Positions 1 to 61,508 of a stretch of DNA of 61,508 nucleotides are shown here, piece by piece. The position numbers were made by a program, and so were the translations under genes. This stretch comes from Chiloscyllium plagiosum. Lineage: Eukaryota. The stretch covers positions 12,439,448-12,500,955 of the forward strand of contig NC_057719.1 of the NCBI RefSeq assembly GCF_004010195.1. Reading direction: 5' to 3'. Within the stretch, counting starts at the first letter, position 1. Every line of letters starts with the position of its first letter. The notes below the pieces were generated by a model. It did no database searches. It worked only from the letters and a program-made list of their open reading frames with translations, and was not told the origin of the DNA.

Positions 1-1005
1 ACTGACGCAAAGTACTTGTTAAGTTCTCCTGCTATTTCCTTATCTCCCATCACTAGGCTTCCTGCATCAGTTTGAAGTGGCCCAATGTCTACTTTTGCCT
101 GTCGTTTGTTTCTTATGTATTGAAAGAAACTTTTACTATCATTTCTAATATTACTGGCTAGCCTACCTTCATATTTGATCCTCTCCTTCCTTATTTCTCT
201 TTGTTATCCTCTGTTTGTTTTTGTAGCCTTCCCAATCTTCTGATTTCCCAGTGCTCTTGACCACTTTATAGAATCTCTCTTTTTCTTTAATACGTTTCCT
301 GACTTCCTTTGTTAGCCATGGCTGTCTAATCCCTCCCTGGATAATCTTTCTGTTCTTGGGGGATGAACCTCTGTACAGTGTCCTCAATTATACCCACAAA
401 CTCCTGCCATTTTTGCTCCACTGTCTTCCCCGCTAGGCTCTGCTTCCAGTCTATTTTCGTCAGTTCCTCTTTCATGCCCTCATAATTACCTTTATTTAAC
501 TGTAACACCATTACATCCGATTTTGCCTTCTCTCTTTCACTCTGCAGACTGAACTCTACCATATTATGATCACTGCTTCCTAAGTGTTCCCTTACTTTAA
601 GATTTTTTTAATGTCTGGTTCACTACATAGCACTAGGTCCAGAATAGCCTGCTCCCTCGTGGGCTCCATGACAAGCTGTTCCAAAAAGCCATCCTGTAAG
701 CATTCCATGAATTCCTTTTCTTTGGATCCACTGGCAACATTATTTACCCAGTCCACCTGCATATTGAAGTCTCCCATGATCACCGTGACCTTGCCTTTCT
801 GGCATGCCTTCTGTATTTCCCGGTACATGTTGCGCCCCTCGTCTTGACCACTGTTAGGAGGTCTGTACATAACTCCCACTATGGTTTTTTTGCCTTTGTG
901 GTTCCTCAATTCCACCCACACAGACTCCACATCATCTGACGCTATGTCATTCAGTGCCATAGTTTTAATTTTGTTCTTAACTAACCAGGCAACCCCGCCC
1001 CCTCT
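1..1005 (-). mobile_element. CR1-type LINE ORF2 fragment (endonuclease region)
   Basis: ESVWVELR...GVMYRPP...MGDFN...EQAILDLVL; closely similar to 25060-25900. Confidence 0.88.
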
Positions 1006-1007
1006 AT

Positions 1008-1258
1008 AAGATTGTTAAGTCTGAACAAACAATCCAGGTCTTTTTCAATATAACATTTCAGTTACATCACACTGTAAACTTTTGCTATAAATTCCGTGTC
1101 TTACAATCTCATACTCCACAACCACCTGATGAAAGAGAGGTGCGCCGAAAGCTAGTGCTTTCAAATAAAGCTGTTGGACTATAACCTGGTGTTGTGGGAT
1201 TTTTAACTTTGTACATCCTTTGTACACCCGAGTCCAACACCGGCACCTCCAAATCCTC
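1008..1258 (+). mobile_element. PLE-terminus-type short element, family D, with hammerhead-like motif
   Basis: cacCTGATGA...GAAAGCTAgtg at 1123-1157; same family at 30395, 57243 and 58660. Confidence 0.65.
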
Positions 1259-1324
1259 AGTAATCAAAAAAGTCTGTAGAAAAAGTGAAACACTGGGTGT
1301 CATAAAAAGTTATCTGGTTTAAGT

Positions 1325-1545
1325 AGGTAAAAACAATGACTGCAGATGCTGGAAACCAGAGTCTAGATTAGAGTGGTGCTGGAAAAGCACAGCAATTCAG
1401 GCAGCATCCAAGGAGCAGTAAAATCGACGTTTCGGGCAAAAGCCCTTCATCAGGAATTCCTGATGAAGGGCTTTTGCCCGAAACATCAACTTTACTGCTC
1501 CTCGGATGCTGCCTGAATTGCTGTGCTTTTCCAGCACCACTCCTA
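1325..1545. mobile_element. Palindromic PLE-terminus element, family A
   Basis: Inverted arms around GAATTC (1454-1459), two hammerhead motifs, flanking duplication TATCTGGTTTAAGT. Confidence 0.8.
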
Positions 1546-1750
1546 TCTGGTTTAAGTGTCCATTAGGGAAGGAAATCTGCTATCCTAATCTGATATGGCC
1601 TGTGTGACTCCAAACTCTCAGCAATATGATGAACTTATGGTTATCTTATAAAGTGGCTCAGCAGGCTGCTCAATTTTATTCAGGAAGGAAACTTACCAAC
1701 TATGAGAGTTACTAATGAGAGTTTCTGTTTAATTTCTAATTTTGATTTAC

Positions 1751-1878
1751 CTGACAGCTGAGTGCCTTTTCCTTGCAGCATCTGTTGTGTAGGTAGGAAG
1801 TGTATCAGAAGATAGTGAATGAATGCCACTGAAAGAATTGTTTTCATTCAAATGAGTCTTAACTTTCTGATGAGAATC
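1751..1878 (-). CDS. FAM161B: FAM161B exon
   Basis: aacag|GAT TCT...GTC AG|gtaaat; SFSGIHSLSSDTLPTYTTDAARKRHSAVR. Confidence 0.88.
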
Positions 1879-4800
1879 CTGTTAATGTAACAGCAGAGTA
1901 ACCATTTTATGTTTGAAAAGAGTTATGCAATATCATAATTATTTAACACAAGAATTGTATAATGATATAACCCTTTTTAATGTGAAATAAAGTCAAATTA
2001 TTGCACTTACACTAAAGTTAGGTAATTAAGTTGTTAAATGCATGTTAGTTACACCAAAAGGAGCCCAAGTATGCAATTGAGGGCTTCATTTTCACTCAGT
2101 CACCATCAGAACCATAATATTTGATTAGTGTTTACTGCGATAATTCAAAATAATTTTCTATTTTAATAAATCCATGAATGATCCATTAATTTAAATGAAG
2201 CCATCTAACTAACACAGAATAATAGTATAAAAATATTGATTTAAATGATTTGGATGAATTGGGTTTGTACTAAGAATAGGCTTCTTGCAAGTTGGTTTCT
2301 GGTGATAGGGTATGGTGACGAGATTACAGGTATCTAAGAGACATTTCTAGCCAAGCACACACACACAACCTGTGCTGGAAGGTGGTCACTGTTGCTAGAT
2401 ATTTTGCCTTCTCTTTCCTCAATGCCAGGATCAAAGAGCAAAGTTATGCTGTTGCTGCTCAAGACTCTCAATGCCATGGGTACTGGACACACATTAGCAT
2501 TATTTCAAAAGTGTATTGAGTCTGTTCCATGCTGTGCTTAACAGAATTACCACTAAGCAATCTGTATGATCCACAGGGTAAATCTTGATATCGATATCTC
2601 CAACCATGAATAGCTAACTCAGTACAGGTCACATATTGAACCTAGACCTTGGATACAACCTCAGATAGAACATGGAACTGCTTGATGCTGACTTTAAAAA
2701 AGTACAAACTCTGCTTCATACTTATAAACTGATAAACTTCAGCAACTCAAACAAGTTTTCTCACTAGAGGTGCGCTCTACAGCCAACTCTATGTTACATT
2801 TGTAGTCTGGAATAGCTTAGTTGGCTGGACAGATAGTTGCCATCCAGAGTGACTCCAACAGCATGGGTTCAATTCCTGCACCAGTTGAAATTACCTTGAA
2901 GAACTGTTCTTCTCAATATCTCCCCTCAGGTGTTATGACCCTCAGGTAAAGCCAATACTAGATGTCTGCCTAAATGAGACAGCAGCCCTATGATCTGGGA
3001 AGACCATGGAGATTTTACCTTTACCTGAAATCGTTAAGTGTAAATATGTCATACACATATAATTTATATATTTATGTATACCTGAAAGTACTGGAAAGGT
3101 GCAAGTGGTACCTTAAGATCATCCAAATCCAGTGGCAAGAAAGATGATCCAACAGCAGCATCCTCTCCAAAGCCAAACAGTCCAACATTAAGGCGTTACT
3201 TACACAAAGCCAGTTTTAGTTTGCGTGCCCCACTCCTGTAGCAACTGCTCAATTTGGAACTTGGTCACAGAGATGACTCACAGGACGACAGCAAAAACAT
3301 TTCAGGGATGTCCTTAAAGCATCTGCTAAGAGCTCAAGTATCCCTGTCAACTCATGGGAGTCTCTGGTTTGTGACCAACCTAAATACAGAAAATTTGTTT
3401 GGGAAGCACGCAACACATCTAGAAACTTCATTGGGAATGCGTAAAAGCTAAGTTAATTCGTTGGAGGAATTGTACTTCCCTCCGAACACCTCAATTTCCC
3501 AACCCTTCAAGCACTGGCTGCTCTGTGTTGCAGTATTCATAGTGGGTTGTGTGATGGCCGATAAGTCTAATGAACCAGAATGAAAGCAATTCACCTCAAT
3601 CCCAGGGGACTGCAAAAGAAGAGAATGACCTGTAAGTAAATTCCCAATGATAAAACTTCAGCATGTTCCCTGCTCTTCTGTTGCAGTTTCAGTGGAAATT
3701 AGGAGGAATCCCTTGAGAAATGGCATAGTCATAAACGACAAGTAATCTGCTCTGCCAGATTATAGCTCAGTAAGTGAAGATGAAGATCCACCCCCCATAT
3801 ATCTAGATTGGGATTTCTGGAATGTATTTGGCTGTTGATATTAATATACTTCAGTTTTGAGAGGAACTTCGAACCTGTGGCATTGCAGTGAAAAGCTTAC
3901 CTTTGATACAACTTCACTTGTGTTGCTTTGCCGTGGTGCTAGTTTTGATGTATGAAGTTCAAAGGGCACACATTTGGTCGGCTCCTTCACCTGCTCCTTT
4001 CTTCTCGCTTCTCTTTGAAAAGCTTTGTAGAGTTTTACATAATCAGGAACGTCTGGATTTATCCTCGGCTTGAACTTTGGTTCATCTTCCAGGAATCCCA
4101 GCTTTTCCTCTCTGGTTTTCATAGAGCTTGATCTAGCCAGCTCCTTTTTGTAAGGATGAAGATTTATAGGTGAAGAAGCACTTTTGAGTAAATCTGCAGC
4201 TCGCATCTGTATGCGGATCTTTCTGAACAGCTCCTCTTCTTTAATAGAGAAACAGGAAAAAAGTCTGCATTTTAATAAACGTATACTTAGCAATACACTT
4301 GCTAGTATCTATCGGTGATATCATAGCATTGAAAAGATAAGCAAAATTCAGACACTGCACAACTGGAATCTCAGCTGTGCTATTATGAAGAGTTGCTAAG
4401 CATAGACCTAGTCTGCCATTAGGAATAATTCTGAAATAGGAATTACTTTAAGTGCCAGCATGGATCTGACACATGTAATTGAAAATCAAATAAATAGGTG
4501 TGTTTTGGAACATGTATGACATTCAACAACTACATGCCTCAAAGATCAGCAAGGCGGCCTTTGTGTGGAGCCACAAAAAAATGGGGGAGATACTAAATGA
4601 GTATTTTGCATTAGTATTCACTGTGGAAAAGGATATGGAAGATATAGACTGTAGGGAAATAGAAAGTGACATCTTGCAATATGCCCAGATTAAAGAAGAG
4701 GAAGTGCTGGATGTCTTGAAACGGTTAAAGGTGGATAAATCCCCAGGACCTGATCAGGTGTACCCGAGAACTCTGTGGAAATCCAGAGAAATGATTATTG

Positions 4801-7800
4801 GGCCTCTTGCTGAGATATTTGGATCATCGATAGTCACAGGTGAGGTGCCGGAAGAATGGAAATTGGCTAACGTGGTGCCACTGTTTAAGGGCAGTAAAGA
4901 CAAGTCAGGAAAATATAGACCGGAGAGCCTGACCTCAGTGGTGGGCAAGTTGTTGGAGGGAATCCTGAGGGACAGGATGTACATGTATTTGGAAAGGCAA
5001 GGACTGATACAGGAAAGCCACACACACAGACCAAGTCCTAAACTACGAAAGCAACCACCCCAAAACACACACAAGAAGTTGCATCAAGACACTGTTCAAA
5101 GGGCCACAACACACTGCAGTACACCAGAACTGCAAAAAGAGGAAGAAGAACACCTATACAATGTATTTGCCAAAAATGGATACCCCCGCAATTTCATCAA
5201 CAGATGCCTAAGGGAAAGACAACGGAATGAGGACATGCCACAACCCAAAGGACTAGCCACACTACCATACATCAAAAACATTTCTGAACTGACAGCCAGA
5301 CTACTGCGACCACTAGGACTCAGAACAGCACACAAACCAACAGCCACACTCAGACAACAACTCACCAGGACGAAGGACCCGATACCCAACATGAGCAAAA
5401 CCAATGTAGTGTACAAATCCCATGCAAGGACTGCACAAAACACTACATAGGACAAACAGGAAGACAGCTAACAATCCGCATACATGAACACCAACTAGCC
5501 ATGAAACGACATGACCAGCTATCCGTAGTAGCCACACACTCAGATGACAAGCAACATGAGTTCGACTGGGACAACACTACTATTATAGGACAAGCCAAAC
5601 AGAGAACAGCCAGGGAATTCCTAGAGGCATGGCACTCATCCACAGATTCAATCAATAAGCACATTGACTGGACCGAATATACCGACCACTGCAGCGGACA
5701 GCTGGAATGGACAACCGGAAGCGGCAGGTACAAATCACTATAAATGCTGGAGGAAACATCATAGAAGCGCTTCACAGGAGGCTCCCAAACACTGAGAATG
5801 TCACCTAGAGAGGAGACGAAACGTTTGCAACACAAATTCCCAGCTCGGCGAACAGAACCACAACAAATAGACAAAGTCTTTTCCCTGGGATCAAGGAGTC
5901 CAGAACTAGAAGGCATCTTTTCCCTGGGATCAAGGAGTCCAGAACTAGAAGGCATAGGTTTAGGGTGAGAGGGGAAAGATATAAAAGAGACCTAAGGGGC
6001 AACTTTTTCACGCAGAGGGTGGTGCGTGTATGGAATGAGCTGCCAGAGGATGTGGTGGAGGCTGGTACAATTGCAACATTTAAGATGGGTATATGAATAG
6101 GAAGAGTTTGGAGGGATATGGGTCGGGTGCTGGCAGATGGGACTAGATTGGGTTGGGATATCTGGTTGGGGTGGACAAGTTGGACCCAAGGGTCTGTTTC
6201 CATGCTGTACACCTCTATGACTATGACATGCAATAGGCAGCATGTTAGTTTGTTCTCAGGATTTCTATGACAAATATCCTCTCTTGTACACTGGAAGAGT
6301 CAGGACCAGAAACAAAAACGCAATGAAGAGAAAATAAATAGATTTCCTATCCCCACTTCTGCCATTAACTGCTCTCAAGGCAGCATAGGCAGATGCCAGA
6401 GATCAGGTTACTATTCCATCTGGAGATGGGGAATTCTGTTTTAGTTCCTATGTGTAGCGTGGTCTGAATACTTCAGCACAATGCAATACATATTTACAAT
6501 GACTAGTCTATAATCAGTTACTCAGCTTACCTTTTAGCTTCACGCTTACTGTTGGATCTTTAACAGACAGTGGAATTTTCTTTATCGGTTTTGCCTTCTT
6601 CACCGTTTCTGGTATGACTTCACTGATCTGTAGTTTCAACTTCTCATTCTCTTTTTTCTCCTCCTCTTCCTTCTCAGTAAAACTGAATGGTTTCTGTGTG
6701 GACATCAGGAATTCTTTCCGCTTCTCTCGTCCTCTTCTTCTCCTTTCCTCATTCTGTTCATTCATTTCTTCATAAAGTTGAAGATAAACATGAGCTGGTA
6801 CAGGAAGAGCCCGGAATTTCTTCTGGCATTCTGTCACTTCCCAGTCCTGTGTTTCCAATTGCTCCTTCTCTATTTCCAGCAATAGTCTGGATCTGAGAAG
6901 CTGAATTTTCTTTTGACTTTCCCGCATCGTCATGTCAAATGGCTGAGGAACTGCAAAGAAATATTTAGTAAGAAAGTACATGCACAACGTGGTGCTACGC
7001 AGGTTCTTTACAAGATGTTAAAACATCCATAAATTTGATGCATTCAATTCCACTGTTCCTAATTACTTACAGCACAAATCAGCCATTTAGCCCAACTGAT
7101 CCATGAAAGTCACTTGGCTCCATAAGAGCTACAACCCACTTTTTCATTATCTCACTCTATTAACATATCCTTATTTTTCCTTCCCCCTCGTACTTGTCTA
7201 GGATTTCCTTAAAAGCAGTGATTTTACCTAGCTCAACCACTCACTGTGGTAGCAAATCCATATTCTAACCATTTTAAGTAAAGAAATTGTTCATAGGTGC
7301 CCTAAGCTTACACCACCATTCAATAATATTATGGTTAATTTTCTGTATCAACTCCACTTTTCTGCTAACTCCTCATATAGCAAGGTTCCCTCAGCAAACA
7401 AACGTTTGTCTATCTCAGCTCTGAATATATTCAGTAATGGAGGTTTGGGTCGAGAATTTGAAAGAAAAAGTGAAAAGATTTCTCCTCAGCCCATTTCTAA
7501 TTATCAACTTCTTATCCTGAGATCCATGTTCTATATTGTCCTGTCAAGGAATATGACCAGTTTACAATCTTTGCATATTTTTCTGGTTCCAAGATAAATA
7601 TTTTCTAAAGCAGAGTAGTTTTCCACTTTGGATATCAAATGCACTCAGATTAGTTATAATATGGGTCACATACAAAGTCATTTTTCTTCTTACCTGCCAC
7701 AACAACCAGCATACTCAGGAGAATGCCCTGTGAGCTAATGTGAATTATACATTTCATCATCTCAACCACCTTTATCTTCCTTTTTAAAAGGTTTGTGTAA

Positions 7801-10800
7801 TTACTGCACTGTCTATCACCCATTATATGGGAGAGATGGGTGTTTTATAATTTTCATCTTTGTTTTAATATTACAAACAAGTCAGCTTGGAGAGTTGTTG
7901 GAGTGGTCAAATCATTGTTCCTCAATAAGTTTCCATTGAAAGCTTCAGAGTTTGTAGTTCTCTTGATTTCATTACTGGATAGATCAACAAAATGCACTCC
8001 AAGCTCACCAAAGTTCCTTTAGCATTTTCCAAATTTCAAACCTGTACAACTTAGAAAATCATATGGAACCACCATAATCTAAGAGTTCCCCTTCAAGCCA
8101 CAAACCATCCTGACCTGGAACTATAATGTTGTTCATCCACTATCATTGTGTCAAGGATCTGGAATTCCCTTCCAAACAGCTGTACGGACTGCAGCTAATC
8201 AAGAGGTTGGCTCACTCATGCTATCTCAAGACCAATAAATGAATAGATAATACATGCATGCCTTGCTAGTGAGGTTAATATCACATGAAATAAAATTAGT
8301 TGTGCATTCTTAAACAAAAGTCTTTCACAGAGAAAATGATCTTTACCACTCTTTTTTTGAGTGTCTACTGCCACATCTTGCTTGTACATTCCTACAGCTG
8401 GCAGAGATTAAAGTAGTATCAGTCATTTAGAAGCCGCAGGTCTAGGTAGGATGGAGGTACAGAGGTATCTCAGAGTACAAATATATTATTGCAAAGCGTT
8501 GTGCCACTGGTTATCAAAGCAAATTAAATAAATGAGCATAAGACCNNNNNNNNNNNNNNNNNNNNNNNNNNNNNNNNNNNNNNNNNNNNNNNNNNNNNNN
8601 NNNNNNNNNNNNNNNNNNNNNNNNNNNNNNNNNNNNNNNNNNNNNNNNNNNNNNNNNNNNNNNNNNNNNNNNNNNNNNNNNNNNNNNNNNNNNNNNNNNN
8701 NNNNNNNNNNNNNNNNNNNNNNNNNNNNNNNNNNNNNNNNNNNNNNNNNNNNNNNNNNNNNNNNNNNNNNNNNNNNNNNNNNNNNNNNNNNNNNNNNNNN
8801 NNNNNNNNNNNNNNNNNNNNNNNNNNNNNNNNNNNNNNNNNNNNNNNNNNNNNNNNNNNNNNNNNNNNNNNNNNNNNNNNNNNNNNNNNNNNNNNNNNNN
8901 NNNNNNNNNNNNNNNNNNNNNNNNNNNNNNNNNNNNNNNNNNNNNNNNNNNNNNNNNNNNNNNNNNNNNNNNNNNNNNNNNNNNNNNNNNNNNNNNNNNN
9001 NNNNNNNNNNNNNNNNNNNNNNNNNNNNNNNNNNNNNNNNNNNNNCATATTGCCTGTCACACCCCCTTAGAATCTTACACATTTCAATTAGGTTACTTTA
9101 CTCAACCTTTACTCATAATACCATCCCTCAATTAACATAATGAACCTTCTCTGGACTGCCACCAATGCCAATACACCTTTCCTGAGAGAAGAGAAGGACT
9201 GTTTGAAGTATTCTCAGTGTGGTCCAACTAGTGTCTTGTATTGCTTTAACAAGACTTCTCTATTTCTATAGTTGAAAAATGTGGTGCTGGAAAAACACAG
9301 CAGGACCGGCAGCATCCGAGGAGCAGGAGAATCGACGTTTCTAAAGCTCTATTCTATATTTCTCTATACGTCTCTATTTCTATAGCTCATTCCCTTTGAA
9401 ATAAAGGCCAGCATTCCATTTGCTTTCTCACGAGTGTCTGAACTTGTACGCTAACTTTTTGTTTTGTGGTTTATGTGCAATTATCCTGAACTCCTTCAGC
9501 TTTCAGCAGTTTTTCTCCATTTAAATGATATTCAGTGCCACTATTCTTCCTGCCAAAGTGCATAATCTCACATTTTTCCACAGTACATTCCATAAAATTT
9601 AGACCAGAGAGAGTTTAGATTCTAAGCTTAAAGTATTTTGAGCAGTTCTGGTCACCATATTACAAAACATGGCAATTGAAAGGGTGCAGTTAAAATTTAC
9701 AAGAGTTAAACCAGAAATGTGCTGGTATACATATTAGAAAGGATTAACAGGCTGGGTCTCCTTCTATCTTGAAAACAATGAGAGACAGATGGATGGCCAA
9801 ATGGAGGTGATCAATATTACAAACATTTTGATAGCGTGGATATGGAAAGAATTTTCCTTGACCTGAATCTTGCTATTTCAGACAATATAAAACAGTTACT
9901 AAGAGACACAAAAGTGAAACCAAAAAAAGACTTGATCCAAGAAACGGTAAGCATGTGGAACTCTCAAACGCAGAACATAGTTGAAGCAAAAAAGTGTAGA
10001 TGTATTCAATGGCAAGAGAGAGGGGCATTTAAAAAAGGGAATGAATTGAGGGTAGAATGATTTTTTTTTAAAATTCACTTGTGGGATGTGCACATCACTG
10101 GCTAGCCAGTACTTATTGCCCGCCCTTAGTTGCCCTTGAAAGATGAGGTGCTAAGCTTTCTTTTTGAACTGCTGGAGTCCACATACAAGCTCACCCACAA
10201 TGCCCTTGGGAATTCCAGGAGTTTGACTCTGTCACAGTAAAGAAAACATATTTCCAAGTTAGAATGGTAAGCAGCTTGGAGGAGAACTTTCAGGTGGTGG
10301 TGTGTTTACACATCTGCTGCCCTGGTCTTTCTAGATGGAAAAGGTCTTGGGTTTGGAAGGCACTGTTTAAGGATCTTTGGAGAATTTCTGCAATGCATCT
10401 TGCAGATAGTATACACTGCTGCTAGTGAACATTGGTGGTAGGAGAAGTGGATATTTGTGGATATGGTGACAGTCAAGTGGGCTACTTTGTCCTGGACGAT
10501 TGAATGTTATTGGAGCTGCATCCATTGAGGCAAGTGGGGTGAATTTCATCACATTCCTGACTTGTACCTTGTAGAATGTGGGGACAGGCTTTGGGAAGTC
10601 AGGAGGGGAGTTACTCACCACAGTATTCCTAGCTTCTGACCTGATCTTGTAGCCACTGTTTATGCGACGAGTCCAGTTGAATTGCTGGTCAATGATAATG
10701 TCAAAGATGTTGATAGTGGGAGATTCAGTGTTAGTAACATCACAATGTCGATGCGCAGTGGTTTGACTGTCTCTTATTAGAAATTGACATTGCCTTGCAT

Positions 10801-13800
10801 TTGGGTAGTGTGAATGTCACTTGCCACCGGACAGCCCAAGCTTGGATACTAGCCAGATCTTACTGCATTTGAATATAGACTGCTTCAGTATTTCAGCAGT
10901 CACCAATAGGGCTGCATATTACAGAATCATCTGCAAACATCCCCATTTCTGACTTTATGATGGAGCAAAAGCAATTGATGGAACAGCTGAAGATGTATGG
11001 GCCTAGGACTTGACACTAAGGAACTCCTGCAGAAATGGCCTGAAGCTGAGATCACTGACCTCTAACAACCATGACCATCTTCCTATGTGCCAGGTGTGAC
11101 TCCAACCAGTGGAGAGTTTGCCCCAATATGCAATAATTCCAGTTTTGCTAGGGTTCCTTGATGCCATACTCAGTTGAATACAGCCTTGATGTCAAGGCAA
11201 AAGTGATGCACAGAAAACCTTCTTCACTAAGATTACAAAGGGGTTTTTCATCAAATAGGTTAATGGGCTGAAAAATGGCAGATGGAGTTCAATCTGGATA
11301 AATGAGAAGTATTGCATTTTGGCTTATATAATTAAATGTAGGGGGTAGTGTTGGAGAACAGAGGGATCTAGGGGTGCAGGTACATAATTATTTGAACTTT
11401 GCATCACATATAGACAAGATGGTTAAAAAGGCAATTGGCATGGTTGCCTTCATTGCTCAGACCTTTGAGTATAGGAGTTGTGAAGTCACATTGAGGTTGT
11501 ACAGGACGTTGGTGAGGCCTCTTCTGGAATACTGTGTCCAATTCTGGTCATCCAGTTATAGGAATGAATTAATCAAACTGAACAGGGTTCAGAAGAGATT
11601 CTCCAGGATGTTGCCAATATGAAAGGTTCAAGTTATAAAGAAAGGCTGGAATGGCTAAGACTTTCTTTACGGAGCATAGGAAGTTGAGAGGTGACACGAT
11701 AAAAGTTTCTAAAATAATGAGAGGCATAGATAGAGTTAATGGGATGGGAAATTTCAAGACTAGGGGTACATTTTCAAGATGAGAGGAGAGAGATCTATAG
11801 AAGACATAAGGCAAATCTTTACAAAGTGGTTTGCGGGTGGAATGGGGGAGGCAGTGGCCTAGTGCTATTATCACTGGACTGTTGTTAATCCAGAGACCCA
11901 GATAATGTTCTAGGGACCTGGGTTCAAATCTGCCACGGTGGATGGTGGAATTAGAATTCAATAAACATCTGGATTTAAGAATCTAATGATGACCATGAAT
12001 CCATAATTGATTGTCGGAAAAACCCATCTGGTTCACTAACATCCTTTAGGAAAGGAAACTGCCATCCTAAGCGTGTCAGGCCTACATGTGATGCCAGACC
12101 CACAGCAATGTGGTTGATTCTTAACGGCCTTCTGGTCAATTAGGGATAGGCAATAAATGCTGCTTGGTAAAAACAAAGACTGCAGATGCTGGAAACCAGA
12201 GTCTAGATTAGAGTGGTGCTGGAAAAGCACAGTAGGTCAGGCAGCATCCGAGGAGCAGGAAAATCAACGTTTCGGGCAAAAGCCCTTTATCAGGAATAGA
12301 GGCAGGGAGCCTGCAGGGTGGAGAGATAAATGAGAGGGGGGGGGGGGAGAAAGTAGCATAGANNNNNNNNNNNNNNNNNNNNNNNNNNNNNNNNNNNNNN
12401 NNNNNNNNNNNNNNNNNNNNNNNNNNNNNNNNNNNNNNNNNNNNNNNNNNNNNNNNNNNNNNNNNNNNNNNNNNNNNNNNNNNNNNNNNNNNNNNNNNNN
12501 NNNNNNNNNNNNNNNNNNNNNNNNNNNNNNNNNNNNNNNNNNNNNNNNNNNNNNNNNNNNNNNNNNNNNNNNNNNNNNNNNNNNNNNNNNNNNNNNNNNN
12601 NNNNNNNNNNNNNNNNNNNNNNNNNNNNNNNNNNNNNNNGAGCTGGAAGTTTTTGTTGCAAACCTTTCGTCCCCTGGCTGGGCGACATCATCAGTGCTTG
12701 GGAGCCTCCTGCGAAGCGCTTCTTTGATGTTTCCTCCGGTGTTTATAGTGGTCTGTCCCTGCCGCTTCTGGTTGTCAGTTTCAGCTGTCCGCTGTAGTGG
12801 TTGGTATATTGGGTCCAGGTCTATGTGTTTGTTGATGGAGTTTGTGGATGAATGCCATGCCTCTAGGAATTCCCTGGCTGTTCTTTGTCTGGCTTGCCCT
12901 ATGATAGTAATTTTGTCCCAGTCGAATTCATGTTGCTTGTTGTCTGCGTGTGTGGCTACTAAGGATAGCTGTTCGTGTCGTTTTGTGGCTAGTTGATGTT
13001 CATGTATGCGGATTGTTAGCTGTCTTCCTGTTTGTCCTATATAGTGTTTAGTGCAGTCCTTGCATGGTATTTTGTACACTACATTCGTCTTGCTCATGTT
13101 GGGTATCGGTTCCTTCGTTCTGGTGAGTTGTTGTCTGAGCGTGGCTGTTGAAACTGACAACCGGAAGCGGCAGGGACAGACCACTATAAACACCGGAGGA
13201 AACATCAAAGAAGCGCTTCGCAGGAGGCTCCCAAGCACTGATGATGTCGCCTAGCCAGGGGACGAAACGTTTGCAACAAAAACTTCCAGCTCGACGAACA
13301 GAACCACAACAACGATATCGGTGGATGTGCAGGTGAAACTTTGATGGATGTGGAAGACTCCTTTGGGGCCTAGGATGGAGGTAGTGAGGCCCTCATCCCA
13401 TGAATGAAGGAAGAAATTAACTTACGGAGGAAGTGGTGGATGCTGGTACAATTACAATGGTTAAAAGACATTTGGATAGATACATGTATAAGAAAGGTTT
13501 GGAGGAATATGGGCCAGGAGCAGGCAAGTGCGACTAGTTTAGTTTGGGATTATGTTTGCATGGACTGGTTGGACTGAAAGGTCTGTTTCCGTGCTGTATG
13601 ACTCTAAGACTGTCACTCTCACCTCAAACTTTATTTTCCACTATAAGAAAAGACTATATTTTTTGAAAAACTCAAGTTTGTGAGACATGATTTCCCAAGT
13701 TACAAAGCCAGGCTGAATACCCCTAAGCAGTCCTTGCCTTTCCAAATACATGTATATCCTGTCCCTCAGGATTCCCTCCAAAAAAAAAAAGACTATATTG

Positions 13801-16800
13801 TTTCCAATGTCTCAGGCTTAAAACATTCAGTGACATATGGTGTCAGTTTTGGAATTCAGCTCTTTGACCATGTTTGAACCAAAGGTGTAATGAGGTCAGG
13901 CACTCAGTGGTTCTGGCAGAACCTGATCTGGACAGGAGTAGGTTTTAAAGAGGAGAAAAGATAGGATTATGCTCAAGTGGAGCATAAACACTAACATGGA
14001 TTGGATTGCTGAACTACCTGTTCCTGTGCCATTTGTCTGACGTAATCACATATAGGGAGATGGGAAGCTAACTCTTTCCTATCCAGTATTTACAGACAGT
14101 TGCTACTTTGATGCTGCCTGATTTGCTGCGCTTTTCCAGCAACACATTTTTCAGCTCTGGATCTCCAGCATCTGCAGTCCTCACTTTCTCCTAGTTGCTA
14201 CAGAATACCCACTCGTACTTCGAGTCATAGAGATGTACAGCATGGAAACAGATCCTTCGGTCCAACTCATCCATGCCAACCAGATATCCCAACCCAATCT
14301 AGTCCCACCTGCCAGCACCTGGCCCATATCCCTCCAAACCCTTCCTATTCATATAGACATCCAAATGCCTCTTAAATGTTGCAATTGTACCAGCCTGCAC
14401 CACATCCTCTGCGTGAAAAAGTTGTCCCTTAGGTCTCTTTTATATCTTTTCCCTCTCACCCTAAACCTATGCCCTCTAGTTATGGACTTCCCCACCCCAG
14501 GGAAAAGACTTTGTCTATTTACCCTATCCATGCCCCTCATAATTTTGTAAACCTCTATAAGGTAACCCCTCAGCCTCCAACGCTCCAGGGAAAACGGCCT
14601 CAGCCTATTCAGCCTCTCCCTGTATTTGGGCGCCTCAAATCTCTGACTGATTTTGCCCTATTTTCCTTCACTATCACATCTGATTGTGAAGGAAAATGTA
14701 ACATTTTGAAGGAAACTCTAGTTTAGATATTTTGCTTTTATTGAAACAAAAATTAAGACAGTTATTTTAACTTCTAAGTAGCAATAATTCTCTTTACCAG
14801 ACTATTAATTACAAAGAGCTATCTGTAATAAATGCTAAAAGACATTTAGACATAAAATACACATATATTTGATACATGGCTCTATACATTTCTCCTTCTA
14901 ACAGAAAATTTTGTTTTTATGGAAAGCTCGATTTCTCTGTAATTCAGCATTCCCAAGCTGACGTTGCTTCATTTTGGTCTTATAAGTAGAAGACAGAAAG
15001 TTTGCAAAATAATGTGAAAGTGCAACCTCGGAGGCAGGGGTGGAGTGCGGCCAGTGGACATGCACCACAAGTAGGTTAGCTGTCTCAATAACAAGGGAGC
15101 ACGTTTGAAGGGCACTGCATATTAGTTTTCCTACAAGTAATATTAAAGTTCATCTTATATGTAGCACTTTCATTTTATGAGTATTATATCTCATAATTTA
15201 GACAGACTAATGACGACTAATCCATTGGAAAAGGTGTTCTTTTACCCAAAGAAATTGAGATTTACACAGTGGTATTAATACAGTTGGGAAAACCTTCACC
15301 TGTAAACTGTGAGGTCCAAGCTGAAGTAACAGATTTGGGTCTGCTGGATTTCTTCAGATCCTTTTTAACATTCAGCTCTGAATCAGTTAAACTTGTGAGT
15401 TCAATTGCAGAGCAGGAATTTCTCTCTGTCTTTCTGACAAACAAAAATAGTAATAATTCACAGTAAGTTTAAAAAAAAGAAATGGTTAGGTTTGTTTGAT
15501 ACTGATAGAGTTAGTTCAAAGACAATATAGATATCATAATATGTGGTTGTGCACACTTCGTATTATATGATTTAAGAAAAAGAACAGAGTCTGTATGAAA
15601 TCCAAGTCTAAAAATCCTAGGCAGAGTGTATAGAAGGACACTTCCAGAAATATGAGACAATTGTCTAACTGGCAGAAATTTTCCTTTCATTGATTTATCA
15701 CTAAGCAGTTTTATAATTTACCGCAGACATGTTTCAGGTCCAATTTTCCTTGCTTCTTTGACTGAAGGACAGTTATACATAAAGAGATAGTGAGGGAATA
15801 TAGATAAAACAAACTTGCAAAGTTTATATTCCACTACAGAAAAGACTATATTGTTTCCAATGTCTCAGAATTAAAACATTCGGTGACACATGTCAATTCA
15901 AACAGCAGTCTGTAAACAGTCACTGCAATTCCCACATGCTTTTATATAAGAACTGGTTCATGGCCACCATTCAGAAGTGCAAACCCACATCCACCCACCC
16001 TGGCACAGAGCATAGAACTCCAAAATGCTGCATCAACAAGATTGTATGAGGTCAGTTATTAGCAAAAATTATTTTGCTTCACAGATTACTAGTAGTTTTC
16101 AAATTGGCTAATCAGGATCATGGATGTTCAACAGCTCCTAAAGTGCGTATTTTTTTATTGAGATATTAACTAACTGTACGCATCCCCAATTTTAAATGTT
16201 CCACAGTTTGGCAGCCATTTTTTCAGATGGCTTGGCCCTAAGTTCTGAAATTCCCTTGAGCTAGCTACTTTTCTTGCCTTTTTTAAGAGGTGCCCTAAAA
16301 CTCTCGTATTTACTTAGCTAATTGTCCTAGTATGGCCTTCTGCAGCTTGATGCCAAAATGTGTTTTTAATTGATGATGCGGATGTTAAATGCGCTGCAAT
16401 GTTTGGATACATTAAAATTACGGCATAAATGCAGTTTGTTGTTGAATAACCAAGGTTCAACAAAAGGTGCTAAATTAGTGCATAAGAACTGAGGATCAAA
16501 ATTACCCCATTAACCAGGGTGGATTTATCTACTTAGATCACACAGACTCACCCAGATGAATGCAGTTTACAGTGATTATTCTTCACAGGAACTCGTTGTA
16601 CATTATTCATGAAAAACTTGTCTAGTTCTTCTGTTGATGCTAAACTTTTCATATTACTTTTATGTTCCGTGTTGCATTTGTTCTTCTGGAGCTCATAGTG
16701 CTCGCCCACAATCAGCAGCCTCTGCCTGCATGAGTTTTTTAAGGCCAAAAGGTCTTCATAGTACTGTTTTTCAAACAGTATTTGATCTTGTTCAAAATTC

Positions 16801-16805
16801 TCCAT
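1751..16805 (-). CDS. FAM161B: FAM161B (FAM161 centrosomal/ciliary protein B), 5' part; continues past left edge
   Basis: GT-AG exons 16552-16805, 15300-15433, 6531-6950, 3901-4238 and 1751-1878 splice in phase. Peptides SAWTSQFTVPQPFDMTMRE, ECQKKFRALPVPAHVYLQLYEE, EEELFRKIRIQMRA, PRINPDVPDY and TDAARKRHSAVR match human FAM161B as I recall it. Synteny with COQ6/ENTPD5. Confidence 0.92.
2808..3025 (+). mobile_element. tRNA-derived SINE
   Basis: A/B-box-like head (tagcttagttgg...gggttcaattcc) and (ttacct)n tail; related copy 46255-46470. Confidence 0.6.
3901..4238 (-). CDS. FAM161B: FAM161B exon
   Basis: EEELFRKIRIQMRAADLL...KLGFL...PDYVKLYKAFQR; donor AAG|gtaag. Confidence 0.93.
5011..5864 (+). 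mobile_element. Penelope-like element (Poseidon-like), RT C-terminus plus GIY-YIG, family B
   Basis: [49 protein letters not shown]; terminal hammerhead-like motif ~5792-5828. Confidence 0.88.
5877..5954 (+). repeat. 39-bp tandem duplication inside CR1
   Basis: tcttttccctgggatcaaggagtccagaactagaaggca x2. Confidence 0.9.
6531..6950 (-). CDS. FAM161B: FAM161B exon (UPF0564 region)
   Basis: ttgcag|TT CCT CAG CCA TTT...AAA G|gtaag; VPQPFDMTMRE...PVPAHVY. Confidence 0.93.
10065..11200 (-). mobile_element. Degenerate L2/CR1-clade LINE 3' region
   Basis: RT-like remnants (YKVQVR..M.F.PLA.M) and a 3' tail shared with SINE tails. Confidence 0.65.
12640..13313. mobile_element. Penelope-like element family B with inverted terminus
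   Basis: GIY-YIG ORF on the minus strand ([20 protein letters not shown]); inverted copy 13145-13313. Confidence 0.88.
13235..13274 (+). ncRNA. Minimal hammerhead ribozyme motif (family B)
   Basis: gca-CUGAUGA-u-GUC...GAC-GAAAC-GUU-ugc; stem I GCA/UGC. Confidence 0.65.
14222..14622 (-). mobile_element. CR1 3' fragment
   Basis: GMDRVNRQSLFP...RGHRFRVRG and (gactctat) tail. Confidence 0.85.
15300..15433 (-). CDS. FAM161B: FAM161B exon
   Basis: ttgtcag|A AAG ACA...TTT ACA G|gtgaag; phases fit both neighbours. Confidence 0.85.
16552..16805 (-). CDS. FAM161B: FAM161B first coding exon (acceptor probably ~16885)
   Basis: MENFEQ...YYEDLLALK...EELDKFF...HSSG; donor GG|gtgagt; ATG directly preceded by in-frame TAA. 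Confidence 0.7.
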
Positions 16806-17257
16806 TTAGTTTAGCTTTATTTGACCAGAGAGATCCAGTTATCAGAATTGCATTGTTGGAACTTGTCCTGCTCAGACATATCCTACTGAAAGATCATACA
16901 ACAATTATAATTTTATTGCAATCATTAAGAAGTAACGACATCAAAAATGTACCATGACTTGAACTTTCTAAGTAACAGTAGATTTTCTAAAGAGGTTCAT
17001 TTTCAGACACTAACTGACCTTTTTGTATGTTACTGGGAATTTCATACTTTTACTCTGGTAGGATTTAACGGAGTTCAAACTTTTGGCTTAACAATAAAAT
17101 GTATAATATTTGTAGTCTTTAGATTTGTAGTCATCAGTTACTTTGAGAGAGATCCTAAGCAAATTTAACAACTTAATCCAGATCTTCAATTTCCAAGACC
17201 TGTAATTAGTAGCATGTATCATTAGAAAGTACTTCTTTAAGCTCCAACTTTATCAGA

Positions 17258-17758
17258 TAGAGTCATAGAGATGTACAGCATGGAAACAGACCCTTCGGTC
17301 CAACCTGTCCATGCTGATCAGATATCCCAACCCAATCTAGACCCACCTGCCACCATCCAGCCCATATCCCTCCAATCCCTTCCTATTCATATAACCATCC
17401 AAATGCCTCTTTAATGTTGCAATTGTACCAGCCTCCACCACATCCTCTGGCAGCTCATTCCATACATGTACCACCCTCTGCGTGAAAAGGTTGCCCCTTA
17501 GGTCTCTTTTATATCTTTCCCCTCTCACCCTAAACCTATGCCCTCTAGTTCTGGACTCCTCCACCCCAGCCAAAATACTTGGTCTATTTATCCTATCCAT
17601 GCCCCTCATAATTTTGTAAATCTCTATAAGGTCACCCCTCAGCCTTCGACGCTCCAGGGAAAACAACCTCAGCTTGTTCAGCCTCTCCCTGTAGCTCAGA
17701 TCCTCCAACCCTGGCAACATCCTTGTAAATCTTTTCTGAACCTTTTCAAGTTTCACAT
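17258..17758 (-). mobile_element. CR1 3' fragment
   Basis: LEKVQKRFTRMLPGL...RGDLIEIYKIM. Confidence 0.88.
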
Positions 17759-18124
17759 AGATACATTTGGTAGTTTAGTGGATATATGACTGGACCTCCA
17801 CATCAGAGGACAGGTGTTTGATTTCCAGTATACAACGTTGTCTGCTCATTAGTCGGCTGGTGCTAGAATAAAATGGCTATAAAAATTGTTGCAAAAATTC
17901 AGAGAAAAGTTCTACCATTATCTACTTTTTTTCTGGCAAAGATCAAACTTCAGTCCCACATTTCAGGGGGCCAAGTGTTGGACAATAATGACCAGTGTCA
18001 CCCACATCTCAATTATTGAAATAAGAAAAGTATTTTTAAATTAAATCTCTATGTTAAGAAAAAGTCAGTTTTTCTCTTATCAAGAGAACATCATAAAGCT
18101 ACCTGTTTCTATTTGCATTACCTA

Positions 18125-18830
18125 ACCATCATAAAGTGGTTTCTCTCCAAATGTAGAGGAGACCATGTTGGGGAAACAAAGCCGTGGACTGGGTGATCAC
18201 TTTGCAGAACACCTACATTTTTAGCTACAAAAAAGACCGAGCTTCCAGTTTCCTGCTACTTCAACACACCACCTTGTTTCCTCGCCAATAGCAGCACCTC
18301 ACTTTCTGCTTGGGAACTCTACAGCCTTTTGAACTCAATATTGAGGTCAACAATTTGAGAGCTTAAAGCACCATTTCCCCTTACCCCAACCTCCCCCACC
18401 CCATCCACCCACATCAGGGTTTATTCTCACATGGTCTGCTGTTACACACAGCTGAACATGTGTTGCTGGAAAAGCGCAGCAGGTCAGGCAGCATCCAAGG
18501 AACAGGAGAATCGACGTTTCGGGCATAAGCCCTTCTTCAGGATTCCATTTCAGCTCTGATCTCCAGCATCTGCAGTCCTCACTTTCTCCTGCTGTTACAC
18601 ACAACCCATTGTTACGTACTAAAAGAGTAGTTCATTCTCCTAGGCTGATCGCTATCCACTCCTTTGTTTGTTCAATTGTTCTCTCTCTTCCTAGCTTCTG
18701 AGGAAGAATCACTGACCTGAAGCATTAACTTCAATTTTACTCCACAGATGCTGCCAGACCTGCTGGAGTTTTTCCAGCAATTTCTGTTTTTGTTTCTGAT
18801 TTCAAGTATCCACAGTTCTTTCAATTTTTA
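18125..18830 (+). mobile_element. Degenerate Neptune-like PLE 3' part with a family A insertion (18453-18590)
   Basis: GIY-YIG-like remnant (..GETK..LGDHFAEHL); family C terminus 18697-18830; insertion flanked by ctgctgttacacaca duplication. Confidence 0.6.
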
Positions 18831-19849
18831 CTTTGTATAGCGGTATAGGTTTTACACCTCTTTAATATTTTCCTTGCAAGTTTGCCCATTGCATCTTTGC
18901 AATAGACTATTTCCATGGCTGCAAAGATGGAATTTGAACTCATGGCTCTGGACTAGTCCCGTAAACAAATTAAATACGCCACCATTCACCATCACATAAA
19001 TAAATGAATACTAAACAAAATAGTGCAGATGTAAGAAAACTGAAAAGAGTGAAAAATGCTGTAAACACTCAAATGTCAGGCAGATGCTACAGACAATACA
19101 GATTGACAACCATTTATCAGAACTTGAATTGAATTGAATTTATTGTTATGGGTACCGAGGCACAGTGAAAAGCTTTGTCTTGCGAGCAATACAGCCACAT
19201 CACATAGTTAAGTAGCATAGATAGTAAATAATATATAAACAGCAGCAAAAGCAAAAACACAGGTACAGGAAAATATATTAGGAGATGGAACAAGTTTTAA
19301 GCAAGGCGGGGGGCGGAGCTCAGAGAAACAATGAAGGAGCAAAATAACAAAAAGGGGCGGGAGGGGTGCAGGGTAACAAAAACAAGAGCTAATAAAAAGG
19401 GAAGATCTGTTCTTGTTAAAAAAGGCACTGATAATGCCGAGTACTTTCCACAATAGGGATCTTCCTCCACAGATACTACCCGTTGAGCGTTTTCTCTATT
19501 TTTTTTCCATGAGCGATAAGAATAAACTTCTTCAGCCAGGGAGCTGTGGAAGCCAGGTCATTGAGTATTTTGAAGACAGAGCTAGTTAGGTTCTTGAGTG
19601 TCAAGGGGATCAAGGATTGCGGGGAGAAAGCGGGAGAATGGAGTCGGGAAACACTCATCAGCGATGATCGAATGGCGGAGCAGACTCGATGGGCTGAATG
19701 GCCTAATTTCTGCTCCTATGGTCCAAGCAGTTCTGGTCAGGTTTATTCCTCCTCCGCCAGTAACGTGTATACCATCAACTCACGGCTAGGAGTGATACTG
19801 ATTTGGGCCCACACTGAATAAAGCCACAAGCGAGCCCGGCAGCGGCACA

Positions 19850-19863
19850 GTTACCATGGTAAC
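19850..19863. promoter_or_regulatory. RFX X-box GTTACCATGGTAAC
   Basis: Perfect 14-bp palindromic RFX consensus next to the first exon of a cilia-related gene. Confidence 0.8.
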
Positions 19864-19953
19864 CAGAGTTAGCACAAACCAGCAGGCCTGAGGCCTAGCA
19901 GAGGCTGACACAGACTGGCTCGGCCAAATTTAAAAAAAAAATCGACAAAATAC

Positions 19954-20200
19954 CTCAGCAGTCGGGTCTCGGTGAGCTCCACCAAGCACCTAGCCGTGTC
20001 CCCGTGATATTTAGCTGTGAAATGTCGGGGTGGTTATTGACATTGCTCCGGGGTTAATGGCCCCCAACTTTAAGGCCTCTCCGGCCCTGACAAGGTAAAG
20101 AATTATTCAGGAATGACGAACCCGACGGCGCCGACATCGTTCTTTCTTTCTTCCAAAAAGAAAGACGCAAGAGAAAATCATTTTTGAAGGTTCAGAACAA
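19954..20200 (-). other. FAM161B: Probable non-coding first exon of FAM161B
   Basis: CpG-rich region with donor GAG|gtattt at 19953; all three frames contain stops upstream of the donor; 5' boundary uncertain. Confidence 0.45.
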
Positions 20201-20561
20201 ACCAAACGCACCCAAGGGGTTCACAGGATCCGCCGCCCGTGCCGCTGATTCGTGCGAATGCGGCGCCTGGACGCGTGCCGATTGTGCGCTGCGTATGTCG
20301 ATCATCGCCCAGGGCCCGCCCTCCACCAATGGGTGCCGCAAGACGACCGTCGCTGTCTGTGATTGGTTCATCCCTTCCACATGCGCCCGCCCTCTCCCAT
20401 TCATGCATTGTTACAGTGCAGCCTCGGTACGCAGTAGCGAGAGAAACACACAGGGGTCACTGGACTCGAAATGCTAACTCCTGTGTTTTCTTCACAAATG
20501 CTGCAATTTCCTGTCCTTGTTTACTTCAAACATTTTTAAAGTCTGGCTACTGTTGTAAAAC

Positions 20562-20750
20562 AGGGGAAGGTGAGGACTGCAGATCAGAGTCGAAAAGTGT
20601 GGCGCTGGAAAAGCACTGCAGGTCAGCAGGCAACATCCAAGGAGCAGGAGAGTCGACGTTCCGGGGAAGGGCTTATGTCCAAAACATCGATTCTCGTCCT
20701 CCTGGGATGCTGCCTGACCTGTTGTACTTTCCAGCGCTACACTGTTCGAC
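20562..20750. mobile_element. Palindromic family A element
   Basis: Inverted arms; duplication ACTGTTGTAAAACAG at both ends. Confidence 0.75.
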
Positions 20751-21824
20751 TGTTGTAAAACAGTCAATTTGCACACAGCATAGCTACCCACAAATTTGTA
20801 ATTCCATCCCTCCAAATTCGAAGAGCGCCCTGACTTGGAAATACAGTAATTTGCCTGCATTTCAGAAACGTTTTGGGCTTTTCCGCTAAAAACCTGTAAC
20901 AGTTCTAACGTTTTCAAATTCTAATGAAAAGTCATTAACCTCAAATGTTACATTGGTTCTCTCTCGCAACAAATGTTGCTTGACCCGAAACATAGAAAAT
21001 ATGATATAAAAGGTGGTTATGTCAGTACCATCTGGGCCAACCTGCTAAGTATTTCCAAAATTTTCTATTTTTTTAATTACATACAGCATTCACAGCATTT
21101 TTCTTTTTGTGTACTAAGTGAATTAATAATTGGATAGAGAAGAGGGATAGTGCTCATGTAGATGGGTCCTTTTGTGTTGTTAATATTATTCAAATGGATT
21201 TAATAGCAGAACATTTAGAAATACTGATGTGATCAAGAAAACTCAGCATGGCTTTTCGAAGGGGAAATCGTGCTTGCCAGTGGATGTAATATACTTTCAT
21301 TTTCGGAGGCATTTGATAATGTACCACGTTAGGCGACCTATGATATTAAAGGTAGTATATTAGATTGAATAGTGGATTGGAGAAGAGAAAGAGGGTTAAG
21401 AGCGGCATTTTCGGCAAGGCAACCTGAAACTAGTGGAATACCACAGGGATCAGTACTGGGGGTCACAATTATTTAAAATATATATTAATGACTTGGATAA
21501 AGAAAGTGATTGTACTATAGCCAATTTTGTGGCCAGCACAAAGTAAGTGGGAAGGCAAATGATGAGGATATTTCAAAGGGTCTACAGAGGGACATAGACA
21601 GGCTAAATAAGTAGGTAAAGATTTAGTGGATGGAATATAATGTGGGAAAATGTGAGGTTATGCAATTTGACAGAAAGAATAGAGGAGTTGAATGTTTGTA
21701 AATTGAGAAAGCTACAATATAGAGGAAATTGGGAGTCCTTGTGCACAAATCAACAAAGCTAGTTTACGAGTTCTGCAGGTAATAAGGAAGGCAAATGGAA
21801 TACTGGCTTTTATTTCATACTATT

Positions 21825-23320
21825 CCTATAGCATGGGAAATGCAAGCCATTCAGCCCACAAGAACCATCTGAAGAACTTTCCCTCTACCCAATCCCTGAA
21901 ACCCTGCATTTCCCATGGCTAACCCAGCTGCACATCTCTGGCCACTATGGACAATTTAAGCATCATCAATCCACCTAGCCTGCATGTAGTCATAGAGTCA
22001 TAGAGATGTACAGCATGGAAACAGACCCTTTGGTCCAACCTGTCCATGCCGATCAGATATCACAACCCAATCTAGTCCCACCTGCCAGCACCCGGCCCAT
22101 ATCCCTCCAAACCCTTCCTATTCAAATACCCATCCAAATGCCTCTTAAATGTTGCTATTGTATCAGCCTCCACCACTTCCTCTGGCAGCTCATTCCATAC
22201 ATGTATCACCTTCTGCATGAAAAAGTTGCCCCCTATGCCCTCTAGTTCTGGACTCCCCGAACCCAGAGAAAAGACTGCCTATTTACCCTATCCATGCCCC
22301 TCATAATTTTGTAAATTTCTATAAGGTCACCTCCTAGCCTCTGACGCTCCAGGGAAAACAGCCCCAAACTGTTCAGGCTCTCCCTATAGCTCTAATCCTC
22401 CAACCCTGACAACATCCTAGTAAATCTTTTCTGAACCCTTTCAAGTTTCACAACATCTTTCCGATAGGAAGGAGACCAGAATTGCACGCAATATTCCAAC
22501 AGTGGCCTAACCAATATCCTGTACAGCTGCAACATGACCTCCCAACTCCTGACCTCAACACTCTGACCAATAAAGGAAAGCATACCAAACGCCTTCTTCA
22601 CTATCCTATCTATCTGCGACTCCAATTTCAAGGAGCTATGAACCTGCACTCCAAGGTCTCTTTGTTCAGCAACACTCCCTAGGACCTTACCATTAAGTGT
22701 ATACATCCCGCTAAGATTTGCTTTCCCAAAATGCAGCACCTTGCATTTATCTGAATTAAACTCCATCTGACACTTCTCTACCCCTTGGCCCATCTGGTCA
22801 AGATCTTGTTGTAATCTGAGGTAACCCTCTTCACTGTCCACTACACCTCCAATTTTAGTGTCATCTGCAAACTTACTAACTGTACCTCTTATGCTCGCAT
22901 CCAAATCATTTATGCAAATGACAAAAAGCAGAGGACCCAACACCGATCCTTGTTGCACTCCACTGGTCACAGGCCTCCAGTCTGAAAAACAACCCTCCAC
23001 CACCACCCTCTGCCTTCTACCTTTGAGCCAGTTCTGTATCCGCTGTATTCTGTGAGATCTAACTTTGCTAATCAGTCTCCCATGGGGAACCTTGTCGAAT
23101 GCCTTACTGAAGTCCATATAAATGACACCTACAGCTCTGCCCTCATCAATCCTCTTTGTTACTTCTTTGGACTGTGGGAGGAAACCAGAGAGCCCAGAGA
23201 AACCCATACAGACACAGGAAAAAGTGCAAACTCCACACAGACAGTTGCCCAAGGGTGGAATTGAACCCAGGTCTTGGGTGCTGAGAAGCACCAGTGCAAA
23301 ACTCTGAGCCACTGTGTTAC
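21825..23320 (-). mobile_element. HE1/V-SINE-like element split by CR1 (21990-23165)
   Basis: cctgcatgt | ctttggactgtgggaggaaacc halves; tRNA-like head near 23320. Confidence 0.7.
21990..23165 (-). mobile_element. CR1 LINE RT 3' part
   Basis: YMDFSKAFDKVPH, GVQQGSVLGPLLF, KFADDTK. Confidence 0.9.
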
Positions 23321-23389
23321 CAACAGGAAAGGAGTCTAAAACAGGGATGCCTTGCTCAAACTGTATAAGGCAGTAGTCAGAACACTATT

Positions 23390-25900
23390 ATCTAATGAAA
23401 GATAAGACCATAATACTTAGGAGTGGAAGTAAGGCATTCACAGCCCATTGAGTCCACTCCGCCGGTTAATCATGGCTAATGGGCATTTCAACTCCACTTA
23501 CCCGCATTCTCCCCATAGCCCTTAAATCCTTGCGAGATCAAGAATTTATCAATCTCTGTCTTGAAGACATTCAATGACCTTCACTGCACTCCATGGCAAT
23601 GAATTCCACAATCCCATAACTCTCTGGCTGAAGAAATGTTTCCTCATTTCCGTTCTAAATTGACCCCTACTAATTCTAAGGCCGTGCCCACAGGTCCTAG
23701 TCTCCCTGTCTAATGGAAACAAATTTCCAGCGTTCATCCTTTCTAAGCCATGCATTATCTTGTAAGTTTCTATTAGATCTTCCTCCCCCACAACCTTCTA
23801 AACTCTAATGAATACAATCCCAGGATCCTCAGCCGTTCATCATACGTTAGGCCTACCATTCCAGCGATCATCTGTGTGAATATATGCTGGACCCATTCCA
23901 GTGCCAATATGCCCTTCCTGAGGTGTAAGGCCCAAAATTGGACACTGTATTCTAAATGGGATCTAACTAGAGCTTTATAAAGTCTCAGAAGCACATCACT
24001 ACTTTTATATTCAAACCCTCTTGAGATAAATGACAACATTACATTTGTTTTCTTAATCACAGACTCAACCTTCAAGTTAACCTTTAGAGAATCCTGGACT
24101 AGCAATCCCAGATCCCTTTATAAATTTTCTCTTCGTTTAGAAAATAGTCCATGCCTGTATTCTTTTTTCCAAAGTGCAAGACCTTGCATTTTCTCACTTT
24201 GAATTTCATTAGCCATTTCTTGGTTCATTCTCCTAAACTGTCTAAATCTTCCTGCAGCCTCTCCACCTCCTTAGTACTACCTGGCTGTCCACCTAACTTC
24301 ATATCATCAGCAAACTTCGCCAGAATGCCCCAGTCCCTTTATCCAGATCGTTAATATATAAAGTGAACAGCTGCAGCCCCAACACAGAACCCTGCAGAAC
24401 ATCAACCCGGCTGCCATTCTGAAAAAGAACCTATTATCCCAACTCTCTGCCTACTGTCAGACAGCCAAACCTCAATCCATGCCAGTAGCTCACCTCGAGC
24501 AACATGGTTTCTCACCTTACTCAGCAGCCTCCCGTGAGGCACCTTATCAAAGGCCTTTTGGAAGTCTAGATACATAACATCCACTGTGTTTCCTTGATCT
24601 AACCTATTTGTTACCTCTTAAAAGAATTCTAACAGGTTTGTCAGGCACGACCTCCCCTTACTAAATCCATACTGACTTGTTCTAATCCAATCCTGCACTT
24701 CCAAGAATTTAGAAATCTCATCCTTAACAATAGATTCTAGAATTTTACCAACAACCGAGGTTAGGCTAATTGGCCTATAATTTTCCATCTTTTGTCTTGA
24801 TCCTTTCTTGAACAAGGGGGTTACAACAGTGATTTTCCAATCATCTGGGACTTCCTCTGACTCCAGTGACCTTTGAAAGATCACAAGCAATGCCTCTGAT
24901 ATTTCCTCAGCCACCTCCCATAGAACTGTATAATGTAGCCCACTGGGGCCAAGAGATTTATCAATTTTTAGCCCTTTTAGCTTTTCTCTTTTGTAATGGC
25001 TACCATACTCAACTCTGCCCCTGACTCTCCTTAATTGTTGGGATATTACTCATGTCTTCCACTGAAGACTGACACAAAGTACTTAATAAGGTCTTCAGCT
25101 ATTTCCTTATCTCCCATCACTAGCCTTCCAGCATCAATTTGGAGTAGCCCAATGTCTACTTTTGCTTCTCATTTGTTTCTTATGTATTGAAGGAAATATT
25201 TACTATCATTTCTTATATTACAGGCTAGCCTACCTTCATATTTTATCCTCTCCTTCCTTATTTCTCTATTATCCTGTTTGTTTTTGTAGCCATCCCAATC
25301 TTCTGATTTCCCAGTGCCCTTGGCCACTTTATAGGATCTCTCTTTTCCTTTGATACATTTCCTGACTTCCTTTGTCAGTCATGGCTGTCTAATCATCCCC
25401 CGGATAATCTTTCTTTTCTTTGGGATGAACCTCTGTACAATGTCCTCAATTACACCCAGAAACACCTGCCATTGTTGCTCTACTATCTTCCCGCTAGGCT
25501 CTGCTTTCAGTCGATTTTCATCAGTTCATTTTTCATGCCCATGTAATTACCTTTATTTAACTGTAACACCATTACATCTGATTTTGCCTTCTCTCTTTCA
25601 AACTGCAGACTGAACTCTACCATATTATGTTCTCTCCCTCCTAAGTGTTCCCTTACTTTAAGATTTTTTATAAAGTCAGGCTCATTACATTGTACTAAGT
25701 CCAGAATAGCCTGCTCCCTTGTGGACTTCATCACAAGCTGTTCCAAAAAGCCATCCTGTAAGCATTCCATGAATTCCCTTTCTTTGGATTCATCGGCAAT
25801 ATTATTCACCCAGTCCACATGCATATTGAAGTTCCCCATGATCACTGTGAACTTGCCTTTCTGACATGCCCTATCTATTTCCCAGTACCTCTTGCGCCCG
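23390..25900 (-). mobile_element. CR1 LINE ORF2 (endonuclease plus RT), degenerate
   Basis: MGNFNMHVDW, NYRPISLTSVVGK, YLDFQKAFDKVPH. Confidence 0.9.
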
Positions 25901-26329
25901 ATATACTGACACCAGAGACAGTGTACAGATGAACTGTCTTATGGAGTTTGGCTGAGTAAATTGGATCTATCCTCACCGGCGTTTAGAAGAATGAGAGACA
26001 ACCTTGACAGGATAAATGCAGAAATGTTGTTTCCCCTTGTGAGATAGTCCAGGACCAGAGGTCTTAATCTCAGAATAGCTTAATCTCTGTTTAAAATAGA
26101 GATGAGGGGAGTTTCATCTCCCAGAGGGTAACGAATATGTGGAATTCTTTACCACAGATGTCTGTTGAGGGTGAGTGCTCAAGGCTGAAACAAAGATATT
26201 TTAAAATCTTTTTGAAAAATAAAATCAAGGGTTGTCGAAAAAGGCAGGAAAGTAGAGTTAAGGATTGTCGAATCAACTAGGATATAATTAAATCGAGGAG
26301 CAGAATCCACAAACAGAATCATTAAATTA

Positions 26330-26517
26330 TTAATAAAAACTGAAAGAACTGCAAATGCTGTAAAGCAGAGACAAAAACCTAAGTTGCTGGAAAAGCTCAA
26401 CAGGCCTGTGGGACCCATTCTATTGTAAGGTCACCGGACTCGAAACATTAACTTTGATTTCTCTGCACAGATGCTGCCAGACCTGCTGAGCTTTTCTTGC
26501 AACTTCTGTTTTTGTTG
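26330..26517. mobile_element. Inverted family C PLE-terminus element
   Basis: Inverted arms; duplication ttaaattattaat. Confidence 0.65.
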
Positions 26518-27019
26518 TTAAATTATTAATGTCTACCTGGCAGACTATTCTTGCTCCTCTTTAATACAGCACCATGTAGTCTTTATGACATTCACCTGTG
26601 AGGACAAATACGACTTACGTTTGATGTGATACTTGAAATATGATACCTCCAACAGTGCAGCATTCTACAATGCACAGGCAATGTCAGCATCAAGTCTCTT
26701 GAACGTGATTCGACTCTAGGATTTCTGACTCAAAAGGTGAGGCATGACATTAAAGCATTCTGTAATGTTAAAGAGCAGCACCAAAGTAAGCCATTCAGTC
26801 AATCAATGCGAGCTTTTTCCCAAGGAGCCTGTTAGCTCCATTCACACACATCCACATAATTATTTTAACGTTATTCTCCCCACAATTCTGTAATTTATCA
26901 ATGGTACTGTCTGAAACTATATTCATGTCCAGTAATTAAGACATTAAGTGAAATATTAGTGTAACTTTCCCTAAAATAGAGACAACGCACAAACGCTTCA
27001 TTTCTTGCTGCTCATGCCC

Positions 27020-27125
27020 ACGATTGCGTCAGCGCACACAGACTGTATTATGATTGGCTGGTTGCCCGCTAGGCGGAAGTGGTATTGCGCACTTCCGCCC
27101 TGCAGCGCCATCTTGCCCCGCTGGT
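27020..27125 (+). promoter_or_regulatory. COQ6 core promoter (CCAAT, paired ETS/GABP sites, YY1)
   Basis: ATTGG 27053-27057; GGCGGAAGTG 27072-27081 and its inverse CACTTCCGCC 27090-27099; CGCCATCTTG 27106-27115. Confidence 0.75.
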
Positions 27126-27171
27126 TGGAAGGTGACCGTTGGTCAGTTATGAAGTCCGTGCCTCACGTGCC

Positions 27172-27367
27172 ATGAGTCTGTGGAGAGGAGCGAGGTTGAC
27201 TGGCGGCCTCCGCCCCCAGGGACTGGCCTGGCTCCTGCGGGACGGTGGCTGCGGCAGGAGGGGATGTTCCTCCAAGCAAGAGGAGCAGGAGAGCGGCCCT
27301 CCCGAGTTCTACGATGTGGTTATCTCGGGCGGCGGGATGGTTGGCACCGCTATGGCCTGTGCTCTAG
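27172..27367 (+). CDS. COQ6: COQ6 exon 1
   Basis: gccATGAGT...[14 protein letters not shown]|gtaggc. Confidence 0.9.
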
Positions 27368-30300
27368 GTAGGCCCCAGGGAGGTGGGGGGGACCTCCAGG
27401 TCCCATCCCCGGGGAGGTGGGGGCGGTGTGAAACGTACCATCACAGGAGAAGCCTCTATGCTGGATGGTTTAGATCAGAGTGTGGTGCTGGAAAAGCACA
27501 GCACAGCAGGTCAGGCACCTTCCGAGGAGCAGGAAAATCGACGTTTCGGGCAAAAAAAAAAGGCCCTTCCTCAGGAATGGATGGTACCTCTATGGTGGAT
27601 GGTACTGCGCCTGCCATGACCATGATCCCCATATGGCACACCAGGCTATTGTGTTCACAGCGGGGAGAAAGTGAGGACTGCAGATGCTGGAGATCAGAGC
27701 TGAAAATGTGTCGCTGGAAAAGCGCAGCAGGTCAGGCAGCATCCAAGGAGCAGGAGAATCGGCGTTTCGGGCATGAGCCCTTCTTCAGGAATGTTCAGAA
27801 TTGTGTTCACAGCAGTCACTAATCTCATTCCATCGGGTGATCTCGCCCAATTACCTCCAGACTCGTAATCCTCCCCACCAACCTCATACAGCCCACTTCC
27901 ACCTCCTTCCCAAAACCTACAAACAGAACTGCCTGGGCAAACCCTGCCTGCTCCTGCCCCACCGAACTCATCTCTCCCAATCTCGACTCGATTTTTATTT
28001 CTCCCCTTGTTCTGTCTCTTCCCACTTACTTCTGTGATTCTTGATTAGATTACCTACAGTGTGGAAACAGGCACTTCCACCCAACAAGTCCACACTGACC
28101 CTCCAAAGAGCAACCCACCCAGACCCATTCCCCTACATTTACCCTTTCACCTAACACTATGGGCAGTTTACCTAACCTGCACATTTTTGTGCTGTGGGAG
28201 GAAACCGGAGCACCCGGAGGAAACCCACGCAGACACAGGGAGAATGTGCAAACTCCTCACAGACGGTTGCCTGAGGTCGGAATTGAACCTGGGTCTCTGG
28301 CGCTGTGAGGCAGCAGTGCTAACCACTGTGGCACCCTGAGTTTCCAGGTCGTGGGCTGCTGCCATGAATGTGAAACCCCTTTACTTATCCATTCTCATCA
28401 GGCTGTTTTCTGGAGATAAGGCCTGAACTGTCCCCAGCCACCACCACCACCCTCCTCTGCCTGGCTGAGCTCATCCCCACTTTGAACAGCTTCTGCTTTT
28501 AACTCCTTTACTTCCTTCAACTCAAAGGCATGGCCATAGGTACCCAGATGTGCCCAGTTGTGCCTGTCTCCGTGGGGTACGTGGAGCATTCCTTGTTCCA
28601 AGCCTAGTCTGGCCCTAATCCACAACTCTTTCTCTGGTACATTGGTGATGCTATTGGTGCTGCTTCCCTCTCTTGGCTGGAATTGTAAAAGTTAATAAAT
28701 TTCACATCAATTTTCACTCTGTCCTCACCTTCACCTGGTCCATCTGACCCCTCGCTTCCCTTCCTTGACATCTCTGGTCCCATTTTTGCGGATAGGCTGG
28801 TCGTCAATATCAACTACAAACCCACTGACTCTCAATTACCTTGACTATTTAGGGTGTCGGTTTGCTCACTGAGCTGTAGGTTTGATATCCAGACGTTTCA
28901 TTACCTGGCTAGGTAACATCATCAGTGGCAACCTTCAAGTGAAGCAAAGCTGTTGTCTCCTGCTTTCTATTTACATCTTTCTCCTGGATGGGGTTCCTGG
29001 GGTTTGTGGTGATGTCATTTCCTGTTTGTTTTCTGAGAGGTTGATAGATGGTATCTAGATCTATGTGTTTGTTTATGGTATTGTGGTTGGAGTGCCAGGG
29101 CTCTAGGAATTCTCTGGCATGTCTTTGCTTAGCCTGTCCCAGGATAGATTTTTTGTCCCAGTCGAAATGGTGTTTTTTTTCCTCTGTGTGTAGGGCTACG
29201 AGGGAGAGAGGGGCATGTCTTTTTGTGGCTAGCTGGTGTTCGTGTATCCTAGTGGCTAACTTTCTTCCTGTTTGTCCTATGTAGTGTTTGTGGCACTCCT
29301 TGCATGGAATTTTGTAGATGATGTTGGTCTTGTCCATGGGTTGTACTGGGTCTTTTAAGTTTGTTAGTTTTTGTTTGAGAGTGTTGCTGGGTTTGTGTGC
29401 TACTAGGATTCCGAGGGGCCTTAGTAGTCTGGCTGTCATTTCTGAAACTTCTTTGATGTATGGTAAGGTGGTTAGGGTTTCTGGCTGTGTTTGGTCTGCT
29501 TGTCGTGGTTTGTTCTTGAGGAATCTGCGCACTGTATTTTTTGAGTATCCGTTCTTCTTGAATACATTGTGGTTCTCCTCTGTTTTCCAAAGTTCGTCTG
29601 TGCTGCAGTGTNNNNNNNNNNNNNNNNNNNNNNNNNNNNNNNNNNNNNNNNNNNNNNNNNNNNNNNNNNNNNNNNNNNNNNNNNNNNNNNNNNNNNNNNN
29701 NNNNNNNNNNNNNNNNNNNNNNNNNNNNNNNNNNNNNNNNNNNNNNNNNNNNNNNNNNNNNNNNNNNNNNNNNNNNNNNNNNNNNNNNNNNNNNNNNNNN
29801 CAATGTCATCTACAAAATTCCATGCAAGGACCGCCACAAACACTACGGAGGACAAACAGGAAGAAAGTTAGCCACCAGGATACACGAACACCAGCTAGCC
29901 ATAAAAAGACACGACCCTCTCTCCCTCGTAGCCCTACACACGGAGGAAAAAAACCCACCATTTCGACTGGGACAACACATCTATCCTGGGACAGGCTAAG
30001 CAAAGACATGCCAGAGAATTCCTAGAGGCCTGGCACTCCAACCACAATGCCATAAACAAACACATAGATCTAGATACCATCTATCAACCCCTCAGAAAAT
30101 GAACAGGAAATAACATCACCACAAACCTCAGGAACCCCATCCAGGACAAACATATAAATAGAAAGCAGAAGACAATGGCTTCGCTTCACTTGGAGGTTGC
30201 CACTGATAATGTTACCTCGCCAGGTAATGAAACATCTGGATATCAAACCTACGCCCTAAACCTCAACCTGAGCTACAAACCTTGCAAAATACCTTGACTA

Positions 30301-33300
30301 TACATACTCCTACCCAGCTTTCTAGAAAGACTGTCTTCCATTCTTCAAGTTTCTCTGTCCTGTCTGTTCTGAAGATGCCAACTTTGATGAAAGTCATGAT
30401 TCTGAGATGCCGGTGTTGGACTGGGGTGTACAAAGTTTAAAAATCACACAACACCAGGTTATAGTCCAACAGGTTTAATTGGAAGCACACTAGCTTTCGG
30501 AGCGACGCTTCTTCATCAGGTGAAGGTATAACCTGGTGGTGTGTGATTTTTAACTTTGATGAGGGGGGCCTCTGAAATGTCCACCTTCTTTCCCAACCGA
30601 GGATTTTACACTATTTGTTGACCAGGTCTTCAGTATACAACGTATCTCCTGAACTTTGGCTTTCAACCCTCCCACAACAGCAATAGGGTCTCCCTTGTCC
30701 TCACCAACCATCCCATCAGCATCCACATCCAAAGAATCTTTAGCTGCTATTTCAGCCACTTCCAACAGGGTGTCACCACAAGACACTTAGAGTCATAGAG
30801 CTGTAGAGCATTGAAACAGAACCTGTGGTCCAACTCTTTCATGCTGACAAGATATCCTAAATTAATCTGCTAGCGTTTTGTCCATATCCCCCTAAACCCT
30901 TCCTGTTCATATACCCATTTAGATGTCTTTAAAATGTTGTTGTAATTATACCAACCTTCACTACCACCTCTGGCAGCTCATTCCATACACATACCACCCT
31001 CTGTATGAAAAAGTTGCTCCTTAGGTCTGTTTTAAATTTTTTCCCCTCTCACCGTAAACCTGTGACCACTAATTTTGGACTCCCCTACTCTGGGGAAAAG
31101 ACCTTGGAACTTCACCCTATCCATGCTCTTCATGATTTTACAAACTTCTATAAGGTCACCCCCCAGCCTCTGATGCTCGAGGTAAAATAGCCTCAGCCTA
31201 TTCAGCATCTCCGTATAGCTCAAACCCTCCAAACCTTGTAAATCTTTTCTGAGCTCTTTCGAGTTTCACCATACCCTTTCAAGAGTAGAGCTGAACACAG
31301 TATTCTACAAATGGCCGAACCAGTGTCTTATACAGCCACAACATGACCTTCCAACTTTTATACTCAATGCACTGACCAATATAGGCAACTGTACCGAATG
31401 CCTCCTTTGCTACCCTGTTTACCTGTGACTCTACTCTCAAGGAATTATGAACCTGCGGTCTCTTTGTTCAGCATCATTCCTCTCGATCTTCCCATTAAGT
31501 TCACTTAACCTAGTCTATTCATTGCTCACAAAGCAGCCTCTACATTGGGGGTGCAAAGCGCAGACTGGCAATTGCATAGCAGAACACCTGCAATCTGTGC
31601 GCAAAAATGACCGAGCTTCTGGTTGCCTGCCATTTCAACACAACATGTTACCTGGCCAACAACTTTATCTTGAGCTTGCTGCAGTACTCAGCAAAGCTCA
31701 GCACAGGCTAGAAGAACTGCAACTCATTTTCCATTTGGGAACCTCTGCAGCCTTCTGGACTCAATATTGAGTTCACCAATTTTAGGGTTTGAATACCTTC
31801 TCCTATGTCCTTACTCCTACTCCATACATCAGGCCTTGTCGCCACTTGGGCTATTACCACTAACAACCCATTTTCAGCTGCAAATGGTCCCTATTAGCAG
31901 CAATTCAATCTCTCAGGCTGACCTTTCCCTCATTTATGTTTCATGTTACTCTCTTTTCCCTCCCCCCCCCCCCCGAATGTTTAGCTTAAATACCAACCTT
32001 TTCCTAGCTACAATCAATTCCAGAAGAAAAGTTACTGGACTGAAATGCTAACTCAGTCTTCTCTCAACAGAAGCTGCCTGACCTGAGCTTTTCCAGCAAT
32101 TTCTGATTTTAATTCGGATTTTTTTTGTTTAATGTGCTGAGCCTGAACATTGTAGGTCCAAGCCCCACTCCAGATACCAGGCAGCATCCAAGGAGCAGGA
32201 GAATCGACGTTTCGGGCATAAGCCCTTCTTGCAAAACGTCGATTCTCATGCTTCTTGGATGCTGCCTGACCTGCTGCGCTTTTCCAGCAATACATTTTTC
32301 AGCTCTGATCTCCAGCATCTGCAGTCCTCACTTTCTCCCACTCCAGATATGCCATTCTCGACTGACACTTTATTTATCCTTATCTGCTGTCTCAAACTTT
32401 TTCATTGTTTGGACATTTGAGATTTCCTCTGGCATTTCTATATTGAAATGTTCTCTAAATTTCTTGACGTAACTGAGCTCCTTTAAGCCTACTACCATTT
32501 TAGCGAATCTCTTCTGTATTCTCCCAAGGCCTTGACATCATTCTGGGTACCACACTTTAAGAATGGAATGAAACTCCAGTTGAAGCCACAACAAGTCTCT
32601 TGAGGTTTAGGGTAAATTCCTTGCCTTCAAATGCTGTTTCTCTGTGGCTCAGTTGGAAATACTTCTGTCTCTGAGCCACAATATTGTGGGTTCAATTGAA
32701 GACTGCCACCCTCTAGTGGAGAATCAAGGGAGTGCTACACTGTTGGAATTCCCGAGAGATGTTAAAATGAAACATCATCTGAGTGGATGTAAACAATCTT
32801 ATGGCAGTAATTTGAAGAGTAAGAATGTTCTCCCCCTAATATCCTAGTCAACGTTTACTTTCCATCAGCATAAAAAAAAGTTATCTGGTCACTTGTACTG
32901 CTGTTTGTGCAAATAGGCTGTCTTAATTAATAGGAGAAAGTGAGGACTGCAGATGCTGGAGTACCAGAGTTGAAAAATGTGGTGTTGGAAAAACTCAGCA
33001 GGCCAGGCAGCATCCGAGGAGCAGGAGAATCGACGTTGCGGGCATAAGCCCTTCTTCAGGAATGAAGGGTTTATGCCCGAAACGTCGATTCTCCTGCTTC
33101 TCGGATGCTGTCTGGCCTGCTGTGTTTTTCCAGCACCACATTTTTCAACTCTGTCTTATTTAATATGTTACAACAGTGACTATTCTTCCTAAATGCTTTA
33201 AATGCAAAGCGCTATGGAATATTTTGCAGTTATGAAAGGCACTAGAGAATTGCAAATCTCTTTATAAACTTGTTGTTCATCATGAGACCTTACTATTCCT

Positions 33301-36300
33301 ATATCCTATTTATTATTGTACTATTGAATTTACCTTGCCTCTCCTCATAATTCTCTTCATTGAACGTTTTGCACTGATCTGTCCTCCTGAAAGTTATTCC
33401 TGACCATCTTGCTGTTTAGAGTGTTTCTACATATTTTAACCTCTGCAAACTTTGAAGTTATATCTGATATACATCAAAAAGAGCAGAGGCATTAATGATG
33501 ACCTTGCAATACCTCTGCATATTTGTTTGTAGTCTGCTTTTTAAAAAAAATTACCACTAATCTGCTTTCTGTTTGTAACCATGCTGCTAGCTGCCCATTT
33601 AATCTCATGGATTTTAATTTTGCTCTCAAGTCTATGAATTAAAATGCCTCCTTAACTTTTCTCACCGCTGACCAGTACCTGTGGGTTTAGCCTCTTCCTG
33701 GTTATAAAATACTAATATTTACAATTGGTCTGTCCTCTAATTCCACCCCAAAGTCCAACGAAAATCAGAAGACTTTCAGGAGAGTTTAACAATTTCCACC
33801 TGTGCTACTCTCCAATACATACTTGATTCTTAATCTGCTTCAGCCTTCTTCTGATAATATAATGTCTTTTACAAAGTCAAATGGTGCAAATGCTTTCAAA
33901 TTAAAGAAGTAGTTTTTCGAGTGAGGTCTCCAACTGCCCGGAGTGTAAATGTCATAGCAAGCCTGAACTATGTAACAAAGGAGTCTGGTTCAAAATGTAT
34001 CCTCTTAATTTTCTATTTCTATAATTAGTTGATTTACAGCACTGAAAGAAACAATTTTGTCTTTGGATCCATGGCAGGAACTGTTGTAAAAATGACATGA
34101 TTACTACTTTTAAAAGCAAATGGATTTGGAATTCAGAGGTTATTGGGAGGTAGACGGGGATGTGGAATTTGAAACAAACAGATCAGCCACAATCCTATAA
34201 AATGGTTTTTGCAGGCCTGAGGGGCTTAAAGTTCCACTTTTAACCATTTTGAATGTTCATACGAATGATCTTTAAGCAATGACTGTCTTGTATAATGATA
34301 TCAAATAATATTCAAATTAATATCTATTACAGTATTTTTATTTCTCTGCAGCTTATGATCCAAATCTAACGGAGAAAAAGATCCTGCTTTTGGAGGCTGG
34401 AAATAAGAAAGCAGATGGACAGCTACCAGAATTGTATAGTAACCGAGTGAGCGCACTTACTCCAGGCACTGCAGCATTCCTAAGCCGTAAGTCTCAGTGG
34501 GCCCTTATACTTTTCATTTCAGTTGGCGTTGTACTGCAGTTGTCATTTGTGGCGAGGTAGCATAGCTGCGCTAAAGTTAATCTTTGCTATTGGGCATTGT
34601 GTTTGGCTATTCTTGTGTTACTTGCCTTAAGTGGCTGTAGGATGTACTTCAATATTCTCTCTTGCCAACCTGCTTCTATGGTAGTGCTTCCTCAACTAAT
34701 TTCCAGAATCCATTTTAACTGTTGAAAATTAACTCTACCCCAAACAAAACCCAGTAGAAATAAAACAGCCTAGTTCACTGTATAATTATTAAAGTTCACG
34801 AATTATAGATCAACCTTTAATCATATATGAAAATGTGCTATGAATTAAAAACCTGCTATAAAAATCTCAGGCTGTTAGAGGATGGGCTGCTATCAGTCAT
34901 CACATCCTTATTGTCTGCTATTATCACTGCTCTAGGAAGTCTTTGTATTTAAATACGTATTTATATAGTTGTGTCATAGCACACTTGCTTAGAGCCACTA
35001 CAGCCAATCAAAATGTCCAACCTCAGGAGTTTGTCTTATGGTTGGTTAATTCCCACTGATGGGGCAATACGAGGTCAGTGATTAATGTGATATTTTTATT
35101 CGTTGTGATGCATTTTATTGTTTCTGTCACACCAACTTAGATTGTGACTTGTGGTTTTGGAACCATTCCTCGATACAAAGAGTAAAATGCTCTTTCAGTT
35201 TCTATTTGTGATCGTTGAGGGAAAGGGACAAAGATGCTAAAGGACCATCAGTGCTTGTGCAGTGTGTGCGTGCACAAAAACAAAATACCAAAAAGGGACC
35301 TCTTCCATTATTTCAGCTTTATGTTTGCATCATTTTCCTTCCTAGGTTTGGGAGTTTGGGATCATATATGCAACATGAGATACAAGCCATTCAAGAGAAT
35401 GCAGGTAAAGCTTCAGTGGCATTTTTTATCAATTCATTTTCTCAATTTAGTTTTGTTCAGTTTCCAATACTGATCGAGAGTTTGGCCATTGAGGTGCAGA
35501 CTTACAAAGGGCATAGGCTCATGGTTTAACCTCTGGCCTGTGAGAAGTGTTGGTGAGTTATCACACAGTCTAGCTTGTTGATGGCACACTTTGCTGCCCC
35601 AGTGTGCATATGGCAATGGGATTGCCAGTCAAGTGAGCTGCTTTGTTTTGGACAGTGTTGTGCTTCTTCCGTGTTTTTGCAGCTGCTTTCATCCAAACAA
35701 CTGGAAAGTATTCCATCATCATCCTGACTTGAGCCTTATGGCATTCAGGAGGAAAGTACTTATTGCATAATTCCTGCCCATGAAGCCATGGTAATCCTCC
35801 TGGTGTTGGTGTTAGGCAATGTCAGTGCCTGTGAAGAGACCGGGAATTTTAGTCATGTGAGTGTGGTGTTGGAAAAGCACAGCAGTCAGGCAGCATCCGA
35901 GGAGCGGGAAAATCGACAGTTCAGGCAAAAGCCATTCATCACCACATTCTCTCGACTCTAACCTCCAGCATCTGCAGTTCTCACTTTTGCCTGGAGAATT
36001 TTAGGCTAATACTGGCAGTATTGCAATTACTCTGGCTTCCTCATGATACTTTGATTAGGTATCACTGGTTAAAGAACCCTCTATGGACTTTCTGGCTAGA
36101 GTTCGAGGGAAGTACTATCTTTGAAGCAGCAATGACCTCCTATCCATCGTTAGGTTCAAAATGTAGATGATTGCCACTGATTGGTCTGTACTGATTGCAA
36201 CTCTTCTGAGACTGAAACTGTTTATGCTCACATGCAACTAGATTTAGACAAGATTCAGTCTTGGCTGATAAGTGGCTGGAAACATTCATACCACAGAAAT

Positions 36301-39300
36301 GCCAGGAAACAATTTTCTCCCCTTGATGTTAAATGATATTACCATTGCTGAATCCCCCACTAATTCAGGGGTTACTATCAGCCAGATGCTTAACAAGACT
36401 AGACGCACGCATGCGCTGTGGCTGTAAGAGCAGTATTTCTGATAAGTGACCTTACACCAAACTTCCTAAAGCCTTTCTGTCTAAAAGGCAAGAGTCAGGG
36501 ATGTAAATGAATATTGTCCACTTGTCTAAATGAGTACAGCACCAACAAGACTCCAGCTGAATGCTATCCAGGGCAAAGCAGCCCATTTGACTGGCAATCT
36601 ATCTACTACCTTCAATATTCACTCCTTCCATCAACAATATAAGGTGGCAGCAGTATTTACATGTTGCGCTGCAACACCTCACTATGATTCATCCTGATAG
36701 CACTTTCCAAACTCTTGACCTCTATATTTAGAAGAGTGAGACAGCAGATACATGGGCATGCCACTGAGCAAATTTACTTCCCAAATTTCTTCATGTTCTG
36801 ACTTTGAACTACATCACTGCTGGGCCAAAATCCTGGAGCTCCCTTGCGAACAGCTCTTGGTGTACCTGCACCAAATAGAACATTACAGTGCAGTACAGGC
36901 CCTTTGGCCTTTGATGTTGCACCGATCTTTGAAACCAACCTGAAGCCCATCTATCCTACACTATTCCATTATCATCCATATGTTTATCCAATGATCATTT
37001 AGATGCCCTTAAAGTTGGTGAGTCTACTACTATTGCAGGCAGGGTATCCATGCCCTTACTACTGAGTAAAGAACCTATCTCTGACATCTATCCTATATCT
37101 ATCACCCCTCAATTTAAAGCTATGTCCCCTTGTGCTACCCATCACCATCCAAGGAAAAAGGTTCTCACTGTCCACCCTATCTCATCCTCTTATCATCTTG
37201 CATGTCTCTATTAAGTAACCTCTCAACCTTCTCTAACGAAAACAGCTTCTAGTCCCTCAGCCTTTCCTCATACGACATTCCCACCATAATAGGCAACATC
37301 CTGGTAAATCTCCTCTGCACCCTTTCCAATGCTTCCACATCCTTCCTATAATGTGGCAATCAGAACTGTACACATTGCTCCAAGTGTGGTCGCACCAGAG
37401 TTTTATACAGCTGTAACATGCACTCATGGCTCTTATACGCAATGCCTTTACTAATAAAAGCTAACACACCATGCATCATCTTAACAACCCTATCAACCTG
37501 GGTGGCAACTTTCAGGGGTCTATGCACATGGACATCGAGATCTCTCTGCTCATCCACACAATCAAGAATCTTACCATTAGCTCAGTACTCTGTATTCCTG
37601 TTACTCATTCCAAAGTGAATCACTTCACACTTTTCTGCATTAAACTCCATTTTTCACCTCTCAGCCCAGCTCTGCAGCTTATCTATGTTCCTTTGTAACC
37701 TGCAGCATCCTTCTGCACTGTCTACAGCTCCACTGACCTGAGTGGCATCCGCAAACTTACTAACCCATCATTCTACACCCTCATTCAAGTCATTTATAAA
37801 AATGACAAACAGCAGTGGCCCCAAACCAATCCTTGCAGTACACCACTAGCAACTGAACTCCAGGATTAACATTTCCTATCAACTCACCACCTTCTGTTTT
37901 CTTACAACTGTAGCCACATTCAAGAAATGGACTGAAGCCTTTCAAGAAAGCAGCTTGCCACCATCTTAACAAGAATATGGAAGATACATGCTGCCTTGCT
38001 AGCAATGTCCACATTCATGAATGAATAAAATAAAATGTTGGGATTAGGATCAGCTGTTTAGTATTACCTGATTTTGGCTTTGGGAATGAGCCACTTTTAA
38101 TTGGCCTGAGCAACCCTGAACAAGAGATTGGATAAACGAATGATAAACCATTGCTACTGTCACTGTACTGTGCCTTGATGATGGACGTCCCCAGCACACA
38201 CAGTCCAGCTCAGCAGTAATAAATTGCTTTATCTCTAACATCTACCATCCAGGCTGAAGTGAAGAGTAAACAGTTGAATGAGGTTTTGCTGTCTGTAGAA
38301 CTGTAAAATTTGGGACTTCAGAAGATGATTGTTAATATGAGAAATGAAAGAAAGGACAGTATAGTTGGCATTTCCAAGTGATTGAACAAATCCTCCTTGT
38401 TTGATCTCATCACCTAACTTGGTATGCTAAAGGAAGAAAATAGAAAATTGGTAAGGCAAAATGGAGACTTGATCAAGGTTTTATAAGTTGTAAAGTGATT
38501 TATTGGTAAAGGTAGGAATCCTTTCTGGTTACTTATGAACTGGGAGTAAAATGAAGTAATCCTAAGATGAATGCAAGCCGATCATCATTTTTCAGTAACT
38601 ACCTTACCCCCCTCGTACACAGTGTCATTAAGTTTCAAGCATTTGTGAGAGGAAAAAGATATGTTTTAATTCCTCAAATGGTTCAGGAAGATGGGGCAAG
38701 CCATGAGAACAGATCTATAGAATGACCAAATTGACAGGCTGGGCTGAACAAACTGGTATTCCTGGATCCTTTCTCGAATGGTTAGCTTCTACCATGTTCT
38801 GTTGCATAAGCGAGAATGAACTGTGACTCTAAACTTCACTTGTTTTCTACTCAGGTTTGGGATGAATGTTCAGATGCAATGATTACATTTGACAAAGCTA
38901 ACCTGTTGGAGGACATTGGCTTCATTGTTGAGAATGACGTGATATTGTCAGCTTTGTCTAAACAACTGACTGCTGCTGGTAGGTGTTGATCTCTCAAAAG
39001 CTACTGAATGCTTTTAAAAACAGGGTGCTGAGGTAATTACAGTGCTATGAAGTATAAGCAATGCATCAAGTGTGATCTTGTAATTTCACTTCCATTTGGA
39101 TTTGTTCACTTTTCTAAAGGTGCTGACTGAGGGTGATTCCCTAAATTTAACCCATCACTTAGTATCTTGCTTTAGCATCTGTCTTTCAGATGAGATATTA
39201 AACTGAGACTCCAGCTGGACTCTTGGAAATGTTAAAAAAAATCACAGCATTGCTTTGACAAAAAGGCAGAGTTAGCACTTTGTAATGGCTATAACAATAG

Positions 39301-42300
39301 TTTTTAAGCATTCATTCAGGGAAGCAGAGTGGGTTCGGCATTTATCACTCATTTTATATTTGTACTTGAGAAACATAGGAACGGGTATAAGCCATTTGAC
39401 GCCTCAAACCTGCTCGGTCATTCAATATGATCTTGGCTGATCGTTGAGCACATACCCTAATCCTGTTTTCCCCAATATCCCGAGATCCCTTTAGACTCAA
39501 GAACTATATCTACCACCTCCTTGAAAACGCATAATGTTTTGACCTCAACCATTTACTATGGTAGTGAATTCCACAGTCTTACCAGTCTCTGGTTTCTCAT
39601 TATCTCAGTCCCCCTGGTTCTGGAAAGTGATGGTGAGCACATTACTAAACTGCTGCAATCCAGGTGGTGTAGAGTCACTATGTGCTGTTTGGAAGACAGG
39701 TACTGTCAAAGGAGCCTTGGTGGATTCTTGCAATGCTGCTTGTTGATGTAACATACTGCTGTCACTGTGAGTCAGTGCTGGACTAGATGATCTAGTCATG
39801 ATTTCATTGCTCTATAAAGATTTGCTGCTGCAGGATGGAGCAGGAAGAAATTTTGCTCTCTTTTAGCAACAATAATTTGCATTTATACAGTGCATTTAAC
39901 ACAGTTCAATTTAAAAAAGAATCCCAATACATATCACAGGAAGCTGTCAAGTAAAATGTGACACTGAACTACAGTGCATACAATCAAAAACTTGGTTAAA
40001 GAAGTTGCTTTAAAGAGAGAGTAGATGAAAGGGTGTACCATACCTTAGGGTCCAGCTAATTAAAGTTTGCCAGTGATGGTGATGAATATCAGGGCTGTGC
40101 AAGAGGGTCAGAATTGGAGGAGCACAGAAATCTGAAAGGGTTGTCCAACATCTTCCAAAAGAGAGATAAAGAGGCAAGGGAGGGAATTCCAGAGCTTAGC
40201 CAAGGCAGCTGAAGGCATGGTTGTCATTGATAAAGTGATTGAATAAGTGGCCAAATTTGGAGAAACACATCATTTGAAGGCTTACAGAGGAGTGAGTCAG
40301 AGATTTAAAAACAAGAATGTGAATTTGTAAAATTGAGGTGTTTCTTAACCTGGAGCCAGTGTACATCTGTAGGGATGGGGGTTAGGAATGAATGGAACTT
40401 GGTGCAATTTAGGAATTCTTCCTATAGGACATGAAGGACACCTGTGGCAGGTGGTGAAATAAGAGAAAGGAGCAGAAGTTAAGCCATTCAACCCCACCAT
40501 TCAATCATAGTTGATCAGTTTCTCATTCCCATTCTCTGGCCTTCTCCCCGTAACCCTTAATCCTCTTGACAATCAAGAACCACCTATCTCAATATTAAAT
40601 ATACTCAATGACTTGGCCTCCACAGTCTGTGGCAATGAATTTGGTAGATCCACCACTCTTATCTCTGTTCTAAAATGTCTTCCCTTTATCTAAGGCTCTG
40701 TCCTCAAGTCCCAGCCTGTCCTACCAATGGAAACATCTTCCTGACATCCACTCTGTCCAGGCCATTCAGAAACTGCAGAGAACCATGAAATAAATTTGTG
40801 TTTTGTTTCCTCTCAGACAGAGTGCGTGTATTATACAGGAGCAAAGTGGTGAACTATACGTGGCCAGAACCAAACCTAACACCTGATATGAACCCATGGG
40901 TGCAAATTGAACTTGCTGATGGGAGTAAACTTCAGGCATCAGTACTGGTAAGCAATAGTGAAATCAAACTCTCAGCATGTGATGAACATGTCATGTTTTT
41001 AATTTTTACCCTGTTCCCTTCCTGACTAGAGGTGTCACTTCATTATAGAGTACACTTCAGGGTACACTGCAGTCCTTCTGGTGCCTTTGACTGGTTGTTA
41101 TAGATGTTGTCAGTCATCCTCAATGTTGGGTCAGATATCCCAGCTGATTCTGATCCTACTCTCACTTGGCATCTGCTTATGTTTTCTGAGAGATGAAACC
41201 TGACCAATTGTCCATGTTTCCTTTGCTTTCTTCTCCCATCCAAGATTTGAGACATGAAGCTCTGATGTAACGTCCCTGGCACTGTTCCACACAGTCCTAC
41301 ATTTTAATCCTGGGACCTTCTATTGAGTTCCATGAAAGATGGTGTACTTGCCTGACTGCAGGATGCTTTCACCCATTACACTGCATTTGAAACTTGAGGG
41401 TGTCAATGTGTAATAAAGCTCAGAAAATGGGCTTGAGGCTCTAGAATCTGTTAAGAGAAAAGTCATGCTAAGATTTTAGGTGTAAATCATCTTGAAGGTA
41501 CACAGTTCATGACCAATCCCACTGCATATTTTTATGCAGTTATTTTTTATTGATATTTGGTCAGCATTGTTATTTCTTATTGATTTGCAGCAGGAAGGTG
41601 TGCAATGCAGTATATCTCATTGGGATAGTGTGCTGGAAGTTGATCCCCACTATTTCTAGAGTCATCTCAAAAGTTAAAGATTTTAAAAAGTATTCTTTCT
41701 CAATTTTACCTGTCTTTTAGACCCTAATTGATAGAAAATATGGAACAGGTTTTTGTTCTCAACAAAAAGTACTATTTATTACAAGTAATTAGATTCTAGC
41801 TACAGGTAAACAGTTATGAACTGTCAGCATACAACCTTACTAATTAAAATTAATTCCCCTTTAAACTCACGCACACTCACACATGCACAGACATGCAGGC
41901 ACATGAAACAAAGTAGCTTTTCCCATTTCCAATATCCTTCGGGCAGGGAATCTAGTAGAGTTATAGGGATGTACAGCATGGAAACAGACTCATCAATGCC
42001 GACCAGACATCCTAACCTAATCTAGTTCCATTTGCCAGCACTTAGCCCTTATCTCTCCGAACCCTTCCTAATCATATACCCATTCAGATGGCTTTTAAAT
42101 GTTGTAATTGTACCAGCTTCCCCTACTACCTCCGGCAGCTCATTTTGTACATCCAATACACCCTATGTAAAAAGTTGCCCCTTGGGTCCCTTTTAAATTT
42201 TTCTTCTCTCACCCTAAACCAATGCCCTTGAGTTCTGGATTCACCCACCCTGGGGAAAAGACTTTTGTATATTTACCTTATCCATGCCCCTTGTGATTTT

Positions 42301-45300
42301 ATAAATGGCTATTAGGTCACCATATAGTCTTCGACGCTCCAGGGAAAACAGCCTCAGACTTTTCAGCCTCTCCTTTTAGCTCAAATCCTCCAACCCTGGC
42401 CACATCCTTGTAAATCTTTTCTGAATCCTTTTAAGTTTCACAACATGCTTCCGAGAGAGAGAGAGACTAGAATTGCACACAATATTCCGAAAGTGGCCTA
42501 ACCACTGTCCTGTACAGCCGCAACATGACCTTCCAATCCTATACTCAATGTTCTGACCAATAAAGGAAAGCATATCAAATGCCGCCTTCACTATCCTATC
42601 TACCTGCACCTTCACTTTCAAGGAACTATGAGCCTGGACTCCAAAGTCTCTTTGTTCAGCAACACTCCCCAGCACCTTACCATTAACTGTATATGTCCTG
42701 CTCTGATTTGGCTTTCCAAAATGCACACCTTGCATTTATCTAAATCAAACTCCATCTGCCACTCCTCAGCCCATTAGACCATCTGATCAAGATCCTGTTG
42801 TACTCTGAGTTAACTTTCATCTCTGCCCACTAAGCCTCCAATTTTGGTGTCATCTGCAAACTTACTAACTATACCTCCTATGTTCACATCCAAATCACAA
42901 AAAACAATGGATCCAGCACCGATCCTTGTGGCACATCACTGGTCACAGGCCTGCAGTCTGAAAATCTGAAAGAAGTTGAAGTTCTACATATTCTTCTACA
43001 TCCATACTGTATTTCATTGTGCACATTGAATGAACTGATTAATTGTCATAATTATCCCCAAATTAAATCTACCTGTGATGTATCAATAATGTAATGTCAA
43101 AAGTCATCTAAAACATATGGAATAGAGGACCTGGGTTGCGGGAATAATAACTAATCACATCCATGGTGTTGATGTAATTACTGTTTTCTGATTAGTTAAG
43201 CTTGACTACATTAAAAGGTAATATCTTTCATCCAAATAGATTGGTGCAGATGGTCCAAACTCAATGGTGCGGCAGTCTGCTGGTATTCAGACTATGCAGT
43301 GGAAATACGATCAGTCTGCTGTGGTTGCTACCCTTCGCCTTGCTGAAGTAAGTAGATGACTGAGAATGTACTCGAACAATTGACAGATATCTGTGCAAGA
43401 CTATTTAATTTGTGAATGAAGTGTGAGATTGTCATTGCTTCCAACTAATTTTTTCTTTCTTTTAAATCTTTAGCCTACTGACAACAATGTGGCTTGGCAG
43501 AGGTTTCTGGTGACTGGGCCAATCGCAATGCTTCCGGTACACTTCAGTTTCAATTTAAATTTACTTTCTGAACTATAAGATGCAGATTCTCTGAAACCAT
43601 TGTATTAAAAAGTTTGTCATTAAGTCAGAGACCTTGGTTAAAATGTTCATGATTGCACAATCCTTTTATGAGTACTCAACATTGAATATATCATATTTGT
43701 AGCCCAGAAACCATTCATGACCTAACAAGTTAATACTATTGTTTGTTTTACATGATTCACCTCCTTGTAACCCCTTGAACTTATCCTTTTATTCCTTTCT
43801 CCCTCTTATGTTTATCTAACTTTCCCTTCAATGCATCCATGCCATTTGCCTCAACTACTACTTCTGATCGTGAGTTCATTTTTAAGAAGTGTTTGAATCA
43901 ATGCTTTCAGTGTAAACGATTTCTGAACAGAAAGAGGTTCAGATCCATCTAGTTTGCCTTCTACAGTTGTGCTGATCACCTGCAATATGGATAATGGCAG
44001 TTGTTCACTCCTCATTATAGTGACCAACCGGTCCAGATGTAAGACGAGGAAACGCCAGTAGTGGAGAACTTGGGAATGTTTGGACCCAAAGTCACCTGTT
44101 CCTTAAAAGCATGCTGCACTTAACCATCTGTCATGTCTTAGATTACTTTTCTATTCTGTTTGTATTTGAATAAATCCGAGTTCACAGTACACAAAAAAAA
44201 GTTATGGACAGCGAGAAATACTGGGAAAGTAGTTCAGTGGTTCCTGGTCACAAAGGTTGGTGAGATGATTCTTTTGCTGATCATTAGGATGCTTCCACTG
44301 ACTTGTAAGAGGCAGGGGGTGGCTGGTTCACTTATGAAAGGTCTCTAATCAATTAAAAGTCACAACTTATAGCAACAGCTGAAGGAAAGATAAAGGTTTT
44401 CTTCAAACCAAAAGTGCCTTTTATTGCAGAGAGCTGCTGAGCTGGTGCTGATCTGAAGGTTTCTCTGCACGCTATTCACTTGCTTGAAGACTAATCACAG
44501 AATTGTTGGCAGGCAGAAGATGTTTGTCCTGTAACTGGTCTCTAGTCTACAAAGTAATCTGCTACTTGTTGCCAACTAAAGTTCCATTTGTACACAACCC
44601 TTTTATGTCTTTAACCAGTTCGTCTTTAACCATTGCTATAACCAACCCACAGTCGTGCAAGCAGTATTCACAATAAGTATAAAATTATTTGCATTCAAAG
44701 CAGGCAGCAACCTTTCGAATCCCTAGTTTTAAAACAGTTTGTTCTTCATTTAAGTCCCAGTTTTAAAAAAACACCATGAAAATAAAAAGACATGATCTTT
44801 ATAATGGACATTGCAAATCAATTCTTATGGGAGCTGTTACCAGCTGTAAGTGACTAATTTTGGGCAAAGAGTGGGGTGCATTTTAATATCATTGTATAAG
44901 AATGATTAGGTCTGACTAATGCAATCCTTGAACTTTGTCTCTCTAGCTGTCTGATAATCTCAGTTCCTTAGTGTGGTCAACTTCCCACCAGCATGCATCT
45001 GACCTGCTCAGTATGGATGAAGAGACATTTGTGGATGCCATCAATTCAGCTTTTGTAAGTGAAATGTGAAGATGGGGCTACTAGGTGCATAGTTGAATTG
45101 GGATGTTGCACATTGGATATTGGTCAATGCAGAGTTCAGGCAATGTTCATCCATGAGAGAAAAGAATAAATTAGACTTGCTGTTTGCGCTAACTCTGGAA
45201 TGCCAATGCACATCGTCGAGCTCTAATGCCTATCTAACTGTCTTATTATTAGTGCTGGTGAGTAGGAACGCTGTCTGCCTAACTTCCTGCTGTCACTTTT

Positions 45301-48300
45301 TTTTTCACAGTTGTAAGTCAACATCTAAATTATTTATGTAAGCATTGAAACCTTATAGGTAAGTAGCTGTTTTTGAACACGTAATTGGAAGTTCTGGCTA
45401 ATAGGTGACACTATGAAGTAATTTCTGAAGACTGCCTGTTTTGCTGTTCACTTAACAATTAAACAGCGCAGGACGATGAGCAATTCATCAGCAATTATTT
45501 ATACTTGGACCATTCAGAGTAAGGTGATAGGATGGGTGAAGGCATTGAATTGTTTAATCAGCAGTGATTATATTGAACGACTAGGTCTTTTGTGAGGCTC
45601 AATGGACTGAAAGACGTACTCGTGTTCCTAAGTTCTGATATATATTACTTAAAAGTCAATATTTACTGTAAAGACTCTGAAATGAGAATCTGAAAGCAAA
45701 ATTTCTCTTTCAAGACCGGTTAGAAAATTGAGGGAAAAGAAATTGAAACTTCTGTTGCTGTGAATTTTTAAAAAAACACATTCAAGTGATCAGATTTAAT
45801 GTATTAAGTGGATTTCTGTGAGGCTATGCTTTGCAAACCCATTCCCTACTGCTTTACAGCGGAGGTATGCTTATTTTTTCTGAATTGCCTGGAGTTCTGC
45901 CAGATGTGAATATTCTTCTGCTATGAAAGCAAGCTGGAGACTTGATTGAAACAATTAAATTTTTTTCATTTTCTATGCTTGCTCATTTACTCATGCTGCT
46001 ATGTTTCTACTAGACTGGCAGCCTCCAGCACTTGTGTCCTGACAGTAGGGTCCATGCGTGATGGGCTGCTTGCCCAAGGGGGAGTTAGTGAGCGTTATTG
46101 CTAAACTGGATCTGCCTTTCCTGGAACATTCTTTGACGTTAGTCATCAATACCTTGTATGGCTTTCATTTGGCTCTGCTACATCACTGTAACAAAATCAG
46201 CAATTTACTATGCAGAAAACTGTTCAGTTTTATTGTAGTTCACCAGGGTGGTGCTCATAAACTTGGGTGTTGGATAGCTGGTTTGTGATGCAAAGTGTTG
46301 CCAAAAGCATGGGTTCAGTTCCTGTATTAGTTGAAGTCACCATGTAAACTCTACCTCCTTGACCCCTCTCACATCTGAGGCTTGATGACCCTCAGGTTAA
46401 ACTCAGCATCAGTTGTCTCTTTAATGAAAGAGCAGCCCTATTGTCCTCTGAGACTATGGCGACTTTACTTCTATTATTGAGTAAATATTTAAAACAAACA
46501 CTCAATTTGTACTAATTGCAATATGATAATATTTTGATTTGTCATAAAATGGTGCTAAAGTTCTGATCTCTGCAAAACGTAAATGTTTATTGATATTTTG
46601 ACTTTCTTTTTTGTAGTGGAGCAATGAGAATCACTCAGAATTTATTGACACTGCAAGCTCCATGTTAAAGACAGCTTTAATGTTCCTGATGCCATCTGGC
46701 ACATCGGTACGTCAGCTGCCACCAAGCGTGGCTCACATTGACCCAAAAAGCAGGGCTATGTTTCCACTTGGATTGGGTCATGCCACGAAGTATGTTAGAC
46801 CACGTGTTGCTCTCATTGGGTAAGATCAATTCCCTATCCCTACCTCCTACATTGTGACCCATCTGAGATCGAAAGTCTGGGAAGCCAACTTGTGTGCTAG
46901 TATTATCATTGGGAGGTGTCCCTTTGAATGCAGCAGGCAACTATTTGATCCTTGTACTGTGGCCCTTTTGACAGGACAGTAGAAACCTGAAGCTGGCTTT
47001 TGGAGAATTCTTGTATCTTACTGTTCACAGCAAGGCAGGTTGAATGCTGCAGATGTCTGCTCCATCCATGATTGTGTTCTCATGTGACCTTGCAAACACA
47101 CTTAGCTTCCCTAGGTTCTGGAATTTTCTCCTTCAGCCTCTTTCCTTTTAAAGAGCTCCTCAAGAAATCTCCTTAAATGACTCAGTGTGTTTGATAATGC
47201 TCTTGTCAAGTGTCTTAGGATATCTTACTATATAAACAGTATAACTTAAATGTAAAACAAAGAACTGCAGTTGCTGGAGATCTTAAACAAACAAAACACA
47301 CAGGTATTGCTGAGAAACCCAGCAGATCTGGCCACATCTGTGGAGTGAAAACAGAGTTAATAATTTGAGTTCAGTGACCCTCCTTCAGAAGTTCTGAGGA
47401 ACATTAACTCTATTTTCACAATTTAAATGTAAATTGCTATTGGTCAGTGCAAATTTAAACACATGCTATTGTTAGTGGAGCAAATTAATGGGCTGAATGG
47501 CCTATTTCTGCTCCTACATTTTATGGTCTAAAAACCACGTCTCAAAATCAAATTTTCGCAAAATTCAAGAGTTTCTTTTTAAATTCACTCGTAGTATGTG
47601 AACGTTGCTGGCGAGCCAGCATTTATTGCTGTCTTTGTTATTATTGCTGTGAGCTACAAATCTTCTCAAAACTCACTAAAATTTATTACTGTCCTTGAGA
47701 AGGTGGTGGTGAGCTGTCACCTTAAACTGCTGCAGTTCCTGTGCTGTCGGTTGATCCACAGTGCCCTTAGGGAGAAAATTCCAGAATTTTGACCCAACTT
47801 CAAGTTTTACTGAGGGTTTGAGAATGCCCCGTTTGAAAGGTTGATGGAACTTCAGCAGTAACCTTCCATAGAAAATTGTATCTCTGTTTAACTTGAGAAG
47901 CCATAGAAAAGAATGGGAGTAATTGGTAGTTCTGCTGAGCACAGATGCAATGGATCAAATAGTCATTTTTGCTATACCATTCCAAGTTTTATTTGAGCCG
48001 CAAGTGCCAAAATTGTCATTGGAGAAACTAATTAAATAATTAATATAATGCTATGATGCAAGGAGCAATATTAGTGTATATAAGGCTGATTAAATGGGTC
48101 TTGGGTTTACAAAGCACTCATAGAATGTGTCTCAACACTTACACAATCAATTAAATTAATTTTGAAAGATGAAAATGTCATTGGATTTCAGATCTTTTCA
48201 TGACCTCAGGCCATGCCGATATGCATTGAAGCCAGTGAATTTTTTAAAAACTATGGGCATTACTGTAATATAGGAAACAGAACAGCCAATTTGATAACAG

Positions 48301-51300
48301 CAAGCTTCCTCAAACAACCATATGCTGTGGACAAAGATTTAATGAAAGGATATTGTTTGGGATAAAAAGTGTCATTGGGTTCACTTGAGAATGAAGATGA
48401 AAATCTATTTCATGTCTCATCAGAAAGATAATACTTCCTGCATTACGTCATTCCGTCACTGTTGTGCTGGAATATTAGCTGAGACTTTTATGCTCATATT
48501 TGGATTAAGACATGAACCCACAAGTCTCTCAGGCCAGAGAGGTACAAGTGAACCATGGCTGATGATTTTGAAGTTGTTAGAAAACACACTGCTTTCTGAA
48601 AATAAGAAACTGCACCATCATCAGGCCTACTCAGATGAATAAACAGTTAATCTGTTTTCGCTATTACAGGTTGAGAACTGTACAGAGATATTCTAATGTT
48701 AGTTCAGCTCCTTTTGTGGGCTTCAATAATTTTGATTAGTTAGCTTTTATAATATCATTATCTGTTGGGAGAATAAAAACCCTTTTCAATATGCAAAGTG
48801 ACAAATCCAACAACGTTGTCCTGCTAAATAAACATGCACTTTTTGCATAATTTAAATAGTGTGCGGAAAGGTCTGAGTATTATATTTTGATTTTCCTTTC
48901 TCGATTGGAAATGATGAAAGTAAAATCTGGTTGTCTTGATATGACTGGATCCTCCTCCTAGTGACTTGGTAGGGAAAATTGTTTCATTGCTTAATAAGTA
49001 TTCTCTTAATTTGTAATTTCCTTCCTTTTATAGGGATGCTGCACACAGAGTTCACCCATTAGCAGGGCAGGGAGTCAACCTGGGTTTTGGGGATGTTGTT
49101 AGTCTCTCTCAACATCTCAGCGAGGCAGCCTACAATGGCAAAGACCTAGGTAGGAGAATCTTTGTCTCTGGCTAGTTTAACTGTAAATGGGGTCATTTTT
49201 GGTGATGAAGGCTGGTTTTTTTAAAAAAAAACACTAGGTTCTCTTTCTAAGAATTCTCACTTTAATGCACTCTGTGTAGACTTTGCAAGTTTTCATCCTG
49301 GATATCCCATTTGGGTTCTCATTCCTATAATTTACATGACTACTTCCTTTTCTGACCCACTCATCTGCCAAGTGAAGCTGATTGTGAGCAGGTAACCTCC
49401 TGAGGTCGGAGGTACATGTGTGTGATTGGTATGTCTTCACTCTGCTCCCAAAACCTGGCTGATTGGCTGAGGAAAGCATTATAGCTTTGTCTCAGTGTTC
49501 CTCAAGGCATTTATGACCAAATACAGCATTCTGGTGAACCAGTATTTAAAAGCTAGAAATAATTGACCTCGGGCTACCATAATTGTACACCTCCAGAGTC
49601 AAGATAATCTTGTGCCTGATGTTCCTCCCTATTAACATTGCCCACTGCCAGTGGATAGTTGTCAGAAATGCTGGCTTTTTCTTTATAAATCTCCCACATC
49701 CTAGCCATGGATGCTGATGCCATTTTCAGTATTCAAACTGATACCAGCTCAGTACAGATCAAAAATTGAACCTCGCCTTTGATAACAGCATGAATATTGG
49801 TAGTGTTTTAATCTATCTCAGCAGTTCAGAATTGCAGCAGTTCAGAATTGAACAGGAAGTGGACTCTATTGTGTCTGCATCAACTGTCTGAGCATTTTAA
49901 CCTGGTGCCAATGTCCTATCCTTTCCTGTTTTTTTTCTGTCGGAAGGATGTTGTGAAACTTTAAAAGCATTCAGAAAAGATTTCAGGATGTTGCCAGAGT
50001 TGGAGGATTTGAGCTATGGGGAGAGGCTGAATTGGCTGGGGCTGTTTTCCCTGGAGCGTCGGAGGCTGAGGGGTGACCTTACAGAGGTTTATAAAATCAT
50101 GAGGGGCATGGATCAGATAGCTGGAAATTTTTGTTGCAAATGTTTCGTCCCCTGTCTAGGTGACATCCTCAGTGCTTGGGAGCCTCCTGTGAAGTGCTTC
50201 TGTGGTGTTTCCTCCGGCATTTATAGTGGCCTGTCCCTGCCGCTTCGGGTTGTCAGTTTCAGCTGTCCGCTGTAGTGGCCGGTACATTGGGTCCAGGTCG
50301 ATGTGTTTGTGGATGAGTGCCATGCTTCTAGGAATTCCCTGGCTGTTCTTTGTTTGGCTTGCCATATCATGGTAGTGTTGTCCCAGTTGAATTCATGTTG
50401 CTTGTCGTCTGCGAGGATGTCACCTAGACAGGGGACAAAACTTTTGCAACAAAAATTTCCAGCTCGGCAAACAGAACCACAACAACGAGCACCCGAGCTA
50501 CAAATCTTCACCCAAACTATGGATCGGATGAATAGACAAAGTCTTTTCCCTGGGGTGGGGGAGTCAAGAACTGGAGACCATAGGTTTAGGGTGAGAGGGG
50601 AAAGATATAAAAGGCACCTAAGGAGCAACATTTTCACGCAGAAGGTGGTGCATGTATGGAATGAGCTGCCAGAGGAAGTGGTGGAGGCTGGTACAATTAC
50701 AACATTTTAAAAGGTATCTGGATGGGAATATGAACTGGAAGGGATTAGAGGGATATGGGCCAAGTGCTGGCAGGTGGGACTAGATTGGGTTAAAATATCT
50801 GGTTGGCATGGATGACTTGGACCGAAGGGTCTATTTTCGTGCAGTACTTCTCTAATACTCTAAATAATCAGCCACTGCTCTTTGAATGCCTCAGTTGAAT
50901 GAGTAATTCATCAAACTGCTTTTTTAAGCAGTTATAAAGAATAAAACAACTCCTTATAGGCTGAATTTTCAGCTATATCATGGGGGGGCGTTTTATTCTT
51001 TGATGGAATGAGGGTATCACTGGCTAGGCCAGCACTTATTGCCCACCCCTAATTGTCCAGAGGGTAATTAGATATAATCTGCTATATTGTCCTCAGACTT
51101 TTACTTATAATGCTTTACAACTTATTTATCTAAGCACCATTTAACTAATGGAATTGAGTTGACTGCTCTGCATTTTAACCACTGCCATCATCAACCATTG
51201 TTTCCTCTTGTTTATCTAGGGTCTACCAACCACCTCAATGCATTTGAAACAGAGCGTCAGAGACATAATCTCCCTGTCATGGCTACAATAGACCTGCTGA

Positions 51301-51844
51301 AAAGATTATATTCAACTAAAAGTATACCATTGGTCTGTCTGAGGAGTCTTGGTCTGCAGGCAACAAATGCATTTGTACCTATTAAGGTAATCAGTTTATT
51401 ATTTGTAAGGATGAGAGTTATGGAATAACACACATTAGGATACCGAATGATTTCCACTGGTCTATTAATTGGTAGGAATTGACAGCTAAATTTGGTTTGA
51501 CATTAGAAACAAGGAAGAATGGAGTATGCATTTTCATGGGGGTTATCAGAATAAGCATTTGCTTGTGGACTCTGTTAATTTAATCAGTACTTGAATGATA
51601 AATACTAAAAGGTTTAGAAAAAGGGTTAGTTGTTTCAGCCAATGTTGCTCTTACATAACTCAGTGGCCATTGTAAAATTACATTGACAGAAACCTGGGAG
51701 CAGGGTCATGTGCTCTCACTTCAAGGATTTTTTTGTTTTAAACAAAGTGTTATAATAAAACTGGCTTGGATTATGTTTGATATTTTATTAATAAACTTTT
51801 TCCATTATTTCCAGGAGCAAATCATGGCATTCGTCAGTAGGTGA
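27172..51844 (+). CDS. COQ6: COQ6, mitochondrial ubiquinone biosynthesis monooxygenase (12 exons, 479 aa)
   Basis: Twelve GT-AG exons join into a 1440-nt ORF with FAD motif [43 protein letters not shown] and an Arg/Leu-rich N-terminal presequence. Confidence 0.97.
27468..27800 (-). mobile_element. Two family A elements in COQ6 intron 1 (27468-27577, 27662-27799)
   Basis: Hammerhead motifs on the minus strand; duplications tggatggt and attgtgttcacagc. Confidence 0.75.
28040..28338 (-). mobile_element. HE1/V-SINE-like element
   Basis: tRNA head gtggttagcactgctgcctcacagcg...ggttcaattcc; V-domain gtttcctccgggtgctccggtttcctcccaca. Confidence 0.8.
28849..30289. mobile_element. Penelope-like element family B2, head-to-head inverted, spanning a gap
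   Basis: GIY-YIG ORF on both arms ([21 protein letters not shown]); duplication taccttgactat. Confidence 0.85.
28889..28928 (-). ncRNA. Minimal hammerhead ribozyme motif (family B2)
   Basis: cca-CUGAUGA-u-GUUAC cuagccag GUAAU-GAAAC-GUC-ugg. Confidence 0.7.
30488..30522 (-). ncRNA. Minimal hammerhead motif (family D) in element 30392-30555
   Basis: cac-CUGAUGA-agaagcgucgcucc-GAAAGCUA-gug. Confidence 0.6.
30788..31500 (-). mobile_element. CR1 3' fragment
   Basis: [19 protein letters not shown]1 tail. Confidence 0.8.
32640..33265 (+). mobile_element. DeuSINE-like element interrupted by a palindromic family A element (32932-33152)
   Basis: tRNA-like head, gagtgctacactgttgga, tggatgtaaa, ttacaacagtgacta, gaaaggcact; related copies ~39100-39300, 48190-48560 and 60460-60720. 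Confidence 0.6.
34352..34486 (+). CDS. COQ6: COQ6 exon 2
   Basis: [16 protein letters not shown]...[11 protein letters not shown]; ag/gt boundaries. Confidence 0.95.
35346..35404 (+). CDS. COQ6: COQ6 exon 3
   Basis: [19 protein letters not shown]. Confidence 0.95.
36130..38030 (+). mobile_element. L2-like LINE 3' region split by a minus-strand CR1 (36875-37905)
   Basis: Collinear halves ending atgaatgaataaa; the CR1 carries [16 protein letters not shown]. Confidence 0.7.
38855..38978 (+). CDS. COQ6: COQ6 exon 4
   Basis: [14 protein letters not shown]...[11 protein letters not shown]. Confidence 0.95.
40817..40947 (+). CDS. COQ6: COQ6 exon 5
   Basis: [10 protein letters not shown]...[18 protein letters not shown]. 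Confidence 0.95.
41955..42965 (-). mobile_element. CR1 3' RT fragment
   Basis: [24 protein letters not shown]1 tail. Confidence 0.85.
43240..43347 (+). CDS. COQ6: COQ6 exon 6
   Basis: [12 protein letters not shown]...[10 protein letters not shown]. Confidence 0.95.
43474..43536 (+). CDS. COQ6: COQ6 exon 7
   Basis: [21 protein letters not shown]. Confidence 0.95.
44947..45054 (+). CDS. COQ6: COQ6 exon 8
   Basis: [14 protein letters not shown]...FVDAINSAF. Confidence 0.95.
46617..46819 (+). CDS. COQ6: COQ6 exon 9
   Basis: WSNENHSEF...[20 protein letters not shown]. Confidence 0.95.
47250..47420. mobile_element. Family C element with short inverted arm
   Basis: Minus-strand terminus ending ccttcagaa|gttctgagga; duplication ttaaatgtaaa. 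Confidence 0.6.
49034..49149 (+). CDS. COQ6: COQ6 exon 10
   Basis: [21 protein letters not shown]. Confidence 0.96.
49935..50860 (+). mobile_element. CR1 3' fragment containing an inverted family B PLE (50118-50517)
   Basis: CR1 [16 protein letters not shown] | PLE | [11 protein letters not shown]; duplication atggatc(a/g)gat. Confidence 0.85.
51220..51386 (+). CDS. COQ6: COQ6 exon 11
   Basis: [13 protein letters not shown]...DLLKRLYST...[11 protein letters not shown]. Confidence 0.95.
51815..51844 (+). CDS. COQ6: COQ6 exon 12 (coding part)
   Basis: ccag|GAG CAA ATC ATG GCA TTC GTC AGT AGG TGA. Confidence 0.93.
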   Translation, partial: EQIMAFVSR

Positions 51845-52563
51845 ATCGTATTTCGCACCTATCTTGGATTTCTTCTATCTTTGGAGGATTGCAAATTCTG
51901 GCCACTAGGAAACTTTTTATTTGAATTCCTGTTGTTCACTGTAAAGGACTGATTTGTTATATTTTCTAATTTATTACATTGGAATGGAATACATAGTATA
52001 GTACAAATCAAATATTTACTATCAAATTCCTTGTCAGCTTGCATCCAAAATAGTGTGCCACAGAACAGTGAACAGCATGGATGGTGAATGGTACAAGAAA
52101 TCCAAAAATAGTCAGAATGACCTCATCGCCCACTCATTGGTGAAGTTTGTTTGTGGTTTGTGACAGTCCAATGCATGGTTAAATCTTATAAAGGAAAGTA
52201 CAAATTAATTCAGGCTGATGAATCATAACATGTGATTGAAAAGAGAGAAGCCGCCTGAATGCTTAAATGCATTGAATTGTTACGCTGTAGAGCAAAATGT
52301 ACACTCTGCTATCATTTTGTTTATGGGAAGGGACTCTGCAACTTGTTTTGTGTGAACAGTATGCACAGACGTCAGATCGTAGTGTACATTGAACTATCAC
52401 TGTGTTTCAAGAAATCTGAGCCTCTTGTATCTGATGCAGTCTGGGTCTATCAGGGTAAAGATAAAGCAGAGAAAGCAAACCAAGAGATACTATAAGAGTT
52501 AATTAACACTTACAAATGGTATTTTTATAAAATAAGGCCAAAATAGTGAAATTACATATCAGA

Positions 52564-52569
52564 AATAAA
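52564..52569 (+). terminator. Candidate COQ6 polyadenylation signal
   Basis: AATAAA followed by a GT-rich tract (tgttttgtgatttgt). Confidence 0.5.
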
Positions 52570-52807
52570 AGTAATACTCATGTTTTGTGATTTGTAAACT
52601 TTCTAATTTTGATGTAGATACATTGTGAACTGGTATTGCAAGTGGTGTCTTCAGAATTGAGGGATCTTTTGAAGTGAATGGTCGCAAAATAGCAGGATTT
52701 CTAAGTCAAGTTTGCAAATTAAGCAAATCTTTCAGATGTTTCCTGGGTGAACTCTGGTAGTCATGTGCTATTTGGCTCAGACCATCAGTGAACTTGGGTA
52801 TAGATTG

Positions 52808-52937
52808 ATTCCTGAAGAAGGGCTAATGCCCGAAACGTCGATTCTCCTGTTCCCTAGATGCTGCCTGACCTGCTGCGCTTCTCCAGCAACACATTTCCAT
52901 CTCTGACTCCAGCATCTGCAGACCTCATTTTCTCTTT
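52808..52937 (+). mobile_element. Solo family A element with an intact hammerhead motif (52811-52841)
   Basis: c-CUGAAGA-a-GGGC uaau GCCC-GAAAC-GUC-g; duplication tatagattga. Confidence 0.78.
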
Positions 52938-55900
52938 ATAGATTGACTTTCCATATTTTCCTACTATTTTTATTGGAGCAGGATGCAATTGCTTCCAGAG
53001 TTCTGATCTCAGAGTGCTGTGAATTTTAAAATCCAGCTTAATGTTTTCATGAATACAGTGAATTGTAAGAACTGAACCGATGAAAATCTTATTTTGTCAG
53101 TCAGTTTTAAAAAAAAAAATCAGCTTATGTTGGTACCTGTAAGTAAATTACCTGCAGTTGTACTCCAAGGGCATATTCAGTGTCCTTTTTTAATATAAAT
53201 CACTATAAATACTATTATTTTAGTACAATACTAGTTGGTAATTTAACAACCTGCTTGCTAACGTTTAGTTAGTCTTAAGACATTTTCTTGCCAAATATTA
53301 GTTTTTCCCCTGAACTATTTTTTGATTTTGATTTGATTTATTACCTAAGTACGGTCAAAAGTTTTGTTTTGTGTACTGGACAGGCAGATCATATCATACA
53401 AAGTGCATTAGGGTAATAGAACAGAACAAGGAATAATGTTATGACGGCAGAAAAAGGTGCACAGAGTGAGATCAACATTAAATTTAAAATTTGAAAAGTC
53501 CACTTGTAAGTCTAATAACAGCAGGGAATAAGCTGTTCTTAAATCTGTTTAAGCTTTTGTATCTCAGAGGTTGGAAGAGATTTCTACCCCATTAAATAAT
53601 TTTGGAATCAACAGGGTTTTGATGTTGCTGTGCAGTGACAATCTGCTGTAAAGAGTGAATTAATTGCAGGTTTTCTTTTGCCTTATTTTAATCAAGTACA
53701 TTTATGTTCAACACGTATGCATTGATTGACTTGAATTCACACTTCAGTCTCAAGTTACACATAACCCTTGTCAGTTTCTCCACTTATTTTACAAACTAAG
53801 CCATTGAATGATACTTTAATTTAGTTAGAGGCTCCCACCAATTGTGATGTCTTTCCTTTATTTATATTGTATTGTGTAACTATAGTGGGAGGGTCAGTAG
53901 TTGTAGATGGCTGGTACATTATGCAAAGTGATGGAAATGGGGTGGATTCAATCCCTATAACAGCTAATTATCTGTATTTTTAAAAAGTACTAATGTGAAA
54001 AATTAATTAACTTAAATTTGACAAATCCCTAGAACCTAATGATCTTTGCCCTTTCATTTCTTAAAATGTTATTAATTCAGAAATGTAGTGACATGGTATT
54101 TGAAAGGATGGAGAGAGAAAAAAGGGGAACACAGACTACGAATAGACCTGTAGCCTGACGTTAGTTATAGGGAAAATGCTAGAATCTATTATAAAGGATA
54201 TGATTGTGCTATATGTAATCCTGTGTGCTTCAATGCATGATAGTGTTCCCACCATATAGAGCTCTATTCCGTCAGGATTAAAGATTAATGTTGATCATCT
54301 TCGCTGCATAGTCTACCAGAAGCAATGTCTGCCAGTTGGGGCAACACCATGTTGCAAAACAAACAGCATATCTTTAGCATCCTTACCAGTTTCATTGAAT
54401 AAGATTTTGTTTAAAATAAAACCTATCCCTCCATTTCAAGACGAAAGTATTGTCAGTAAAACAAGAATGTTCCAGCTTTGTCTTTGGTTTGCAAAAGTGA
54501 ATAATCAGATGCAGAAACTAAGTATATTTTATTAAATCTAGATGTATTTCAAGGGTAAACCAAGTGAGTAGCTCGTACAGGTATTTTATTTGAACAGGTT
54601 AGTTTTAAATCATGTTATGACACACTGCTGAAGCAGATGGGACTTCAGCCCAGGTTTTCTGACCCAGATGTACTGACACCACTGCATCATAAGAGCTTCA
54701 ACTGCTGTAGATAAGTTGAAGTTGTCTGTCCTTCAGGGATTGTGGAGCTGCTTCTAAATGTGGCTGATGTAGTAGAAAGGAACGAAAAATAGCAAGAAGC
54801 ACGCATACTATTCAATAATCATTTAATTTAAAATATCTGTTTAATTCATGATAAAAGTTTAAACTCATCTGATAAGTTTACACCATAAGATCAGAGTATT
54901 GAGAATATTCTGTGTAGATGTCCTGAATTCGTCAATGAAATCACTGCAAGTGAATATTTTATATGAAATCATTTTTACAGCCATCATGCAGTTAAATACA
55001 CTTGTGCAATATACATAATTTTTGAATAAAAGCAGCAAAGATTTTGTTCCAGGAGACAAAATATAGCCACAAAGTTTTGGCACATGGCAGACAGAGAGAG
55101 AGAGAATCTTACATGACTGCTAACAAAGCTCTCCTACTTTCAGTGAGCGTTTGTTGATTAAAAGCTAGACTGAAAATGAAACCACTTTGATCAGAGATGT
55201 TTAAATTGCTGAGACAGTGACTGGGCAAGAGAATCTGATGAGCCATACCCAATATTTATAGGTCTTCTGATCTATACAGCTGGCTAGTGTGAAACTAGCT
55301 CTTGGCACAGCATTTACCAAAAACGCCAGTCAAATTTGACAGCTTTCAGGTACACTTTCGATTACTTGACATAAACTAGTTGAATTTAAATGTTTCTTTT
55401 AAGTTACATAATTTTAATACCTGATTAGTCTGATTTGTTAGTTACTTAAAATAGCAGTACAAAACATTATTGTAATCTGAAACCTGAGTGGCTTTATTAA
55501 CAACATCACACTGCTCCAGCTTGTCATAGATTTGAAACTTGTAAGGAAATTATGTAACAGAGATCAAAGTCTGGTTAAGGCAGAATTTTGTACCACAGTG
55601 ATTTGAACCCATTGAAATTCAAACTTATCCAAGAGCTAAATTGACTTCCAAGGTGACACATCTATTACAGTCACAATTAAAAATTAACACATTTGTGGTA
55701 TTTGAGTATCTCCCAATTACTGCTTAATTACTTTATATTTCCACTCCCTACCATCTCCAAATAATTTAATATCAGATGCTGGTCTCCTGGCAAAACAGGT
55801 TCAAGTTAAAAGTCACTAGGAGGCATTCAAGATCAGTTGAGGATAACAACTTCCCATATTCTTGAGGTTAAAATGCCAATCCCTAGCTCCCCCACTACTC

Positions 55901-56645
55901 TTTATTTGCTCATACAACCAACGCTGGTTCTAATAAGAAGATTTAATGTTCTCGTGCTCCTAAGTGAATAAAAAACATTCCCACCAGCTTTGAAAGCAAG
56001 CTTCTTCTAAGATAACCCTATATCTGGAACTAAATTTGGAGTGAGATTTAATTTGAGTAATTTTTAAAAATCTAGGCATGCTATCACTAACAGTAATCAG
56101 GACATGTTTAAAAATATCTACTGTCATTGAAGGTTTTGAGCTGATTTACATCAACATCTTATAGACTTTTGTTACAGTGGGAGCAAGCACTAACCAAATT
56201 AAATTGTTAATACTGAAAAGTATTTAAGTATATCAGAGTTTCTCTGCAAGTCCAGTAGAAAGATCATTTCATGATTACTGCCCGATGTGATGTTTTGGTA
56301 TTGAGCATTTCCACATTCTTATGGCAATTCCATCGAAGGTATATTTTTGAAAGTCTTGATGTTGATTTTATTTTTCTGCTTAATTTATCAAAGAGGAGTC
56401 AAAAATATAGCAATATAGCATAGCTTCCTCCCCATCCCTAATTAACTAACCACCTCATGAAACAATGAGAGACTCTCTCGAAGGGAGCACATCTCTGACT
56501 TGTTTTCAGTGAATGGAGACCAGTTTGGAGTTGAAGTTATTTTTTCTATATGCAGATAGAAATCAGTGCTCAGACTTTAAAACAGTAGCAATCATGTGAC
56601 TCACTGCCCCATAAATAAAGTGTCTCATTAGATTTGCTTTACAAT

Positions 56646-56732
56646 TCACGCAGTGCTCCTCAGTGACTGGATGAGGTGGAATGCTGCTCCTAGTGCCCAG
56701 CTAGTTTCAATATTATTGACTTTCTTGGCCAG
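56646..56732 (-). CDS. ENTPD5: ENTPD5 terminal exon
   Basis: [28 protein letters not shown]. Confidence 0.93.
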
Positions 56733-59623
56733 CTGTGAAAATAATAAATGCAAGAATGATAAATGCTATAATACAGTAAACATCAATCTTCAGCAAGCCC
56801 AGAAAAGACTGGGACAGAATTGAGAGGGAAGTCACAACAACAAACATAAGATTTTACTTCTAGGATGGTAGTCTTCCAATAGTTGGACTTCCTACTCGAC
56901 CACCGAATGTCAGCAGAAACCTCAGCCCCATCCTCTCCTAATCCAACATCACCCGACCCCCTTGTCTGATCCTAATAGATACCTTGCAAACATTTAACAT
57001 GCCTAATCTCTGTTTGTATTCCCAGCTACACCATGGAGCAATGTGCACTACTGAAACTACAAGATCCACAGAACAAAGTGTCAATAGCACTTGAGATCAA
57101 TTACAAACTAAAATTATTTATTTCGTTGGATGCAATGCCAAGATGGTTTTAAAACTTTAAAAGCAGAATTTTATGTCCTCCAAGTTCTGAAGCAAGTTTG
57201 CAGATGGAAACCATAAATTTCTACTTTTAAGTTTTAAACCAATGATTTGGAGGAGCTGGTGTTGGACTGGGGTGTACAAAGTTAAAAATCACAACACCAG
57301 GTTATAATCCAACAGGTTTAATTGGAAGCACACTAGATTTCGGAGCGCCACTCCGAAATCTAGTGTGCTTCCAATTAAACCTGTTGGACTATAACCTGAT
57401 GTTGTGTGAGTTTTAACTTTGTAAAACCATTTGAGGCATTCTAAGAAAAAATAATTTTAGTTTGTAATTGGTGTCAAGTCCATAAATATTCTTGATTAAT
57501 AAGGATATCAAAGGTTACATAGAAAAGGCAAGAGAATGGGGTTGAGAAACAGCAGCCATGATCAAATGGCAAAGCAGGCTTGATGGGCCAAATTGCCTAG
57601 TTCTGTTCCTATATCTAATGGTCTTTAAAAAGTTTTACACTGTTATAAGTTGTACTGAATTAGCGATGACTTGGAATAAACAGAAGATAACTTTGACAGA
57701 GATTTTAGTTTATTCTTTGGGGTTACCTGACTAATCTACAAGATAACTTTGTTAATCATCTGTATTTTTAATAGCCTAGACTAACTTTATAAACTTGATA
57801 ATGAAAGGAAACATTTCTTACAGTCTGTCTATAGCACATTAGAAAGTGAAGCTGAATAAGCATCATGTTTACCTGTAGTTCTGTGTTATCATAGAATCCA
57901 AACCCTTCCTTGAGTAAGGCAGTGATGTATGTTAGATCCATGCATAGAAAGGGACTACCTTTGGTTGCTTTATTGAAGTTTTCACACACTGAAGAATTCA
58001 AAGTTCATAATTAAGCAGCAGGAAAACAGGAGTGATTTGGTTTCACTTTGATCTATTAGGAGATTGTATGACCACATGACAACTAGCAATTACTTTCCTG
58101 TCCTTTCTCTTTTTATAAATGTTTTTACTCCTTTAAAAAGGGCACTAGATTCATGGAAAATTATACATAGAAATTACAACATAGAAATAACATTTTATCC
58201 AACGGGTCCATGCTCCATATAAGCTTCCTCATACTCTGTTTTATTCTAACCCTTTCTCTCTCATGTACTCATCTAGCTTTCTCTAACAATACATTAATGC
58301 AATTCTTTACCAACTCGATGCAATAAGAAGAGCCAGGAAGTTTCTGCTGAGTTTGCTAATGTAGATCTTATTTCTGAGTTCCAAAGAAAGTCATACTGCA
58401 CTAGAAACGTTAACTATTTCTCTCTCTACATATGCTGCCAGACTTGCTGAGTTTCTCCAGATTTTCTATTTTTCTTGTTTTTACCTTTTCTGGTTCCAGA
58501 CTCTGTAACAAGTGAAACATCTTACCAAGTCTACCCTATTAAACCTTACCAAAATTTTAAAGATCCCTTAGCCTTTTCTTTTTCAGACAAAATTAAACTC
58601 AGTCAGTTCAGTCTATTCTGATATGTACAATGTCCTTGTTCATCTGTGTGCATCTCTCCACTTCACCTGAGGAAGGAGCAGTGCTCCAAAAACTTGTGTT
58701 GGACTACAATTTGATGCAGTGTGACTTTTGACTTCATCTGTGTAAATCATCTTTTGAACACTTCTGTAGTCCTTCCATGCCCTCCTTATAATTATGGATA
58801 CTCTGTGCTTTTCTATTGTATAATCATTTGAATAGATTTCAGTTTCTTGAACAATACCTTGATAGGTTTCAGCATTTGTGATATGATTATTATTGCCAAG
58901 ATTGGCAATTATGCCTCATTGCCTGGTTTTCCACAAGAAGACAGTATTGTACTGTACTCTTGACCTACTGCAGTGTGTGCAAAGAAGGCATTTCCACAAT
59001 ATTATCAGTTGGTCCATTTTGATAACACTTTACTTAACTTAGGAAGGCAATAGGCCCTCACTAAAGCAAAGAGTTCACCCTGAAAATTACTACTTTGTAC
59101 AAATTTTCCTCTCTAGTCCTTAAAATCTTGCTTTGGAAATTAGTTTTCGTCTGCCTTGGAATAGAATCATGTCTTTCCACTCAAAATAATATAGAAAATT
59201 CTGTTTTCCTTGCTGGTGAGAGGTTAGTTTGTTCTTATTACCAGTTCTATTTAGTTAGGGTAAGGATACAAACCTTTTGCAGAATTACTTCTAAGTACAG
59301 AATATTTCTATTTAAAAAGATTGTTAAAAAAATACCTTCTATTGCTTTTGTTTCAAAATCCTTCACACGTATAACGCCACCCTCCTCAACATCTAAAACA
59401 AATTAGAAATAAAGCTTTTGAAAACTTATTTTGATACGTGTAGAAAAATGAGATCAAAAACATAATGTAGCTGTTCACATACCAATAATTCCTGCATCTA
59501 CAGCTCGATCGTAGTAATATGAAAATGCGTAGAATGTCCTCCTTTTGATTTCATCTTGCTGATCAAGTTTCTTTTGTATCAGCTTGATAATTTCAGTGTA
59601 GCAGGATTGGAAGCCAGAAGGAA
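56646..59623 (-). CDS. ENTPD5: ENTPD5 (ectonucleoside triphosphate diphosphohydrolase 5), last 4 coding exons; continues past right edge
   Basis: Exons 59483-59623, 59336-59392, 57873-57988 and 56646-56732 are in phase: [47 protein letters not shown] (apyrase conserved region 5); tail-to-tail with COQ6 as in human. Confidence 0.93.
57243..57425. mobile_element. Palindromic family D element
   Basis: Inverted arms meeting at cggagcgccactccg. Confidence 0.75.
57873..57988 (-). CDS. ENTPD5: ENTPD5 exon
   Basis: [38 protein letters not shown]. Confidence 0.93.
59336..59392 (-). CDS. ENTPD5: ENTPD5 exon
   Basis: [18 protein letters not shown]. Confidence 0.9.
59483..59623 (-). CDS. ENTPD5: ENTPD5 exon
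   Basis: GFQSCYTE...[18 protein letters not shown]|gtatgt. Confidence 0.93.
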
Positions 59624-60944
59624 CTGTGATTACAAATAAATAACAATACTTGCATTTATATGTCACCGATTTGACTTTCTCATCCAGCAGATAAATTAAC
59701 TCTGCAAGTTACCTTCTAAGCCATTCACCATCCTGACTTGGAAATTATCACTATTCCTCCACTGTCACTAGGTCAAAATCCTCCCTAAGGGCATTGTTTG
59801 TCAACCTACAGCAGGTGGACTGCAGTAGCTGAAAAGGGCAGCTCACCACCACCTTCCCAAGGGCAACTAGGGATGGGCAATGGATGCTAGCCAAGCCAGT
59901 AACATCCCACGAGTGAATAAAAAAAATGATTAAAGTCAGTTGTGATTAATGAATTGCCCTATTAACATAACTTCACTATCTCCTGATTTATTCTCTGACC
60001 TATCGTATAGCTACTTCCCCTTGGTAAGGTACTACACATTAGACCACTTAAAAATAGTGGGGTACTATGTTACCATGGATACAGGATAATGGGGAGTCCA
60101 GTGGAGATTCACTAGACTGGTTCTGGGTATGGAGGGATTATATTATGAGGAGAGGTTGAATACTCAGAGTGGGATGAGTGGTGAACTTATTGAAACAAAA
60201 AACAAAGATTCTTAAGGGGCTTGATAGTTTCCCTTTGTGGAGGAAGTCTACAGCAAGAAGGCATAATCTCAGAGGAAGACTTTCTTCATGAGGACCATAA
60301 ATCTGTGGAATTCTTTACTGTAGAGGCTGGGTCGTCACATTTTTCAAGGCTGAGAAAGACAGATCTTTAACAGAATGAAGGGGAAAAGAAAGGAAAATGG
60401 AATTGAGGATTATCGGTTTAGCCCTAATCTCATCGAATGGGGGAAACACTCTAAACTCCCACAAGCAGTAATGTGAGAACAATCACATCATCTGTTTTAG
60501 TGATGCTAATCGGGAAATAAAATATTGGCCAAGACAATATCTCCACCATCACTCATTGAATGTGGCATGGTTTCTTTCATGATTACCTGAGAAAACCAAC
60601 ACATCCTCTACACAAATTCCCATACAAAAATTATACTTCTCCTCTACGACAGTATCAACCTAAACTTTTGTTTTCTGGAGTAGGAGCCAAATCCACAATT
60701 TTACACATCAGAGCAAGGTGCTGTCCATGGAACAATTGCTAAGACAAGGACCTTTACATAAGTCTTTCTACCTAGGCCACAAAGGCCATGTCCATGGGAG
60801 AAAGAGAGGTATTCATTCATTCGTAGAGTCATACAGCATGGAAATGGACCCTTTGGTCCAGCCAATACATGGCAACTATAATCCCAAACTAAACTAAAAC
60901 AATCTGACTGCGCTTGGCCCTCCAAACATTTCTCATTCATGTAT

Positions 60945-61272
60945 AGAACATTACAGTGCAGTACAGGCCCTTTGACCCTCGATGTTGTGCCGACCTGTGG
61001 AACTAATATGAAGCCCATCTAATCTATACTATTCCATTATCATCCATATTTATCTAATGACCATTTCAATGCCCTTAAAGTTGGCGGTCACCTGCTGTTG
61101 CAGGCAGGGCATTCCATGCCCTTACTACTCTCTGAGTAAAGAACCTCCCTCTGACATCTGTCCTATATCTGTCACCCTTCAATTTAAAGCTATGTCCCCT
61201 TGTGCTTGCCATCACCTCTGAGGAAAAAGGCTGTCACTCTCCACCCTATCTAATCCTCTGATCATCTTGTCA
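60945..61272 (-). mobile_element. CR1 3' fragment (same family as 36875-37905)
   Basis: Near-identical to 36875-37200. Confidence 0.8.
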
Positions 61273-61508
61273 CCTTAGTCCAAGAACTCCCCACCTACGT
61301 TCGGGACACCACCCATGCCCTCCACCTGCTCCATGATTTTCGCTTCCCCGGTCCCCAACGCCTTATTTTCACCATGGACATCCAGTCCCTGTACACCTCC
61401 ATCCCCCATCACGAAGGACTCAAAGCCCTTCGCTTCTTTCTTTCCCGCCGTACATTTCCCCCCCGACGTGGTCGACGATGCCCTCCACCGCATCTCTTCC
61501 ACTTCCCG
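61273..61508 (+). mobile_element. Neptune-like PLE RT fragment with internal deletion
   Basis: LVQELPTYVRDTTHAL...IFTMDIQSLYTSIPH then jumps to FPPDVVDDALHRISS. Confidence 0.8.

Follow-up and report, generated by a model that had tools for sequence, protein, structure and literature searches.

Probable Penelope-derived, hammerhead-bearing end repeats form a dense population in a 61 kb window of the shark Chiloscyllium plagiosum

Insertions and the elements behind them

The window analysed here, a stretch of 61,508 nt from Chiloscyllium plagiosum contig NC_057719.1, contains 27 insertion loci with 40 arms, which fall into five families (A, B, B2, C and D) and include 13 loci that are head-to-head pairs (Table 1). 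At about one locus per 2.2 kb of the 60,542 called bases they bear out the density given in a preliminary description (roughly one per 3 kb) and, within boundaries set by the analyst, 8,868 of these bases are PLE-derived DNA. The Penelope origin proposed there also stands, since RT and GIY-YIG coding remnants join the hammerhead ends in B, B2 and C.

Table 1. Insertions and associated features in the window (TSD, target duplication; a point in the strand column stands for a pair)
Feature	Positions	Strand	Details
D single arm	1008..1255	+	About 110 nt upstream of hammerhead (C3 1126, N17 1154; stem II mismatched); full tail; left edge approximate, reads cover from ~1024; no TSD found
D poly(A) signal AATAAA (1164-1169) and addition site (after 1184)	1164..1184	+	GU-rich tract follows
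A head-to-head pair	1326..1543	.	Minus arm intact (C3 1453, N17 1426), with tail; TSD 14 bp
A pair 1326..1543, plus arm	C3 1460	+	Broken, tail-less; both arms begin at same base
B, 5′-truncated PLE	5008..5866	+	RT C-terminus and GIY-YIG remnant (87-92% to P0002); box 1 mutated; within LINE fragment
A single arm	9268..9341	-	Begins at GAAA, tail-less; TSD 12 bp, 1 mismatch (weak)
A arm with tail	12166..12362	-	At least 65 nt of C-rich upstream sequence, into assembly gap; box 1 mutated
B head-to-head pair	12640..13315	.	Minus arm: GIY-YIG ORF end, into gap; plus arm intact (C3 13238, N17 13271)
Neptune-like ORF remnant, short	13316..13400	-	Just ahead of GIY-YIG; 10/21 identical to P0016; E 0.16 in window-wide tblastn
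A single arm	14101..14192	+	Begins 3′ of hammerhead, with tail; TSD 9 bp
C long copy	18150..18830	+	GIY-YIG C-terminal remnant, 3′ UTR, decayed hammerhead (18698), tail; split by A pair
A pair	18451..18589	.	Minus arm intact (C3 18540, N17 18513), tail-less; plus arm tail only; TSD 15 bp
C fragment	20454..20504	+	Without box 1
A pair, decayed	20564..20748	.	Junction within stem II; TSD 15-17 bp
C fragment, very decayed	20921..20986	+	Weak assignment, E 0.0014
C pair	26335..26517	.	Plus arm without box 1 or tail; minus arm with tail; TSD 13 bp
A single arm	27470..27586	-	Intact core, expanded U loop (C3 27574, N17 27540), tail-less; TSD 17 bp, 1 mismatch
C long copy	27590..32122	+	Decayed Neptune-like RT-to-GIY-YIG ORF, 3′ UTR, decayed hammerhead end 32019-32122; interrupted by A arm, other repeat (~28040-28346), B2 pair, D pair and LINE piece (30785-31500); left edge from analyst's reading of translations
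A single arm with tail	27662..27799	-	Both boxes, U16.1 changed; TSD 14 bp
B2 head-to-head pair across gap	28849..30286	.	GIY-YIG ORF ends on both arms; TSD 12-15 bp around whole pair
B2 pair 28849..30286, minus arm	C3 28925, N17 28892	-	Intact
D pair	30391..30551	.	Minus arm: both boxes (C3 30519, one stem II mismatch), tail; plus arm short, tail-less; TSD 11 bp
A pair	32177..32336	.	Both arms cut within hammerhead; TSD 13 bp
A pair	32933..33150	.	Minus arm with tail, GAAA mutated; plus arm without box 1 or tail; TSD 15 bp, 1 mismatch
A pair, decayed	35853..35993	.	Plus arm tail only; TSD 9-11 bp
C pair	47257..47419	.	Core of minus arm mutated, tail present; plus arm of 20 nt; TSD 12-14 bp
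B pair within LINE fragment	50119..50518	.	Minus arm: GIY-YIG end, both boxes, palindrome broken
B pair 50119..50518, plus arm		+	Begins inside box 1, carries tail; TSD 11 bp, 1 mismatch
A single arm	52808..52936	+	Intact core (C3 52812, N17 52839), with tail; TSD 10 bp
D pair	57242..57421	.	Arms share stem II as turn; TSD 8 bp, 1 mismatch (weak)
C single arm	58381..58499	+	Decayed core
D single arm	58650..58732	+	Mutation in GAAA; poly(A)-signal segment lost; no tail; TSD 11 bp

The B and B2 copies, earlier called short elements, are 400-860 bp long and protein-coding. Their arms translate as GIY-YIG C-termini (Pfam PF01541, E 0.006 and 0.026, matches below the cut-off); they are 70% identical to a protein from Stegostoma and 86-92% identical to one from Chiloscyllium that carries an RT. 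A CX2-5CxxC linker before GIY-YIG is absent from the proteins P0001-P0014, and motifs and identity together suggest that both families are Poseidon-like. They share with the PAc element of Anolis carolinensis, in the available parts of its description (PMC11167929), an ORF start at stem II, an AC-rich tail, a C-terminal GIY-YIG without linker zinc finger and two 3′ ends; in B the ATG, placed where stem II begins, precedes the cut site by 28 nt, against 26 nt in PAc.

Family C points to a different clade. Tblastn with the RT/GIY-YIG proteins P0015/P0016 gave ordered matches at 28407-28835, 30287-30409, 30562-30789 and 31538-31789, leading into the C hammerhead at 32019, and in the second long C copy an ORF match at 18146-18360 likewise leads into the hammerhead. 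Homologues were found with the RT piece of C, and none with its decayed GIY-YIG piece. P0016, which is 49% identical to the RT of C, carries the CX2-5CxxC linker, a stretch missing in C at the LINE insertion; Nematis has this linker too. A and C align along their whole 130 nt (mean column identity 65%), and on motifs and identity we would class C as Neptune-like, with A colinear to it; the PAc work, in its available parts, covers Poseidon only (PMC11167929). The short remnant at 13316..13400 may belong upstream in the A copy at 12297, a link that crosses an N gap and consists of a 21-residue match. Neither A nor D has an RT/EN remnant joined to it gap-free, D has no ORF in the window, and no full-length or partial-tandem pLTR-ORF-pLTR copy is complete there.

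Read depth over the D upstream sequence (1040-1120) is far above that of unique flank in both DNA and RNA runs: D continues upstream as high-copy DNA. In run X21, 410 reads pass into a stretch of A behind 1184 (loose-end agreement 0.82), these reads coming from family copies, maybe from copies other than this one; poly(A) in the RNA reads thus lies 30 nt 3′ of the family D cleavage site. We found no description of pLTR polyadenylation in a literature search that covered subscription papers poorly.

Hammerhead motifs and their decay

Both hammerhead boxes are retained in 12 of the 40 arms, the palindrome as well in 8 of these, and unbroken core-closing stems also in 6, which falls short of the more than 20 insertions that had been said to share the whole motif. 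A strict descriptor found 6 motifs (mean 0 and maximum 0 in 200 dinucleotide shuffles) and a loose one 9 (mean 0.015 in dinucleotide shuffles). The motifs previously placed at 1426, 18513, 27540 and 52811 (A), 13235 (B) and 28889 (B2) were recovered; those of D at 1123 and 30488 are present with stem II mismatches in both copies, while in the A copy at 1460 both the palindrome and stem I are broken. The motif ascribed to family C was not upheld: no C copy has an intact core, that at 26430 lacking CUGANGA and that at 47360 lacking GAAA.

Where the motifs are kept, they are minimal hammerheads as described, with the core boxes, the extra base 9.1, the G10.1 pair and the palindromic 15-16 tetramer (ACGU in A, B and B2, AGCU in D). 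The statement that stems differ between families while pairing is kept holds for A, B, B2 and D: pair 2.1-1.1 is C-G in A and D and A-U in B and B2, and pair 2.2-1.2 is U-A, C-G or A-U, depending on the family. These pairs were read by script, pair by pair and not by a formal covariation statistic, because MAFFT does not align the families structurally (D was shifted by one column). No Rfam model catches these motifs, the sole match in the window at E up to 1 being mir-2007 (E 0.16), which corresponds to the hairpin that an inverted pair forms. Single arms, when folded, had z-scores between +0.6 and -2.0; in A and D a long stem could be drawn with the tail as its 3′ strand, though not significantly.

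The same core boxes, extra base between 9 and 10.1, G10.1 pair and palindromic tetramer characterise the minimal hammerheads of metazoan PLE pLTRs (PMC4209133), which likewise comprise several families per genome, mostly as single motifs on truncated PLEs, with opposite-strand pairs 100-700 bp apart. In that account a vertebrate genome carries such motifs by the thousand, on single ends of truncated PLEs (about 4,000 in coelacanth, 9,000 in Xenopus); the accessible parts of the paper name no shark. Compared with it, our loci are far denser (27 in 60 kb) and stem I is shorter, having 2-3 contiguous pairs only in most copies against 4-5. The window is thus a dense, fresh example of an already described pattern and not a new kind of element. 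We found no description of these shark hammerhead PLE families, in a literature search with poor coverage of subscription papers, and no match to a 22-base family A pattern in viral and metagenome contigs.

Cleavage as dimers seems unlikely in these dispersed copies, to judge from their arrangement, because the arms of a head-to-head pair carry their motifs in opposite orientation and together form a long hairpin. Within the window dimer cleavage was dismissed on spacing: the nearest same-strand arms with both boxes lie 214 and 334 nt apart, one partner being broken in each case, and the nearest intact ACGU pair is 1,351 nt apart. No RNA-end pile-up was listed at either cleavage site, in a poly(A) library that is ill-suited to 5′ ends, and this was counted neither for nor against cleavage. 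We suggest that the hammerhead of the dispersed copies is mostly a decaying passenger which, if active at all, would act in tandem parent transcripts or with the help of protein.

Pairs, tails and target duplications

All 12 pairs with both ends readable are asymmetric, the tail being found on one arm, with a tail offset of 27-56 nt in ten of them and of 69 and 90 nt in the remaining two; in 11 of the 12 a TSD surrounds the whole unit. Duplications of 9-17 bp (score at least 9) are present at 17 of 25 loci, the two loci with one end in a gap being excluded, against 9 of 600 mismatched flank pairs. By its sequence features, this combination of inverted copy, one-arm tail and TSD is the published PLE signature. 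The complex insertions of EN+ PLEs (PMC3846280, PMC8557442, as far as these sources were available) have in common with ours the head-to-head pairs, a tail of 30-40 bp at one end, palindromic junctions and a TSD round the unit; our units are mostly 70-220 bp only, and our TSDs are 9-17 bp compared with 8-10 bp in the rotifer.

By analogy with PAc biochemistry (PMC11167929), the protein would nick both strands 9-17 nt apart and begin reverse transcription at two points within the end repeat, one about 95 nt and the other about 130 nt in; head-to-head joining of both cDNAs would follow. This two-nick, two-start model comes from one Poseidon element in vitro; the 12 readable two-armed insertions of a single 61 kb window, drawn from two PLE clades, fit it. 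Target-template homology at the tail-less ends (33 of 78 positions match, against a bias-corrected null of 23, reached in 301 of 20,000 trials; 26 of 66 against 20, 1,422 of 20,000, when the two weakest TSDs are left out; of the 15 arms, 2 with poor anchors were excluded) is a weak lead.

The copied RNA and the origin of the short copies

The 5′ ends of family A bear on the RNA that was copied. None of the 18 A arms begins at the cleavage site (position 33) and 15 retain sequence 5′ of the scissile bond. Seven of the eight arms that reach the core front stop within positions 0-3, seven others stop at positions 6-26 and three further 3′; 14 of the 18 thus end in the first 26 positions, and 17 have nothing upstream of the hammerhead. 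The base of the pile-up is the +1 of a match, in the one longer A copy, to YYANWYY, the pol II initiator consensus, which is matched at 1.2% of window positions. Elsewhere such matches occur at -5 in C32021 (one of two long C copies), at other offsets in D, and not in B/B2. These 5′ ends, and the finding that PAc in vitro inserts uncut RNA and needs protein for cleavage (PMC11167929), argue that the template was uncut, and likely that the templates were uncut RNAs beginning at the pile-up base. Overall we think it probable that the insertions are 5′-truncated hammerhead-bearing end repeats (pLTR) of several PLE families. In B, B2 and C these adjoin RT/GIY-YIG remnants directly, and the copying was likely done by the enzyme of the element itself, from RNA that the hammerhead had likely left uncut. 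The value of the window is that of a very dense natural collection of cases bearing on the unsolved PLE insertion cycle.

A copies of 95-130 bp would, if transcription began 4 nt before the core, be run-off copies from the 5′ pLTR of the transcript, so that no separate non-autonomous master would be needed; were this true, it would explain why most PLE copies in such genomes are hammerhead-headed stubs. The arms stopping at 6-26 or further 3′ stay unexplained by run-off, and the RNA runs, from a library not designed to capture 5′ ends, listed no position at which many molecules start. The same truncated PLE ends could alternatively owe their pile-up to a stop or joining hotspot, if RT of a long template stalls in or just after a folded or protein-bound hammerhead or if cDNA joins the target by short AT-rich homology at the last ATT before the C-rich UTR. 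The scatter of half of the 14 arms in the first 26 positions over 6-26 agrees with this, as do the palindromic or stem II overlaps at the junctions of the 1326 and 57242 pairs, the preference of PAc for ATT (PMC11167929) and the higher AT content of the TSDs (68%, against 59% for the window). It fits poorly with the seven arms, from two A subfamilies, whose ends cluster to within 3 nt of a single base, that base matching an initiator +1, and with B/B2, which also have a hammerhead and yet run at least 90 nt past it in six of seven arms. As the origin of the short A copies, run-off and a stall or joining hotspot seem to us about equally likely; as an account of the window as a whole, we give the hotspot a serious though minority chance.

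Because the A 5′ ends pile up at one base, a short non-autonomous master keeps some probability: A, and perhaps C and D, would be SINE-like units of about 130 nt that start at the hammerhead and use PLE enzymes. The lack of upstream sequence in nearly all A arms speaks for it, as do the loose ends beyond the first base of A, which agree at only 0.32-0.43 in three runs, so that most A copies have unlike upstream flanks; pLTR sequence can also suffice for mobilisation in trans (PMC3846280). Yet one A copy extends into the C-rich upstream tract, which the X21 loose-end consensus resembles by eye, the homologue C is the end of an ORF-bearing element, PAc requires template beyond the tail, namely the initial 172 nt of the ORF, and a master of 130 nt does not have it, and the Rfam search of the window at E up to 1 found no pol III-type head (tRNA, 5S or 7SL); we judge this reading unlikely. 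For B, B2 and C the earlier term "non-autonomous, retrozyme/SINE-like" must be dropped, since ORF remnants run into their hammerhead ends.

Far less probable still, a slim chance at most, is a retrozyme route, by which dimeric self-cleavage of tandem transcripts would release linear or circular RNAs of unit length as substrates for reverse transcription and insertion. A palindromic stem III is present in 8 arms, such a model has been proposed (PMC4209133), and tandem retrozymes are reported from one chondrichthyan genome (bioRxiv 10.64898/2026.07.22.740005). But the 6 tandem arrays in the window are all free of hammerheads, and the absence of head-to-tail units argues that these are not retrozymes, contrary to the preliminary reading; no A arm starts at a cleavage product, none is circularly permuted, and 8 of 9 tested frog dimers were uncleaved (same preprint). 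No back-joints were seen among the 15 of 449 joints listed, nor with X21 reads, in a poly(A) library. Non-LTR retrozymes (PMC7229834; bioRxiv 10.64898/2026.07.22.740005) share with our insertions a type I hammerhead, kinship to PLE pLTRs and dispersed monomers; they are head-to-tail repeats processed to circles, whereas the window has none and its motifs are minimal, not canonical.

Returning to uncut PLE transcripts, we put forward only tentatively, and rather on the doubtful side, that Neptune-type shark PLEs carry their hammerhead at the transcript start (stem I over the pol II initiator), that 95- and 130-nt run-off cDNAs, primed internally on the 5′ pLTR and likened here to retroviral strong-stop DNA, integrate in huge numbers with no ribozyme cleavage and no non-autonomous master, and that the D end repeat also functions in polyadenylation, at a site 30 nt behind the scissile bond. 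For PAc, the available parts of PMC11167929 describe neither a sharp 5′ end at the front of the hammerhead nor a poly(A) site behind it. If the D end repeat works in this way, each sense copy would be a portable transcript end for host genes, and shark transcript ends could have been shaped by D.

Hammerhead copies and the elements that carry them

Self-BLAST and profile searches of the window recovered 27 insertion loci with 40 arms (an arm being one copy), or one locus per 2.2 kb, in five hammerhead-bearing families of Penelope-like element (PLE) ends: A (12 loci, 18 arms), B (3 loci, 5 arms), B2 (1 locus, 2 arms), C (7 loci, 9 arms; one locus weakly assigned) and D (4 loci, 6 arms). The preliminary description of more than 20 insertions with hammerheads thus stands for the insertions and only partly for the motif: of the 40 arms, 12 keep both boxes (CUGANGA and GAAA) and 8 of these also keep the palindromic tetramer, and no C copy in the window has an intact core. 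A strict descriptor found 6 motifs in the window and none in any of 200 shuffles. That stems differ between families yet pair was confirmed for A, B, B2 and D, where pairing is kept despite altered sequence, the palindrome showing a C-G to G-C swap; in most copies stem I is no longer than 2-3 contiguous pairs. Given strict matches that shuffling does not produce, stems that pair across families and few intact arms, the motif is real and the majority of copies are decayed.

The comparison literature comprised PMC4209133, PMC11167929, bioRxiv 2026.07.22.740005, PMC8557442, PMC3846280, PMC6765202, PMC7229834, PMC2377424 and PMC6155905. These shark families were not found in the literature searched; the supplements of bioRxiv 2026.07.22.740005 list species and families and may include shark families. 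The closest named matches to the window's elements are PLE proteins of Chiloscyllium and Stegostoma, which makes a carpet shark the likely host. The sequence directly 5′ of the hammerhead in B and B2 arms codes for the end of an RT/GIY-YIG protein, 70% identical to a Stegostoma protein and 86-92% to an RT-bearing Chiloscyllium protein; B and B2 have no linker zinc finger. Stem II opens with an ATG in B/B2, as it does in PAc, the Poseidon element of Anolis carolinensis (PMC11167929).

In C, a decayed ORF has four ordered matches to P0015/P0016 (RT/GIY-YIG relatives used as tblastn queries), followed by a 3′ UTR and the hammerhead, and a second copy has the same order. P0016 carries a CX2-5CxxC linker, described for Neptune, and is only 22-29% identical to B-type proteins. 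Family C represents the end of another, distant kind of PLE. Family A is colinear with C across 130 nt; one A copy extends at least 65 nt upstream into an assembly gap, past which lies a short Neptune-like remnant, and we infer that the two are linked. Window copies of D have no ORF; DNA contigs and RNA reads both show the 80-100 nt that precede the 1126 hammerhead to be high-copy (summed depth here is not copy number), and in 235 reads a shared sequence goes on further upstream. B, B2 and C are endonuclease-bearing PLEs, A is likely one and D probably so.

Anatomy of the insertions

Head-to-head pairs of arms make up 13 of the 27 loci. Of the 25 testable loci, 17 have target duplications of 9-17 bp; among 600 mismatched flank pairs, 9 do. 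In 11 of 12 cases the duplications enclose the whole pair, so each pair is a single event. One arm reaches further 3′ in all 12 pairs readable at both ends, by 27-56 nt in ten and by 69 and 90 nt in two (for two pairs another copy served as the reference for the offset). An inverted copy, a tail (the extra 3′ stretch) and a target duplication form the PLE signature already described (PMC3846280 and PMC8557442), and the tail is the stretch that separates PAc's two internal start sites (PMC11167929). None of the window's insertions ends in poly(A). The insertions work like endonuclease-bearing PLEs.

The retrozyme- or SINE-like nature proposed earlier was not borne out: within the window the insertions match neither retrozymes nor SINEs, and hammerhead-bearing tandem arrays are absent there.

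At tail-less 3′ ends of A, C and D, the initial bases of the target duplication match the continuing element sequence in 31/66, against 20 expected, which is weak and from a small sample; at B/B2 ends the same match is only 2/12. In A and D a long stem is predicted whose 3′ strand is the tail and near whose start the tail-less end falls (folding z-scores not significant).

Template, transcript and role of the hammerhead

If the self-cleaved 3′ product were the template, A copies would begin at position 33, the first base of that product. None of the 18 A arms does so, and in 15 the sequence 5′ of the scissile bond is still present, in agreement with PAc, where the main substrate is uncut RNA and cleavage requires protein (PMC11167929). 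Since the two motifs of a head-to-head pair are on opposite strands and the pairs fold into long hairpins (-75 to -173 kcal/mol in five pairs), such pairs cannot form dimers. Minimal hammerheads in vitro have no activity as monomers and low activity as dimers (PMC4209133). Taken together, the uncut-template pattern, the lack of dimers in pairs and the low in vitro activity lead us to read the hammerheads as probable passengers in these copies. The read analysis listed no pile-up of RNA ends, which its poly(A) single-cell library is not expected to show.

Three inverted pairs would give pre-mRNA hairpins of 70-90 bp, possible small-RNA sources or editing substrates; one of them has a chance Rfam miRNA match.

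Among A arms reaching the core front, 7 of 8 stop at positions 0-3; seven others stop at positions 6-26 and three further 3′. Reads past A's first base agree at only 0.32-0.43, which implies that most A copies stop there; contig collapse biases both contig runs. In the sole long A copy the pile-up base is the +1 of a match to the YYANWYY consensus, which occurs at 1,492 of 121,084 positions; of the two long C copies, one matches it at -5. The Drosophila Penelope pLTR (end repeat) has an internal promoter without TATA, and PAc requires template past the tail (PMC11167929). A transcript would start at the hammerhead and be copied as run-off from its 5′ pLTR; pile-up, consensus match, Penelope promoter and PAc template need together suggest such run-off copies. 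A stop or joining hotspot would account for the pile-up about equally well, and A may derive from a short master element.

In D, 410 X21 reads (one sample) carry an A-run behind 1184, with agreement 0.82, on the hammerhead-sense strand; the addition site lies 15 nt past AATAAA and ahead of a GU-rich tract. At this place the D copies of the window lack an A-run, and one has lost the signal segment. T stands at 1165 in 278 of 872 minus-mate reads, and AATAAA and ATTAAA both occur over the signal, so more than one D locus is read; other variants suggest that a single locus supplies a large share. Because the site, 30 nt behind the scissile bond, is 5′ of both DNA 3′ ends, copied RNA would have to read through it. 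Polyadenylation in a PLE pLTR was not found described in the literature searched.

Genomic setting

The window's vertebrate DNA also contains LINE fragments and FAM161 exons. The plus-strand exon has no Pfam match and is presumably the first of COQ6; with the minus-strand FAM161A/B exons it would form a head-to-head gene pair, in whose introns many elements likely lie.

Features of the window by position
Feature	Position	Strand	Remark
D poly(A) region	1164-1205	+	canonical signal, addition site, GU-rich tract directly behind hammerhead
Inverted pairs	1326-1543, 32933-33150, 57242-57421
FAM161A/B exons	3844-4308, 6514-7014	-	Pfam PF10595
Tandem duplication	5877-5955		perfect, 39 bp, in LINE fragment immediately past 3′ end of B copy
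Second C copy	18150-18830
COQ6-like exon	27166-27363	+
C ORF	~27590-31790		hammerhead at 32019
Decayed Neptune-like element	27590-32122
D predicted stem with tail	30400-30475	-
A predicted stem with tail	52845-52925	+
D copy	58650		poly(A)-signal segment deleted
Neptune-like RT remnant	61284-61508	+	large internal deletion; continues past window end

The decayed Neptune-like element hosts later A, B2 and D insertions, another repeat and a LINE piece, a nesting that gives a relative age order with C oldest.
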